In this document: positions 1 through 64,000 of the stretch, piece by piece
Layout of the letters: each line of letters opens with the position of its first letter
Numbering within the stretch: the stretch's first letter is position 1
Source of the DNA: Lepidodermella squamata
Lineage: Eukaryota > Animalia > Gastrotricha
NCBI GenBank assembly: GCA_047495785.1
Contig: JBLDXI010000042.1
Location: forward strand, 3,286,001-3,350,000
Length of the DNA stretch: 64,000 nt
Direction of reading: 5' to 3'
Notes under the pieces: generated by a model
What the model was told of the DNA's origin: nothing
The model's database searches: none
What the model saw: the letters and a program-made list of their open reading frames with translations, nothing else
Made by a program: the position numbers and the translations under genes

Positions 1-1
1 T

Positions 2-1034
2 CGAGTCGTTGTCGCAACAACAGGCGCTTTATATCGAAAATCTTGTCCTAGATGCCGCATGATGAAATGCCGACAGCTTGGTCTGGGAAAGCGGAAATCA
101 GCGAGAAATTCGCAGAAACATACCGACTCGAATTCTCAAAGCTCTCAGGAAACTTTGGCGATAAGCCAAGATTCGATGACGCTAGAATCACCTTCATCAA
201 TAGCCCAACCTGAGCTGAGCCAGTTCGAAAATATCCTTCAGCGATTCATCCCAGCTATCGGTGAATTCCAAGAGTCTTTGAACCAGGTAAAATTCTGGTT
301 TTAAATTTTTTTAAATTTTTTTCTCGATTCTTAAAGCTGCCATTGAGGCGAAGGGCGATTCAGTTTTCATCCGGTGCCGAAGCTTGGCGTAGCGTTATGC
401 TAAATTTCGAACATTTACTGCGGATTTACAAGAAATTTCTCACGAATGTGATACCGAATTTCGCATCAATGCCACTCGAGGCGCGTTGTTCTACCTACTC
501 TCAGACTTTCATCCCAGTCTGGTTGACGATTTCAGGCCACGCTTCACCGCTCACGCCATCGATGGCGCAGGAAAACGCTCTCCAACTAGACAATTTTTTC
601 CCCGAGGCTAAGGTTGATTTCTTACGGAAATTATCTCTGAATTTTGAACATTTTGATTATTTCAGGGTCAAATTGAGGAATCTCGGCATATTTGGGCTTT
701 GATCAACAGCTGGAATCCAACTCCGACGGAATTTGCGAGTTTTATCGCGGCGATGTTGCTCGAGACCGATCCGAATAGACTCTTAATTACGACCCCCGAG
801 GCGAGCCAGGACACAATGGCCATTGACGAAACTATGCCGAACGAGATACTAGCAACGTGGCTGTTGAATCTCGCGAATTTAGGACACCCTGTGACAGGCG
901 CTGTTAAAAACAGCGTCAATTTCGCTAGAGAGCGGCGCCAAAGTGCGGCTATTGAAATGTATAGGCGACGAGCAGCTGAACTCGCTGGAATAAACAGCCC
1001 GTTATACGTTGATGTTTTGACTCTGGATAAATAA
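2..1034 (+). CDS. Divergent nuclear hormone receptor NHR-a (5'-truncated by window edge); exons <2-286, 337-612, 666-1034
   Basis: Frame from base 2 reads RKSCPRCRMMKCRQLGL (end of second C4 finger); GT..AG introns of ~50 bp keep the frame; LBD-like segments align with the two downstream paralogs (AWRSVMLNFE, IPNFASMPLEARCSTY, IWALINSWNPTPTEF). Confidence 0.85.
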
Positions 1035-1453
1035 ATTGAAATTGACAGAAAAATATTTAATACAGGTGACAATAAATCGTGAGTATTTTAATGTCCCTGA
1101 TACGTGGATGAATTAGTGTTCCGTGGATAATGTATTTGCATCTGCATCAGACCTTCACACTCACCTAGACATTGATCGATATTAAATTTCAAAGCATTGA
1201 ATGTCATCATTTTTTTCTTTCACTGCTGTCAATTGGCTGAAAGCGCGCCGCCTCGCTGTCGATTATCGATCAAAATTAATTAACCTCCACACGGCGGCGT
1301 TTGCCTCTAACGCACGTCTGCTAACTGGTTGAAATAAGCTGATGTTTATTTTTCAACGACGCAGCAACAGGTCAAATTGCGAGATTTTCTTTCCGCTATT
1401 TTTTGTCCCCTATTTCGCAGTTTTTTCATACGAAATACGTCCGACTTTCCTCG

Positions 1454-3255
1454 ATGCAGGTGTTCAGTAGTGAGATCAGTTTAACAACCCTTTGCCAGGT
1501 TTGCGATCAACCTGGCGGGGTTCCTTATAAACGACAACGTTACGACGGCCTGACCTCAATATGCATTGCTTGCAAGGTAAATTTTTTTTAAAAAAGTACG
1601 AAAATCACGATTTAATTTTTTCAGAAATTTTTCCGTCGAAATTGCTTTAAAAATGTTGATTCAATGCATTGCAAGTTCACGGCGCCAGTTTTAGCTGCTG
1701 ACTCCGGAAATTTTACGAGCCGAAAAAATCGCTTATGTGGCAGTAAATCCTGCCCTCGATGCCGTTTAGCAAAGTGTTTCAAACTCGGGCTAGGCGGGCG
1801 GGCTCAACAGGGCAGTGATTTTGGCAACGATGATGAAAATTCGAGCGCGGCGGTGATTTCAAACAATTCGAGCAATTTGTCGAGCCCTCAGCAGCAACAA
1901 GTGATGATTGTCGATCGTAAACGGGCTGACTCTATAGCGAGTAATAACAGCAGTTTTTACAATGGCCGATTCAGTCTTAACTCTGAGCCATCTCTTGAAG
2001 ATTGCACAGGCGCGGAAGGCATGCTTCGAAGCATCATCCCAGCCCTGGCTGAATATGAGAGCGCATTTGCAAGGGTATGAGAGGCTTATTAACAATGCGC
2101 GAAAAAATCGTTAATTTTCTTTAATAATTCTGAAGCTTCCATTACGGATGCGTGAGGTGCAATTTCGGGACGAAATCGACGCATGGCAGCAAAACATGCA
2201 CAACTTTGAATGCTTGACAGTTTTTTTCAAAGAATTCGTGAAAGCGATGCCAGGTAAGAAATTGAATAATTAAAACACAAAAAATTGAAAAATATTCATT
2301 GAATTATAGAAATTAATTTCAAATTCTTGCAAATTATAATAAATTAATATCGGGTTCAATTAAATATTAGAATTAATTATCGGATAAACCCAGCACCATC
2401 TCGCAAAGGAACCACGTGCCAGTTTCAAATTGCTCATCATTAGCCGTGACCTACTTTCCGCCAGCCCGTTTGATGGCTATGATTCATTGTACAAATAGGT
2501 CAACACGTGTTTCTCAGGTCAAAACGTTCGATTTCAGACAAAAATATGTCGACTACGTTCACATTAAGGGGATTGAGTCGAGGGCCGTCACGTGAGGCTT
2601 CTACATCGATCAAGAAATGAAAAAGCCGAAATCGCAGGGAAATTTAGGGAGAAATTTAGTACCACGACGCCTAGAACCTCAATTTCAGTAATGAAAACAT
2701 TTTGACCTGATGTTTTTTTTTAATTTTCCAGGTTATTCCGAGCTGTCCCTTGAAGAACGAGTCAATTTGTACGCGAGCTCTTTTCTGCCGATTGGACTAG
2801 CGATACCCTGCCGGTCCACGCCTATTCCAGCGATAATGACGCCGAATAACTTCGGACAAATCGACGAATACTTCCCGGAGAATAAACGAAAACACGAAGA
2901 CACGCACCGACTGTGGATGTTGATCGCTCACAACTGGCAACCGTCGATAGCTGAATTCTGCTGTTTACTAGTCTCGCTTTTCTACCACGACACGCGGTAT
3001 TCCGGCCGAGTGGCCGGGTTTCAAATGGCACTTGGCGCCACCTTAATGCGGCAGTGCAACGGTGACTGGAAACTTTTCAACGAGCGCCTTGAACTGCTGC
3101 AACATGTTGCAAATGCCTTGAGATCGGCGGCTGAGCGGCGGAAGGCTAACATTGACGGACTGGTGAAACGACGGACAGATATTCTATCAGTTAGCAAGAT
3201 GTATACGGCAGTTCTATTTAACGACAGTGGTAAAAGCGACAGCCGTAATCCATGA
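1454..3255 (+). CDS. Divergent nuclear hormone receptor NHR-b; exons 1454-1576, 1625-2074, 2136-2253, 2732-3255
   Basis: CQVC-x19-CIACK|KFFRR...CPRCRLAKCFKLGL DNA-binding domain; LBD signature FVKAMPGYSELSLEERVNL (F..W/F.K..PGF..L...DQ..L-like); canonical splice sites. Confidence 0.9.
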
Positions 3256-3785
3256 GACTCAAATTACTCGTGACTTCTCATCGATAAAATCGTATCCTTT
3301 TTCAATTTCAAATATTTTATTTTGACCTGGCTCTGATGAACTTACCAATTGAAAAAAATTGAAAACATTCTGCACCAAGATTAATGGAAAAGTGACAGTC
3401 ACAATAAAGCATGTTTTAGTCTCAATATTTCGCCTATTTTCCGGAAAATGTATACTCCTACTACTCCTACTAATGTATACTCAAGGTATAAATGATGTCA
3501 TGCCTTCGAAGGATCGCGATTCAATCGTTTCCTGATACATCAGGAGTCTGATACCCGCGCTTATGACATCAAGTAATTGAGGCAACCCGTGAAGATTGGA
3601 TCTTTAATTAGGAAGACCTCGTGATTCCAAATTCGAGTGAAAAATTAGCGAAATAATGACTGAAAATTGTATTCGCCCCATGGCTTTACGACGCTAGATA
3701 TCCCTTTAAGACAAGTCTTACCCCACTTATATGAGCTAATGATAGATGAAAACTCCATTTAAATCACTGTTCCGGAGCCTTTTTA

Positions 3786-3985
3786 TAGGCAGACCGCCAT
3801 AACAGCGAATACCCGAAACAGCGAACGCGACAAAACAGCGAAAAATCTAATTTGCGACATAACAGCGATTTTAATATAGCACATTACACAGCATTTTGGG
3901 GAGGATTTTTCGCTGTTTCGTCGCTTTCGCTGTTATGTCGGTTTCGCTGTTCTGCGCATTCGCTGTTTTGACGTCCTACCTTTTT
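3786..3985. mobile_element. ~200-bp palindromic MITE built from AACAGCGAA sub-repeats
   Basis: Left arm has repeated (a)acagcgaa, right arm repeated ttcgctgtt; imperfect terminal IR aggcagaccgccataacagcgaat / attcgctgttttgacgtcctacct; T-rich/TATA flanks. Confidence 0.65.
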
Positions 3986-4197
3986 ATAAATTCGAAAAAT
4001 ATGTACTTTAATTGCATATATTTTCAATTGAACGGGCTGCATTTTTGTTCGGTTGATTAACTTTAACCATTTATATCAATCAAACCTTCATGTTTGAAAA
4101 TCGTTTGAAATTAATATAATTTGACAACTGGCGCGTACATTCGAAGCACTTGTAACAAGGCGTCTGCTTTTCCAATGTTCTAATTTTTCGAATTTTC

Positions 4198-5807
4198 ATG
4201 GAATTTACACATTGCCAAGTTTGTGGCCTAGTTGTAGAATCCCAGCATCCCAATTTTCATAAAAAGCAGCTTAATTCATTGGATGCAATCATATGCCGGG
4301 CATGCAGGGTGAGTGATTCGAAAAAATCCCTAAAATGCTGAACAATTAATAATTTTTTCTTAGAAATTCTTTCGCAGAAATAAACCGAGGCCGATAAGTT
4401 CGTTAATATGCCTGTCCGGAACTGCGAAATGTCGCGTTTCCAAGGCTACGGCAACTCACATCGCCTCAGGCGTTGTGTGGCGCATGGCCTGCCCTCGCTG
4501 CCGATTCGAAAAATGCCTAGCCCTAGGAATGATGGGTATGACGAATATTTCAACTTTTTTATAAATCACTTGTACCATTTTACTCTCAGAAAGCTCCAAT
4601 CGCGATCCTAAGAAAAGTGTCCGTGATTCGGGACAAAAAAATAGGCCGTTCTCTAAAGCCGATTGTGTTTCAAGCGAAACGAATTTATCTTCAAATCCAG
4701 CCGTCGAATTTTCGCCAAGCCAAGAACCAATTATGCCTCACTTCGCCTCGGCTGAAGAGACATTATCGGGTTTAGTAGACGCGACTACTGGCCTCTCTCG
4801 AGCTCTGATGACGTCGCCCTTGAAAACTGCAATTCGGCTATTCGAAAGCGAATCTCAAGCTTGGCAGAGCTCGATGGAGCAGTACGAATTTATGGCAAGA
4901 AACGTGACCAATTTCATGAAAAATTTACCAGGATTCCTCGACATTCCGGTTCAATCGAGGTGTAAAATATTTTCGAAGGCATTACTTCCAATCATCTACG
5001 CGGACACAAATCGGCTCGAGCCGACTACATTGACTATGGCTAGAGAAAATTGGACGCAATACCTGGGATTTTTCCCAGAATTGAGCGTGAGAGCTTAGAA
5101 GTTCCAGAAAAAAATCGCCTAATTTTTGAGTTTAGTACTCGATTCAACAATCTCATACGATTTGGTCTGCGATTTCGAACTGGCAGCCGAATTTGATCGA
5201 GTACTCCTGCCTTTTAGCCTATATATTCATATTGAGTAAGTTTTTTTTAAAGAGCAAATTTTGATCCTTTTTGGGCGCTTGAAATTGGAAAAATAAAAAA
5301 ATTGCAATTTTTAAGTTTTATTTTGAATTAAAGTTTTATGTATTTTTTCAAATTTCCTGTTAATTTTTAAGATCAAAATTTTAAAATTTTATAATGTTGA
5401 ACTATCAAAATTTATTACCTAATTTATTTAAATTTTTTAATTTGAAAGCATATCAAAATGCGGCAACAACTGATCCCGAACTGCTATGTCCCGGTGCGAA
5501 GCTTAAAATCGACGAGCTATTCCAAGCCATCCAAATGTCGATATTTCAAAGTGCCAAGGGTGATATGGCAACCTTCACGCAACGCCTTCAGCTCATGATC
5601 TGCGTCGCCGAGTTGCTCGTGAGTGGGTCAGAGCGGTACAATGCTGCATCGGCTGAGCTCATTCGACGCCGGCCTCACTTATTCACCGCCAATCCTATCT
5701 ATTCAGCCGTTCATTCGCAGAACTGGCAAGGCTTGACAGCTGATCGTCAACCGGATGATTCACCTCGCGAGCAGAAATTTCAACTCGATCTCTCACCTTC
5801 CGAATAA
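4198..5807 (+). CDS. Divergent nuclear hormone receptor NHR-c; exons ~4198-4308, 4364-4535, 4590-~5087, ~5136-5235, ~5449-5807
   Basis: MEFTHCQVC-x23-CRACR|KFFRR...CLSGTAKC...CPRCRFEKCLALGM; LBD motif FMKNLPGFLDIPVQSRCKIF; IWSAISNWQPNLIEY segment matches paralogs; same intron position inside the P-box helix as NHR-b. Confidence 0.88.
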
Positions 5808-6562
5808 TTCAAGCGTGACTAAGTTTCGCTCGACTAGCTAAAATAGCTCAGCAAATGATGGAAATTCATTAAAAATGCGTATTAATGCGCCAAAATGTCG
5901 ACAGCGATGGGTTAGTAATTATCTCGCTGCATCAACTCTCTGGAAAGTAAACAGCCGATTTTGCGGAAAACTTCCATATTTAGCCACTGCTTTTATCCCG
6001 CAATTACCTAATACTTATTCGTCGTCAAAATTGCCCGAATTGTAACGTGTGGGGATCTTTCACCAATTATCACACATGTCGGTTGGATTGCTCCGAAATG
6101 TAAAACGTGCGTTGTTTTTTTCCAAATATTAGCCACTAAAATCTTCATGAATAAATTTGCTCGTTTTCACGTTTATCATACGTTTATCTGTGGGACGACA
6201 AGCGTCTACAAAGCGGACAGAGGATACAAAAAAATGAAAAAAAGAAAAAGATACAAAAAAAATTACAAAAAGGTAAGAAAAAGAACAGCAATGAATATAC
6301 TTACATCAAGTTTCAAAAGTGCATTATCATATGAGGTTATTGCAGGTGAATACAGTTGATTCTTGTGGATTTGCAAACGATGACCGTTTTACTGTTAAAG
6401 TTTCGTTATTGGTGAATCAAAAAGATGTACATGAGCGCGGTATCATATATTTTCAGCAAATGGCAATATACATTCTCTATCTAATTTTTAGCCTGATGCT
6501 GGCGATATAAAACAATAAGCGGCAGCATTTTTTTATACGCATTAAGTTCGATTGTCCTTTGG

Positions 6563-8260
6563 TTATTGAGGCTTGAGGGTTCCAAAAATCAGGCTGCTGC
6601 CGCCACCTGTTTCACCGCAATGAATCTTGATAGCATCATCGGTCTTCGACGGCTCATAGTTAACGAATTGACTGAGGAGAGTAACAGGAAAATAGAATTT
6701 TCCATGAACCTCCAGGACCATGCTACTTCCCTTCTCGAAAAACGTTGAAGAAGGCAACAGTTGAACTGTAACAGTCTCTGGAGTGTTCGGTTTCAACGGT
6801 ACCAATTTATCAAACGGTTTGTCCGCGTTCCATGGCTCATGTTCCGGGTAAGAATCGTACGGCTTGCGCAATGCGATTCGCTGCCAGCCCTTGGTAACTA
6901 CGTCCAGGCCCCAGCCATTCATGCCCTCGAAATTGACCTCATTGCCTTGCGGGTCATACTTCCTGACACACACGAATAGATTGCCGTCCTCAGCTGTTTC
7001 AGACGAAATCAAAAGGTTAGCTTTCATCGGCCCCGAAACAATAGTATCTTCATCAAACGTGTGCTTGAACGAAGCTGAGCTGCTCAGGAGATGGAACGAA
7101 ACAATTTTATCTTCCAGCTTAGCCTTCGAATCAGCAACTTTCATCGTTCTATCTCCGTGGAGGCTGAATTTAATCCAAGTGGTCTGCTTCACTGGGTAAG
7201 CAGGTTCCTTGAATTTCAAAACGGAGTGAACATGGCTGCTTTGGTCGACAACTTCAACGCGAACTCGCGGGACGTCTAGCATTCCGTTGCCTGTTTCACC
7301 CTTTAGGAAGTGGCTGAAAAACTTCAGTTGCAGGGCGAGGCTTTCTTCGCTGTAGTAAATGGCCCATTTTCCTTTACGATGTGTGTAAAGCCATTTGTGT
7401 TCGGAACTAATGGTTCTAAACACACGGAACGAACCCTGCGTGTGCAGGCCCTGATCCGAGTAGCTCATGCACACCAAAGCTGGGCACTTGATGTTTGCCA
7501 GGTTAGGCGCCTTCGACAGGTAAAATTTATCGTTGCGGGTTTCGTGCTTCACCTGCAGGGCACGGGTGTCCTCGAGGTTGTTTTCTCTTATGCTCTTACA
7601 CCAGATCTCCATGAACCCGTCTTCGCGAATTCCACCGGGAAGAGCGACGTCTTTGTAGAAGTCAGAAAAACCCTCCCATGGGCAAATCGCTTTCAGATGA
7701 GGTGGCTGGAGAGCCGCTACCTTGTATTGACTGATAGCCAGATAAGATACTCCATTCAGACCAACTTTGCCACTGCACCATGGCTGTTTCGCGATCCATT
7801 CAATAGCATCGTAGTAGTCCTCGGCTTCTTTGTCAGAGCAGGGGATGGGTATTTTTTCGTTCGACTTCGACTTGCCGTAACCTCGAATGTCCAAGTTAAT
7901 GACGTTAAAGCCGTGAGGGACCCAAAATGCCGGGTCAGGCGCTTCCCACCCGCAACCTTCAGACATGACGACATGATTATCCACGCGGATAACTCTGTAC
8001 TGCTTAGGGACTGAATTGAAAACCCAGCCTCGCTTAGGCAAATTATCCTTCGAATAAGGATGGGCAGACATGATGACAGGTCGCGGCTCCTTGAGACCTT
8101 CCACGCCAGGTGGCCGATAAAGATTAGCATACAAAGTGGCGCCATCTCTCATCGGTATGGCTATGTCGAGATCGGCATAAACACCATTAGGCAGTGGGAT
8201 GATAGTCACGTTAGGCTTGATAATTCGAAAAAGTCGGTCAAGGGAATACCAGAGAGGCAT
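6563..8260 (-). CDS. Intronless CocE/NonD-family (peptidase S15 / alpha-beta) serine hydrolase, 565 aa
   Basis: MRDGATLYANLYRP N-terminal motif, WEAPDPAFW, D.RGYG.S, WCSGKVGLNGVSYLA nucleophile elbow, SDQGLH (Asp), WLYTHRKGKW (His), C-terminal PepX_C-like jelly-roll (GP.....ISS...D.NLFV, P.ST.F.KG.S..LEV). Confidence 0.93.
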   Translation of the reverse strand: MPLWYSLDRLFRIIKPNVTIIPLPNGVYADLDIAIPMRDGATLYANLYRPPGVEGLKEPRPVIMSAHPYSKDNLPKRGWVFNSVPKQYRVIRVDNHVVMSEGCGWEAPDPAFWVPHGFNVINLDIRGYGKSKSNEKIPIPCSDKEAEDYYDAIEWIAKQPWCSGKVGLNGVSYLAISQYKVAALQPPHLKAICPWEGFSDFYKDVALPGGIREDGFMEIWCKSIRENNLEDTRALQVKHETRNDKFYLSKAPNLANIKCPALVCMSYSDQGLHTQGSFRVFRTISSEHKWLYTHRKGKWAIYYSEESLALQLKFFSHFLKGETGNGMLDVPRVRVEVVDQSSHVHSVLKFKEPAYPVKQTTWIKFSLHGDRTMKVADSKAKLEDKIVSFHLLSSSASFKHTFDEDTIVSGPMKANLLISSETAEDGNLFVCVRKYDPQGNEVNFEGMNGWGLDVVTKGWQRIALRKPYDSYPEHEPWNADKPFDKLVPLKPNTPETVTVQLLPSSTFFEKGSSMVLEVHGKFYFPVTLLSQFVNYEPSKTDDAIKIHCGETGGGSSLIFGTLKPQ

Positions 8261-9149
8261 TTTTCAATAAATTTGCAGGCAATCTAGATTAAATGAAAGG
8301 TTAATCAGTTCTGAGATATCAGGCACCTTTAGGTGAGAATAAGTTGCAGGTTTTTCCGCGCGAAGTAAACTGTCGCTTATGAAACACTGCCAAACCGTCT
8401 GATATTGGCCTTAGTTAACGTATACGTAAGACCAAATAATGCGCTTCGTGATAAAAAAAACGTTTGTAAAAACTGGGGCAGAAAAAACATGGAAAACATT
8501 GCTTTTAGCGCCATGCAGAAATAATGAGCAAGTAGTAGTTTATTGATCATAGATAAATAAATAAGAGAGATCTGACTGCATTATGAAGATAGCAGAAGGA
8601 TTCCAGCAGAATAGACTTCCACTTATCCGATGGACTTCATTTTCCATTGTTATAGACCATGCAAAGTCAATAGAAAAAACCGTACACCGATAACACCTTC
8701 TGTTGGCATTATTCAAGAATTGCTGCTTTACTATGTGTGGGTATAGTGTACTCCTTTTAGGACATCCCTGTTATAGCGGGCAGAATTGCGTATCATGCAT
8801 TAATACGGTGTGATGTAATGTTGAAAAGTACGCTGATTCTCGTTGTGCATTCCGTTTTCAAGGCGGGATCACCTGGACTTCTGTAGCGGCAAAAATCCAG
8901 GTGAGGCTGCTCACCTGATCAGGTAGATGCTTCGAAAATGACACCAATTGATTCCCCGTGTATGAAAACCGTGGAATTCAAGCTTTAAGCCTATACACAG
9001 ACTATAGGCTTTAGTCTACTCTATACTCGTGTTATTAAAGTGTAACCGAATTCGATGTCATGACTGCCCCATGTGAAGATGTCCGCGCCAAAATGAGACA
9101 AGAAAGCAAAAATTCTCGATGAATTATTTCCTCACACTTAAATGTACTA

Positions 9150-10250
9150 CAGAACTCACTATTAGCTCGAAGTTAGCAGAATAATTCCAGCCGAATAACT
9201 GCGAACAACTGAATGAGATCGAGAAAATCGACCGTCCTCGAACCGGCTTCGATTTCCACCCTTTGTCTTCAAATGATTACTCAGGTGATTCAATGATACA
9301 GTTGTCTGCGTTGTCAGCAATTTGGCCACCTGACACGGAACTGCTTGAATGAAGATCGCTGTCTAATATGCGGCCGAAATTTTGTTTGCGATTTGGCCAC
9401 TGTTGCAATTGTGGCGATGGGAGTCTTGCAAACTCGAGGGTTCAACCTCGGTTCACAAGGACAATCAAGACAGGACAATCTAACGAAACCCTAGAGTTGA
9501 TGCGACTGCATAAAATTGGGAAAACTTCTAAGGAACGGGTAGTTGGGATCCTTAATGGTTGTTGTTGGTCAGGCTGTCACCTTGATGGAGGCGGAGGGTT
9601 GGTTGAGACGTACTAATATCGTAATAAATCCCTGTTTTTATACAAATTTCACTGCGCCATATGCCCCTCGTGTTTCAACCAAAATGTCGCCCAGGAGTTT
9701 AGGATGTTGAATGCGCTCGGCTTTCCCCGTCATCACCCGCCTAATCGCCTATAAATTCTCGCCTGCCATTGGTACTACCGCCCCCTTTGCTGGACTGATC
9801 ACGTCCTTCTCTGACCTAATTGTTTGCTGTTTAATAGCTCTGCGTCCTTCGTCTTCCTGCCTTCCACTTTATCGTCTAGTTTATTCCTTGCATCTGCCTT
9901 TCTTTCGCCCGGACTGTGCTTTCTTGTTCCTACTCCTCCCTCTCATTCTCTCCTTCTGCTTTCATCTCATCACTGTCTGCCCTCTTTACTGCTGAGGCTG
10001 ATAAACTAACTCCGCGTGTGATAAAATTCCCAATGCTGCTGCCTCGCATCTGCCTCCTTCTTCGACAAGCGCCCTATCTCTGCGCCATATCAAATCCGAA
10101 AAGTCATCATCATTTTTACCGTTTTCCAACCGTTTTCTTGTTTATCTCTATCGGCATTTCACTTTTGGTTCATATAACTTTATCTCGCTGTCATGATGAT
10201 CTGCCAAAACCAAACTGTCAAGCGATGGCTTAGCAATTTTCCCGCCGCTC
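9150..10250 (-). mobile_element. Possible highly decayed LTR-retrotransposon gag/pro remnant
   Basis: Minus strand is purine-rich with broken charged ORFs, MTGKAERI, a degenerate knuckle RHNCNSGQIANK and a protease-like VEIEAGSRTVDFLD; many stops. Confidence 0.3.
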
Positions 10251-10328
10251 TCTGGACAAAATCTGCTGTTAATTGGATTAAAAGCTCATCAGATTTCGCC
10301 AAAAACATCTAAGCGAAACAGTTTTTAA

Positions 10329-10879
10329 ATGGAAAGTGTTGTCATCACTATGATATTCACGCTGAGCTGGTTGATATATCGTCCAATAGTATCGGCTGAT
10401 GCTGCTCCGATAATTCTTCAGTCACTTGGCTTCGAGAATAATAATACAAATAATGAATCCGCCATTGTTATGGCTCCTGAGGATTCCCTTAATGGTGCAT
10501 CCAAGTCCGAGATAGTTCAAGTTTTGGTGGAGAAGTGGAATTCGACTAGGAGAGAAGCCCATCAGCAGAAAAAGCGTGGCCAACATCCTTTCTCAAGTAA
10601 GTTGAACTTTACGAAGCTTAGCCGACTGCTCTCATAGTTGCCTAAACTTATCCTGCAGGTCAAATCGCAAGGTCTTTGATGGACAACAACGTTGATGAGA
10701 TGAGGCGACTGTCTCGGAGAATGCATCAGGCTGAAAGGAAGTGCCGCTACGAATTGTGCATGGTTATTTTCTACCAGTCACGCGCGATTTGCTCCGGCGA
10801 AGGGGCGTTTTACATGTGGGCACAATCGATCGCTAGGCAGATTCTTAACCGACCTTGCGAAAGTCATATTTCCTCGTAA
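10329..10879 (+). CDS. Secreted 4-Cys helical protein family, paralog P1; exons 10329-10596, 10659-10879
   Basis: Signal-peptide-like N-terminus, KKR dibasic site, phase-1 intron, C-terminal MRRLSRRMHQAERKCRYELC...ICSGEGAFYMWAQSIARQILNRPC shared with four paralogs. Confidence 0.85.
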
Positions 10880-11430
10880 AACCGGAACTGAAATGAAGTT
10901 TCGGCGGCAACTTTTTTCGTGCAACGCTTTCCTCTTTCCGTACAACGCAAAATATCTCTTACGCATAACATGCGGTTAAACCTTTGAAAGCACCTTTGAA
11001 AGGCCCGGAAATGTGCAACCTGAAATATCGCTGAATTTCTTGAAACCTTTTGTTGTATATCTCCCAACTGTACAAACGCATTATCTATTTGTGTACAACA
11101 GGCTTTTATTATTAGTAGTAAACATGAGTAAAGATCCCCAAATCGTGCAAAATATTTGCCACAACATGGTCGACTATTTTGTCACAAAACACATGGCCGG
11201 CCGAATTTGCCTGTCCAGTTTCTTTCATTCGATATTTCATTCGAAATTATGAAACTCATCGTTTCCGCGTTTAACTTGATAACAAACTTCATTCGGCTTT
11301 ATTGGTTAAAGTTGGCTTAAATGCAAACTGGCGCGGAAATAAACTCACTCAACGTAAAAAGTGAGCTTGAACTTTCGTGTAACTAGAGTTAAAAATTGAG
11401 TATAAATCATGATTTCGTATGCGCGCATAT

Positions 11431-11460
11431 GGTGTGTGTGCGTGTGTGTGTGCGCGCGCA
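11431..11460. repeat. (TG)n/(CG)n microsatellite
   Basis: ggtgtgtgtgcgtgtgtgtgtgcgcgcgca. Confidence 0.7.
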
Positions 11461-11607
11461 CTCTTCCGCTCGACTCACTTTTTGACTCGAGAGAAGCGCG
11501 CAGAGTCGTCAGCGCACTCGCTTTTTAAGCGCGCAACCATACTCATTTTTTTTCTTCATCAGTTTGGAAGATAACCGTGCAAAAATTAGCCTGCGCTGAG
11601 TACGAAC

Positions 11608-11812
11608 ATATAGTTAGCATCGTTGAATACTTAACTCGGATTTACGGCTGTTTGCGTCAGTTTGAAAGTGTGTGGTGACAAGTAAAAATTCATATGTTTT
11701 TGCTTCTTCACTCGCGTCTAAAAACGCCGCTTTCTACTTGCCACCCATCACCTTCAACCGGATGTAAACAAGCCTTGTTATCCGAGTTATTAATCGATGC
11801 TAACTACGATAT
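11608..11812. mobile_element. MITE family X copy 1 (~75-bp imperfect TIRs)
   Basis: atatagttagcatcgttgaata..actcggat / atccgagttattaatcgatgctaactacgatat; homologous to 16331-16525. Confidence 0.8.
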
Positions 11813-12722
11813 CAGTGTGTTCCTTTCAACCTCCTCTCTCTGGTACCGTCGAACAATTGACGGGAAAAATCAAAACGGCATCAGAGCCAACACAATCGAA
11901 TATTTTTGCTTACCATGCTGTTGATGAATCAGCTGAGCATCCGGCGCCCACGTGGTGTTACACCCCTTTTCTCGTGAGCAGGCGTGAATTATATCGATGA
12001 GCAAGTGTGTTGAGTTAGAAAGGTCCTGCCCCTGATTAAGCCCCCTGTATACGCCGGATGTTGAGATGATTCAGCATGGAGATGGCATGAATTGGTTGAA
12101 AAGTCAACAAACCATGTGCTTGTTCCAAGCAAATTTTTAGCCCTAATTTGTCTAAAACACCGTTCAATGTCATAATTATCATGCGAATCGGCTTAGGGTT
12201 ATGACATAAATTTGCATTTTAGACACATTCGGGCACTTCGAAATACTTCCAGAAATGTCGGCTATGGACAATAAATTTTAACAAATTTTGGACGCTAGAT
12301 TTTCTCAACACTCGCCCTAATTAAGTGACAGACATTTGAAATTCCCGCGCTAAAAGGCCTATTCATTACTAGAAAATTGCCTAACCGACATTTTGATCTC
12401 ATTTCGTTCTCGATTAGCGTTCGCCAGACAGTTTTGGGAACATGTTATACTCACCAATGTTTAAATGTCAACAGCGTTTTTATTCATTTAAAGAAATACA
12501 ACGTTAAAATTCTATAAGTATATATTGAGAAGATAAGTTGCGGCCATTGCCGCTCATTCAGCTAGGTATATATCAGTTCATTACTTGAGATGGCAACGCA
12601 CTCATTAGTGCAATGTTTAATCAGGTCACACCGCTAATAAATTTCATAAAATGATGACAACAAGTAAAGATTTTTCCCCACCCTAATATCTGGCACCGGA
12701 ATGTTGTGAAACAACATGCTGA

Positions 12723-13620
12723 TCACGTTGAAACATCAGAACTCACAACAGCTCCCTCACATTTGAGGAAACTGTTAATAGTGATGATTGAAGGCGAAAA
12801 GCGGACAGTTTTTTTCTTGTGCGAGGGCGAAAAATAGCCGTTATCTTCATTTTGACTGTCACTATCAAGCCTTTCACGGCGTCTTTCGTTAGGCTCGGTT
12901 CCGAATGTCGTAATTGAGGTGACGGTTTTATTATCCTTCGGATAAGCGTTCGCAACATTGACTAATGAGCTCCTGAAAAAATCGAAAAAATTATTTCCAA
13001 TAATTAAGGTGGATTTTTTACTAATTTACCTTGATGAAAGACGCTTTGGCAGAGTTGCAGGGCCTTTGACTTGAACTTGAGCAAGCTTGTCGATTTGTTG
13101 ACTCAATACAGTGCTATTGAATAGGGCGAGGCCCATGTCGTAGATTGGCGGCAGTTTTGACGGGATGGCGTAGGCACTGTCCAGGTACATGAGAAGGTCA
13201 CGAATCGAGGTCATGGCCATTTTGAAATCATTCAGAGCCAAGGTCACGTTGGTTCTAGTTGTCTCACTCGAATCTTTTTCCAACTTTGCTTTAAGCTGGG
13301 AAAATTACGGAAAATTATTGGATTTTCAAGGTTTAATTAATTTTTTTTACCTTTTCAACGTGATCGGTGAGAATGATTTTGATTCCGTCGTAGAGAAATA
13401 GGCCCCTTTTCAGGCTGACAGCTTTATAAGCTGCTCGATAGACGGCCTCGAAGCAGATGGAAGATAGATTTTTCGCTAATATACTCCGAACTGCCTTATA
13501 AATGACATTTTCCCAGGGTCCGGCATTGTCGCCACTTTTGCCACTCTTCTGGCCGCCATTTCCAGCCTTCAAAATCGCGCGAAATGACGCGCTGCGAGTC
13601 ATTATTCGTTGGCCATCCAT
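12723..13620 (-). CDS. Truncated Cullin-3-like protein (first cullin repeat only, plus unrelated tail); exons 13620-13351, 13295-13030, 12972-12723; ~260 aa
   Basis: WENVIYKAVRSILAKNLSSICFEAVYRAAYKAVSLKRGLFLYDGIKIILTDHV and NDFKMAMTSIRDLLMYLDSAY...IYDMGLALF mirror the CUL3 segments LSFEELYRNAY..V..KHGEKLY and NDH..AM.MIRDILMYMDR.Y; stop follows shortly, no cullin-homology/Nedd8 domain. Confidence 0.8.
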
Positions 13621-15473
13621 GATTGATGCTTATAGATGTTAGAGACGAACGAAATATATGTAACCGAAAGTTCAAATGAACGCGCAATATTTGTTAATGA
13701 TGAATATGACCTTAGACAAATGGTCACGCATGATCTACAATATAGAGCATGGTCATGAATAATAAGGAAGAATACAAAAGCATGCCATACACGTGAAAAA
13801 GTGTGTTCAAGGAGTGAATCTAATTTTAACATGCCGCGCGGATTTTTTTGCAGGCTTTACCTCATATATATGAATGAGTGCGAATTCGAAATTGTCCGTT
13901 AGGAACAAATTCTGTCGTCAAAACAAACAAATACCACTTGATATACCTACAGGTCGATATAAATGGCGATTTTCAGCTAAATCGTTGTTGTGGCCTCAAT
14001 CTCCGCCATGCATATTATATCAAATTTTGCGAGATTTAAGCCTCCTATTGAAAACTGCCGCCCCTTAATCCAGCCTAATAAATACTATAACGCACCTTTA
14101 ATTGAGTGTGCGCCTTAATTATTTTTGAGAATATAGCGCTCATTTCTGAATGCTGCAGGGCATTTTTAAGGCTATTTACGCCCATGCAGTACAATATTTA
14201 GGTTTTTAAATTTATAAATATCTTAGCAACAAAAATTGTAGCTCAAACGCGGACGAATTTAGGATGTAGAAAAAATGGTTTATGCGAAAATACTGGTTCG
14301 TGGCTTTTTTCACCTAGGTAGAGGTAGTATATAGTATTATCTATCTATTCCCTGACTAATAATTTCACGGGCAAAAATTAGATGCGAAATTATCACATCC
14401 ATGTCGTGACTCGCTATCATTAAAAACGACGTTTTTTTTACGCTCACTCACTCTCTCTCTCGTTATTCGCCCCACAAGGTGCGAGCTGGCTAATAACCTT
14501 ATACGTTGTATAGTATTATAATATTTGCAACATTAAATGCCCTCTATATTTACATTAGCGTAGGCGAGACCTAGAGTGCGAAAAATTTTCGTCATAGGTT
14601 ATTCCACGGGTTCCTACCTACGTCGATTTCCAGTGAAAATCCGGTAAAAAACAGAATGATAATTTTCAAAAATAAATCAGGCAGAAATTTGGTAATTGAT
14701 GGCAATTAATAATTGTTGACATTCCTAATGTATTTGGCTCATTAGGATGATAAACATTTTATTTCGCCTCGGGCATCAATTTATTTAGTGCCTCTGAAAT
14801 TTTTTGAGCCAACCTACTTATTGCGTCTATCAAGCTTGGCAAATTACTACCTAATTTAAAATATTTCTGGATCATTTTTAATGACATTTTTTGAAAAATT
14901 ATGGAAAACAGAAAATAGCTAAAGAATTATCCAGAAAATTTATCTATAATGGAAACAACGAATCAGTTGATGAGTGAATGATGAAATGTGTTGCTCAGAG
15001 GAAATAACAAAACGGCGCAGGATGATCTCGGCGACGTGTCTTAACGATTTTCAATCAGGCTTGACGTCGAGGCTCTCGATCACCCTGCTGATTCAATTAT
15101 AGCCGCGGATCAAGTGCCCAGACAATTAAACTCAGCACGGATAAGCTCTGATTAATATTAACGAACGGACAATAATCCCCGCTTTCGAATCGATTTTTTT
15201 ATTATAGAGCCGCTAAATGCCGATATGGTTTTGTTTTTCGCTATATAATTTAATATTAATAAGTGTTTCCAAGTTGTTTTGAACAGAGAACAAATTTCCC
15301 ACAATCAAACATTTTTCGAGTTTTTTTCGAATAATAATAATCAAACTGTTGAGTTCGCATTTTTTCAAATAAATCGGAAATAAATTGTCGCAGTAAAATC
15401 ACCGAAAGATCAGCTCAAACTGTCAGTTTATTTTTTGTTGTTGTCAACGTAAAACCTATTATGGTAAATATCT

Positions 15474-18400
15474 TCACGCGGCGATGACTTGCTCCTTGTT
15501 TTCGTCGTTGAAATTGCTGCTAGCCGCTGCCAGGTCTGCTAGAAGGGAAATATCGTCGTTCGGCGTATCGATCGAAACAGTTGACGACGAGTTGCTTCGA
15601 CTGTCCGACTGGTGGTTGCTTTTCGCAAATCTATGATTGCCAATCGTCAGGCTGCTGAATGACTCGGCAATTGACGACGAGCCGCCGCCGCCTTCAACTT
15701 TTCGGTTTCCGATGTTGACGAAAACCGCTGATCTGTTTTGTTGATCGACGAGTGGCTGCTTGGCGTTGTTTTCGGATGATTCTGAAATTTCGTCGACTTT
15801 TTTAACGACCAGTGACGGGACTTGGACAGATTGGCTACGCATCGGTCCGCTTGGCGGTAGTCCCAAATTGGCGCCGGCGTATGAACCTTGACGGTTGGCG
15901 AAAGAGAAATGGTCCTTCGATTCACCTTAGTAAAAGGAAAAGCGAAATAATTCAAACTCAAGGCACATATAATGTCCCATAAATTTGCCTATAAATCAAT
16001 CGATAGTTCCATAAATCAATTTATCAAATTTTGGCTGAGGCGAAGCAGCCGAACATTTTTAGCGAGAAAATCACAAATTTGAATGCGAACTAGGAAAACG
16101 ACAGTTTCGGAAGTTTTAGGAATTTTTCGCCAAGTTCATTAAAATGCAAAAATGCCGTCCAAATCGTTGACCGAACCAAACCGAACATTTCGTTCGGCCA
16201 GGATTAAAATATATCGACGTTGCAAAAAAACCCTAAAAATGCGTTAGACGAAGTTGGCCGAACATTTTTGAGAAAGATGAAATAGTTCGGCCAAGTTTGA
16301 CCACGCCCGAAAATGTTTGACCACATCTCAATATCGTTAGCAACGTTGAATAACTCGGATTTAGGCATGTTTACATGTGTTTCAAGGTTAGAGGTGACAA
16401 CTAAAAAGTCTCTTGTTTTGCCTCTTCGTTCATGTTAAAAAACTCTACTATTTACTTGTCACCCCTCACCTTGAAACGGATGTAAACAAGCCTAAATCCG
16501 AGTTATTCAACGTCGCTAACGATATGTTCGCCCAAGTTCGACCAGGCCAAACGTGTTCCGACTAGGTTCGGCCAAACAAAATTATCTTCGACTATAGGTT
16601 CGACTAACCCGAGCCGATAGATTCAAACAGGCCAAAACAGCTTCGGCTAGGTTCCAACAAGCTAAAAAAGCTTCGACTAGGTTCGACCAAGCTGAAACAG
16701 GTTCGACTAGGTTTGACTAACCGGTGCCGATACTGGGGCCGCAAATTCGAAAACTCTAAAACTTAGCTTTGAACTTGGAACTTGAAAAACCATATTTTAG
16801 GGAAATCTAGAACTGGAGCCTTAAACTGAGTGCTGGAACCCGAAATTTAGGATGTGTCCCAGACAATCTCATCTTATATCTAATTCTGAATAATAAAATT
16901 GAGATCATTTGAGGGCTTTTCTATCCCCGCAATTTCGCATTTGAGCTGGGAAAGTTAGCACCAACTTTCGCTTTATCGGAACTCCAATTTTTAGCTCAAT
17001 TCTAGCGCTACTAGGAAATGTCTTGTAAATTGAGCCCCGCAGCCCTTGTCATTTCGAAATTATATATCTTACCAAAGGAAAAATGTTGTCTTACCTTTAA
17101 GTTGGCTTCGCTGGGTGAAAACAGGAGCGTTGGGCTGCAATTTGCTGTTCTGTTGCTGCCACGAGCCGTTCGACATTTGCTGGAAAAACGACTGGTAAGT
17201 CGCGCGATTGGCCACCTGTTGCTGGCGGAAATTGTTGAAATTAATCGTGGTGCCCGACGCGAGTTGCATCGAACTCTGGCTCTGCGTTGTAGTCGCACTG
17301 GTCCCAGTTAACCCAGCCGTTGAATTTGAGTTGATCACCTGAAGAGCGGGCCACATTTTGTGAAAAGCCGCCAAATGAGCTCCAGTCACCTGATGGTTAT
17401 TGCCAGCCATCAGCGATGCGAACGGGTTTTGAAGCATTTGAGGCGGAACCGCGGATTGCGGCAAACGATTCTGCGCGACCAGTGGGACCTTTTGCTGGTG
17501 GTTCTTATTCTCACCCAGCGACATGATCAATTGATGAATATTCGACGGGGAAGGCGTGGGAGAGGGCGGCGGAGGTGGAGGCGCTTGATTTTTATTGGAA
17601 AGGTTAGGATGCTGGGCGCCAGGAACCATAAGATGGGCAGGCGGCTGATCCCAACGAGTCGGCTTCCTAGGCCTTGGAGCCGCTTCTGGTAGTTTAACCT
17701 GAACCGGGCCAGCTGGAACCGGCGACTTATTCGACCCAGTTTTCACGGACGAAACGCCATTCGAGTACAAAATGGTTGTAGTCCCGCTCGGGGATCCGCT
17801 AACATGGTGCCTTTTAGTCGATAAAGCCAGCCTGTGACTTTCCTGGATGTTTAGCAGAAGCAATTCGATGAGCGGAGCTTTGTCGTATTCAGCGCTGATG
17901 AGATCACGAATTTGGCGAACGATGTTGGAATATTCATGAGCTGATCGGGCCAAAAGGTCAGACGACAAGCTGTTGAGAAGCAATTCGAGTTGCTGCTTGG
18001 AATCGATTGGTTCCAGCTTCATAGGCTGCCATCCATTCTAAAATTTGCCATAAAAAAGTAAAAATAATTCAATTAATAATAAATAAATTATTTCATTTCT
18101 TCTTAATTAATCAATTTTTTAGATTTTTTTATGAATTGATTTTAACCTTTTTCGCCTGAAGGATTAAGCTGGCCAAAGTTTTCATGCGCTGCGAGAACGA
18201 AGCCGATTGAGCAATATCGGTGAGTTCTTCGCAGAAATTAGCCCACCATTCAATCATAGCCTTGGCGAGAACCTGGACTTCAAACTCGCGTCCGATACGG
18301 TTCAGCAGTTCCGCTAAGCATTCAAGCGCATCTTCGGTTTTCCGCGCTAACAATGAATCTGTCAGCGACAGCAGAAACGTGAAGTTGATATGCTTCATGT

Positions 18401-21133
18401 CGAACAGTTTGGCGACCAGTCTAATTAATCATAATTAAAATTAATTAAGCCCTTCATGCCTGGGATTAGTCCCATCACCTGATGCAAGCGATGTTCTTTC
18501 GCTTGAGCAAATTTTCTAGTTGCCCTATTTCTTGAGGCAGGTAGGCGTTTTTGTTCGCCTAGGAAGACAAGCAATTTAGAAAATTTCCACGAAAATTCAG
18601 GGACAAACCAGATCTTTCGATGACTGCAAAAGCTTGGCAGTTTCGCATTTGGCGCTCAGGTACTTCAAACAAGCTTTCTGAAGCTCAAGAGTGAAATTCT
18701 TACCAACCCCGTAATCTTGGCGGTAAAATGCAATGCAAAGCTTAGCAGCATCTTCAAGCGACTGCTCGTTGCTATCGATTTGCAGAAAAATCTGTAAAAA
18801 ATCAGAAAAATTACAGAAAAATTAGCAAAATAATTTTATACCTTAGCCAAAATAATTTCAACAGCTTCGGTAAAAAATGGTATCGAAATCGCCTGCAATT
18901 TCGGCTTGAAAAGGCGGGCAGTTGATTCAATGTTGGCTGTATTGATTTGTGAGATCAAATCGATGAGAGATCGGAATTCAGCGTCCTCTGTCATATTGAC
19001 CGGCTTTGGAAGGGAAATTTGGGCAATTGAAACAGGCGTAGGAGGTTTCCTAACAGGTTCCTCAATTGGGACAGGCTTAGGCGAAGTTCGAATTGAAATC
19101 GTCTGGCCAGCTAGAGTAATGGTCTCATTAGGCTTCCGATTCCAGCCACCCTTCTGAAATTCAAAAAATCACGAGAAATTTAAAATTTCGAAAATTTCAA
19201 TTTTTCAAACCTTTCTGACTTCGGTTAAAAATTGGAGAATTTCTCGCTCTTTTTCAGCGCTAACAAGGCGTCGATTTGGCGCCGCTTTCGTCAAGCGTTC
19301 AGCGCAGCTTTCCCAGAAAGCAACCTCCAATCCATTCAATTTGGCGATGCCGTAGTCAATCAAGCGATCGACGTTCTTCATCACCTCGTAAGTGAACAAA
19401 TACGACAGATCGCGTTCAGGCTTCGCCAGTTCGTTGACGTAGTGCTTGAAAACGTGCGATTGAAGCAGGCCGAGGCGGCACAGCTCGTTCGATAGGCGGA
19501 AACTCGAGCAGAATTCAACGACGTGATCGACAGTTTCGAGGCGGTGAATTTGCATAGCGCTCTGAACGACGGCCTTACGCAGGGTGACTGGTGGTAGGGT
19601 CTTAGTTAAATGGTCCAAAAGCAGCATGTAGCTGGCAAAGGTTCGCGCATCAGCATTCAGCATCTAAAAAATCAAAAATTTAATCAAAAAATGATTGAAA
19701 ATTTGAGTTTTCAACCTCGTTCAGCATTTCATCGATAGCTCCAACAAAGGCGTCCTTTGAGGAGTTGCAGTAGCCTTCCAACAGCCTTTGGATGCTCGAG
19801 GCGTGTGTTACGAAGCTATCGGGATGGCGGCCCAAATTTCGTAGGGCCAGGCGAATTTCTGAGATTTGCCCAGTGTTTCCGAACATTGGAACGTGCGTGT
19901 AGTTATCCTGCTCGGCACAATCAGGCAGTGGGGTCGTGTGATTCTTGGCTGGCGACGGGCCTTTGGTTGAAATTTTAACGATGGCTGGGTCGTCAATGGG
20001 CGAGATGAGTTCACGCCTCGGGCAATCACGTGTCCTCTAAATGAAACAATATTTAAAATTTAAAAATTCAAATAAATACTTCAGAGTTTTTTAAAAATTT
20101 CCTAAATTTTCCAGAAATTAAAATCTAGCATTCAGAAAAAGCTAGGAATTTTAAGGTTTATAATGGTCTGTTAGCCCAAGCCGAAAAATTATTAGACACC
20201 GCGATCCCGTGATAAGACTCTTCCAAAAATAACCTTCCAATTCCTTGGATTATTTTAGATTTTTTTAGTTATTTTTAGCTCAAGACAATAATAAGCGAAC
20301 ACCTTGTACGTTATTGTACTAGAATTCCTTACCTTTTTAATGAGTTCAACGAGCTTAGTAGCGTTGCTGAGCAGGTTTGCATTGGTGACAATGCCTTTAC
20401 GACACGCCTCGCCGAGCACCGTCTCGCATTCCGCCCAAAATTCAGCATCGAATGAATAATCAATGTGAGGCGAGCTCGAGTTGTTATCCAACAGCCATTC
20501 GACGTTGGCGAGAATTTCGTAGAGAAACGCGATTCCGACCTCGCCTCGACGCAGGTTTGCAAACATTTTCGCGAAAAATTTGTAATAACCCCGTTGGATC
20601 AAATTCAGCCGGTAAAGCTCATTGATCAATCTGGAACATTATTAAAAAATATAAAAAAATATACCTTAATTTTTTTAAAATTTACGGTAATTTTCGGCGA
20701 AATTTCGCAACATCTTCAATTGTTTCAGCCTCAGGGTGTTTCATACAATAACCTGAAATCGCTTGCGAGATTGGAAAAATTTGACCATTTTCCAGACGGA
20801 TTGAAGCCTAATTTTCGAAATTTTAAATTAAAAACAAATTGAAGCCAATTTTTTTACATTTTTGATTTGATCAAAGAGTCGAATGTAGCGAGGCACGATG
20901 TCTGGATTCGTGTTGAAAGCCCGCTGTAAAATTTCCTCGACACTTGCGACGAAGAGGCGCTTTGGCATAGAGCCGAGGAGCTTGTAAATTTCACCGGCCA
21001 TAGCATGGCAGCGATTCGGCGAAACGGCATCGACGTAGCTGTCGACCAGTGAGCACAACTTGTTGTAGTCGCGCCGCTGAATCGGATTCATGGCTTCAAC
21101 AGGCGACGAATAACAGCCAGACATGGTTTGCAT
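15474..21133 (-). CDS. Multi-MIF4G (eIF4G/DAP5/PAIP1-like HEAT) protein, paralog A, multi-exon, with Q/P-rich C-terminal tail
   Basis: Three HEAT blocks (LINELYRLNLI; RLSNELCRLGLL; KRKNIACIRLVAKLFDMKHI...EDALECLAELLNRIG...FSQRMKTLASLILQAKKNGW), the last matching eIF4G MIF4G GNIKFIGELFK..EESLECLCRLLTTIG..SSRIRFMLQDVLDLR..NW; short GT-AG introns link the ORF fragments. Confidence 0.8.
16180..16730. repeat. Degenerate minisatellite (~30-bp units, gttcgactaggttcgaccaag...) in the last intron of paralog A
   Basis: Recurrent gttcggcc/gttcgact/aggttcgacc motifs, interrupted by the MITE at 16331-16525. Confidence 0.6.
16331..16525. mobile_element. MITE family X copy 2
   Basis: atatcgttagcaacgttgaataactcggatttaggc...gcctaaatccgagttattcaacgtcgctaacgatat near-perfect TIR. 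Confidence 0.85.
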
Positions 21134-22416
21134 TAAAAAATTGTTGTAACTGTAGCCTTTTGTTGTTTTTTTTGGATAAAAGAATCTTGAAAAAAACAAG
21201 GGTTGAAATGAAATAAAATTTGTAATTATTTTTGAATTTTTCGATGAATCGAGATGAAAATCTAGCGAAAAGGAAATAAAAGTGAAACAAGACAGAGAGG
21301 ATTTTCGAATTTAGCGCGTGTGTTCAATGAAAAACGCGCGCTTTTTGGCAACAGCAGCAGCGGCTCGTGTAACAGCTTGGAAAACACGGCTTTCTTCAAT
21401 GAATGGATATTGTGTTGCAGATATGAATAGTATACGGCAGACGGGCCTCAGCTTGCGATTTCTTGCTTCATTCGATGTGATATTTCAAGAGTCAGACATT
21501 AAACCTGCGACAACTAGGTTATTCGATAATTTGAAAAATGACAGGGCAACAGGATCGAATAAAAAGTAACTCCTATGAACTTATGATCCGGAAATGACCT
21601 TTCAATATTTTTAGGGACATGAGTTCATTCCGACACATAAAAGCTAGAAATTTTCGTCATTTTTTTGCTGTCACATCTCGAGCATATAAGTGAGTGATCA
21701 AACGCTAACACAAGTGATATATATGAGCATTGATACCTCAAATTTCGCCTTCATTCTCGGTGCGATAACGTTGAGTACATGATTTTCTGTTGCCTTCAAT
21801 GTGCTTGCTTTTGCTACATCTTTAGAATTAATAACTTTGGCACTGAGTAAACAAAGCGTGCGAAACATAATTTTATAAAACACCCTCCAAATTTGCCCTA
21901 ATTATTAGCGGAAGTCTCAATTACATAAGCGTCCGCTTTTTTTGTCAGTTGTCATCGGGACAATAAACGTGATTAATTGAATCCATAACCTAAATCGCCT
22001 TCACCGTACACACGGACAAACCTATTAAATTCTTTGTTTTCTCACTGCGCACCTGAGCTTGGTTAAAGTTAACCTAATTGAATGTTGGCAATAATTGGTT
22101 TGATTGAAAACGCGAGGAGCTTTTGTGTAGAATTTCGAGGTAGTTTGTTTTCCGGGCTATGCTATGCCATCAGAAATAACTGACAGTTACAGCCATAAAT
22201 AACCTGGTTATGTCTATTTGCCCTAGGCCCTATTAAATAGCTATTATTAAATCAGATCCAACAACTTTGCCCAGATCCTAATAAAGGCAAAATAAAGGGA
22301 GAAGCTAAATAACGACCTTATGTCTTTTAATTGAGGTCTGGGCGAAACCGGCAAAACACGCGCTAACTCTTGCAACCTCCTCGTGTATTACTAAAAATAG
22401 CATATGGACTAGGAGC

Positions 22417-22610
22417 TAGGGTATGTTTTTTTATTCACCCCGGAATTTCGGGAAGCTCAGGTGTAGGCACGGGATAACAGATTTTTCGATGTACACACCA
22501 GAGGTTTTCGGGCAATGAAGTCTTCTACATAGCTCCACATTTTCATTTCAAGATGAGCTTCAGAAGTGGGCGACCCGAAAATTCGGGGTGAATAAAAAAA
22601 CACACCCCTA
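22417..22610. mobile_element. ~190-bp MITE with ~35-bp TIR
   Basis: tagggtatgttttttattcaccccggaatttcggg / cccgaaaattcggggtgaataaaaaaacacaccccta; CTAG context on both sides. Confidence 0.75.
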
Positions 22611-22980
22611 GGTTATTTCTTTTTCATTTTTACGAAATTCTTCTCAAACATACTTGGAGTAGAATGTCGAAATGTCCCGCGAATTCAGTTTCGTCACATG
22701 AATTTAATTAAACATGTTAGCGTTAATTTCATGCCCGTTAATTATATATAAAAAAACTTGAAACCAATTTAATTCATGGGCGTGATTTAAGGGCTTCTTA
22801 ATTGGGCGAAAAATGTATTACGAGCGTGGTAAAAATGGTAAATGAGCGTGCATCAACTCAGAACCATCTTATTCCGATTCATCCACAATAAATAGGTCAA
22901 CAATTATCATTCGCCATTGAAATCATCATTCTAATTATAGGAGGAGCAGGGAGGCATAAGGGAGGCAATACGTATTAAAA

Positions 22981-25250
22981 CTACCTGAAATTCCTTTCGT
23001 TTCACTTTTCACTCGATGTCAGGCACTAATAATAACTATAGTTGGGCGGGCACTCTTTGAGGACAGAAGTTCAACGCCTGGGGGAAGCCAGCAATGAATC
23101 AAATCAAAGTTGGTTGTAATTACCCAACTTCGATAAATTATTTTGGGTTTTTTCGCTGTACATGCTCGCGCAGCGAACGACTTCTCTATCCGGGAAGGGT
23201 TAATTCGGTTGTTTACAAGCTCGAAATTACGCATCGATTATGAATATCTCTTGATGTGAAAGTTTGAAATGAGGAAGGATGAATAGCAACTTCAACGGCA
23301 AACTCACTGTGAGAATTCAACGTTGATTCCAAAACCGGATAATCTCCATTAGGCAGTTGCCTTGAGGCCCGGTGAATGTTCCCGGTGATACTTATTCTGC
23401 GCTGCAATGGCAAAGGGAGAGACAAAAGCTCTCAGCAATTCCGGATCCCCTTAGTTTTGTGCTATCTATAAACTCACGCCAGGGCAATGAGACATATATT
23501 TTGACCGCAATATAGCCTGGATTCACGCAGAATAACCAGCTCATATTGGCCATATCTATCAAGAAATGGACATTCGAAGATCGCATTTTACGACTTGTGA
23601 CTACGGAGTTACCTATATATTTCCGGTATAATAATAATGGATTGTCTTTAGAATTGTCAAAACCCGTCCGAATCAATGAAGCTGAACAAAGCTCCGCAAA
23701 ATAAAGAAAAACAACTTTCTCATCCCTAATCCCAATAGAAACTGTTGTCCGAAATTAGGAAGCTGTAGCATAGCATTAAGCTCATAAATTTGACCTTTTA
23801 CCACGATGCACTGTTTTTAGAATGAAGCAATTCCTAATATCACAGTGAAACATTTTTGGCGATCGTCGACATTTCCTACCGGCTGACGGACAATAGGGCT
23901 GCCGAATCGCAGATTTTCTCTGAGTTCCAACTCCGAGGGAAGTGTTTTATTTTCACGTGGCAATTAGCTGCTCCGCTTGCTTGCTTATAATCAACCGCAG
24001 TCATTAAATAGCTCACCAATTAATTGGGGGTATTTGTAATTTTCATCATGTGTCATTTCGCATGGTGATGAGGGGGAGAAGACCAGTGAGGACAATGAGT
24101 TAAATTTAATTTGGTCATGTTGCAGGCGAGGCCCAAGATATTGAGGTTTTGGTCAGAAAAATACTTGAAAATAGTCGTTGATATCGCGAACTTGTAGCCA
24201 ATTCGATGTCTATGCGTTGCGTGATTTCGGGTGAAAATCGACGGTAACCATTAACACAGGTTTAATTCTAGTTGTAAGGTTCAATGCCTTTTCACTCAGA
24301 TATGTAAAGCGATGTACTTGAACATACGATTTAGCGAGGTAACCTCTTAACTTACGAGGCCTAATCAAGCTACAACAGATAGCTAGGAACTCAAAAATTT
24401 ACTACGACACGAATGATTTGAGTTGTCACACTCGGTGGACCGTAAAAAGAATCGCTGAGGGAAATTAACTGGAAAATGAGTGAGCTCATCATTTCTCCTG
24501 AAAGTATCCCGACCGTGTCGGTGGTGCAAATCATCACTTCTGGAAGTTGGTAGAACCAATAATAGAGCTAATACTACAAAACGTCCTCGAATGGGAATAC
24601 AAAGCTCTTGGCATTTCACAGTTCATAACGCGCTTGCTTGCTAAAGATAGATCTGAAGGAAATCTAGGAGTTATTACGGCTACCTGAAATTCGTATTGGT
24701 TCATTCGATATCAGGCACTAATAATAACTCGTTAGGCGGGCACTGTTGAGGGCAGAATTTCGGCGCACGAGGGAAACCGGTGATGAATCAAATCAAAGTT
24801 GGCTGTAATTAACCAACTTTTAATTAAATTAGCTCGGGATTTATCGCTAAACATTTTCTAAATCCTGGAACGGTCAAGTCAGCGTTTGCAAGCTCGAAAC
24901 AACACTTGATATCTAAGTCCGAAATGTGAAGGGTGGAGGGATGAAACCAGCAAACTCACTGTATGAGGAGAATTCAACGTTGATACTTGACGGCCAGATC
25001 ATCCAAGTAAGCCTTGGGTCCAAATGAATCTTCTTACCTCGGATAAAATACCGTTAATATGAAACTATGAAAGGGCCTCTCTTAAGAAAATCGCCGCTGT
25101 AGCAAATAGAGAGGCAAAAAACCTGTTGGTGCGAGCTCTCAAACAAATAACTTCTGTTTGGATGAAGGTCGATCCAAGATCCAAGCTCGATCAAAGATTT
25201 GACCAAGGGTCCGTCGCCATGATCCGGCACTGGTTGCTGTACCGATCGGT
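22981..25250 (-). pseudogene. Diverged tandem duplication (22981-~23700 vs 24680-~25250) of a frameshifted coding-like sequence
   Basis: Shared blocks ctacctgaaattc, tcaggcactaataataact, tgaatcaaatcaaagttgg, gagaattcaacgttgat; translations FCLSLCHCS / FCLSICYSG broken by stops and frameshifts. Confidence 0.45.
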
Positions 25251-25481
25251 ACAAAAAATAATATTTAAAAATAGAGAATCGAAAGCGGTTTATTATTATT
25301 CAAAATTCCCTTTTGCAACAAAGAAATCGCGTGCAACATTTAGCATTATCATCTGCAAACTAACAGGAGAAGGTTATAAAAGGGGTGGATTGTGGGTCAA
25401 ATTACTTTTTACAATATGAGAGTATCAAAAGGTGCGAATATATGTATATAGATATCACAGTCTGAGATCCGAAAGGCGCCT

Positions 25482-25971
25482 TTACACTTGCTCGCATTTA
25501 CGGTTCAGCATTTGACGCGCAACGCGCTGTGCCCACATGTAGAAGGCCCCAGTTCCAGAGCAGATGTTGTGGGAATGCTGGAAAATTGCCATGCAAGACT
25601 CGTAGCGGCACTTTCGCTCGGCTGCATGCATTTTCTGCGACAAGTGGCGCATGTGGTCTGTATCACCATTCAGCAGTGATCTCGCAACCATTCCTGATGA
25701 GAAGGTTACATTAAAAAGTCGGCGAAAGTCATGACAATCAAGATATCTTACTTTGAAGGTGTTTATCTGGCTGCGGCGTAGTCGACTTGGGTTTGCGTTT
25801 TTGCAAGTATTGTTTGATGGTAGACGGGACCAACTGATCGACTGACCCATCTTTCTCGGCCTGATGGACCATAGCTGTTAGCAAGATATCGACGTTGAAA
25901 TTCTGCTCAGCGCCAAGCGCAATTCGGTGAAGAGCGAGTAAAATCGCAACTAAGCATAGCTTGTACGACAT
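25482..25971 (-). CDS. Secreted 4-Cys helical protein family, paralog P2; exons 25971-25752, 25693-25482
   Basis: Signal peptide MSYKLCLVAILLALHRIALG; KRK site; same phase-1 intron; MHAAERKCRYESC...ICSGTGAFYMWAQRVARQMLNRKC. Confidence 0.88.
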
Positions 25972-27299
25972 GATGATTCTTACGAAGAGTCAAAAAAGGA
26001 AAAGCTGTAAATTTTGACGAATGCCAAATTACTAGCGTCTTAAATAGCCGGTGTCGCAATTAAGTAAGTTGGTCAAAAACACTCGCACGTTTTCACCGGA
26101 TAATGGTTCTTTGAAACCGGCTTTTGTTGTGATTTCGGTCACGCTACAGAAGTACGACCCCGTGAGCGCTTCTAGATGCGAAATCGCGCTTAATTAAGCA
26201 ACAATTAGCGTACCACCCTCAGCATGTAACTCCGCAGCTGTCATACGACTGTCAAATCACTTTGGAACCATGTCAAATAATGCCCTGGTTTCGCAAAGAT
26301 CATGCAACTTTTTACGCTACAACACGTTTCGACCTCAAAGTCCATTCCCATTATTGGTTATGTGTCTTAAAAATTAATAAACATTAATTAGGTTCCGCGA
26401 ACCGTCATGCAAAGGCGTCGGCGGTGTCGTGAAATTCTAATTTCACCTAACAACATATCACTTGATGATTAAGCTACATAAAGCGGACTATGATAACCTT
26501 AATTGAATGCCCTATTAACAGAAACGCACGCCCAAATCCAATTTCTCAAAAATAAAGTGCGTTAATAGCTCGCCCTGTCTCTTCGAACGAATAGTTTTCA
26601 CTAGGGCCCAATCAATTTGAACTGCTAATACCGGGATTAAAAGGGATACTTATGTCGACGGCTCCTCTGCTGAAAATGTTCATGCCACTGCATTGTAGAT
26701 CCGGTCAGATCTCTATTAATTACCTGTCATATTTTGATCAATAACCTGAATTTTTGTGATGGATTTCTACAGCCAACTATCACTGAAGCAGCGCTTTCTT
26801 GCAGTAGCAAGTCCGCCAAGGGTGGTACATAAAATTTCTTAATAGAAAAATGAGAGGCGTTATTCCATTTACACGATGTGACGAGATGCAGCAACCATAA
26901 GACAGTGAGATTTTTTTACTAAACCTTCAACCAAACCTTCATCAGCTTTGTCCCGGCTAATATCGTGGATTTTATCGGGCTCAGTTGAAAAGTTTCACAG
27001 GCAAATTATTAGGTACGGCTGAGTGCTTTTGTGATTATGGTAAAAAAGAGCCCTCTGTTTCCGAAAGATGCATGCCATTTTTCTATTTTCGCGCGTCCTT
27101 CCTGTCAATTCTGGCTGCTGACAATTTCGCCTATTGTAGCGGATTTTCTACGACAAAAGGCAATGTGACGAATATTTATCATAAGCGCGCTGAGGGCTTT
27201 TGTAAGACACCAACTTTACTGTGATTGAGGGTTATACCCCGATGGATATGAAGCCAGTGCAGGGCCCTAATTTCGGACGACATAATGATAAAAAAATTA

Positions 27300-29900
27300 A
27301 ACGAAAGAGTTTAATGGATAGAAAAGTAAGATATTACTTTAGGTAGCCAGTTTGTCGAGTCAAATGCTTGTTACTTTCCGACGCATGTCTAAACTGTTCT
27401 TGGACTATTTTTATCAAGCGTTAGAGTTGACCTATAGTTAGATGGTGCTGAAACGGTGATGCTATCAGGAAATCATGAGTACGGCTTACTGCAAACATAA
27501 GATTCTAGCAGCTGCATGTTCATGCTTCATCTGGCAGTTATCGTTATCGCAGTTATCGGCAGTTAGCGATTTAAACCATTTTTTGAGGCGAGTTGTAGAG
27601 CGAATAGACCTTTGCATGCTTTACGGCATCGATTTGTTCGCGATGAAGAAGCTTGTTGTCAAAAGAGAATCCTAGAAGGCGTAGTGACTTTGTTTCTTCT
27701 ATCTCGCTATTTTCGATCCTTATCGTGATTTTCGGTCGGAGTGGCTAAGGGATAGAACCATTAATTGAGATTTTTTCGGATTAACTTTTAGGCTATTTGA
27801 ACTCAGCCAGCCAGTTACTAGGTCCACGTCATGCTGCAGGGTTTTCTCGATTTCGGCAGCGTTTTTCGATGAAAAGTATATGGTTGTATCATCGGCGTAT
27901 TGCACGATAGTTGATTTCAAAGACACGGACGACAGTTCGTTTACGTAGATGGAGAAAAGCAGTGGGCCCAGGACTGAGCCTTGTGGCACTCCGTAGTTCA
28001 CTTCAATATATGAAAATCGCTGGTTATTGATGACCGTTGTTTGCTTCCTGCTGTAGATGTAGCTATAGTGAACAGATCGATCGCGTTTTCATCGAATCCG
28101 GCACTTCTCAATGAAGAGAGAACACCGACTGGGTTGAGAGTATCAAAGGCTTTTGACATGTCAATGCTGATGACGGCAGTGGTTAGTCCGTCGTCCATGG
28201 CTTTGTGGCAATCGTCGGACTTTTCGCAAGGCATGCTTCTGTCGAGTGGAACCGCCGGAATCCGAATTGCGCGGCGGACAAGAATTTCGATTGGTGGAGG
28301 TGCTGCTTCATTTGTATTGCTACGCAACGCTCGAAGGTTCGGAAAAGTGTCGAGAGGATCGAGATTGGACGATAGTTGCGTAGCATTATTTCCTTGTCGC
28401 CTTCTTTGAAAATAGGCGTGATCGTCGAGGTTTTCCAGATGTCTGGTATTGTCCTTTCGCTTAGAACTTTGTTGAAAATTGCACATACGTGAGGCGCTAA
28501 CAAGTCTGCAGCCGCTTTAAGCACACACTCCGGTACTCCATCCGCCGCTGTTGTAGGGTTTTGTAAGAGCGGAAGCAAAAACACAGAAGCTGTAAGCTAA
28601 GTATTGCCTTTTATTAGCGAAGAAACATTTAATATTACGATTAAAATAACATAACCGAAACAGGGGTTTATATATGACAGCGGAATGTTCTAGAAGTGGA
28701 AGTTTCCGGAAGGTTCGGGAACTTGTTGGGTTCAGGAAGGTTCGAGACCGTAGAAGTTTCTGGCTTCTCGATCGCCGATACCACCGAGCCGCGTGGTCCT
28801 GACAGTTTTGTCCGAGATAATTCGTTGAGGCAGTGTCCGGTGATTTCAACAGAAAACGGCTTTCTGCTAAATTCATAATCCGAAGTCACTTTCCTTTCAG
28901 CTGACATGGATTCGGCTGTTTTCAGGCCGAGGCTTGCGAAGTATTCTTTGAAATCTGAGGCTTTTTGTAGCGACTTTTCGGTATCGAGATGACTGAAATT
29001 CGATTTCCGCACTCTTTTTGGCCGAAAGTTCTCGATAAATTTCGCCACATCTTGCCGCTATCGCCCTTGGCTTCTGCGACTTGCCGACGGTAGCGCGCTC
29101 TTCGGGCCTTGCGTTGATGACGCTGGTCGATTCGTAATTTTTCTCGAGCTCGAAGCATCTCATCGATGTTTCGTTCCATTCGTTCACAGGGCTTCTTACT
29201 GCGATTGAATTGTTTTTCTGGCACGACTTCCTCCGTTGCTTCGATGATGGCTTGATTCAACGCCCCTAGTAAGATTTGAGCATTCAGATTAGGAACGGGG
29301 AAAACATGCGTTGAGTTCCAGTGGTAGAACACCCTGTAGTTCGCTGATGTTTTTCGAATCAAAGAAAATGGTAACGTCGTCAGCGTATTGAGCTATGCCG
29401 CATCGGCTCGAAATCAGGGGAGGGTCGTTGACATATAGATCGTGAACATGAGAGGTCCCAAGACTGACCATATTGTGACACACCGCATACAATCGACTCG
29501 AACGGGGATGATTCGCCTTTGATTTTGGTGGTTTGGCGGCGGTTGCTAAAATAGCCCATCATCCATCATAAAGCGAATAGAGTGTTTTGAAAGACCAGCG
29601 CATCGAAGTGAATCAAGGATACTCTCGTGATTCAGCGTATCGAACGCTTTCGATAGATCTATCGAAACAGCTCCAACTATATACATTACCCGTGTCGAGC
29701 AAATGACGCTAACGTTCAGTGAACGAAAAGTGTCAGTCGAATGGTATGATCAAAACCCATGCTGTTCTGAGGTAAGGAATTTTATCGCGCATCGCGCGTA
29801 AATGGACCTTCAGCTGTGTTGCCAGGCAGCGTTCATATGTACAAGCCAGCAGTGAGGTGATCGAAATGGGCCTGAAATTGCAACCATCGTCGCGTTGTAA
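27300..29900 (-). mobile_element. Decayed non-LTR retrotransposon (CR1/L2-type) region with two separate frameshifted RT segments
   Basis: NYRPISILS, IDMSKAFDTL, GVPQGSVLGPLLFSIYVN, QYADDT (27720-28584) and a second NFRPISI / IDLSKAFDTLNH / QYADDV set (29289-29890). Confidence 0.9.
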
Positions 29901-30422
29901 CTTAGCTTATATCTATCGCCGCTTCGACGTCGGGGACCGATACAGAACGAAACGTAAACAAAACGTCTTTATTTCTATTTGAATTGCACCATTTGCAGTC
30001 AAATCACACAATCGGTGATCTTATTACGGCACTCTGCCTTATATTTCAAATGATTTCATGAACGAGATTGCCCTCTATTTATGCCTGGTTTCCTAATATG
30101 GATTTACCGTACATTTTTAATACCGTGTTATTTTCCAGCTTCCAGCTCGCCAAACAAGCGTCGAAAAAACTGTTGGCTCAAGTAAAACCAGGCACATAAC
30201 TGCGAATCATAAGAAGTATAGTGAATTCATTTTTACCCAGGAGTATTGGTTTGAATATGCTTTAATATAGTGGGGTACTTTGTAATGACTCCGATTCACC
30301 TGATTGAGCTCGACGTGCATAAAACGCCGCTATTCTCGTAGAATTAAGCTTAATACTGAGTGCTTGGCCTCTATTATTGCTGTTTTTGCAGGAAATAATC
30401 ACACATCATAGTCGGTACAAAA

Positions 30423-31326
30423 ATGACCAGTGGTGGAAGTGGTGCCAAGCCACCTTCACCTAACGTTGTCTCTAACAACCCCATGCAATTAGCCCCAACG
30501 GAGTTAATCAGCGACGGAAAAGTTGAGGCCAAGCCGGGCATTGCTATTGCCAACTGTCAGCCCAACAACAAATGCAAGGGGTTCAACTTGAACAGATTTT
30601 TACGATGTTTCCAGCTACTTCTGGCTCCGTTCTCATTCGCGTTGGCAGTCGTAGTCATCGTTAACACGAAGGATATGTACTTCTGGATATCGCTACCTCA
30701 ATTCATCACTACTGCACGGTCTGAAAGTCAATAAATTGTATTGTTACAATTCAATGTTCAATTCAGGTCGATAGTCGAAGTTTTCGTATTCCCAAAAATT
30801 GCATCGACGAACAACATCATTTGTCTACAATCTGTCTTCGAATCAATGGGGATGGTAAGTCTTCGCTTTGTTTGAATCAAAGAAGTCATATATGATGATT
30901 TTAGGATCTATTGATGGGAGCGTTCTACCTGCTTGCAACGGGAGTTACAGTTGATGTTTTATACGATCAATACAAGTTGATGTATGAAGAACCAGCAATT
31001 CATTACCCATACCACAAAGACTACACTATAGGATGGCCAATCAGCTGCGCTGTAAGTTTTTTGGTGAATGCTTCGCATAGTTATTCGAAAGCGGGTCAAC
31101 CAAATAGGTGTTCACGGCTGTTTTGTGCTTCACGCATTGTTGTAGTGTTGTAAGCTATTCGTGGCTCAATCGAAATCGATTCCGAACTTTCTTTGCTAAC
31201 CTGGTAAAGAGGGTCAGTCAAAGCAGGCAAAAGCGACGGAAACGACCTGCAAATGTGGTGACGATGGCTTTTGATAACAATGCACACGCGAATAATGACC
31301 GAGATTCAATATCTGATTACTATTAG
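30423..31326 (+). CDS. Small four-TM (MARVEL-like topology) membrane protein; exons ~30423-30718, 30767-30854, 30905-31051, 31108-31326
   Basis: Hydrophobic segments (FLRCFQLLLAPFSFALAVVVIV; DLLMGAFYLLATGVTV; IGWPISCAVFTAVLCFTHCC) joined in frame by three ~50-bp GT-AG introns. Confidence 0.65.
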
Positions 31327-34300
31327 AGAAAACTTCTCCATGATACGTAATGTCCGTTCCGATTGAATACTTCAGACAATAGCAGAGTCGATCTAGATAG
31401 CAAGACCCATACGTTTGAACACAAAAATGGTAACGGTACAAGATTGTTCCATATTATTTGTCGAATAAAAACGAAAGCTGAAACCTGTTTTCGTTTTTCT
31501 CGTACATAAATGTCTCATTCCTCATAATTTCTCGGATGTTATTCTAAGCTGAATTAGGACAAAAAATTAACTTAAAAATCGTCGATCTTTTATTCGTTGG
31601 CACAAGGCTGGTTGGTGCTGTATAGTTATAGGATAAATACGTTTACTTTACGCTGGATACCTAGTTATCCACTAGGATACCGCTAGGATACCTGGGTATA
31701 AGTACTGAAGCCCTTAATCCCGAAGTTTTTTGACCTTAGGTATCTGTGCGCCCTTGCAGACGCAGACGCTTCACTCTAATTGCAACTCCGAGGCATAATA
31801 GATCGAGGCCTCCCGTCTACTTCGAGCAGAGACTCTAGAAAGTACTGGTCAAAGCAATGCTCGATAGCCCGCGCCGAGGGGTCTGTGTTCGAGAAGCGCG
31901 GTGCATGCCTAGCCTAGGGGGTAAAGGCAAGGGTTAAGGTCCATAGCCACGGCGGCCAGGCCGGGCAACTGACAACTGATATGGAAACGTTTAGTGCGTA
32001 CGGATTCCTCTTTCCCCAGTTGGCCCAGCGAAGTGAGTGAAAAATGAATGTAATAAAATAGCTGAGATATTTGTAACCATAAATCAATGAAGAGGCCTGG
32101 CTGTGGGACTTCATCCGCCGACGAAGGCCACCCGTCAGCCGTCCGGCTTCCTTTTTTTTTAATTTTTATACAACAATTTCGGCTGTGTTTATCACGGTGA
32201 TGAGGTGAAGCCTAGAACATTCACGTTATTTTTAAAGCGTTCGATGTCAACACGTTGCGGGCAGCCAGTTTTTGGGAGCTCATTCCAAGTGTCTACCAAT
32301 GACACTAGCCTGTGGTAAGGCTCGATAGGCTTTTGCCTGTTATCCGAATCAAATGTTGAGATCATGCCCCTTGATGACGTTTTGCTGAATCGCGTGAGCT
32401 GGTTGTTTTGATCGGTAGCTCCTTGAAGTTCTTTGAACAGCTTCCCGTGAGCGTTGACCTCGTCGATTGCAGTTGAGAGGTGAGCGCTCCCTCACTCGGT
32501 TCTCCGCTGGGAATCCGCGGATCTCCCGCGTGTGCTACCATTGTTTGAGGCCAGGCTCGGTGTTGACAGCCTGCCCGGGTTCGGGGGCCCGGGGTGGGGA
32601 ATAATTGAATATCCGATTCTTCGATCCGACGACGGCCGCAGCCACCACCAAAAACAAAAAATAATAAAAACGCTGAAATACGCTGAATGGGTCAAGATAA
32701 TTTGATATAGTAATCTGACGACGGGAGTCCGACGTTGGCCAATGCAGATTTCCGGCGTGTCTCTCTCAAGACACTCTGAAGCTAGGAGCCTATCTCCGCT
32801 GGCCCTCTGATGATGCAAATTTCATGGTCTACGCTCTATACGCTGAGCCCTTCGCGAACGCCGCAAATCGCAAATTAAATTTGAATGACATTGGCATCGT
32901 TGACTAGGTTTGGAATAACTATCCTCGTGAATCATAGTAAACTCTGAACACTTCGAAAGTTGCAGTAAAAGCGCCCGCGCGGAAAAGCTGGATGACTGGA
33001 AAACACGCAATTTTGCTCATTTACGGGCAAGTTAATAAGCAAAGTAACGCCAGCTATACGCGAGGAGAAGCCAGCCCGATAATAGAAGTAAGATTTGAAT
33101 TCGGCGGTTGAACTTGACCGAAGTCATATATTTTTACCTTGGTATGAAAATAGGTTAATAAGCATCAATAAAAAAGATATTGGATTTGCATTGTATTGCT
33201 GCCAGCTACACTGACAGTTTCTTCTCGCCAAAATCCGCTAATAGCATACGGATGAAATAAGTAATTAGTGACCCTAGTTTGGGAAGGATATGTAATCTCT
33301 GCATATCATGATATTATAAACTAGAAATATATTTTAGTTTTTTGCTACATTGGTAAGAAAAATGCGAGAACGGCCCGATTTTTGTCGCTTCCTTGCCCAT
33401 TGTTGCTTTTTAGGATTCCGGGATGGTATTTCGAAGTCGCCATTCATTGAAGAAGACATAAGGTGGAAAACAACCGACCCATGTATTGTCAGTCAAATTT
33501 AAGTTGGGCTTAGTTCAATGGACGCGCATTAAATGACAATTTGTTTAGCTGCTATGTTTCACGAAAACGAATTCCACGGTTATCCTATACCCTAGACGAT
33601 GTCTCATTTGATGTAATTAACTGTCTCTTATATGTTTGTAAAGTTTCTTTCACAACGTAATCTGGACGTCTGTGGAAATGCTTGAGTGGGATAAGGCTAA
33701 TTTCTAGTACAGCGCGGCCTAATCAGATTTTACGGATGAACATTCAAGTGGCATATTTTTGATCGATGTCAGGTACATGTCAAGTATCTTCAGTTCATTT
33801 ATAGGTGCTAATTCATTACGGCGAATTGACTCGGAAAAAGGGCGTGGAAACATGAAACACTCCCATTGGACGTCTCACCTATTTGTTAGGTACTTGGATT
33901 ACGAAGAATTTGAAAATTGTCAGTGTAAAATGTGTTTATTTGTCAGCTCTCATTAAATTATTTCCTCTACCAATGTCCTTCGCGTGACTAAGAATCTGAA
34001 GATTGATTGGATCGGAGTGATCATGACAAATGACCAGATTATTTTGCTAAATAATCGATCCATATAATCCCGATCGCAAATGAGAAAAGAGCGGATTGTC
34101 AGTCGATGTTTCGTCGAGCTCGCTCCCCGTCTCCCGTTTTAGTATTACTCTAGATTTGCGGACGTCCGATACCGCAGGAGATTGAAAAATCATAGGGGCA
34201 AATTAGATCATCTCTTAATTAGGCCGACAAGGGAGGATGATTGAATAGCGCTAAGCGTAAGTGACATACCCTTTGAACCAAAGACAATTGATCTGACAAG

Positions 34301-34402
34301 AAATCATCCATAATGACTTCTAACCCTTTTAAATACCTAATATATACTCGTGAAATTTCGGAAATCGGAAATCGGATCAGACGTTTCTGATACAGTGAAA
34401 AC

Positions 34403-34915
34403 ATGAAATTTTGCATAACAGTCACTGCTGTTATATTCTTGTTCGCCTGTCAATCTGCATCTCCGAGCATTATCGGTAGCACTTCGCAACACCCAACAAC
34501 TCCAAGCCCGCTTGAGCAAGAAATTATCACCAGCTTGTTAGATAGGTACAAAACGCTGACAGCTTCTTCAAACAACAATGACTACAAAACTTGGATGCGA
34601 AGTAGGTTTGAGTAACAACTTTGCTTCACATTTTTTAGTAATGATCAACTCTACCACTTAATTGTTACAGAGCAAATAACAGCCAGTTTCATGGCCGGCG
34701 ATGCTGAGATGATGCGGCAGCTGTCGAAGCAGCTCCACGAAGAAGAACAGAACTGCCGCTTTCAGGCGTGTATGTTCGTTTTTCAGACTCACAGCATTTG
34801 CAGCAGCAATGGCAGCTTCTACATATGGGCGCAAAGAATTGCTGGCAAGATATTCCGCAATCGCAAGTGTGGAAGCTGGTTCGAGCAGAAATCAAAGCCA
34901 GATAACGAAGATTAA
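34403..34915 (+). CDS. Secreted 4-Cys helical protein family, paralog P3; exons 34403-34601, 34671-34915
   Basis: Signal peptide MKFCITVTAVIFLFACQSA; same phase-1 intron; LHEEEQNCRFQAC...ICSSNGSFYIWAQRIAGKIFRNRKC. Confidence 0.9.
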
Positions 34916-36189
34916 TCATATTTCAGTAGCCATACCCGGCGTTGAGTAATTACTTGCGAACAAAACTGCGAAATTGCGTTGTCTAGCAATGAAATACAAA
35001 CACCGCTTAAATTCATTCCCTCTTGAATTGGTATAATGCTGGTAGCTCATCAGAAATGTCGACCTGTGCTTCACGGTTTTGTCTCAGTATCGATCGATAT
35101 ACACCGTTATCAGGCGTGAGGCAACTGATAATAACTCATTTTTGCTTACAATTCGTGATAGAGTCAGGCAAAGCAGGATTTTTTAGGTAGGTCATTCAAT
35201 TTTAATTCGATCAATCACCCAATTCAAGAGCCCAGATCGACTCGAAGCATTTTTCAAGTCGTGCTCAACAAATTAAGGGATCAGCCATAAAAAATACAGA
35301 ACAAGATCCGACGCTACCATAGAAATCGTTACCGAGGCAATTTCCTCGGCTGGCCACCGTTGGATTGCCTAAAAAGATCAACCGTAAAATCTGCGAAAAC
35401 TAGTCTCGCCTTTGGTGCCTTTGGAATCGTGTTGAACTCCAGTCTTCACAGCTGATTTTAATGAAAATTATTGGATTAAATGATGGACTAACTGGATTCG
35501 AAGGATGAATGATGAGAAATAGGTATTAAAATTCGTCCATTAAAGATTTGTTCAATATTTGTTCAACGAAGCTGAAAATTTAATTTTGCATAGCACTTAG
35601 GATAACTGACCTTGACCGCTTTAACTAGAGGCCTGATCTAATCCGATGCTTGTCTTTATCTAGTCAAGACTCATAATAAAAATGAACGGCGCAGCGAAGT
35701 CCGTGGCCCAATGTTGAAACCTGCAGCACACGTGCGCAGCTTAATTCTTAATCTCGCGCTTCATTTGAAGGTTGCAGCCCAAATGTTTACCTTGTAACCG
35801 TAATCACACGCGTGCAGCCAGAAATCTATATTTTTGTAGCCGAAATTTCTCCACCAAATTTTCTCTTCAAACATCTTGAATTGATCTTTACATGATTCCC
35901 GATTAAGTTGATATGGCACGAGGCAATATGGCTGCGTTTGAGGCGGACGATGCTCAGCGAAGAAAAGAAGAAATAACCCACCTAGGATTCTGTAAATTTC
36001 GATTAGGCCGCTTCAGGTAGGGAAGGAGAACGGCGAACCATGCGCTGAGCCTCTTGATGAGATACGCGCTTAGATGAAGATTAAAGGTGTTCGGATTGTT
36101 ACCCGTTCGAGTCCATGACTGGCTGCGGAGCCATCCATGGCTAATAACCCCATAAATTACCGATAAAATAATATTGTCACACATCACAC

Positions 36190-36385
36190 CCGGGTCGACA
36201 TAGAGAAATGAGCAGAGTGGATTTCATCGTCTAACTGCTTGAGCAGTGGATCCTAGTGCAGGGCAGGCCTGGGGCGACAATCGACGCAGCACAGATAACC
36301 CGAATGGGCAGTTTATTGCACTCTGAGAATCGAACCCTGCCATTGTGACGTTGCAGCGAAACGCTGTGCTATAAGAGCACTCAAG
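36190..36385 (-). mobile_element. Possible tRNA-derived SINE relic
   Basis: Minus strand has A-box-like TAGCACAGCG and B-box GGTTCGATTC, with no tRNA cloverleaf that I can fold. Confidence 0.35.
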
Positions 36386-36689
36386 ACACAATTACAGCGT
36401 GTTTCCCGTTGTTTAACTTATTTATGGCATTTCCACAGGCATTTCCATGGCTTTTGGCGCAAGGGCACCGTTATCTTGCATGGTTAGAACATAGGACCTA
36501 CTAGCAGTTTGAAAATAGTCAACCTGTGATTGAAATTTCGATTTTTTTAACTTGAAATTGCATAGGTTCTCGATCATTTTTTGATCCCACAAGAATACCA
36601 CCGTGTCCGCCATAGTCTCATTGAGCTCTGTTTAAATTTTTTTTAGTTGAAAATTAAAAATGACGACGCTATTGAAATTCAATCAAACC

Positions 36690-36923
36690 GGCCGAATTCG
36701 TCCTATCCGCTCAGAAAACTGAAAAAGCTGAATTCAGATCTGAATGCTGAGCCTCTGAAACTTTGTTACTCTGAATTTTTTCGGTGATATGAGGGAGAAG
36801 CTTAGGGACATTCGTGGGAGTAATTTAGAATATCAAATTCCAAAACTAAACACACCTGACACAGAAATTAGGGTGCTCGAAAAATTCCCTGAAATCAGCT
36901 GGGCGGATAGGACGATTTAGGCC
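36690..36923. mobile_element. Small inverted-repeat element
   Basis: ggccgaattcgtcctatccgctcag / ctgggcggataggacgatttaggcc. Confidence 0.5.
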
Positions 36924-37049
36924 ACCTTTTGCACAGCCCTAACGGTGATAGATAAAGACAAACGGATTTCAAAATCGTGATCAGGGCATTCGAAAACCCT
37001 CAAAAACTGCTGTCAAATATTTTTTCTACCTCGGATAAATAATTCCGCC

Positions 37050-37382
37050 ATGAAAGGATTAAGGAACAAACTGAATTGGCTACCTATGCGAGGCAAACGC
37101 GATGTGCACCTGGCGAAAATGGTGTGGCGATGTGTGAATGGCGAAGCCCCAGAAAGTCTTGTGAATCTGTTCTCTCGCAAGATGTTTGACCCTACGCAAA
37201 AAATGATCCGTAGTCAGTTCACACAAGCGCTTGTTGTCCCTAATTTAACATCGGCACAGGGTCAAAAGACTTCGGCGTATTGGGGTGCGATACTATTCAA
37301 CAACCTGTCTACTGATGCACAAAGTGCTATCTCGGCTAATAGCTGCCGCCAACAAACTTACCTAGAACTGTTGAAAAAATAA
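37050..37382 (+). mobile_element. 3' fragment of CR1/L2-type LINE ORF2
   Basis: LNWLPM..KR..HLAKMVWRCVNGEAP...YWGAILFNNLS typical of the LINE RT C-terminal region. Confidence 0.75.
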
Positions 37383-38089
37383 AATAATTCACCGGAAACC
37401 TGAACGGAACTGATATTATCATAGCACTCTGACTACTCTACTGCGGCTGCACTTTCTTTTTCACTATCGACCTTCCTTCCTGGATATCATGCTCATTAAA
37501 AAATATATACATTTTTATCATTTTTGATTTTATTTTAATTTACGAGCTGAATGATTGATTATAGTTGATTTTTAGCGAAGATAATTGACATTCCTGCGAT
37601 TTCCGAATAAAAATTGTCAAAATCATGAATAAAATGAGCACACGCCTCAATCTTCAATGTTTGCGTGTGAAGACGCCTCATTAGCGTGTCGAGACGTCTT
37701 ATTAATTTTTGGGTGTTGCTATTGGCACATAATTAGCCACAATACACCGTTAATTTTTTTCGCAACTTGCGGGTATATACGTCGAGTTTCCGAAAAGGCG
37801 GGTTTACGCGTGCAAGTCGACGCGTAAAGTCGACGTGTAAACCTGCCAGATCAACGAAAAACGCCTTTGTGTGTGTATACGCGCACATAGACACGCGCAT
37901 CTGTGGGCGCTGGATGGCTAATACATCTTGTGCATGAGGATCAAATCGAGTTGGAAGCGTGGGACTGATAGTAGATGGACTCGACACTTCCTATATAGCA
38001 CATAATAAATTGTTCTGGGAGACTGGAGAAGCACAAAAGTATAAATCGATCGCGTGCTGTTTTGATCAAAGAAAAAGTGACCGATAGAT

Positions 38090-39513
38090 TATATGACCGC
38101 TGCAAAATGAAAAGTGTATCTTGCCGAATTTTTCGGCGTTTTGAAATGAGTACATAGGGTAGTTGGCCATGGCATCCCGAGTCCATTGGTGAAAACCGTT
38201 CGAAAAAATACCTCTAAATGACCGAGATATCGCGGTTGGAAGTTTAGAGACAATTTTTCACTTTTTGAGAAAAATGTGAAAATAAAAACTTCATTTTGCG
38301 CGCATAAAAAATGATTTGCACACGTTTTCACCGTCATTATCTTCGGATTTCTCAATCGTATTTCTTCAAATTTTATACCGTTCGAAAGGCGCTTTTCACA
38401 CCAGCAATCAATTGGAATATCAATAAAAAATGGCGAAGCGCAACATTTGTTAGCATTTTTTATTTAAATTTGAATTCCAGCGCGTAATTTACCACAGACA
38501 TAAATACCTGAAAATTCCAGGCAGTTCAGGACCTATGGCTTGGTATTCTCGATCCCCTAGTGTGTTCTTGTAGCAAGGTCCAGGCGAATTTCACTCATGG
38601 CGTGTTGATAAGCAATAGCACACGATAATGTGAGTGGCGATTTCGAGGACTGCGTCTATTACTGCTGTTGCAGTTTTAAGGGCCAAAATGTGCGAGCGTT
38701 GGCAAATGAGGGCGGCTTTTGCTTTTATTGCACGTCGGCGAAATGCTAAAACATCGTTTTAGCTTTCAATGCGCACAAATGTTAATGTCTGTGTTGGGGC
38801 CCGAGCCCGAATTCGGCCCGTACGCAGACGGGTAGCATTGATTTGCCGCTCCGCGCTCGGGCCGGTTTAAAACATGCCCGTATGCGACGTTTACTGTAAA
38901 TTTAATAAATTCGAGAGAATCACGCTTCACCGCACACGGGCCAGCCAAGGTGCCAGCCCGAGCACGGCGGAGAACAATTGGATCCAGCGCTATTGTTCAG
39001 CGCCGTACTCGGGCCGCCGGGCTCGGGCCTCTGAATCGGGTCGTCGGGCTTGGGTCGCCGGGCTCGGGTCATCATACAACCAACGCCCACCCCGACAATT
39101 TTACCAAGTCCCAGCCCGAGGCCCGGCGGCCCGAGTACAGCGCTGAACAATAGCGCTGGATCCAATTGTTCTCCGCCGTGCTCAGGCTGGCACCTTGGCT
39201 GGCCCGTGTGCGGTACGGAGCGCGTACGGGCCGAAATCGGGCTCGGGCCCCAACACCTGCATCGTAAACTATGCGTACAAAAATGTAGAAAAAAATCGCT
39301 AATTAATGCTTTACAAATTAAAGCAAATTTGAGGTGGATCCGTAGGTCCTGTGAAGTTAAGGATGCGAAATTTGGAATCTACGACTCCAAACTACGTAAG
39401 GTTATTAGATGAAACCAGAACGGCCGTGGATGGCCCCGAGATTTGTTTTTCTTGCTGCTGAAAATAATTAAAAAATCGCCAAGATACACTTTTCACTTTG
39501 CAGCGGTCATATA
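38090..39513. mobile_element. Non-autonomous DNA transposon with ~44-bp TIRs hosting a nested palindromic element
   Basis: tatatgaccgctgcaaaatgaaaagtgtatcttgccgaattttt / aaaaatcgccaagatacacttttcactttgcagcggtcatata. Confidence 0.8.
38791..39256. mobile_element. GC-rich foldback element with outer TIR and ~95-bp near-perfect inner inverted repeat (38930-39027 / 39113-39213)
   Basis: gtgttggggcccgagcccgaattcggcccgtacgc / gcgtacgggccgaaatcgggctcgggccccaacac; inner arms give mirror ORF translations in the ORF track. Confidence 0.85.
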
Positions 39514-40079
39514 GTTCAAGGATTGTAGCGATGAAAAATGTATCGGGTATTTACTTTTGGAAGCCATTGAAATTTCGCTTTGATTAGAAGCTACCGCGAT
39601 CAGGCCAGCGCCCAGCACTCATAATTTTTAAGGCTGTGCCAGGATATTTTAACTGATTCTCGGGGTGAAAATGCACAAGAAAATGAACCGAACTCATTCA
39701 ATTTTCAACGACAATTCAATTTTATGGTTTGCAAATCATGCAGCTACTTTAGTAACGAATAACGAACAATTCCCATCAGTCAATATGTATCAATTTTCCA
39801 TGCGATTAGGCGGAAGCTCGTGTGAGGTCCCCGGTCAACAAACAAGATAGAAACAGCCGAAATACAACTTTGTTCTATGAAGCAAGAACTGTTCTATGAA
39901 AACTATGTGAACTATGAATAATGCAATTCGGAATTCGGTGTTCTAATATTCATTTGTGGATGAACAAATCGTCGTCGGTGCGGCCAAAAGTATTATATCC
40001 AAGAGAATTAATTTTGAGATAAATCGAAAAAACGGATTTATTTTCGAAATTTTCAGTAAAATATGTCACCAAGTCGAAC

Positions 40080-40915
40080 AAGGGGATAGTTGATTACGGC
40101 GGATCGAATGGCGTCAACCATGTTTACCGGTGATGCACCGTTTTTGCGCTATCGAGACATGTTGGATATTGGATATAATACTGTTTAGTACTTTTTTTGT
40201 TTTTGTGTTATGGTGTTTTTACGCAGAGTGGTTCGAGTCCCCGTGCTTGCATCCATTTTTTTGTCGATTTTTCTTTTTAAGCGAGGACAAGGAGGGTTAT
40301 TTTTGTTTGGCATGAACATCGCGCTGCTGTGGTTCGATTCCTCATGCATGCATTTATTTTTTGGCGATTTTGACATCACCATTTTGCTCGCGATTGAGTG
40401 ATTTTTTTCTGGATATAATACTTTTGGTGCCCTTTCGAACTCATGCCATGGAGATAATACTGTTGATTCTGCCGATAAAGTGACCTCGTGAAAAGGCACG
40501 AAAGTGGATTTAATACTTTTGATCCCTGGCGAATTTTGAGATGCGGTTTCAGAATATTTATGGATTATTTATCGAAGGCAGACGGACATGTAAACACAGC
40601 GGGGAGAACGGGAGGAAGAAGTATTCAAGCGCAAGAATCGCGCACTTTGCCTGACACAATAGGGCGATTTCGCCCACTTCTGTTAGTTTGTATCGAAAGC
40701 TGATAGAAATTGGCACACAAGTCAATGAGACTATGCCAGAAAATAACATTTTGTTGTTTGATCGGTTGATCGAACGGGGTTAACTTAACTTCATTAAAAG
40801 AAAATAGAAATTTCACACGTCGATAACCAATTTTGATAACTACAGATTAAAAACGGTGAGAGATAGCCATATAATTGTTTTCCGAAATCGTCCTTATGGC
40901 TTCGAAAGGGTTAAG
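40080..40915 (+). mobile_element. Decayed piggyBac-like transposase 3' part with right end
   Basis: Degenerate HRF...WILDIILFS (cf. WWHR.FFWLLD.A..N), Cys-rich tail remnant RTCKH..VFKRKNRALCLT..DFAHF, terminal cgaaagggTTAA. Confidence 0.5.
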
Positions 40916-42414
40916 GAATTGTTGAGGCATGTCATAGTTTCCTTAGCAGATTGACTTCGAGTGGAGCCGTTTTGCCGGGTAGAACAGCTGCGATCGCAAC
41001 CAGTTCTTTTTGCCATTAAAACACCGCCAGCTCACGATAGCCTTATGGACTTGTGCTTCCCATCCAAAAGTCTAGCCGCAGTACCAGGTCGGCGTTCGCT
41101 GGAGCGCGGCAAATTATTCAGCCCCGGCTTTTTTATTTCGTCAGTGCTAATTGCGATAGTCGTTGGGCCCGCTAGTGGCAAAGCGCCGTTACCCGACCGC
41201 ATACGGGTCGACCCAAACGCGTAAAGGCCAAAATTAGGCTTGCATTGATTGTTGATTGCTTATTCTTTTGTCTTTTGTCGCTATGCTCTCATCGTTTTTC
41301 TAAAGCCGTTCGTTGCGAAATCATCGTTTGCGTAGAACAGACATTTTTTACATGTAGTGGCAGGTAAGGGCAACAAGCAGTGAGGCTGGAAAACTTGATG
41401 ACAATAATTGGCCGCGCGGCGAATAAAGGGTAGACGCGAAATAATAGGCAGGCCCGATATTTTTAGCACGAGTTATCGAAAAATGATATAGATGCAGCAA
41501 AGTATACTAATTCGGTATGTCGCAACAGCAGTTAGGTGCAACCCATATCCCTGCTACATTTCAACTTTGTAGGTTTTAGTGTCAAGAGTCAAGATGGCTC
41601 CTGCTAAGTGACAGCACACGCCGAGAGAGTTGTTGACTTCGCATGCAGTCCGTGTACTCGCGCCGATTGACGAAGCTGAAGTCGCCAGAGCGCAGAGCTT
41701 AAAACACCTTAATTATTCATGCGACAACTTGCAGTCATTTTGTGTTGTATAACTTGGTCGTTGTCCATAAAGACAATCGTAAGTTTCACTTACATCGGCT
41801 GATTGGCTGCGAGCAGGCAATGGCTACATGAAGAAGAACTTCGCGCAGCCAATGAGCGCGCACGAACAGATGCGTGAATGTCAGCTGCCCCTGATACATG
41901 TCTTTCATTAGTTCGAATGCATAAAGCATTAGTATCAAAGAAAAAGTGACACTTTGTTTCTCGATAACTTGAATCCAAGTGGCTACTAAATAGGAAAGTT
42001 GGAGAAGCTACGCGCTGATTGCTGATAAATGAATTCTGTACACTTACCATCAGCCGTGGAAAGTGACGTTGCCTTTATCGATAACCTTTCCTTTCCAATT
42101 TAATTATAATGTAGCGTGCAAGAATGAACCTCGCCGAGTGTAGGTGTCGTTAAACGGCAAATTTGTGAAAAAACATAAAAGGTGACAGTTTTTTTCGTGA
42201 GAAAAAGGCTGCTGGTTGGTACTAATTTCAAAATTAAAGAAGATCAAAAACAGAATACACTGGTTCACTAAATAGCATTCCCAAGCGTGACACTTTCCTT
42301 CCGGATATGTTATTCTGGATACTGATGCGACCCACTTCCAGTTAGTACTGCAACCCATCTTGAAAAATATACCCATCGATATTTGGAGAAGGAAGACTAG
42401 CGAATACCAAAAAT

Positions 42415-42907
42415 ATGAAATCGCTCATTACAGTCGTTGCCATTTCCTTACTGTTTGCTGACAAATGTGCATCTTCTGGCTCAAATAACATCTCTTCCAC
42501 GCAGCCTGCAGCGTCAAACAGGCTCGAGCAAGACCTCGTTGCCAACTTATTGGAAAAGTACAAAGCACTGGCTGCTTCGTCTAGCAATCCTGAACAAAAA
42601 GATTGGATGCAAAGTAAGTTAGAACGATGTCTAATACAAAGTCAAATATAATATAATAATAAATTTATTGTTTTCAGAGCAAGTCGCAGCAAGCTTCATG
42701 AGCGGTGATCCCGAGTTGATGCGACAGTTGTCGAAGCAGCTCCACGATGAGGAGCGAAGCTGCCGATACCAGGCGTGCATGTTTGTATTCCAGACGCCAA
42801 GCATTTGCAGCAGTAACGGCGGGTTTTACATTTGGGCGCAAAAGATCGCCAGGAAGATTTTTCGAAACCGAAGGTGCGGAAGTTGGTTCGAGCAGAAGAG
42901 CAGCTAA
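42415..42907 (+). CDS. Secreted 4-Cys helical protein family, paralog P4; exons 42415-42613, 42678-42907
   Basis: Signal peptide MKSLITVVAISLLFADKCAS; closest to P3 (LEQDLVANLLEKYKAL vs LEQEIITSLLDRYKTL); CRYQAC...ICSSNGGFYIWAQKIARKIFRNRRC. Confidence 0.9.
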
Positions 42908-43737
42908 AGACGTGGGATATACTTCCTTTCTTGAAAACAAGAGTTTCTCGCTTTGTTTCGTTAACTGAGATCAGATTAAGCTTTGTTAGTAACAGTTTCT
43001 TGCTGCCTTGAGGCCGATATCTATTTTAGTTTGAATAGGTCTATTGAGTTCGCACTGCGGATAAACAATGCTGTTATTTATTCACTAGTAAGGGCTCATC
43101 TTTCATATCTTTCATCTTTGTGTCTTGCGTTGGCAAACTAAGTAGGCTTCACCTTGCCCGTTGAACCTTTCGAAACTGAAGGAATCATATGATATAGGAT
43201 ATATGATATCTCACTTTTTGAACCCAATCTTGGAAGACACAGAATACAACAACTTGAAGAAATCTCGTTTCATACAGTCTATCGATCGGGAGAAGTGTTT
43301 CTGTATTCTGTATTATGCTTAGAATTTGAAAAATGAAAACCCATCGCTTCGGTTATTTTTGATAACCATCTTCAGGGAAAATCAGATGAGCAATTATATC
43401 AAAACTGAGTTTACCTTAAAAATGCAATCAGGTTAGTTTTTCATAATCTTCTGGTTCCTATCGTAGTATATATATTGGTTCCTTGAATAGTTTCGCTTTG
43501 ATCAAGTCGGTTTGTCAGTTGGAATTCAGCTTACCCTACGAATAATGAGAATCTCGATGATTAGACAGACCCGTTTGGGTTCTCCATTAGCAAGGACCTG
43601 GTAACCGTCGCGGCCTTTTGGACAGTAACTTGTATACCGTTCAGCACAGAAGGTGCTGAGAAACAAAACCCAATTTAAAGCGTCATTTGTCATTTTCACC
43701 GCGTGGCAATTCATTATTGCGCGTCAATATCGCGGGG

Positions 43738-43945
43738 CGGGCGACAGAACGACTTGCCTAGAATAGAAATAGATGGCGTAGTGCATTTGTGCACACATAG
43801 ACATAATTTAGGAAATAATTAATAATCCTAAATTATGTCTATGGATGCACATGAGAAAACTGGCGTTCTAGTGATCAGGCACGCGACTGACCTGTCGGAG
43901 ATGCAAAAAATGTAGGTATATCCTAGGCAAGTCGTTCTGTGACCC
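43738..43945. mobile_element. MITE with ~22-bp TIR and internal perfect 18-bp hairpin
   Basis: acagaacgacttgcctag / ctaggcaagtcgttctgt; inner catagacataatttagga / tcctaaattatgtctatg. Confidence 0.7.
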
Positions 43946-45004
43946 AACCCGCGAGTATATACCTATATTAAGGTGAATATTTACCGTAATTATTCTGCTC
44001 GCCGTACTCCGCAAAAACTGTCTCCGGGTCTGAATTCGACCACAAAACCAACTGTCTTTGACTCCACACTGTTTAGTTATCCTGATCCTAGCATATCTCT
44101 GGTATAAGAAAATCGGAGAAATATTGTCAGCTGGTGGAAAATTCAGGTAGCTCAATCTTGCTATGTTATAAAAGGCGAGCTCTCAGTCGATCGGGAAAGC
44201 AATCTCGCATCTTACATAATAATCATACAGAGACACTTTTCCTGGTACTGTGATTCATGATATTCTGTGACATCCAAGATTGCTTTTAAGTCTCACGTTT
44301 CACGTTCAGTCAATTTTCCGATGAGATTATCTGGCCCCAACAAACCCGAGGAGCTTTGATCTCCAACTTTGCTAAACTCGATAATGTACCGCCGTAAAAA
44401 GTTTGATGCGTTGCGTTCCTTCGATTAAATCGAATTAATTGGGTGTTTATTCATATGAGCCTTGATTTGACGTTAAGCGCTAAAATAGTACCCAAATTAA
44501 GTTTAATAAAGCAATTCGAATGACATCGCTCAAAGGTGACGTTGTTGATGACGATAAGATAAGCGGTTAATTGAAATCTGCCATCAACGTCACATGTCAC
44601 ATGTTATGGAGTGAATTGCCCCATCTGATTGTGATAAATATCAATAGGACAAAGGCAACGAGTTAAATTTGGCCATCAAAACACGGGCGCCACGTGTCGG
44701 TGGTACAGGATGTGACGCAAATGCGCCATTGATGACCAACGTTAACTAGTTTAAAGTGTCCTCTATCTATTTATCACAATTGGATGAAACAAACCAGGTT
44801 AGGTCAAAGATGGCGACAATTTTGATAGAACCACGCAGAAAAAAATTAAAGGAAATTTCGAGTTCTATTTCTAGTAGGGGCGTCGAAATAATGGAGTTGA
44901 TACTCTGCTGATACTCGATCGCCGCTGATCTCAAGCGGCCATAAAAGGGAAAATAGCAATTTGAGGAGATAATAAAACATTGAAATATCGCACATCATTC
45001 GAGT

Positions 45005-48000
45005 TTATCTGTCGTTTTTATTGAACGATGTCAAGGATCTATCAGACGATGAATCCAAGCTTGCTTTTGCCGACTGTAATTTTTCACTACCACTGAAATT
45101 GTTAGCATCCGTGGTAATATTCAACGGAACAGATAGTCGCTGCGGCTTTGCACGGCTTTTTGGGAGGAAGTAATGGGACAAAGGCCTCCCAGCTTGGTCG
45201 GCAAGAGCAGAGCTATCCCCCGCAGATAATGAGGCGGCGGAGGCTAAGTTCGTGCCAATAAATGAGCTAGCTTGCTGAACTTTAGTCAAAAAAGTTCGGA
45301 AAATCTTGTCAGCTTGCTCACTGGGATACTCGTTCTTCAAAAAGCATTGAATGCGATCAACCAGAGCGAAAAAATCGCCGTGGCGTCTCAATAAATCGGG
45401 TGAAATGTCCGAGATCATGAGATGCATATGTTTGTCATAATTTAAACATTTCCGATCAGAGCTGATGGATGAAAATCGATCATCAGTATTCTATAAAATC
45501 ACGTACCTAATAAGAGGGTGGTTATTTCGTTTCATTTAACTTACGGCGATAGCTGAAAGAATTTCAACGATCGCAGCCTTATGCCGCGTGGAGGATGTTG
45601 CATGTTGCTGAATTTCGAGCAACTCTTTGAAAAAATTCGCCCACCATTCGCTTTTGCCTTTTTCATGAATTTCAGCAGCCAAAAATTCTTTCCCAGCTTT
45701 CACCGAGAATAACTCGAGAAGGCACTCTGAGGCTTCTTCACTTCTTCTCAGCAATAGAGCGTCCACATACGCGAGAAGAAATCTGGAGTGTAATTGTCTC
45801 ATCTCATAGAGTCGACCAACTAACCTGCGGCGATAGGAAATTGACCATCAGAATAGAAAGATTGATCTATACCCACAAACCGAGTACATCCTATGCTCTT
45901 CCTGTGGAGCAAGTTTTGCAAACGGCCAATTTCTTGTGATATTGTCATCCGCTCTTGCGCCTAGAGCATAATGCTGAGAAATTAGTGAATAATTATCGCA
46001 AAATTCTTACTGAACTAGCCGACTCGAGCTCCCGGGTAAGAATGAATTGAATGCGGCTCGAGTTCGCATGATTGAAAACAGAGTCTGTCCTCTCCGAATT
46101 CTCGCCACTTGAAAATCGTTTCAAGCATATGTTGCGAAACTCCAAGCCGAAGTCTTTGCCACGACCATAGTCAATTTTTCCGAGCTCTATGCACAGCTTG
46201 GCCGCATAATCTAAAGTCACTTCATTTTCGATCTGCTCAAATATGGCGTTTTCCAAAATAAGCTCAACAGCATCAGCGAAAAACGGAATAGATAGCTGTT
46301 TCAACTTTGGCTCAAGCATGCGGACTATTGTAGACCGGCTAATAGAAGATGCACGCAACCAAATGACTGAAACCAAGCTGCGGAACTCATCCTCGTGGAA
46401 TGTATTGCTGACGTTGCTTGCAGCAATTGAGATTGCTTGAACATCGATAGAAGCTCAGTCGAAATCGTTCGATACCCTTTTACTTTTGATATATGCAGCT
46501 GGTTGGTTATTTAGCGGGACTTCTGGGGGAAAAGCTATGCTGAAAGTGGTGAAAGGTCGATCGAAAGATGCAGACAAAGCAACGGTTCTATTCCAACCAC
46601 CTTTCTGTATCATAATAAGACAAAAAGTATATTAAACCTATTTGAATTATTGAGCTAAAAGAACCGAGTTGATAATCTGAAGAAACAGCAAGATCTCTTT
46701 GGTGAGATCAGGATCCAGTGGATTTCCCTTCTTCAAACAGAATGCCGATAGCCTGTCATGGCATTCGCGCCATAATGCTCTTTCCTCGGCAGTTTGATGC
46801 ATGTAGCCGTCTTCTATCAGCCGATCGACAACAATCATAATTTGGTACAGAAAGGGTATCGTAAGAGCCGTGTCCTGACGAACAAGTCGCCGGATGTAAA
46901 ATTTGAATAGGCTGGCTTGAACCAGGCCGGCTCTGTAGAGGTCAGTTATCAGTCGTAAGGAGGTTGCGCAGAAGTGATCGACCTGTCGCTTCGTTTTAAA
47001 CTGTTCGATTCTCATGCAGCATATTGTTATGGCTTCGCGAAGGCTGTAAGTAGTGCTCTCAGACTTAGCCTCAATAACAATGGTATTTTTTGCCCGGGCC
47101 TAGAAATTAATAACTCTAAAGGATAAGAGAGACAATAAAGCCTACATACCATTTGAAGAATTTCAAACATGCGCACCAGTGGAGAATAGACATCTGGGCC
47201 AATGGCATGAGCCTGGAAATAATTTAACAGTAGAAATATCAATAGCAGAAATTTTGACTCTACTTGATTTAGCATTTCGCCGATACTATCGATGAAAGCC
47301 CGGCGGGAATTCACCTCCTCCAGCAACCGATATGCATCTGCAGCTCTTAAGGAATACTCTTCAGGTTGAGCGGCCAAATTGTCCACAATCTTGTGAAATT
47401 GAGCTTTCCCTCTAGATTGCCAGAAAGGACTTTCGACGTCCTTGGCCCCCAACCTTGGGACCTCCATGATTATCTTTGCATCTGATGGTTTCCTTGCAGT
47501 AATTGGATGCTGCGGCTCCAAGGCTTCTCGATATGCCGAGGTCTCTTGCGCCTCGTAGACATCCAAGGATCGAGGGATATTCGATTTCCCAGTTCTCTTG
47601 TCTGGAACCATAGTTTTACCAATTTCTTTCTCCTTAGCTGACGAAAACTCCTCCTTGTGGAAACTATTCCGCATCCATCCACCTTTCTTCTCAAAAGACT
47701 TCAAAAATGTAGAAATTTTCAACGTTTTCGCCGGGTCGCTGAGGAAGTTTCTTTTCCTGGCTTTTTCCAGAACTGCGATGCATTTTAACCAAAACGCTTC
47801 GTCGCTTTCGTCGAATCGCTCGATGTAACCAGAGTCAAGCAAAGCGTCAACATTTTGAACGATTTCGAAGAGGAACAAAAGGCTGCTTTCGCTATTTTGC
47901 TGATCGACATATATTTTGACGAGGTTGGCAAAGAACTTTTCCCCAAGATAATTCCCGACAAAAAGCTCGTTAAGAAATCTGTGGTAATATAAAAGTTCGG

Positions 48001-48389
48001 CGGGGAAAATCGAGCCATAAAGAGCATTCCTTTGAAACTAACGTTAAGCCATGAAGTATCAAAGATCTGTCCGATTTGGATTTGGGTTGTTTTAAGCACA
48101 TCGTGATTACCGACTCCGCAAAGTTGAATGAGCTGCCTCTGAATTTAGCGGTAACTGATCTAAGTTTATCAAACAGTTTGACATAAGCAGATATTGCTCG
48201 CCTCGATTCCGCCGCCATAGCTGCCGTAAGGATTTTATTGACAGATCTGAGAAAGGTATTTTTCGATTTATTTTTAAGCAGTATGAGCTCCAACTTCCCA
48301 GCTACTTCTGCAAAATCATCAGGATCATCGTTCGACAGTGACTCTAACAACTGATCAAGATTTTCCTCTCCGTGAGTGGATTTGGACAT
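45005..48389 (-). CDS. Multi-MIF4G protein paralog B (in-frame TGA at 46457-46455; possible pseudogene or truncated allele)
   Basis: Same architecture as A: HFCATSLRLITDLYRAGLV; KGGWNR linker; IDYGRGKDF; HRKSIGCTRLVGRLYEMRQL..EEASECLLELF..EWWANFFKEL. Confidence 0.75.
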
Positions 48390-48937
48390 GATCAAGTGCG
48401 TAAATTCTCAAACAATTCCTCGCTTACAATCGTACGAGAACTTGTTGATGTCGGTTTTGCGTGACACCGTTTTTCGTTTCATTGGGACCCCCCTTCTTTT
48501 CCCCCAGCACGTTCAGTTCACAATACGCGCTTCGATTTAAAAGCGATTTATTTCTGGCCATGCGTGCCTTTCAGTCTGCGGAAGAAAATGCACACGTCAC
48601 ACCTTCTGTCATCGGCCTGGATGAATTTGCGATCATAGGAGATGGACAGATGGTAATTGATAGATAATTACCCGATATTTCATTTCCTCTTAAAATTTCA
48701 ACAATAGACGCACTTCACAATCTGGTTTCTGACATGGCAGTTTACTTGACATCAACCCGCGACAAATATCCAGGACGTAAATAGCTCTTGAATGCGTAAA
48801 ACGTCATGTTTGACAAGTGACGACATATTAGTGCTGAGCGGTTAATGTGCTTATAAACCCATTTGGGTGGGTAATATTGTCGCCTATTTTCGTCGAAGAA
48901 TCACCCTTTCGTGTCCCCAAAATAAATATTTTGTTTC

Positions 48938-49567
48938 ATGCTAAGAAAAAGTAACAAATCACCCACGAAGTTACGTCCTTGGACAATGGAATATTTGATC
49001 ACAATGTGGTTCATGCTATCTCTACCAGTCTTCGCGATGGCGGAGCCAGTCAATGCGACAGATGCATTTCAAAGCATTACCACCAATCTCGTCGCTGAAA
49101 CTCCCACCATTCCAGGAAGTCTTGTTGACTCTATTACAGTACCACTAGCTCTACGTCACATGACTTTGGGTCAATACCAGGATCTTTTACTCAAGATTCA
49201 GGCAAATGTCACAGCGATTCTTACGACGTCTTATCGGCCAACTCCAGATAACAAAAATGATCAAGATGCGATTGCTCTTGCAAGTAAGTTTCTCGAGATT
49301 ACCTGTTCCCTGAATTTTATTGTCACATATTAAGAATCGATGGCAGAGTTGTTCAAGCGTGGCGATATCGATCGAATGCGCGAGTGGTCAAAAAAGATGC
49401 ATGAAGAAGAGAGGGTCTGTCGCTACAAGGCCTGCTTGACGGTTTTCAAATCCCACGGCATTTGCCGAGGATCCGGTGGCTTTTTCATCTGGGCGCAGAA
49501 GACAGCATCGAAAATTTTCAAAAATCGCAAGTGCAACTCTTTCTTCAGTATCGACCAAGTCAAATGA
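48938..49567 (+). CDS. Secreted 4-Cys helical protein family, paralog P5 (likely start 48986); exons -49283, 49335-49567
   Basis: MEYLITMWFMLSLPVFAMA signal-like; same phase-1 intron; MHEEERVCRYKAC...ICRGSGGFFIWAQKTASKIFKNRKC. Confidence 0.85.
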
Positions 49568-51238
49568 TAAGGTCATCTCAAGATTTCGCAAGCCACAAGC
49601 TTGCTTAGCCTATATCAGGCTATAATGCTTGCCAAAACCAGACGGAACGTAAAAGGCCTTTTGTCTCAATATTTCTCGCTCAATCATGGTTTACATCCGA
49701 TTATAGTAAAAGAGCTATCGTATTTCTCGAAGCACCTCGAATTAAAACCCCGATTAACACCCTAATAAAAGGGTTCTAATAAATATATAACCGTGCATAT
49801 TTCGAGAAATACGGTATCTTTTAAGACAAACTTTCAATTTCCTCTTCAATATTCATAACGTTCTTTTTAAATGCATAATCGTAATATAATATATCATTAT
49901 CTCTCATTTTAATAAACGTCAACCAATCAAATTTTATGAAACAGAGCTTCGGCAATGAACCAAGTCTTTTTTATCATTGCCACCAACTAGAAAGTGTATT
50001 ATAGCGTTTTTCTCTCGATTCTGCCCGCTCAATATTTTTTTACAATTCAGAATAAAATAAGAGCCATAATTCCAAAGGCGTCTTGAATATTTCACTTCTC
50101 CAACTAGTATTCGAAATTGAATAATGAAAATAATCTTGATGGAACAGAACGCAGCCCATTCAAAACAGCCTGTTGTCATCTCATCTAGAGTGAAGATTTG
50201 CTTGATAAATTCACCAAAAGAAGGCAATGTTTAAAATGAAGCCTTTCTCCTTCCATAAAATTGAAATAATATGATCTGTAGCAGCATTCACCCAATTACT
50301 TTGAGTACCCTGAAATTTTCTCAATCGATTTCCCAAGTAACAAACTCTGCAAAACCTCTTTTAGTTCAGTAGGTATGTGATCAGCGTAATACTGTTCAGC
50401 GGAACCAGAATGGAGTCAACCGGAGCCAAAAAAATTCATACCGTCATTAACCCTTTCGCGGCAAAGTGTGTTTTCAGCCAAGCGAAAAAAATCGAATTTT
50501 TGAATTTTACAGCAAATTAAGAAAGGAATCGGAAAATCAGCAACCACATGGTATGCAAGGAACTGATGCGCATATATCATATCAGTTTCTGATTTGACTA
50601 AAATACTTAATCCCGCTATTTTTTCAAACATAATATTATCTCCGGATGAATTCATAGAAGTCGTCGACGAGGCTATCGTGCTGTCAGTTTTTCATGGAAT
50701 TTCAAAAAAAACGGGTAGTCAATTGGACCCTGCCGAACACGCCTGCGAAGTCAGATAGAGCAAGAAAAATACCCAAGACATCGTTTTACTCGATTGAAAA
50801 AAATAAGAAAAACGTGCATCGGTTTGAAGGGTGATTCATATTTATTTTTTAATCACAGAATTACTAACAATTATTTTAGGTGTGAATTAACTACTCATCA
50901 AAACTTGGATCCGCTGATGCTAAGGCTGTTTAATAAACCTTTCCCTACAGCCCTTGACGTCAACAGATTCTGCTTTCAATCATAATACTTAGTTAATTAT
51001 TTGTCGTCAACCGAAATAAAATAAGATTCGCTTCTTACATTTTCCAGTCGGAGCCCGTGTCTCTTATTTGAGGCTGCCCATCACTTCGGACATCATTAGG
51101 CACATCAATTTTGATGAGCTGAATATGCCTCTAATTAGGCCGGTATTTCGAGCCTGTCGGATAATAAATGCGGTAAAAAATTTGACCACCGCCCTGCTGT
51201 CACATATTTTAAATGGAAAATTAACGTTAAATAATAAG

Positions 51239-52207
51239 TAGAGATGCCGCGGTTAAAATTAAATGCTCGGCCCGAACCGGCGGGCCGGGCCGCCAAAATC
51301 CAAACGAGGCTCGGGTTAACCCGGGTTTGACCGCGGTTAACCGAATAAACCGTTATGTATTTGAAAATTCTGAAAAATCGATCAAAATCGAAAATCGATT
51401 ATCGATATTCGATAATTCGGTATACAGGATAAACAAATGGATTGAAAATTCGGAATCAGCATAAAAAATTGCCCTAGAACCGACTTGCAATTTGTCAGAG
51501 AGCGAATGGTAGGGGATGAAAATCATGGTATCTTGTTTTACTTCCGGTTTTCACTTCCGGTATCCTTTCCAATTTCTTTAAAACCTAAATTTATAAACCA
51601 AGATGAAGGAAAGCGGCTTCTTTTCCTTAGAAATCACCCCTAACACCTCCGAAGGGGTAAAACTTTGACGCAGATCACGCTCGTGAAAGCAGAATTTCAA
51701 TATCACACACCGTTTTCGAGATAGTAATTAGGTTTATTGCCATAATTGCTGTAATAAAATGATAAAGGTTTCATCAGTAAATATTTTTCAAAATAACATT
51801 ATCTAGGGTAGATTTTTGCGCTGATTTCAAATCTGAACTCAGAATTGATCTATATTTCAAGGGCTATTTTCTATGATTTATTTTCTAAATCAGAATATTA
51901 GTTGTTTTTTTTCGGAAAAAATAAATAATTTCCATTTGTTAAGTGATTTCCTTAAAGAACAATAAGTAATCTTTCTGTCATAATGCTACTCATCCATTAA
52001 TACCAATTTACATTGAGTATAGTATAGAATGCACACGGTGATGACACTAGAAGCCAGAAGATTCATAATTCAAATATATAAAGCATAATTCCCGGTTTTT
52101 TCGGTTAACCGCCGGGTTCGACCACGACGGCCCGGCCCGCCGCGGGTTTAACCGGCCCGGTGGTTAACCGCGGGCCTCCGGTTAAATTTTTAACCGCGGC
52201 ATCTCTA
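51239..52207. mobile_element. Non-autonomous hAT element (969 bp) with perfect 8-bp TSD
   Basis: TIR tagagatgccgcggttaaaa / ttttaaccgcggcatctcta; TSD ATAATAAG at 51231-51238 and 52208-52215; GC-rich subterminal ccgcggttaacc repeats. Confidence 0.92.
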
Positions 52208-52888
52208 ATAATAAGCACGGTTTTTGTGCTTGAAATTTGTGATTGGAACACGGTTGACAGACATCACGTGTCATTCGTACTTGCATTCAGCGCTCGCTAT
52301 GCGAACTGTACTTCTTTAAATAATTGTGCCGAGTAAATATTCCGGGAAAATCAAATTGAATGGGCTTCATTTTTCGCTGTCCGTTTCTATGTTAAGAGTA
52401 GTGCTACGCTGCACTGCGCACGACCTAGGAGATAGCAAATTCAAGCAGTTTTTTGCGGTCAGGCAAGCACAAAACTACTCTGCATAAAGACGTCTGATTT
52501 CTTTAACAACGGACCAAGTTCAGTGAATTCATTTTTTTGTCTTTCCTATTTTCCGCAGTCATGTTTTGCATTGAAGCACTTTATATATGCATATATCAAA
52601 ACAAATTGTCCTTTTATCCGTGAAATTTTATTATCAAAACCAAGAGTATGCTCGAACTGTTAGAAATGCAAGGCGCCGCGTAATTAAAAGAGCCGGAAGC
52701 TTTCATGACAGACCGGACGGGTAACGGTGCGCTTCTCACAGCTGTTCAACAGAAGATTCTCGATGTATCAAAAATTCACCTATTTCAACCTTATCATAGT
52801 ATATTTGCACAATAAAGAAAATGAAATAGCCTGGTGGAATAAAGAATATTGGCAGACCTGGATGGGGACCGGAAAATAAATTGAGCAT

Positions 52889-55800
52889 TTATCGCTGCTT
52901 TTTGCATACAAATTCAGCGTTTTCCCCCTCATCAGCAGATCTTTTCCGCAGGCCCGGGCGATTCGGGCTCGGTGTTGGATTAACGGGTGAATGTGGCTCT
53001 GAAGTTAGGTCGTAAACCGGCGCCTGGCCTTCAGAAGCTTTCACTATCACATCGTCCAGCTTCCGCAGAATTATGTCGATGAATTGTTGTGTATGCTTAT
53101 CCGGGAATTGTTCAGCGGCTAGAGATGCTATTTCTTCCATCGTTTGATTATACTCATCCACGGCACCTGGCGGGTCGATCCGAACTAACAGCTGAGGATT
53201 CACAACAGCTAACAGTTCCTCCAATTTATCCAAGGCCAAATGTTTTGTATCGACCTCGGGAAATGTTGCCTGAATTATCCAGAAAATTAGTGAAAATATC
53301 AATCATTGATAAAATTCAACCTTGAGCAGAATAATAGCTCTGACGTGGCACTTCAGCTTTTCGGAAGACTCAGCTTCCAAGCCGATACTCATCAGTTCCT
53401 TGAAAAATGCCGACCACCATTCTTCGAGATCATTATCGCGGACTTCCGCCGCGAATACGCTGCCGATATCAGTGAGAAAAAACCGCAAACATTCGAACGC
53501 GTTTTTGTCGCGCGAAGCGAGTAGAGCGTCGCAGAAATGGATCACATATCGGAGTTTCAAATATTTCAACCGGTACAATCGGCCGACCACCCGACTACAA
53601 CCGATTCGCCGCTTCGCACGTCGCATTTCGATCTCAGCTAACTGCGTATTCAACGATTCCGGCTCGTTTGTCTGAAAAGAGCGAAAATTCCGAATTATTC
53701 AGATTAATTGCGTATTGCGTATACCGGCAACGCAGGGTAATAGTGATTAGGGGAAAGGGAAACCTTGGACCGGTTTGGCTTTGAAAGCGATTAACCTTTC
53801 AAGTTTGAAAGCTAGAAACTTCAAAACAATAGTTGATTTCAGAAAATCACGAGCACCCAAAATAACTCGCAAATTTTTAAAAGTTGGGCAAACGTTTTCA
53901 ATTTCCAAAATCATTTAAAAATTCAAAAATTATTAAAATTTGCAGGAATATCGAGGTGACCTTGCCCACATTTGTTTTAAGAATTACGCTTGGACTACAA
54001 TTCTTTTTCAAACCGGGAGTTATACTTTATTTTGATGGTTTTTGCTAGAATGTATTTAGAAACGAACGAAGTCACTAAAGGTTTACTTGAAGCAGCAGTT
54101 AAGGCTCTAATCCCGGCAGAGGCGATTGATAGATTCGCGGTTGCTATCAAAAGTGCCGTGGCACAACAATCAACTCAACAACAGCAGCTAGCGTCGCAAG
54201 CCTGGTCTGTCGGTTTATCGCAGTTTCACTCATAGCCCGTTCAGCCTATCGCGTCATCGCCGCTCTTACTACCTACCGAGCACTTCAAAATTTTCACCAT
54301 CAAACCACTGGCCGTCGCCTCAATCTATCACTTCTCATGGGCCTGCCTCCTTGAAGTTACGACCGTCAATTTTGGAGCTATCTCTGCGGTATTCGCCATT
54401 CGACCCTGTTTGGGCGCAGTTCCAGGTTGAGTATCAACAGAGTTCGGCTGATGTGCCGAAGCTAAGTAAGGAGCTTATCTGCCAATTTTGCTCAAAAGCG
54501 AAGCCCAGGCAAAATTTCCGGCGATATTGCCTTGCATGCGACAACAATGGTAGAGCTAGCGAAGGAAATACTGAAGCTATGAAATACTGATACTGATAGC
54601 TGAAATACTGATGCTAGCGATTTCCGCCGCTGAAACACCCGAAGATTACAACACAGAAGGGATCCTGGGGCAGTGCAGGTTGGGGTACCATGTTGGGGGA
54701 ACTTTCTGGGTCGCATTGAGGAAAAGATACGATTTGAACTATTTGCCTATCGCGCTGAGGATTGTCCTAAGAACTACAAATACAACACTCTTTCCCACTG
54801 GGAGTCTGTCAGCTCCAAATATCCCATCTTGGCGAAAATAGCTCGGCAGACTTTTATGATATCAGCTGCGTCTTCCGAGTCAAAAAGGCGGTTTAGTCAA
54901 GCCAAAGCACGCATCAACGGTGGCACCTCAAGCCTCAAAACATCGAGGACCAGGTCACCTAGCAATCCGCCTGCATCCGTGGTATGTGGCCAAACATGGC
55001 TTGATCTGCTTCTCGTGAAAACTGATAAGTATCGATTCAACATGAACATAACTTATTATTCACGATTATTAATGCTGCCTGCGAACTTACACGGTGGAAA
55101 ATAGCCAGAATAAATAAAATAACCCGCCACCCACGCGGGTCTCACCGCAACCCAACCCGCACCAAACTGCACCAAACCGCGGACCCAAAAAGTTCCCTCA
55201 ACATAGTACCCCAACCCGCACTGCCCCAGGATCCCTTCTGGTACAACACCAGGCTGATCAGAGATAAAGTGACTACAACCCTCTCAGAAAAAGTCGCTGA
55301 AACCGTAAGCAAATCATGCGGAACGTCGTCAAAATTCGCCTCAGCCGAATCACCCGCATCGGTCGAATCATCCGCCCCGGCTCAGCCATTGAACATCCCG
55401 GTGGTTATTCTGCCAACCACAACAGCTATGCCAGTATGACTGGTTTTTACTTACTTCCGACTACTAGTATTCGATCTGTTTTAGCACAGGCTACATAGAT
55501 TTTAAATGGATTCCAACCTTTCTGCATGTGATTCGTTTTGCGCTTCACACTAAAACTAGGGTTATGAAGACATATATCAGGTAAATTCATTAGGTGTGGC
55601 CAATTGAAATTCTACTACATCGGGATCAAGAGGAAAAAAGGTTCAGTTGATAGCTATTAGCGTCGAATTTCCAGGTTCCCAATTAGTTTACAATTTAAAA
55701 GATGCAAATGGATTATATGGGAAATCCTACCAACTTTTGGAATCTTTTTATAGCTTGGGAGAGTAAAACGTTTAGCCTTCGAAGTTCGATATCAAGAAGA

Positions 55801-58800
55801 AAAAGGTTCAGGAAGCAGTTATTTGCTTCAAATTGTTTCAGTTTTAGAATTTTCGAATGCATTTCCGTTTATTTGGTCCACCACCCATTATTTAATAGAA
55901 AAATTTCTATCAAAAGACCTTCAAAAGATCGAATACCTAATGTTAAATTTGAGAGTATTCTCGTAAGCAAGGCTTCGTCACAATAGAATGAAGAAAGTGT
56001 AACCTCCACCTTAACATAACTTAGAAGCAATGATTCGGTGCGTTAATTATACCTTTTCTCGAATGCTTTGCGCAACTTTTTCAAGTTCGGTATCGCTTTT
56101 ACCGCAAATATATCGGATGAACATTTGCTCGAGCTCTGTGAAGATGTCCTTCCCTCGGCCATAGTCCGCTTTCAACAAATCACGAAACAAGTATACAGCT
56201 AACCGCAGCGATTCCTTATCGGTCACGAACTCGCAAATCTGAAATTACATTCCTAAGCATCAAAATCATGTTCAAACAATGGGAACGGAAGAACATACCT
56301 TCAGCGATATGATTTCTACGGCACTCGCAAAAATATGACTGAGTCGAATGCTTGACAGCTTCTCTTTTATCGAATCGAAGTCGAAATTGACAAGAGTAAG
56401 CGATTCGACCAGAGCTTGAATTTCTTCCATAATCAACTCGTCGCTTCGCTGAGGCTGTTTTCTAGTCTGCTGCCGAGAAATTACGCTATTCTCTCGAGAA
56501 ACCGCTAGAGGAGCTTGTCTAGGATCGCAAATGTCACTTATCTGCGAAATGCTTGTTGAAGAATCTGATTCTTTCAGTGATGATGACGTCGAGCTATTAG
56601 TTTGTTGATGATTCATCGGTTGATTCGTTTCAGCCAAATCTTCATGCCCTGGACCATTAGTTGTTTCCAGCTCTCCGACTGAAATTGATGAAGGCCCATT
56701 TTGAGGTACAGCGGTCGATTCTCTATGACAAACACCGTTAATTTGAGGTGTTACACATCCTTTATTTCGTGGCGCCTGAGTTTCTTCATCAGGACGCGGA
56801 GTATTCTTATCGATTTCCTTATTTTGATCAATTTCCATTTCGACTGCAACTTCTTTTTGAGTAATGTCACAATCTTTTCGAATTTCTGTAATTTGACTGA
56901 GATTGGGTTGAGATTCCTCGACTTGAGCATCTTTTTGTTGATCAGAGGTAGGCAAAACTGAGGAATTCGAGTCTACAAACGAATTTTCAGCAATGACTAG
57001 GTGTCCAGATTTATCGCTGTCATTGTTCGATTTTTCCGCTGATTCTACTTGATGAGCCGACTCGGATATACTCGAATTCGGTTTCGAAGGGGTGGAGGCT
57101 GCAATTGGGTTCGAATTTTCGTTTTCCATGCTCTGTTCAGCAGCACTTGAGGTAGTTTTCGAGGTAGTTTGAGGCTGTTCACTTTCAATATTTGAAACAA
57201 TAGGATTACTAATAGAAACTTGGGTGGAGATTTCTGGTTGTGATACAGGCTCCTGGGTGACCTTTCTCAACCGTGAGGTCCTAACGGGTCTGCTGGGCGA
57301 TGAACTAGCCACCGATATCGGAGATGGTGCAGAAATCGAGGCAGTCTCGACCGCCGCTTTGGGTTGGGGAGAAACAGGTTTTTCCATGGGTTCATTTTTG
57401 ACAGACAACAGCTTCAACCGATTCGGGTTATTGCGATCCCAGCCGCCATTCTAAAACACAAAATACCGAATCAAAGAATTCCCCTAATATAAAAAAGACT
57501 CGGAATTACCTTGGCTAACTGCCCTAGGAAATCAACGGCTTTATCGCGAAATTCGGCTGGCAAAATGTCGTGTTTATTGTGGATGCCGTGCCACAGCCTG
57601 CTGACCACCGATGTCCAAAATCTGACTTCAGCCTCGGTCAACGTGACATTTTGAGCATTGATCACTTCGTCCATATTTCGCAGCAACGCGAGCAGCATTT
57701 CGTAGGAAACCAGAGATTCGCCCTTCGTCAACCGCAATACGTAACATTGAAATATATCCCGTCGAACGACTTTGATTCGATACAGCTCGTTTGTCAATCT
57801 AAAAAATAAATCAATTTTGTTGTCGTTGCTCAGACAAAATCCCTTATTACTCATGAGTCATCATGAATCGCTCATGAATCACGAATTAAATACGACATAG
57901 ATATAAACTGGCATAGGTCCGAAGTAAAAGGTCTGCTAACCTTTTCTGTACTCGAATCTTGGTTTCACTTGTCGATCACTATTGTCACTTGGCGTGGCAC
58001 AGTCAAGGCCCGAGGCGTAGTCAAGTCGACAGATACTGATATCGACATATGACATCCTTATCCTATCAGTATCCTATCGACAATTTCAAATCGTAATTCT
58101 CGTGTTCGTCTTCGATCTCGTCTTCTTCAATCATGGATCGTGTTGAAATGTCAGGTTTTCAAACACAGAATGACAAGGCATATAATAAATAGCTGTTTTA
58201 ACCATAAAGAGAGCAAAAGCTCCAGGAAATCTGGAGCTTATCGGAGTACTGTGCGCGCGCCTGCGGTGATGCGATGGACATGGCAGAACGTATCAAAGAC
58301 ATGGCCGATGAATTGATTTCGATGGTTCGGCTTCCTCCGACTGCGACAGCTCCGTCGATTCCCGATCCCGCCTGGGACTGAGATGAAGTAACAGTTGAAA
58401 ACCTCTGCAAAACTTGGATAATCTTGTCACTAATCACTAATGTGAAATTTTAACATTCCGCACAATCATTGACGTGGCGAACTTCATTTGAAGATTTGAG
58501 AACTGTCAACGCACTTTGGCATCCCACTTTCGCCGCTACGGCGGTTGCGTTGCGATCGATGAACAACGATGAGCATATCATAGAGGCTATCCGCCAAGCC
58601 ACGGCGCAAGCTGACGCGGCGAAAGCAGAGCTAGCCCAGGCGGTGGCCCGCTCTGTCGACATCCGAGCCGGTGTGGAACGCGAAGTCGCCCTGGTAAATG
58701 GCGGCACGATAGCTGCTATTAATGTCGTCAGTGCAGGTAATAGCAATGAATCTTTGCTTCCATTCTAATTTATAATGTTGTGGCCGATCCATATGCGTTG

Positions 58801-61800
58801 TGGTTGCGATTTTCTGCAGATCTCGCACTTGATTTTTCAAGGCGCGACCGTCAATTTGAATTAAGAATCAAATTGAAACAAAAGCGGATTGTCTTGATCA
58901 TCAAGATATATCATTTCGAAGCTGGGATCATATGCTTCATTAATTTAAAATGTAAGTCTATTGCATTTGAATTTCAGTATCTTTGATCCCGGACCGAGTT
59001 GTTACTGGCGTAATCGGCATTATGATGAATCGAAAATCAGGAGAATAGGAGTTCTCAGAAATGAATTCGGAGGTGCCAGAGGTGTCAGAGAACAATAGCA
59101 ACTCGAGCGAAGTGTCCGCTGTCATGCCGAGACCAGCTGGACGCATGCGGGCACTACTTGAGAGGCAAAATGCGGATTCCGAGTTACTAATGTCAGAGTA
59201 ACGGACGCCGTTTCCGAGAATCCCAAATGGTAAAGGAAAGATCGCGATTGGTACAGGCAAAGCAGGGAAAAACGAAACGGTTAAAGCCACCAAAACTGTA
59301 TACTCATCTAAACAACGATTCGGATGTGATTGCTACAAGTTAAGTTTGCCCGCAGTCCCCCACAAACAGCTGGCTGATTCGCGCGATTTCGGCGAGCAGC
59401 GAGGTTTGAATGCAGTACGATCGCACAACTACCCTACAAACTCACGACAAGCTATTACACCCGAAGTTATAAAAGATGTTGTCAGTTTCATAGAAGGCAT
59501 CACGAGAACTTCTCCAAATGGGCGGAATGTGATAATTGTCAACGGCGAGCCAATAGTCAACGCGAACTCACTCAACGAAGCTCTTGCATTTTTGTAAATT
59601 AATGATTCCGTGTTAACTTTTCAAGGTCACGATCTTCACCTGCCTCGGTCACGCTGACAAGAACCAGATTCACGTGTATTTCATGTCCCTTTAGGGAAAC
59701 TAAATTGGGTAATTCTGATAATTACTGCGCTGTTTTAGTTGCCTAATTTCTAAATTACAGGAAGCATTTTCTAAACAATTATTTTGGCCTAAATATGTGC
59801 TCGCCATTAAAAACTAATAAAACCACTTTTGGCATTAAAAATATTAAGGATTGTGATAGCCGGCGCCATTACGGTGTGCGATTGGAGAATTCCTTCTGTA
59901 CGCTACGCGCGAACGACCCTTAGTGAGGACGAAAATAGCTCACGATGAGATGACCGGCGTTCGACTGGGTCTAAAATATCCATTTCAAACATTCGCTCAA
60001 ACAGCTTGACGAGCCAAGTTGGCGATTCGGTCTACTTCAACATTTCATCAATCAAACATGTATCAATCTAACCAATTGTAACCTCAAATAGCTAATAATA
60101 AATCCACCAATTCAGCAAGAGATTAGTAATTCCACCTTATTAATAATTAAAAAAAACGTATAAAATTTCCTTACGGCAGACTAGAACAAAATTCCTTTTG
60201 CTGATCAATATTTTCGATAGATTCGCTCGCCATCGCACACTTGGTAACGAGTTCCGGAAAGCTGACAGGTTCCGTTAGAATATTCGTCGTCCAATTCGGC
60301 TCGGCTTTGAAGTCTTTCAACCCTTCGATAACACTTACGCATTTCGCAAAGGCTTCAGGACTTTCGTTCATCAACGAGTATGTCTTGAAAAAAAAATTAT
60401 TTAGGAAAATCAACAAAATTTGCCGTTTTCTTTACAATTTTCAAGACATCTTTGACATCGGCGATTAATTGGTCGTAAGTTGACCGTGAGCTTAAAAGCC
60501 GTTTTGCAGCCTGAACAGCGACGGAAAGTGTCGCCGAGGATTCGCGCATCCAATAGCTGATGACATCGCCAAGGCATTTGTTCTCCAAATTCATGCTATC
60601 CTTCACCGCCGCTTTCTTCGGCTGCTGTAGATAATTCTGAGCCTGGGCAATAATGAGTTGATGATTGTAATTCCTGACCGTCGGAGGCGCCATCACAGGA
60701 GGCTGGATGATCGGAATTGGCGCAGAGCTGATCGGCACAATAGGCGCCGTAACTTCAACCGGCTGGTTAGGAATCACAAGTTTAATGGGCGGTGGATTGC
60801 TTATTGTTCGTTTTAAAACAGGCGGTGGCGGCGGTATTAATGGCGGAATTTGCTGGGTAGTTTCTGATTCGTTGCTCGAACTTGGGGTGCCTGCAGTTAG
60901 AACAACCATATTAGGGCGGCTCAGCATTGTTCGCGCATCAGGGGCTGCTGGTCGATTGATTAGACCTCTGGCATCGGCTGAGGTAGTTGGGGCTTCGATT
61001 GGAGCACCAGATAGCCATTTCGGCCTCTATAGTTCAATGTAAATCTTATGTGTATTTGAGTAGTGACATTTTTCTTCAGATATAAAAAATATTTCGGATA
61101 TTTTCCGGAAATGGTACAAAAACTATCTAACATGGTCAAAAACCGGAAATGGTCAAAAAAGCCACCTTCAAATTATTTTTAGAAGGATTTCGCCGAGATT
61201 TGTTTGTAAATTTCATCCTTTTGATGATCTAATTAGCTCGATCTCAATTTCTATCAAATAGAATTTTTCCATGAAAAAAGCAAAATCTTACCGCTCGGCT
61301 TATGTCCCATAGGAAAGTCGTAATATCGGCATAGGCGAGACGATCAGCAATCAACCCGGAATCGTAAGCTTTTTTGATGTGATCAACAACATTCACCCAA
61401 TAATTTTCATTGCGAGCCATCTCCAAAATTCCACCGTCGATTAATAAGCATACATCACGGACGATTTCGACTAGGAATCGAATCGCTATTTCATCCCTCT
61501 TTCTCTGAAGATGTCGATTCGCTATCGATTTCAAAACCGCGCAATGAACCATGTTCGTTTTGAAAACTTCATTCATGAACCTGAGCAAAATTTGTGAAAA
61601 ATAATTCGAAACTTAATCTAAAAAGATTTTACGGTAGCCTTCTTCGGAAAGAATAAAGGGCAGTCGCATTCGTTCCCATAGATTTCTCAAAGCAACTGCG
61701 CAGCGAACCCTCAAATCTCGCCGAGAACGAGTCGCGGTTTTTCAGGGGCTATAAACAATAAAAATCTATGTAGGATGAAGTTTAGGCGCCTCAAGACTAA

Positions 61801-62075
61801 TACCATTGATAACTCAGACATCAAACGGCCTGTTAAGGGAATAGCACTCGGGCCGAAACTAACGCACTGAAAATAATTCGGAATCAAATTTACTCAAAAA
61901 AACGAATGTTTCAGTTCCAAACCGTTTCAAAAACATCGGAAACCAGCTGGTTAAAGTTATCTCGATTATTTGTAGACCGAATATAAAACGAAAGTTCCGA
62001 CGAAACGCGGTCGAAGTTCAACGGATTAATTACCAGCTCTTGTACGCAGGCAACTATATGAGGATCTGGTGACAT
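52889..62075 (-). CDS. Multi-MIF4G protein paralog C, with two introns expanded by insertions (~53700-56050 and 57800-60173)
   Basis: MSPDPHIVACVQEL.. (domain 1, RFMNEVFKTNMV); EFCSSL|PLTNELYRIKVV spliced across a 2.4-kb intron (domain 2); NGGW linker; S/T-rich spacer; ADYGRGKDI; KRRIGCSRVVGRLYRL..NAFECLRFFLTDIG..EEWWSAFFKEL (domain 3). Confidence 0.75.
54654..55240 (+). mobile_element. Internally deleted hAT transposon (587 bp) retaining the hATC dimerization-domain remnant
   Basis: ~50-bp TIR cagaagggatcctggggcagtg / cactgccccaggatcccttctg; TSD ttacaaca/gtacaaca (7/8); LSHWESVSSKYPILAKIARQTFMISAASSESKRRFS = hATC motif. Confidence 0.9.
58240..59600 (+). pseudogene. Antisense, stop-interrupted coding-like sequence inside an intron of paralog C (probable transposon-borne relic)
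   Basis: Ala-rich helical ORF 58469-58768 and a long + frame (~58980-59597) with two stops ending ITPEVIKDVVSFIEGITRTSPNGRNVIIVNG. Confidence 0.35.
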
Positions 62076-62253
62076 TTTATTCAATTTTATATATAACCTA
62101 TTATCCAACAAAAGTTCCGTTTTAGAAATTTTCGAAAATATTTTTCTCATTTTGTAATGACGAAAAGCCCAAGAACAAATGTCCCCGGGCAAAATTTCAC
62201 ATCGTGAGTTACGATATTTATATATACAAAACAAAATATTAATCAACACGGAA

Positions 62254-64000
62254 TCATTTGCTCGTCGTTGAAGTAGGACGACAAGATGCAGCAGGCTGGC
62301 CGGGATTTGATCGCTTAGCACTTGAATCATTGTTAGGAATTGAGCTTGAATTAATTTCGCCAGGTCTTTTCACCCCTTTGTTCGATACGGGTCGGTTTGA
62401 GCCATTATTAGCTGAGTTACTGGAAGAAATCGAAGCTGGCCTTGTTAGAGTAGAATTACTCAGCGATGAGCCGATTTTTCGCATGAAAACAGCACTAAAT
62501 TGCTGACAATAATCGTCACTCGACTCTGATCGAACGAATTCGAGGATTCGATCGAATTCTTGCTGGTACAATGCCGAGTTTTTCGCGAGTTCGGGCGTCA
62601 GTTTTGAGAGCATGCCTTCCAATTTACGACTAGCCTCCTTCGCTGGATCAACGTCAGGCCAGTGTTTTTTCAGGTTCAAAATATCTCGCAATATTAGTTT
62701 TGATTTTTCAGATGACGAGCCTATTTTCGCCAAATCAGTGAAAAAGCCGGTCCACCACGATTCCAATTTTTGCGCACGAACCAGAGGTGGCAATAATTTT
62801 CCGATTCCTGAAAATATCTCGAATAGCAGGGCTAAGGAATCCTCGTCACCGATGGACAATAAAGCGTCCATGAATGGCGTTAAAAACTTGAGATCAAGCT
62901 TTTTGTTCAAAAATAAGCCATTTGTTATCCTGTTGACGGAAAAAAATTAAAGATCGCGAGCTACTTTTGAGGCATGGAACTCACTTTACACATCCTATTC
63001 GACGCTTTAAAAACAAATTTTCCAGTCGATGAATTTCCTCGACCTTGTCGGCAATTGTTCTTGTTTCACCGGGAAGATAGCACATGAGAGAATGCAACTG
63101 GTCACAAATAAATTATATCGACAAGATAGCAAAATAATTATTTATAATGTACCGTTTCAGCTTTTTTCGAACCCGTTTCTACGGCTGATTTGGCCAGCTC
63201 AAGGTCTGATTTAGCTTGCCCACTGACGTATTTCAAGCAGAACGCTTCGAAATCCGGCTGAAAATTGCGACTACGACCGAATTCAGTTTTTGCTAGATCA
63301 TTAATCGCTTTGACAGCCTCTTCAGTAGTCTGGTCGTTGATCAATTCAAAAACCTGTGATTAACAAATAAATTACGAAAAATTCTTAGAAAAATCTACAA
63401 AAATCCACCCTAATAGAAAATTGCGAAACTGCTTCATAGAAGGCAAGAGGAGTAGGAAGGGACTTGATATGAGCTTTGTAAGCTTTCAACCACGGCGGTT
63501 CTGAATTCGACGGGTTGTCCATAACAATCGATCGCAAAATCACGCGAAGAGCGTCATCTTTAGGTCCTTGTTCTTCCTGAGGCTGCGGGGCAATAACAGC
63601 CGCAACATGGTTGGGGAAGGTAGCAGATTGAACTTGAGCGATTTGACGTTGTAGCTCGTCAATCTTTTCTTGCATAGAGGCAAAATCGTTGACAGAAACA
63701 ATGGGAATAACAGCAGGGGGCAATGTCGGGTTGTTTTGAACCGCCGGCACCGCCACCCTTGCAGGAGGTTCGGGTGAGGCTGGCGATATATTACCGCCTA
63801 AACTTCGCCGGCTAACATCAGGCGCGCCACGACTCGGCAAGTTTTGTTGACCTGGCGAAATCGAAGATGAAATTTCTGACGGCCGAGTGGCCAAACTAGG
63901 TGCCGCCAGGGCCGGAAAGGAAGGGTAATTGGCCGCAGTTGACGTTATCGCGAGAATTTTCGGGGCAGAACCAGTAGAACTGGGCCGAGGAGCTGCCTCT
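62254..64000 (-). CDS. Multi-MIF4G family paralog D (5' part beyond window)
   Basis: Pro-rich linker then TEFGRSRNF..FLKRRIGCVK|ITNGLF..DEDSLALLFEIFSGIG..LESWWTGFFTDL and C-terminal LEGMLSKLTPE block. Confidence 0.8.

Follow-up and report, generated by a model that had tools for sequence, protein, structure and literature searches.

CACUL1 (also named CAC1) of vertebrates is similar to cullins in their N-terminal part only and possesses neither a RING-binding nor a neddylation domain (PMC13015453). The protein is reported to bind BTB proteins and to associate with Cul3-Keap1, which is not dissolved by this association, and to lower the ubiquitination of Nrf2 (PMC4523873; also PMC13015453). 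C-terminally truncated Cul3 serves as the standard laboratory dominant negative and engages adaptors and substrates in stable dead-end complexes (PMC5574712).

Here we report on a gene in a 64-kb stretch of genomic DNA (called the window below, by which the whole stretch analysed is meant) that is a real, expressed cullin reduced to its adaptor-binding first repeat. As far as its sequence tells, the protein belongs to a kind that is already known, since CACUL1 is likewise a natural cullin-N-terminus-only protein devoid of a RING-binding or neddylation domain, and the functional logic that we propose would be alike; what appears to be new, in a comparison with CACUL1 made by description only, is a sequence nearest to canonical Cul3, a shorter protein (261 aa, with ~125 aa of repeat 1) and an unrelated tail. 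The protein is also predicted to resemble the laboratory dominant-negative Cul3 in keeping the adaptor-binding N-terminus and in being unable to bind Rbx1 and an E2. The laboratory protein, in contrast, is an engineered fragment of a canonical cullin with all three repeats, whereas the present gene is natural and diverged and encodes one repeat followed by a novel tail.

Gene structure and mature transcript

The gene is read from the minus strand and is composed of three exons. Exon 1 (13620-13351, minus strand) contains codons 1-90 (90 codons) and starts with an ATG at 13620-13618; exon 2 (13295-13030, minus strand) comprises 266 nt, that is, codons 91-178 plus 2 nt; and the coding part of exon 3 (12972-12723, minus strand) carries codons 179-261 and ends with a TGA at 12725-12723. 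All three were delimited by translation, and exon 3 by the spliced RNA contig as well. The two introns, 55 nt (13350-13296, minus strand, phase 0) and 57 nt (13029-12973, minus strand, phase 2) in length, both have GT..AG ends and were defined from the sequence together with the X1 RNA contig described below. Joining the exons by script gave a coding sequence of 786 nt, which was translated into 261 aa with no internal stop. The start codon has an A at -3 and a G at +4; 12 nt upstream of it there is a TAA in the same frame. The sequence-only reading had described an intact three-exon ORF with two CUL3-like helices and a basic motif in the last exon, and our translation found each of these elements where it had been placed: FEAVYRAAY at residues 57-65 (13426-13452, minus strand), IRDLLMYLD at residues 121-129 (13179-13205, minus strand) and HKKKTVRFSP at residues 230-239 (12792-12821, minus strand).

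Two public sequencing runs, X1 and X2, contained this stretch (n = 2), and their contigs were placed on positions 10100-15900. X2 is a DNA run, and X1 is regarded as a transcriptome because a template-switch cDNA oligonucleotide was present at the ends of its contigs. A 918-nt X1 contig with a word depth of 62 covers 12466-12971, 13029-13295 and 13351-13473. It precisely skips intron 1 (13296-13350, with CT..AC ends on the plus strand) and leaves out 57 nt at intron 2, whose ends are canonical once the cut is moved by 1. Beyond position 12466 the contig continues with 22 T that are absent from the genome and represent the poly(A) of a minus-strand mRNA. This end lies 13 nt past an AATAAA signal (12479-12484), and the X1 contig thereby delimits a 3′ UTR of 257 nt (12466-12722, minus strand) with a poly(A) site at ~12466. 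Given the poly(A) tail at this position, the mRNA ends after exon 3. Both predicted joints and the poly(A) end are present in the X1 contig, so the last exon belongs to the mature mRNA, as had been anticipated, and the locus is expressed as a spliced, polyadenylated RNA. The transcript does not splice on to downstream cullin exons, the existence of which was ruled out by tblastn over all 64 kb as well as by the poly(A) end of the RNA contig.

At the 5′ side, exon 1 is covered by RNA contigs over 13351-13591, and the first 29 nt of the coding sequence (13592-13620, including the ATG) are without an RNA contig. Two allelic RNA contigs (13444-13591 and 13458-13591; ~95% alike, with depths of 28.6 and 34.2) both end at 13591, and the contig of the DNA run on the far side begins at 13562, i.e., at 13591 minus 29. 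The end at 13591 is not a sign of a transcript end, because an assembly with k = 31 breaks at the close of an allelic bubble. Such a bubble would also account for the break of the DNA-run contig at this place, which is why we consider it unlikely that the RNA contigs stop at a splice or trans-splice acceptor ('cag|C' at 13592). The next in-frame Met after the start codon is residue 116; it would come into play if the mRNA began downstream of 13600, which we consider unlikely.

Two other genes were observed nearby. The upstream neighbour, on the minus strand from 15399-15900 on to ~21200, has several exons and is expressed, as shown by an 832-nt X1 contig of depth 46; its ORF pieces of 124-317 aa are rich in Gln, Pro and Ser and matched no Pfam family. 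The cullin gene is followed 4.5 kb downstream, at 6563-8260 (minus strand), by an intronless ORF of 565 aa that combines the domains Peptidase_S15 (E 7e-36) and PepX_C (E 8e-19).

Cullin identity of the head

Both of the first two exons matched the Pfam family PF00888 (Cullin), exon 1 with an E value of 1.9e-4 over profile positions 3-56 and exon 2 with an E value of 9.5e-9 over positions 69-127, the latter scoring 35.0 bits against a gathering cut-off of 33.2. When compared with solved structures, exon 1 matched, among cullins, human CUL3 only (residues 36-85, E 8e-5), and the best match of exon 2 was human CUL3 as well (residues 105-152, E 2e-5), with CUL4B and CUL4A in second place (E 3.5e-4 to 7e-4). 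Neither exon had a match to Cul1, Cul2 or Cul5 among solved structures at E<=10. By sequence, the protein is therefore nearest to Cul3 among the cullins, and over residues 34-156 it shares 30-39% identity with Cul3-type N-termini.

The first 38 residues form a low-complexity N-terminus of Gly, Ser and Lys. Residues 39-90, encoded by exon 1, correspond to helices H1-H3 of cullin repeat 1, with the H2 segment ICFEAVYRAAYKAV at residues 55-68, and exon 2 encodes helices H4-H6 (the H5 segment being IRDLLMYLD) and the beginning of the helix after them. In alignment A1 the similarity stops ~10 residues past the start of the helix behind H6, near residue 165, such that the cullin-similar part spans residues ~36-165 and amounts to ~125 aa of cullin. 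Since the similarity ends just past H6, the protein is cullin repeat 1 and little more; the presence of this repeat with its helices H2 and H5 is documented by the Pfam and CUL3 alignments.

Cullin repeats 2-3 and the Rbx1-binding C-terminal cullin homology domain are absent, as judged by tblastn, Pfam and the end of the mRNA, and so is the neddylation site (WH-B domain, PF10557), the protein stopping at residue 261 in an unrelated tail. A tblastn search of the 64 kb with 22 cullin sequences, three of which were 561-681 aa long, revealed cullin similarity only at 13071-13626. The proposal that only the N-terminus of a cullin is encoded here was thus borne out, with no C-terminal cullin domain in the mRNA or elsewhere in the 64 kb. 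Relative to canonical Cullin-3, which is its best sequence match and with which it shares the H2 and H5 signatures and most of the BTB-contact residues, the protein is missing repeats 2-3, the four-helix bundle, the alpha/beta domain, WH-B and the neddylation lysine. It further differs from Cullin-3 in that the identity is only 30-39% within a normally highly conserved region and in that L66 and R128 are substituted.

Relatives of the head

An exhaustive HMMER search with exon 2 against 1.84 billion representative proteins yielded 22 matches at E<=1e-3, the best of which showed 43% identity, and neither the protein itself nor a close orthologue was among them. Scans of metagenome contigs with exon 2 and with the exon 3 tail returned no relative, no meaningful match came from the ESM Atlas when exon 2 was searched by itself, and the whole window had no match in Rfam. 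The failure to find an orthologue is weak evidence for restriction to one lineage, because the protein collection lacks even the present protein.

The HMMER matches that were examined proved to be Cul3-type fragments, except for P0008, and no recognisable CACUL1 was present among the 22 HMMER matches or the solved-structure matches. P0008 (L002:6001-6693; also L003-L005), derived from Logan contigs, is a stand-alone ORF of 230 aa that contains cullin repeat 1 only, and its cullin similarity stops at the same helix as that of the present gene. It resides in the compact, intron-poor genome of an unrelated eukaryote, where it is followed by a TspO gene on the opposite strand. A word search with P0008 in 5.8 billion clusters retrieved only P0008 itself. 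P0008 is an independent repeat-1-only cullin, and it suggests that repeat 1 can stand alone. In two further HMMER matches, the Cul3-like proteins P0001 (336 aa) and P0002 (635 aa), there are two copies of the N-terminal repeat-1 segment, arranged in tandem or one at each end. Some animal may truly have duplicated its Cul3 head in tandem, or the copies may be artefacts of assembly.

These matches also bear on the idea that the gene is the CACUL1 (CDK2-associated cullin domain 1) of this animal, a true orthologue of the cullin-domain-only protein already known from metazoans. The nearest relatives of the present protein are canonical Cul3-type sequences with the signature IRD(I/L)LMY(L/M)D, whereas CACUL1 is not known to carry an IRDxLMYxD signature, and the cullin region here is ~125 aa long, compared with ~230 aa in CACUL1. 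Moreover, P0003 (in L001), the match whose context could be checked, derives from a full-length cullin transcript, of which it is a part. Orthology with CACUL1 is therefore quite improbable, in spite of the like architecture of the two proteins, i.e., similarity to the cullin N-terminus only, a low-complexity N-terminus and the lack of an Rbx1/Nedd8 part (PMC13015453).

Residues at the BTB-contact surface

Residues of the protein were mapped to the numbering of human CUL3 via the structure alignments of exon 1 and exon 2. In the H5 region, I119, R120, D121, M124, Y125, D127 and Y130 of human CUL3 are all kept, and R128 is replaced by Ser; on this helix, Y125 and R128 are what we take to be BTB contacts. 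In H2, F54, E55, Y58, R59 and Y62 are kept, and L52 is changed to I, S53 to C and L66 to S. The structure of KLHL3-Cul3 identified F54, Y58, Y62 and L66 as the H2 contacts to the BTB-BACK adaptor (PMC3616122), three of which (F54, Y58 and Y62) are thus retained in the present protein, the fourth, L66, being a Ser. The N-terminal extension of CUL3, which provides the 3-box grip, is at most vestigial in the Gly/Ser/Lys-rich first 38 residues. From these alignments it is plausible that the head binds BTB proteins, perhaps with an altered specificity.

The tail and its RVxF-type sequence

The tail comprises residues 166-261 (96 residues), 24 of which are Ser or Thr and 15 Lys or Arg, and contains an acidic Ser stretch; it is probably disordered, basic and Ser/Thr-rich. 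Exon 3 matched no Pfam family at E<=10 and exhibited no cullin similarity in any frame (tblastn). There is no second copy of exon 3 within the 64-kb window, and by this single-copy state an origin of the exon from a repeat or transposon was rejected. We also observed that an alternative frame of exon 3 (minus strand, 12743-12958) is open for 71 codons from an ATG, and no match to it was found. Because this second frame is open too, the length of the exon 3 ORF is weak evidence for selection on the tail; the frame that is actually used is set by the splice joint.

A regular-expression match placed KTVRF at residues 233-237 (12798-12812, minus strand), with HKK before it and SP after it. The sequence-only reading had taken it for a docking motif of the phosphatase PP1 and had raised the possibility of a rewired adaptor, in which the Cul3 head would sit on BTB adaptors and KTVRF would dock PP1, so that a phosphatase rather than an E2 would be brought to BTB-bound substrates. 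KTVRF indeed fits both the loose RVxF pattern, [RK]x(0,1)[VI]{P}[FW], and the stricter one, [HKR][ACHKMNQRSTV]V[CHKNQRST][FW]. In 20,000 shuffles, the strict pattern arose by chance in only 2.0% of the tails and in 2.4% of the whole proteins, and the loose pattern in 12.8% and 27.9%, respectively. The motif follows a basic run, lies in a segment that is rich in Ser, Thr, Lys and Arg and has no predicted domain, and is carried by a tail that belongs to the mature mRNA, all of which would suit such an adaptor. However, it was chosen post hoc among many possible short motifs, the loose pattern turns up by chance at rates of 13% (shuffled tails) and 28% (shuffled whole proteins), and the basic run might just as well function in nuclear localisation. 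Furthermore, the auxiliary PP1 motifs SILK and MyPhoNE are both absent from the protein, HMMER and the metagenome contigs provided no orthologue in which KTVRF could be seen to be conserved, and no known cullin-derived PP1 regulator was found in the literature searched. What the protein has in common with RVxF-type PP1-interacting proteins is therefore the K-x-V-x-F pattern behind basic residues in a low-complexity segment; in contrast to them, it shares this pattern alone, with no family kinship and no auxiliary motifs. The match to the pattern stood, docking to PP1 found no support beyond that pattern, and we regard the phosphatase adaptor as very improbable. If it were true, a BTB degradation adaptor system would have been naturally switched to dephosphorylation.

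Allelic variation and possible selection on the reading frame

The two alleles represented by the RNA contigs of exon 1 were also found in the DNA run X2. Four differences between the alleles were listed; those in codons 26, 35 and 40 are synonymous, and the fourth is A33S in the low-complexity N-terminus.

The allelic differences make up a heterozygosity hot spot in exon 1 (13474-13561), where the alleles differ at 6 positions in ~90-134 nt, and the remainder of the gene outside this hot spot shows no allelic differences. The two hot-spot alleles occur at about equal depth in the RNA run, which dates from 2015, and in the DNA run of 2024. This persistent two-allele state suggests either that the line is clonal or inbred and its heterozygosity fixed or that gene conversion has acted on a local tract. 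Two other sites differ between assemblies: position 12920 encodes Thr197 in the window assembly and Pro in X1 and X2, and position 12767 encodes Leu248 in the window and Ile in X1 alone. Both positions belong to the tail and leave KTVRF unaffected.

The locus could also be an expressed relic with no function, namely a partial 5′ duplicate of Cul3 that captured a splice acceptor and a poly(A) site lying downstream and now gives rise to RNA and protein. Such a relic would be in line with the lack of any detected orthologue or paralog (HMMER, metagenome contigs), with a tail devoid of a recognisable domain, with the loss of two interface residues (L66 and R128) and with the second open frame of exon 3. 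Against it, the sequence has diverged to 30-39% identity with Cul3-type sequences, and yet all 261 codons are open, both introns are canonical, and the hydrophobic core is kept together with most of the H2 and H5 signature residues. Its RNA level is also like that of the neighbouring gene (word depths in X1 of 62 for the 918-nt contig and 46 for the neighbour's contig, which are similar), both alleles are expressed, and the listed allelic differences are, in three of four cases, synonymous. An open reading frame and a helix core that persist at <40% identity argue for selection on a folded protein, and we consider the relic unlikely, though less so than orthology with CACUL1.

Discussion

We propose that the gene encodes a lineage-restricted, fast-diverged and non-catalytic Cul3 paralog that binds BTB adaptors, and we assign to this reading a probability of about 0.5. 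Because the remainder of the stalk and the C-terminal domain are missing, such a protein would be incapable of Rbx1 binding, neddylation and E2 recruitment. Through helices H2 and H5 it may still bind a subset of the BTB (or BTB/3-box) adaptors. BTB adaptors form dimers with sites for two Cul3 molecules, and a head-only protein could act as a non-catalytic competitor at one or both Cul3 sites of the dimer. As there are two such sites, occupation of one of them would leave a half-loaded and less active CRL3, an outcome that would parallel the effect reported for CACUL1 on Cul3-Keap1. The tail, with its basic cluster, CK2-like acidic Ser stretch and SP sites, may set the localisation or regulation of the protein.

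The earlier suggestion of a natural dominant-negative decoy of CRL3 ligases is accordingly retained in part. It is plausible in view of the residues kept (F54, E55, Y58, Y62 and Y125) and of the precedents provided by CACUL1 and dominant-negative Cul3; it is weakened by the substitutions L66S and R128S and by the ~125 cullin residues left, fewer than in the laboratory dominant-negative Cul3. At present, the gene model is well documented, and the function assigned to it is inferred.

If BTB binding by the Cul3 paralog proposed here is true, the gene would represent a natural, genome-encoded inhibitor or modulator of CRL3 that arose independently of CACUL1. It would then also be the smallest cullin fragment, a single repeat, to have been kept by evolution as a stand-alone protein. 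Such a protein would inform how CRL3 activity is tuned, and it could serve as a minimal BTB-binding tool.

Follow-up and report, generated by a model that had tools for sequence, protein, structure and literature searches.

A lineage-restricted array of triple-MIF4G genes in the gastrotrich Lepidodermella squamata, probably derived from the middle domain of eIF4G

In translation, splicing, export and decay alike, MIF4G domains serve as universal platforms on which DEAD-box RNA helicases dock and are turned on or off. In eIF4G, the MIF4G domain is preceded by the eIF4E-binding motif YxxxxL-phi and followed by the C-terminal domains MA3 (HEAT2) and W2 (HEAT3), and in UPF2 the third MIF4G domain binds the RRM of UPF3. 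To our knowledge, the only proteins with three MIF4G domains known so far are UPF2 and CBP80, both encoded by single ancient genes; our literature search for such proteins returned UPF2 alone.

The window analyzed here is a stretch of 64,000 nt from Lepidodermella squamata (GCA_047495785.1, contig JBLDXI010000042.1, positions 3,286,001-3,350,000 of the forward strand), whose minus strand carries four co-oriented paralogs, A, B, C and D. We favor, with a probability of roughly 70%, the reading that these genes form a lineage-restricted family derived from the middle (HEAT1/MIF4G) domain of eIF4G, whose products serve as scaffolds docking RNA and helicases away from the cap and poly(A).

Four co-oriented paralogs on the minus strand

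All-versus-all blastp comparisons of stop-to-stop fragments gave mutual matches between the C-terminal halves of the third domain (D3) at 18132, 45539, 53306 and 62257 (E 1e-8 to 1e-21), between D2 blocks at 19208, 46650 and 57474 (E 3e-12 to 1e-18) and between D1 blocks at 20258, 47030 and 61247 (E 1e-4 to 4e-9). HMMs of the family blocks, run against all six-frame fragments of the window, matched only A to D and no fifth copy. These links and the exclusivity of the HMM matches confirmed the four paralogs that a sequence-only reading had placed here, and the spliced or block models and HMMs likewise bore out the three tandem helical domains that it had seen in each of A, B and C. The short motifs that it had listed were also recovered: the GGW-type linker as KGGW or NGW after most domains, the [DE][YF]G motif as DYGVGKNF in A, DYGRGKDF in B, DYGRGKDI in C and EFGRSRNF in D, the WW..F motif as WWANF in A and B, WWSAF in C and WWTGF in D, and the [GA]C.[RK][LVI] motif in A to C (ACIRL, GCTRL and GCSRV, respectively). 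Each of D1, D2 and D3 corresponds to one MIF4G domain, and the linkers between them are predicted to be disordered.

All gene models were drawn from genomic DNA, and the sole sequencing run containing this stretch is genomic, with two haplotypes and no joints. Ab initio exon chaining produced a usable model for A, whereas those of B, C and D were poor; B was curated by hand, and C and D are incomplete block models. Coordinates given below are on the minus strand unless otherwise indicated.

The modelled coding sequence of gene A (17069-21133) comprises 10 exons, with exons 1-5 at 20858-21133, 20686-20807, 20333-20630, 19716-20036 and 19211-19663, and exons 6-10 at 18842-19153, 18609-18791, 18479-18558, 18147-18420 and 17069-18037. 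The ORF of about 1,095 aa stays open across 9 GT..AG introns of 50-296 bp, and the model is colinear with P0001, its ortholog in a second species (see below), with exon-by-exon identities of 42-72%. Domains 1 (20333-21133) and 2 (19211-19886; HMM A1, E 1.8e-40) are MIF4G-like, the latter being 75% identical to D2 of P0001; a KKGGW linker begins after it at 19153. Domain 3 (18147-18997), of the eIF4G type, contains DYGVGKNF, ACIRLVAKLF and EWWANF. The C-terminal family-specific helical block (17762-18037; HMM A6, E 1e-30) starts after NGW and is followed by a low-complexity tail rich in P, Q and S (17069-17761). The 3' end of the gene lies either at 17069 or at 15474, the second position involving putative extra 3' exons in the candidate stretch 15474-17068, across which ab initio paths were unreliable; an AATAAA is present only after the 15474 stop, at +41. 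A MITE-like inverted repeat (16207-16562) is located within this stretch.

Gene B (45005-48389), traced by hand, has 9 exons, of which exons 1-5 lie at 48043-48389, 47264-47978, 47150-47212, 46665-47099 and 46484-46604, and exons 6-9 at 46011-46435, 45881-45960, 45545-45824 and 45005-45490. It encodes a protein of 983 aa whose frame is open across 8 GT..AG introns of 48-64 bp. D1 extends over about 47675-48389, D2 over about 46665-47405 and D3 over about 45545-46400, followed by the C-terminal block (45215-45490) and a tail (45005-45214). The reading frame is supported by the heterozygous coding variants in B, 9 synonymous versus 2 nonsynonymous.

Gene C (52889-62075) was placed as an approximate block model from blastp and tblastn comparisons with A and B and from HMM matches. 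From the ATG at 62075, the model runs through the C-terminal half of D1 (61310-61585), a P-rich linker with the N-terminal half of D2 (60175-60927), the C-terminal half of D2 (57510-57839), an NGGW and long low-complexity linker with the N-terminal half of D3 (56299-57450), the middle (56053-56238) and C-terminal half (53321-53671) of D3, and the C-terminal block and tail (52889-53269). The N-terminal half of D1 was too diverged for its exons to be fixed, and we infer two introns of about 2.3 kb. The large intron holds a hAT transposase remnant on the plus strand (54673-55104; Pfam Dimer_Tnp_hAT, E 8.6e-8), flanked by an inverted similarity (54575-55283).

The 3' part of gene D (62254-64000) was recognized from matches to HMMs A2, A4 and A6 and from the family alignments, and the stop of D is 178 bp from the start codon of C. 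The window includes the last domain, the tail block and a linker, the rest of the gene being beyond its edge: the linker with the N-terminal half of D3 is at 63409-63894, the middle of D3 at 63159-63353, and the C-terminal half of D3 with the C-terminal block (containing LEGMLSKLTPE) and an S-rich tail at 62254-62937.

The C-terminal block, of ~70 aa, follows D3 and is conserved in A to D (alignment A6). It is helical and family-specific, with no match in Pfam, the PDB or the MIF4G profile. It had been compared with the start of a fourth MIF4G domain; the sharing of the block by the four genes was recovered, but not this likeness, the hhalign probability against the domain profile being 0.3%.

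Domain identity and candidate partners

Both the sequence comparisons and the structure predictions point to genuine eIF4G-type MIF4G domains, three per protein. D3 of P0001 matched eIF4G1 (E 1.2e-4) and eIF4GII (E 2e-4), and profile A4, built without eIF4G, reached in the PDB eIF4GII (4.6e-7), eIF4G1 (7.8e-6) and yeast eIF4G (2.4e-4), and no MIF4G family besides eIF4G at E<=10. The D1/D2 profile retrieved true eIF4G proteins among 1.84e9 proteins (E 4e-5 to 4e-4). The N-terminal halves of every domain align to that of eIF4G, and most domains keep an ending of the eIF4G/DAP5 type, W-x-[PR]-R, here as part of KGGW or NGW. By contrast, the Pfam MIF4G model (PF02854), which had been suggested as a check, scored these domains below its threshold, with at best 18.3 bits (E 0.002) against 30.8, for D3 of P0001 only, and Pfam searches with ten single exons of the window gave zero matches. 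Leads from the ESM Atlas went no further than being compatible with MIF4G.

Alignments were made per domain because MAFFT, when given whole proteins, piles up all the domain copies in a single register. In the domain tree, which was built without any UPF2 sequence, D3 formed a clade (support 95/86) and grouped with eIF4G against D1 and D2 (support 100/99). Of the three domains, D3 is the most eIF4G-like; D1 and D2 form a pair of internal duplicates that is older and has diverged further. Domain phylogeny had been proposed as a means of separating the family from eIF4G and UPF2; the eIF4G side of this comparison thus placed D3 with eIF4G.

Structures were predicted for P0001 (58% identical overall) rather than for the proteins of the window. 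The models exhibited the ten-helix, five-hairpin, HEAT-like right-handed solenoid of solved MIF4G domains, and the structural match lists were headed by eIF4G and DAP5. D2 of P0001 was modelled at a pLDDT of about 93 as a helical-repeat bundle but has no fold match of its own, because all MIF4G chains superposed on D1, and none on D2, in the two-domain model; its probable identity as MIF4G comes from its sequence homology to D1 and to eIF4G, together with the helical bundle of the model. The initial description of the proteins as resembling neither eIF4G nor UPF2 therefore remains valid for their architecture but not for their domains, for which profiles, structures and the position of D3 in the tree all point to eIF4G.

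No YxxxxL-phi motif was found upstream of D1 in A and B, which start 10-20 residues before D1, the regular-expression matches being confined to D3 or the tail block, and neither MA3 nor W2 had a Pfam match in P0001, in the tail exon of A or in the C-terminal blocks. Lacking the eIF4E-binding motif and the PABP-binding region as well as MA3 and W2, the proteins would have no coupling to the cap or to poly(A). By analogy with other MIF4G proteins, they may act as scaffolds docking RNA and helicases, and with three docking domains per chain they would assemble or sequester several partners on one mRNP.

Yeast eIF4G contacts eIF4A through Thr618 in LNKLT and Glu659 in DEP, and when the charge at Glu659 is reversed, the interaction is lost (PMC4138323). 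In our sequence alignments, the equivalent of Thr618 is never Thr in any copy. At the equivalent of Glu659, read from the alignment of the N-terminal halves, five of the six D3 copies have Asn and that of C has Asp. Six of the eight D1/D2 copies carry Asn, Ser, Asp, Gly or Leu there, and Glu is retained only in D1 of B and of P0001. The eIF4A-contact residues thus appear mostly replaced, so that the partner is probably not a canonically bound eIF4A; it would more likely be a different DEAD-box protein, RNA, or a private partner that the conserved tail block recruits.

The same residues bear on a rather unlikely alternative, in which A to D would still bind eIF4A in the canonical way, as DAP5 and PAIP1 do, and tune general or message-specific translation, either as eIF4A/eIF4F decoys or as alternative scaffolds for initiation. 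The nearest relatives in both sequence and structure are indeed the MIF4G domains of eIF4G and DAP5, which bind eIF4A, and two D1 copies keep the contact Glu, but the loss of this residue in all D3 copies and most others, at a position so critical in yeast, and of the Thr in every copy, argues against such binding.

UPF2 likewise has three MIF4G domains in tandem and, behind them, a short C-terminal region that binds partners, so A to D could also be read as highly diverged UPF2 paralogs that would bridge UPF1-like and UPF3-like partners in RNA surveillance. We consider a UPF2 origin quite improbable: the family profile retrieved no UPF2 chain from the PDB at E<=10 although it reached eIF4G at 4.6e-7, eIF4G and DAP5 ranked 2-4 Z units above UPF2 structurally, the tails have no match to the Pfam Upf2 domain, which corresponds to the UPF1-binding region, the W-x-P/R-R ending of eIF4G and DAP5 is kept, and the tree, from which UPF2 was left out, places D3 with eIF4G.

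Relatives, age and selection

When 1.84 billion representative proteins were searched with a profile, four matches belonged to the family, all from two metagenome assemblies, the other matches being ordinary eIF4G only. In a word-indexed protein search, P0001 retrieved itself only and the D3 alignment nothing, and a gastrotrich genome paper makes no mention of MIF4G, eIF4G, operons or introns. The combination of three MIF4G domains and a private tail is almost absent from public data, and the earlier proposal of a lineage-specific family agrees with this extremely restricted distribution.

The second species, known only from two metagenomes, has orthologs of A, B and C, and the domain tree recovered the pairs A-P0001, B-P0002 and C-P0003. 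D1, D2 and D3 are all present in P0001 and in the P0002 gene, the orthologous ORFs are open, and this related species shares both the triple-domain architecture and the tandem arrangement. The one-to-one pairing of A, B and C with distinct orthologs makes the duplications old, and these comparisons place the three-domain gene and the A/B/C duplications before the split from the second species. Between orthologs, pS was 0.79 (saturated) versus a pN of 0.30, and dN was lower in the domains (0.28-0.45) than in the linkers (0.69). The genes are intact, old duplicates under purifying selection, and the rapid divergence that had been ascribed to them is not demonstrated by these comparisons. It is very improbable that they are decaying duplicated DNA, pseudogenes or mis-joined exons whose proteins would be joining artefacts: the models rest on genomic DNA, those obtained ab initio for C and D are poor and transposon debris occupies the large intron of C, but the long frames of A and B are open through 8-9 canonical introns, the ORFs are also open in another species and the substitution and polymorphism patterns indicate strong constraint.

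Significance and comparison with known systems

In this family, the eIF4G domain would have been triplicated independently, stripped of its links to the cap and poly(A) and multiplied into a gene array, which selection has maintained in two or more species of an animal lineage that is little studied. More speculatively, the array could be an undescribed post-transcriptional regulatory system, a diversified set of triple scaffolds that derive from eIF4G and work independently of the cap, each paralog having its own partners or mRNAs and acting via DEAD-box partners other than canonical eIF4A and via the tail block. We hold this only tentatively; such a system might sort certain sets of trans-spliced messages or repress them, or provide decoys in a conflict with RNA parasites. 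The germline, stress or antiviral roles suggested earlier are speculative. The array may expose a level of mRNA control particular to this lineage and, if partners are found, would offer a natural experiment in the evolution of helicase-scaffold specificity.

Among known proteins, PAIP1, CWC22/NOM1, SLIP1/MIF4GD, CNOT1-MIF4G and Gle1 have one MIF4G domain each, in other contexts, and were not reached by the family profile. CBP80/NCBP1 has three MIF4G-like helical domains without sequence similarity to the family; they pack as one rigid body clamping CBP20, whereas the domains described here are split by long linkers predicted to be disordered. UPF2 is closer in layout, being a scaffold-type protein whose three MIF4G domains stand in tandem ahead of a short conserved C-terminal module, but has no detectable sequence similarity to the family, which scores lower on UPF2 structures than on eIF4G; UPF2 is also a single conserved eukaryotic gene and the family an expanded lineage-restricted array. 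Finally, eIF4G and DAP5 have one MIF4G per protein instead of three, and eIF4G carries the eIF4E motif, PABP region, MA3 and W2 that are all missing here; compared with both, the family adds a private C-terminal helical block, a low-complexity tail and a tandem gene expansion.

Four minus-strand paralog loci and their surroundings

The window is 36-46% GC with zero N and comes from a compact eukaryotic genome whose introns are bounded by gt...ttttcag and usually measure 48-64 bp. When all stop-to-stop fragments of 35 aa or more were compared with one another by blastp, three sets of similar minus-strand blocks emerged, each recurring at four loci, A (about 15.5-21.1 kb), B (45.0-48.4 kb), C (52.9-62.1 kb) and D (62.25-64 kb). 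Among the loci, the C-terminal halves of the three tandem MIF4G-type domains, here called D1, D2 and D3 (distinct from gene D), matched with E-values of 1e-4 to 4e-9, 3e-12 to 1e-18 and 1e-8 to 1e-21, respectively, and the D1 and D2 blocks also matched each other. When HMMs built from the family blocks were run on the complete six-frame set of fragments from the window, A-D were the only loci matched. Since both analyses point to exactly these loci, the four co-oriented paralogs described in the sequence-only reading are confirmed in number, position and orientation. Domain by domain the paralogs are 22-43% identical, and A and B share 33% overall.

The one public run covering this DNA is genomic; it contains two haplotypes and shows no joints. 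Gene A was modelled with its ortholog from a second species, P0001, as a guide, giving a 1,095-aa open frame across nine GT..AG introns; its 3' end may lie further downstream, at 15474, where the sole AATAAA is found. A MITE-like inverted repeat occupies 16207-16562 in the possible 3' part of this gene and has a related copy about 5 kb off (11617-11733). The hand-traced model of gene B is a 983-aa open frame across eight introns of 48-64 bp. Over 44900-48500, 21 single-base differences in 3.6 kb correspond to a second haplotype (genomic run X1), which means appreciable heterozygosity in the animal or population that was sequenced. Gene C contains the same blocks as A and B spread over 9.2 kb, with two putative introns of ~2.3 kb each, and the N-terminal half of its D1 has diverged too far for exon placement. 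A large intron of gene C harbors a hAT transposon remnant (54575-55283; hAT dimerisation domain at 54673-55104, Pfam E 8.6e-8) with inverted similar segments on both flanks. Gene D is represented in the window by its last domain, the tail block and the upstream linker only, and its stop is 178 bp from the start of C. An acceptor-like ...ag is present ~17-60 nt before each modelled start codon (21134-21283, 48390-48539 and 62076-62253); together with the short D-to-C spacer, this would fit a trans-spliced, operon-like packing.

A second small family is found among the MIF4G genes, a conserved ~65-aa exon with four invariant Cys (MR.LS..MH..E..CR...C...F....IC...G.F..WAQ..A.....NR.C). Its five copies (42-75% identity) lie on both strands (plus: 10646-10876, 34616-34912, 42635-42904, 49334-49564; minus: 25485-25877) and have no Pfam match; adjoining exons are paralogous too (34391-34612 versus 42364-42648). 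At 38769-39584, ORF fragments on the two strands overlap and share 84-97% identity over short stretches, which points to a palindrome several hundred bases long, an almost perfect inverted repeat. Several plus-strand ORF fragments in 1-5800 are mutually similar (27-49% identity).

Domain identity

Pfam gave zero matches on single exons of the window genes. The D1/D2 C-half profile, searched exhaustively against 1.84 billion representative proteins, returned seven matches in total: four family members, namely P0001 (5e-47), P0002 (2e-17) and P0003, the orthologs of A, B and C, and a fourth protein, P0004, and besides these only three ordinary eIF4G-type proteins (E 4e-5 to 4e-4). The latter are genuine: Pfam calls MIF4G in them with E-values of 1e-67 to 1e-143, one of the three also has MA3 and the eIF4E-binding domain, and their matched region is the GNI[KR]FIGELY helix. 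Word-indexed protein searches yielded no additional family member. D3 of P0001 matched human eIF4G1 (E 1.2e-4) and eIF4GII (E 2e-4), pairing MGCIRLVAKLF with LGNIKFIGELF and EEGLECLLELF with EESLECLCRLL. A family-wide domain profile from which eIF4G sequences were left out (A4) matched the PDB chains of eIF4GII (4.6e-7), eIF4G1 (7.8e-6) and yeast eIF4G (2.4e-4), and no DAP5, PAIP1, UPF2, CBP80, CWC22 or CNOT1 chain at E<=10.

When the predicted model of P0001 was compared with solved chains (Z units), the other eIF4G entries and DAP5 scored 15.7-16.6, followed by CWC22 (15.3), PAIP1 (15.2), UPF2 MIF4G-2 (14.7) and MIF4G-3 (14.0), CBP80 (13.8), Gle1 (13.7) and CNOT1 (12.3), the aligned range never falling on D2. 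The probable MIF4G identity of D2 rests on its homology to D1, the alignment of its N-terminal half with that of eIF4G and its predicted helical-repeat architecture.

The shared motifs listed in the sequence-only reading each fall on conserved MIF4G positions: [DE][YF]GxG[KR][DN][FI] covers the loop and beginning of a helix equivalent to eIF4G TVNFRKLLL, [GA]C.[RK][LVI] sits at the GNIKF position, WW..F...L is equivalent to DQYFNQMEKI, and the "GGW linkers" are the counterpart of the NWVPRR ending of the eIF4G and DAP5 domains. The C-terminal block of ~70 aa, conserved in A-D (HMM E 1e-30 to 1e-35), had been likened to the start of a fourth MIF4G. This could not be demonstrated: neither PDB nor Pfam gave a significant match to the block, its hhalign probability against the family MIF4G profile is 0.3%, and we thus regard it as a family-specific module.

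In full-text searches of the literature, three MIF4G domains came up for UPF2 only, and nothing relevant on lineage-specific or tandem MIF4G expansion; a gastrotrich genome paper does not mention the domain.

Evolution of the family and the second species

In a tree built by maximum likelihood from those C-halves of family copies and eIF4G MIF4G domains that could be aligned, all D3 copies formed a single clade (support 95/86), which joined the eIF4G domains to the exclusion of D1+D2 (100/99). Every domain class yielded the pairs A and P0001, B and P0002, and C and P0003; the three-domain gene is therefore older than the A/B/C duplications, and these are older than the split from the second species.

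This second species is represented solely by contigs from the metagenome assemblies ERZ27332993 and ERZ23486787, with at least two family genes in tandem on one 27-kb contig. These genes have far fewer introns (L002 1705-6189; L001 242-2683). In the B ortholog a single 512-aa ORF spans D1, linker and D2, a stretch interrupted by three introns in B, and D3 is present downstream too. In the A ortholog the frame is open across 8 of gene A's 9 intron positions, and its one in-frame insert, 19 aa that coincide with model residues 150-165 (pLDDT <50), has the look of a retained mini-intron. The B ortholog is preceded by a glutaminase gene whose end lies about 200 bp upstream.

A and P0001 share 58% amino acid identity, with pN 0.30 versus pS 0.79 (synonymous sites saturated), and the domains are more constrained than the linkers (dN 0.28-0.45 versus 0.69). 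The heterozygous variants of gene B comprise 9 synonymous and 2 nonsynonymous changes in the modelled frame. Such a pattern marks the genes as old duplicates under purifying selection, and the family consists of real, intact, selected genes; the unusually fast evolution implied by calling the paralogs "rapidly diverged" is not demonstrated.

Departures from eIF4G and a possible role

The A and B proteins start 10-20 residues ahead of D1, no YxxxxL-phi motif occurs outside the domain cores in either, and no MA3, W2 or Upf2 Pfam domain was detected in P0001, the A tail exon or the C-terminal blocks. The description of the proteins as neither canonical eIF4G nor UPF2 thus holds for these missing modules but not for the domain itself, which is of eIF4G type according to the profiles.

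Two residues of eIF4G are important for eIF4A binding (PMC4138323): Thr618 and Glu659 in the yeast protein, with Glu659 in a salt bridge with Arg312 of eIF4A. We took Thr618 as the T of LNKLT and Glu659 as the E of DEP/SEP (2VSO chain numbering). In the alignment of all N-terminal halves, the equivalent of Thr618 is Thr in no family copy, and that of Glu659 is Asn in 5 of 6 D3 copies and Asp in C, being kept as Glu only in D1 of B and P0001. As read from this sequence alignment, the replacements speak against D3 binding eIF4A in the canonical way.

The characterised MIF4G domains are all, to our knowledge, docking platforms for proteins or RNA, usually for a DEAD-box ATPase, as in the pairs eIF4G-eIF4A, CWC22-eIF4A3, CNOT1-DDX6 and Gle1-DDX19. 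The family proteins would present three such domains on flexible linkers, with a conserved private tail module and without a link to cap or poly(A), and most plausibly they assemble or sequester helicase or RNA partners on mRNPs. Since the hot-spot residues for canonical eIF4A binding are replaced, we infer that a non-canonical partner is to be preferred to a role as eIF4A decoy. Compared with eIF4G, these proteins carry the eIF4G-type MIF4G domain three times, lack the other eIF4G modules and are encoded by a tandemly expanded gene family.
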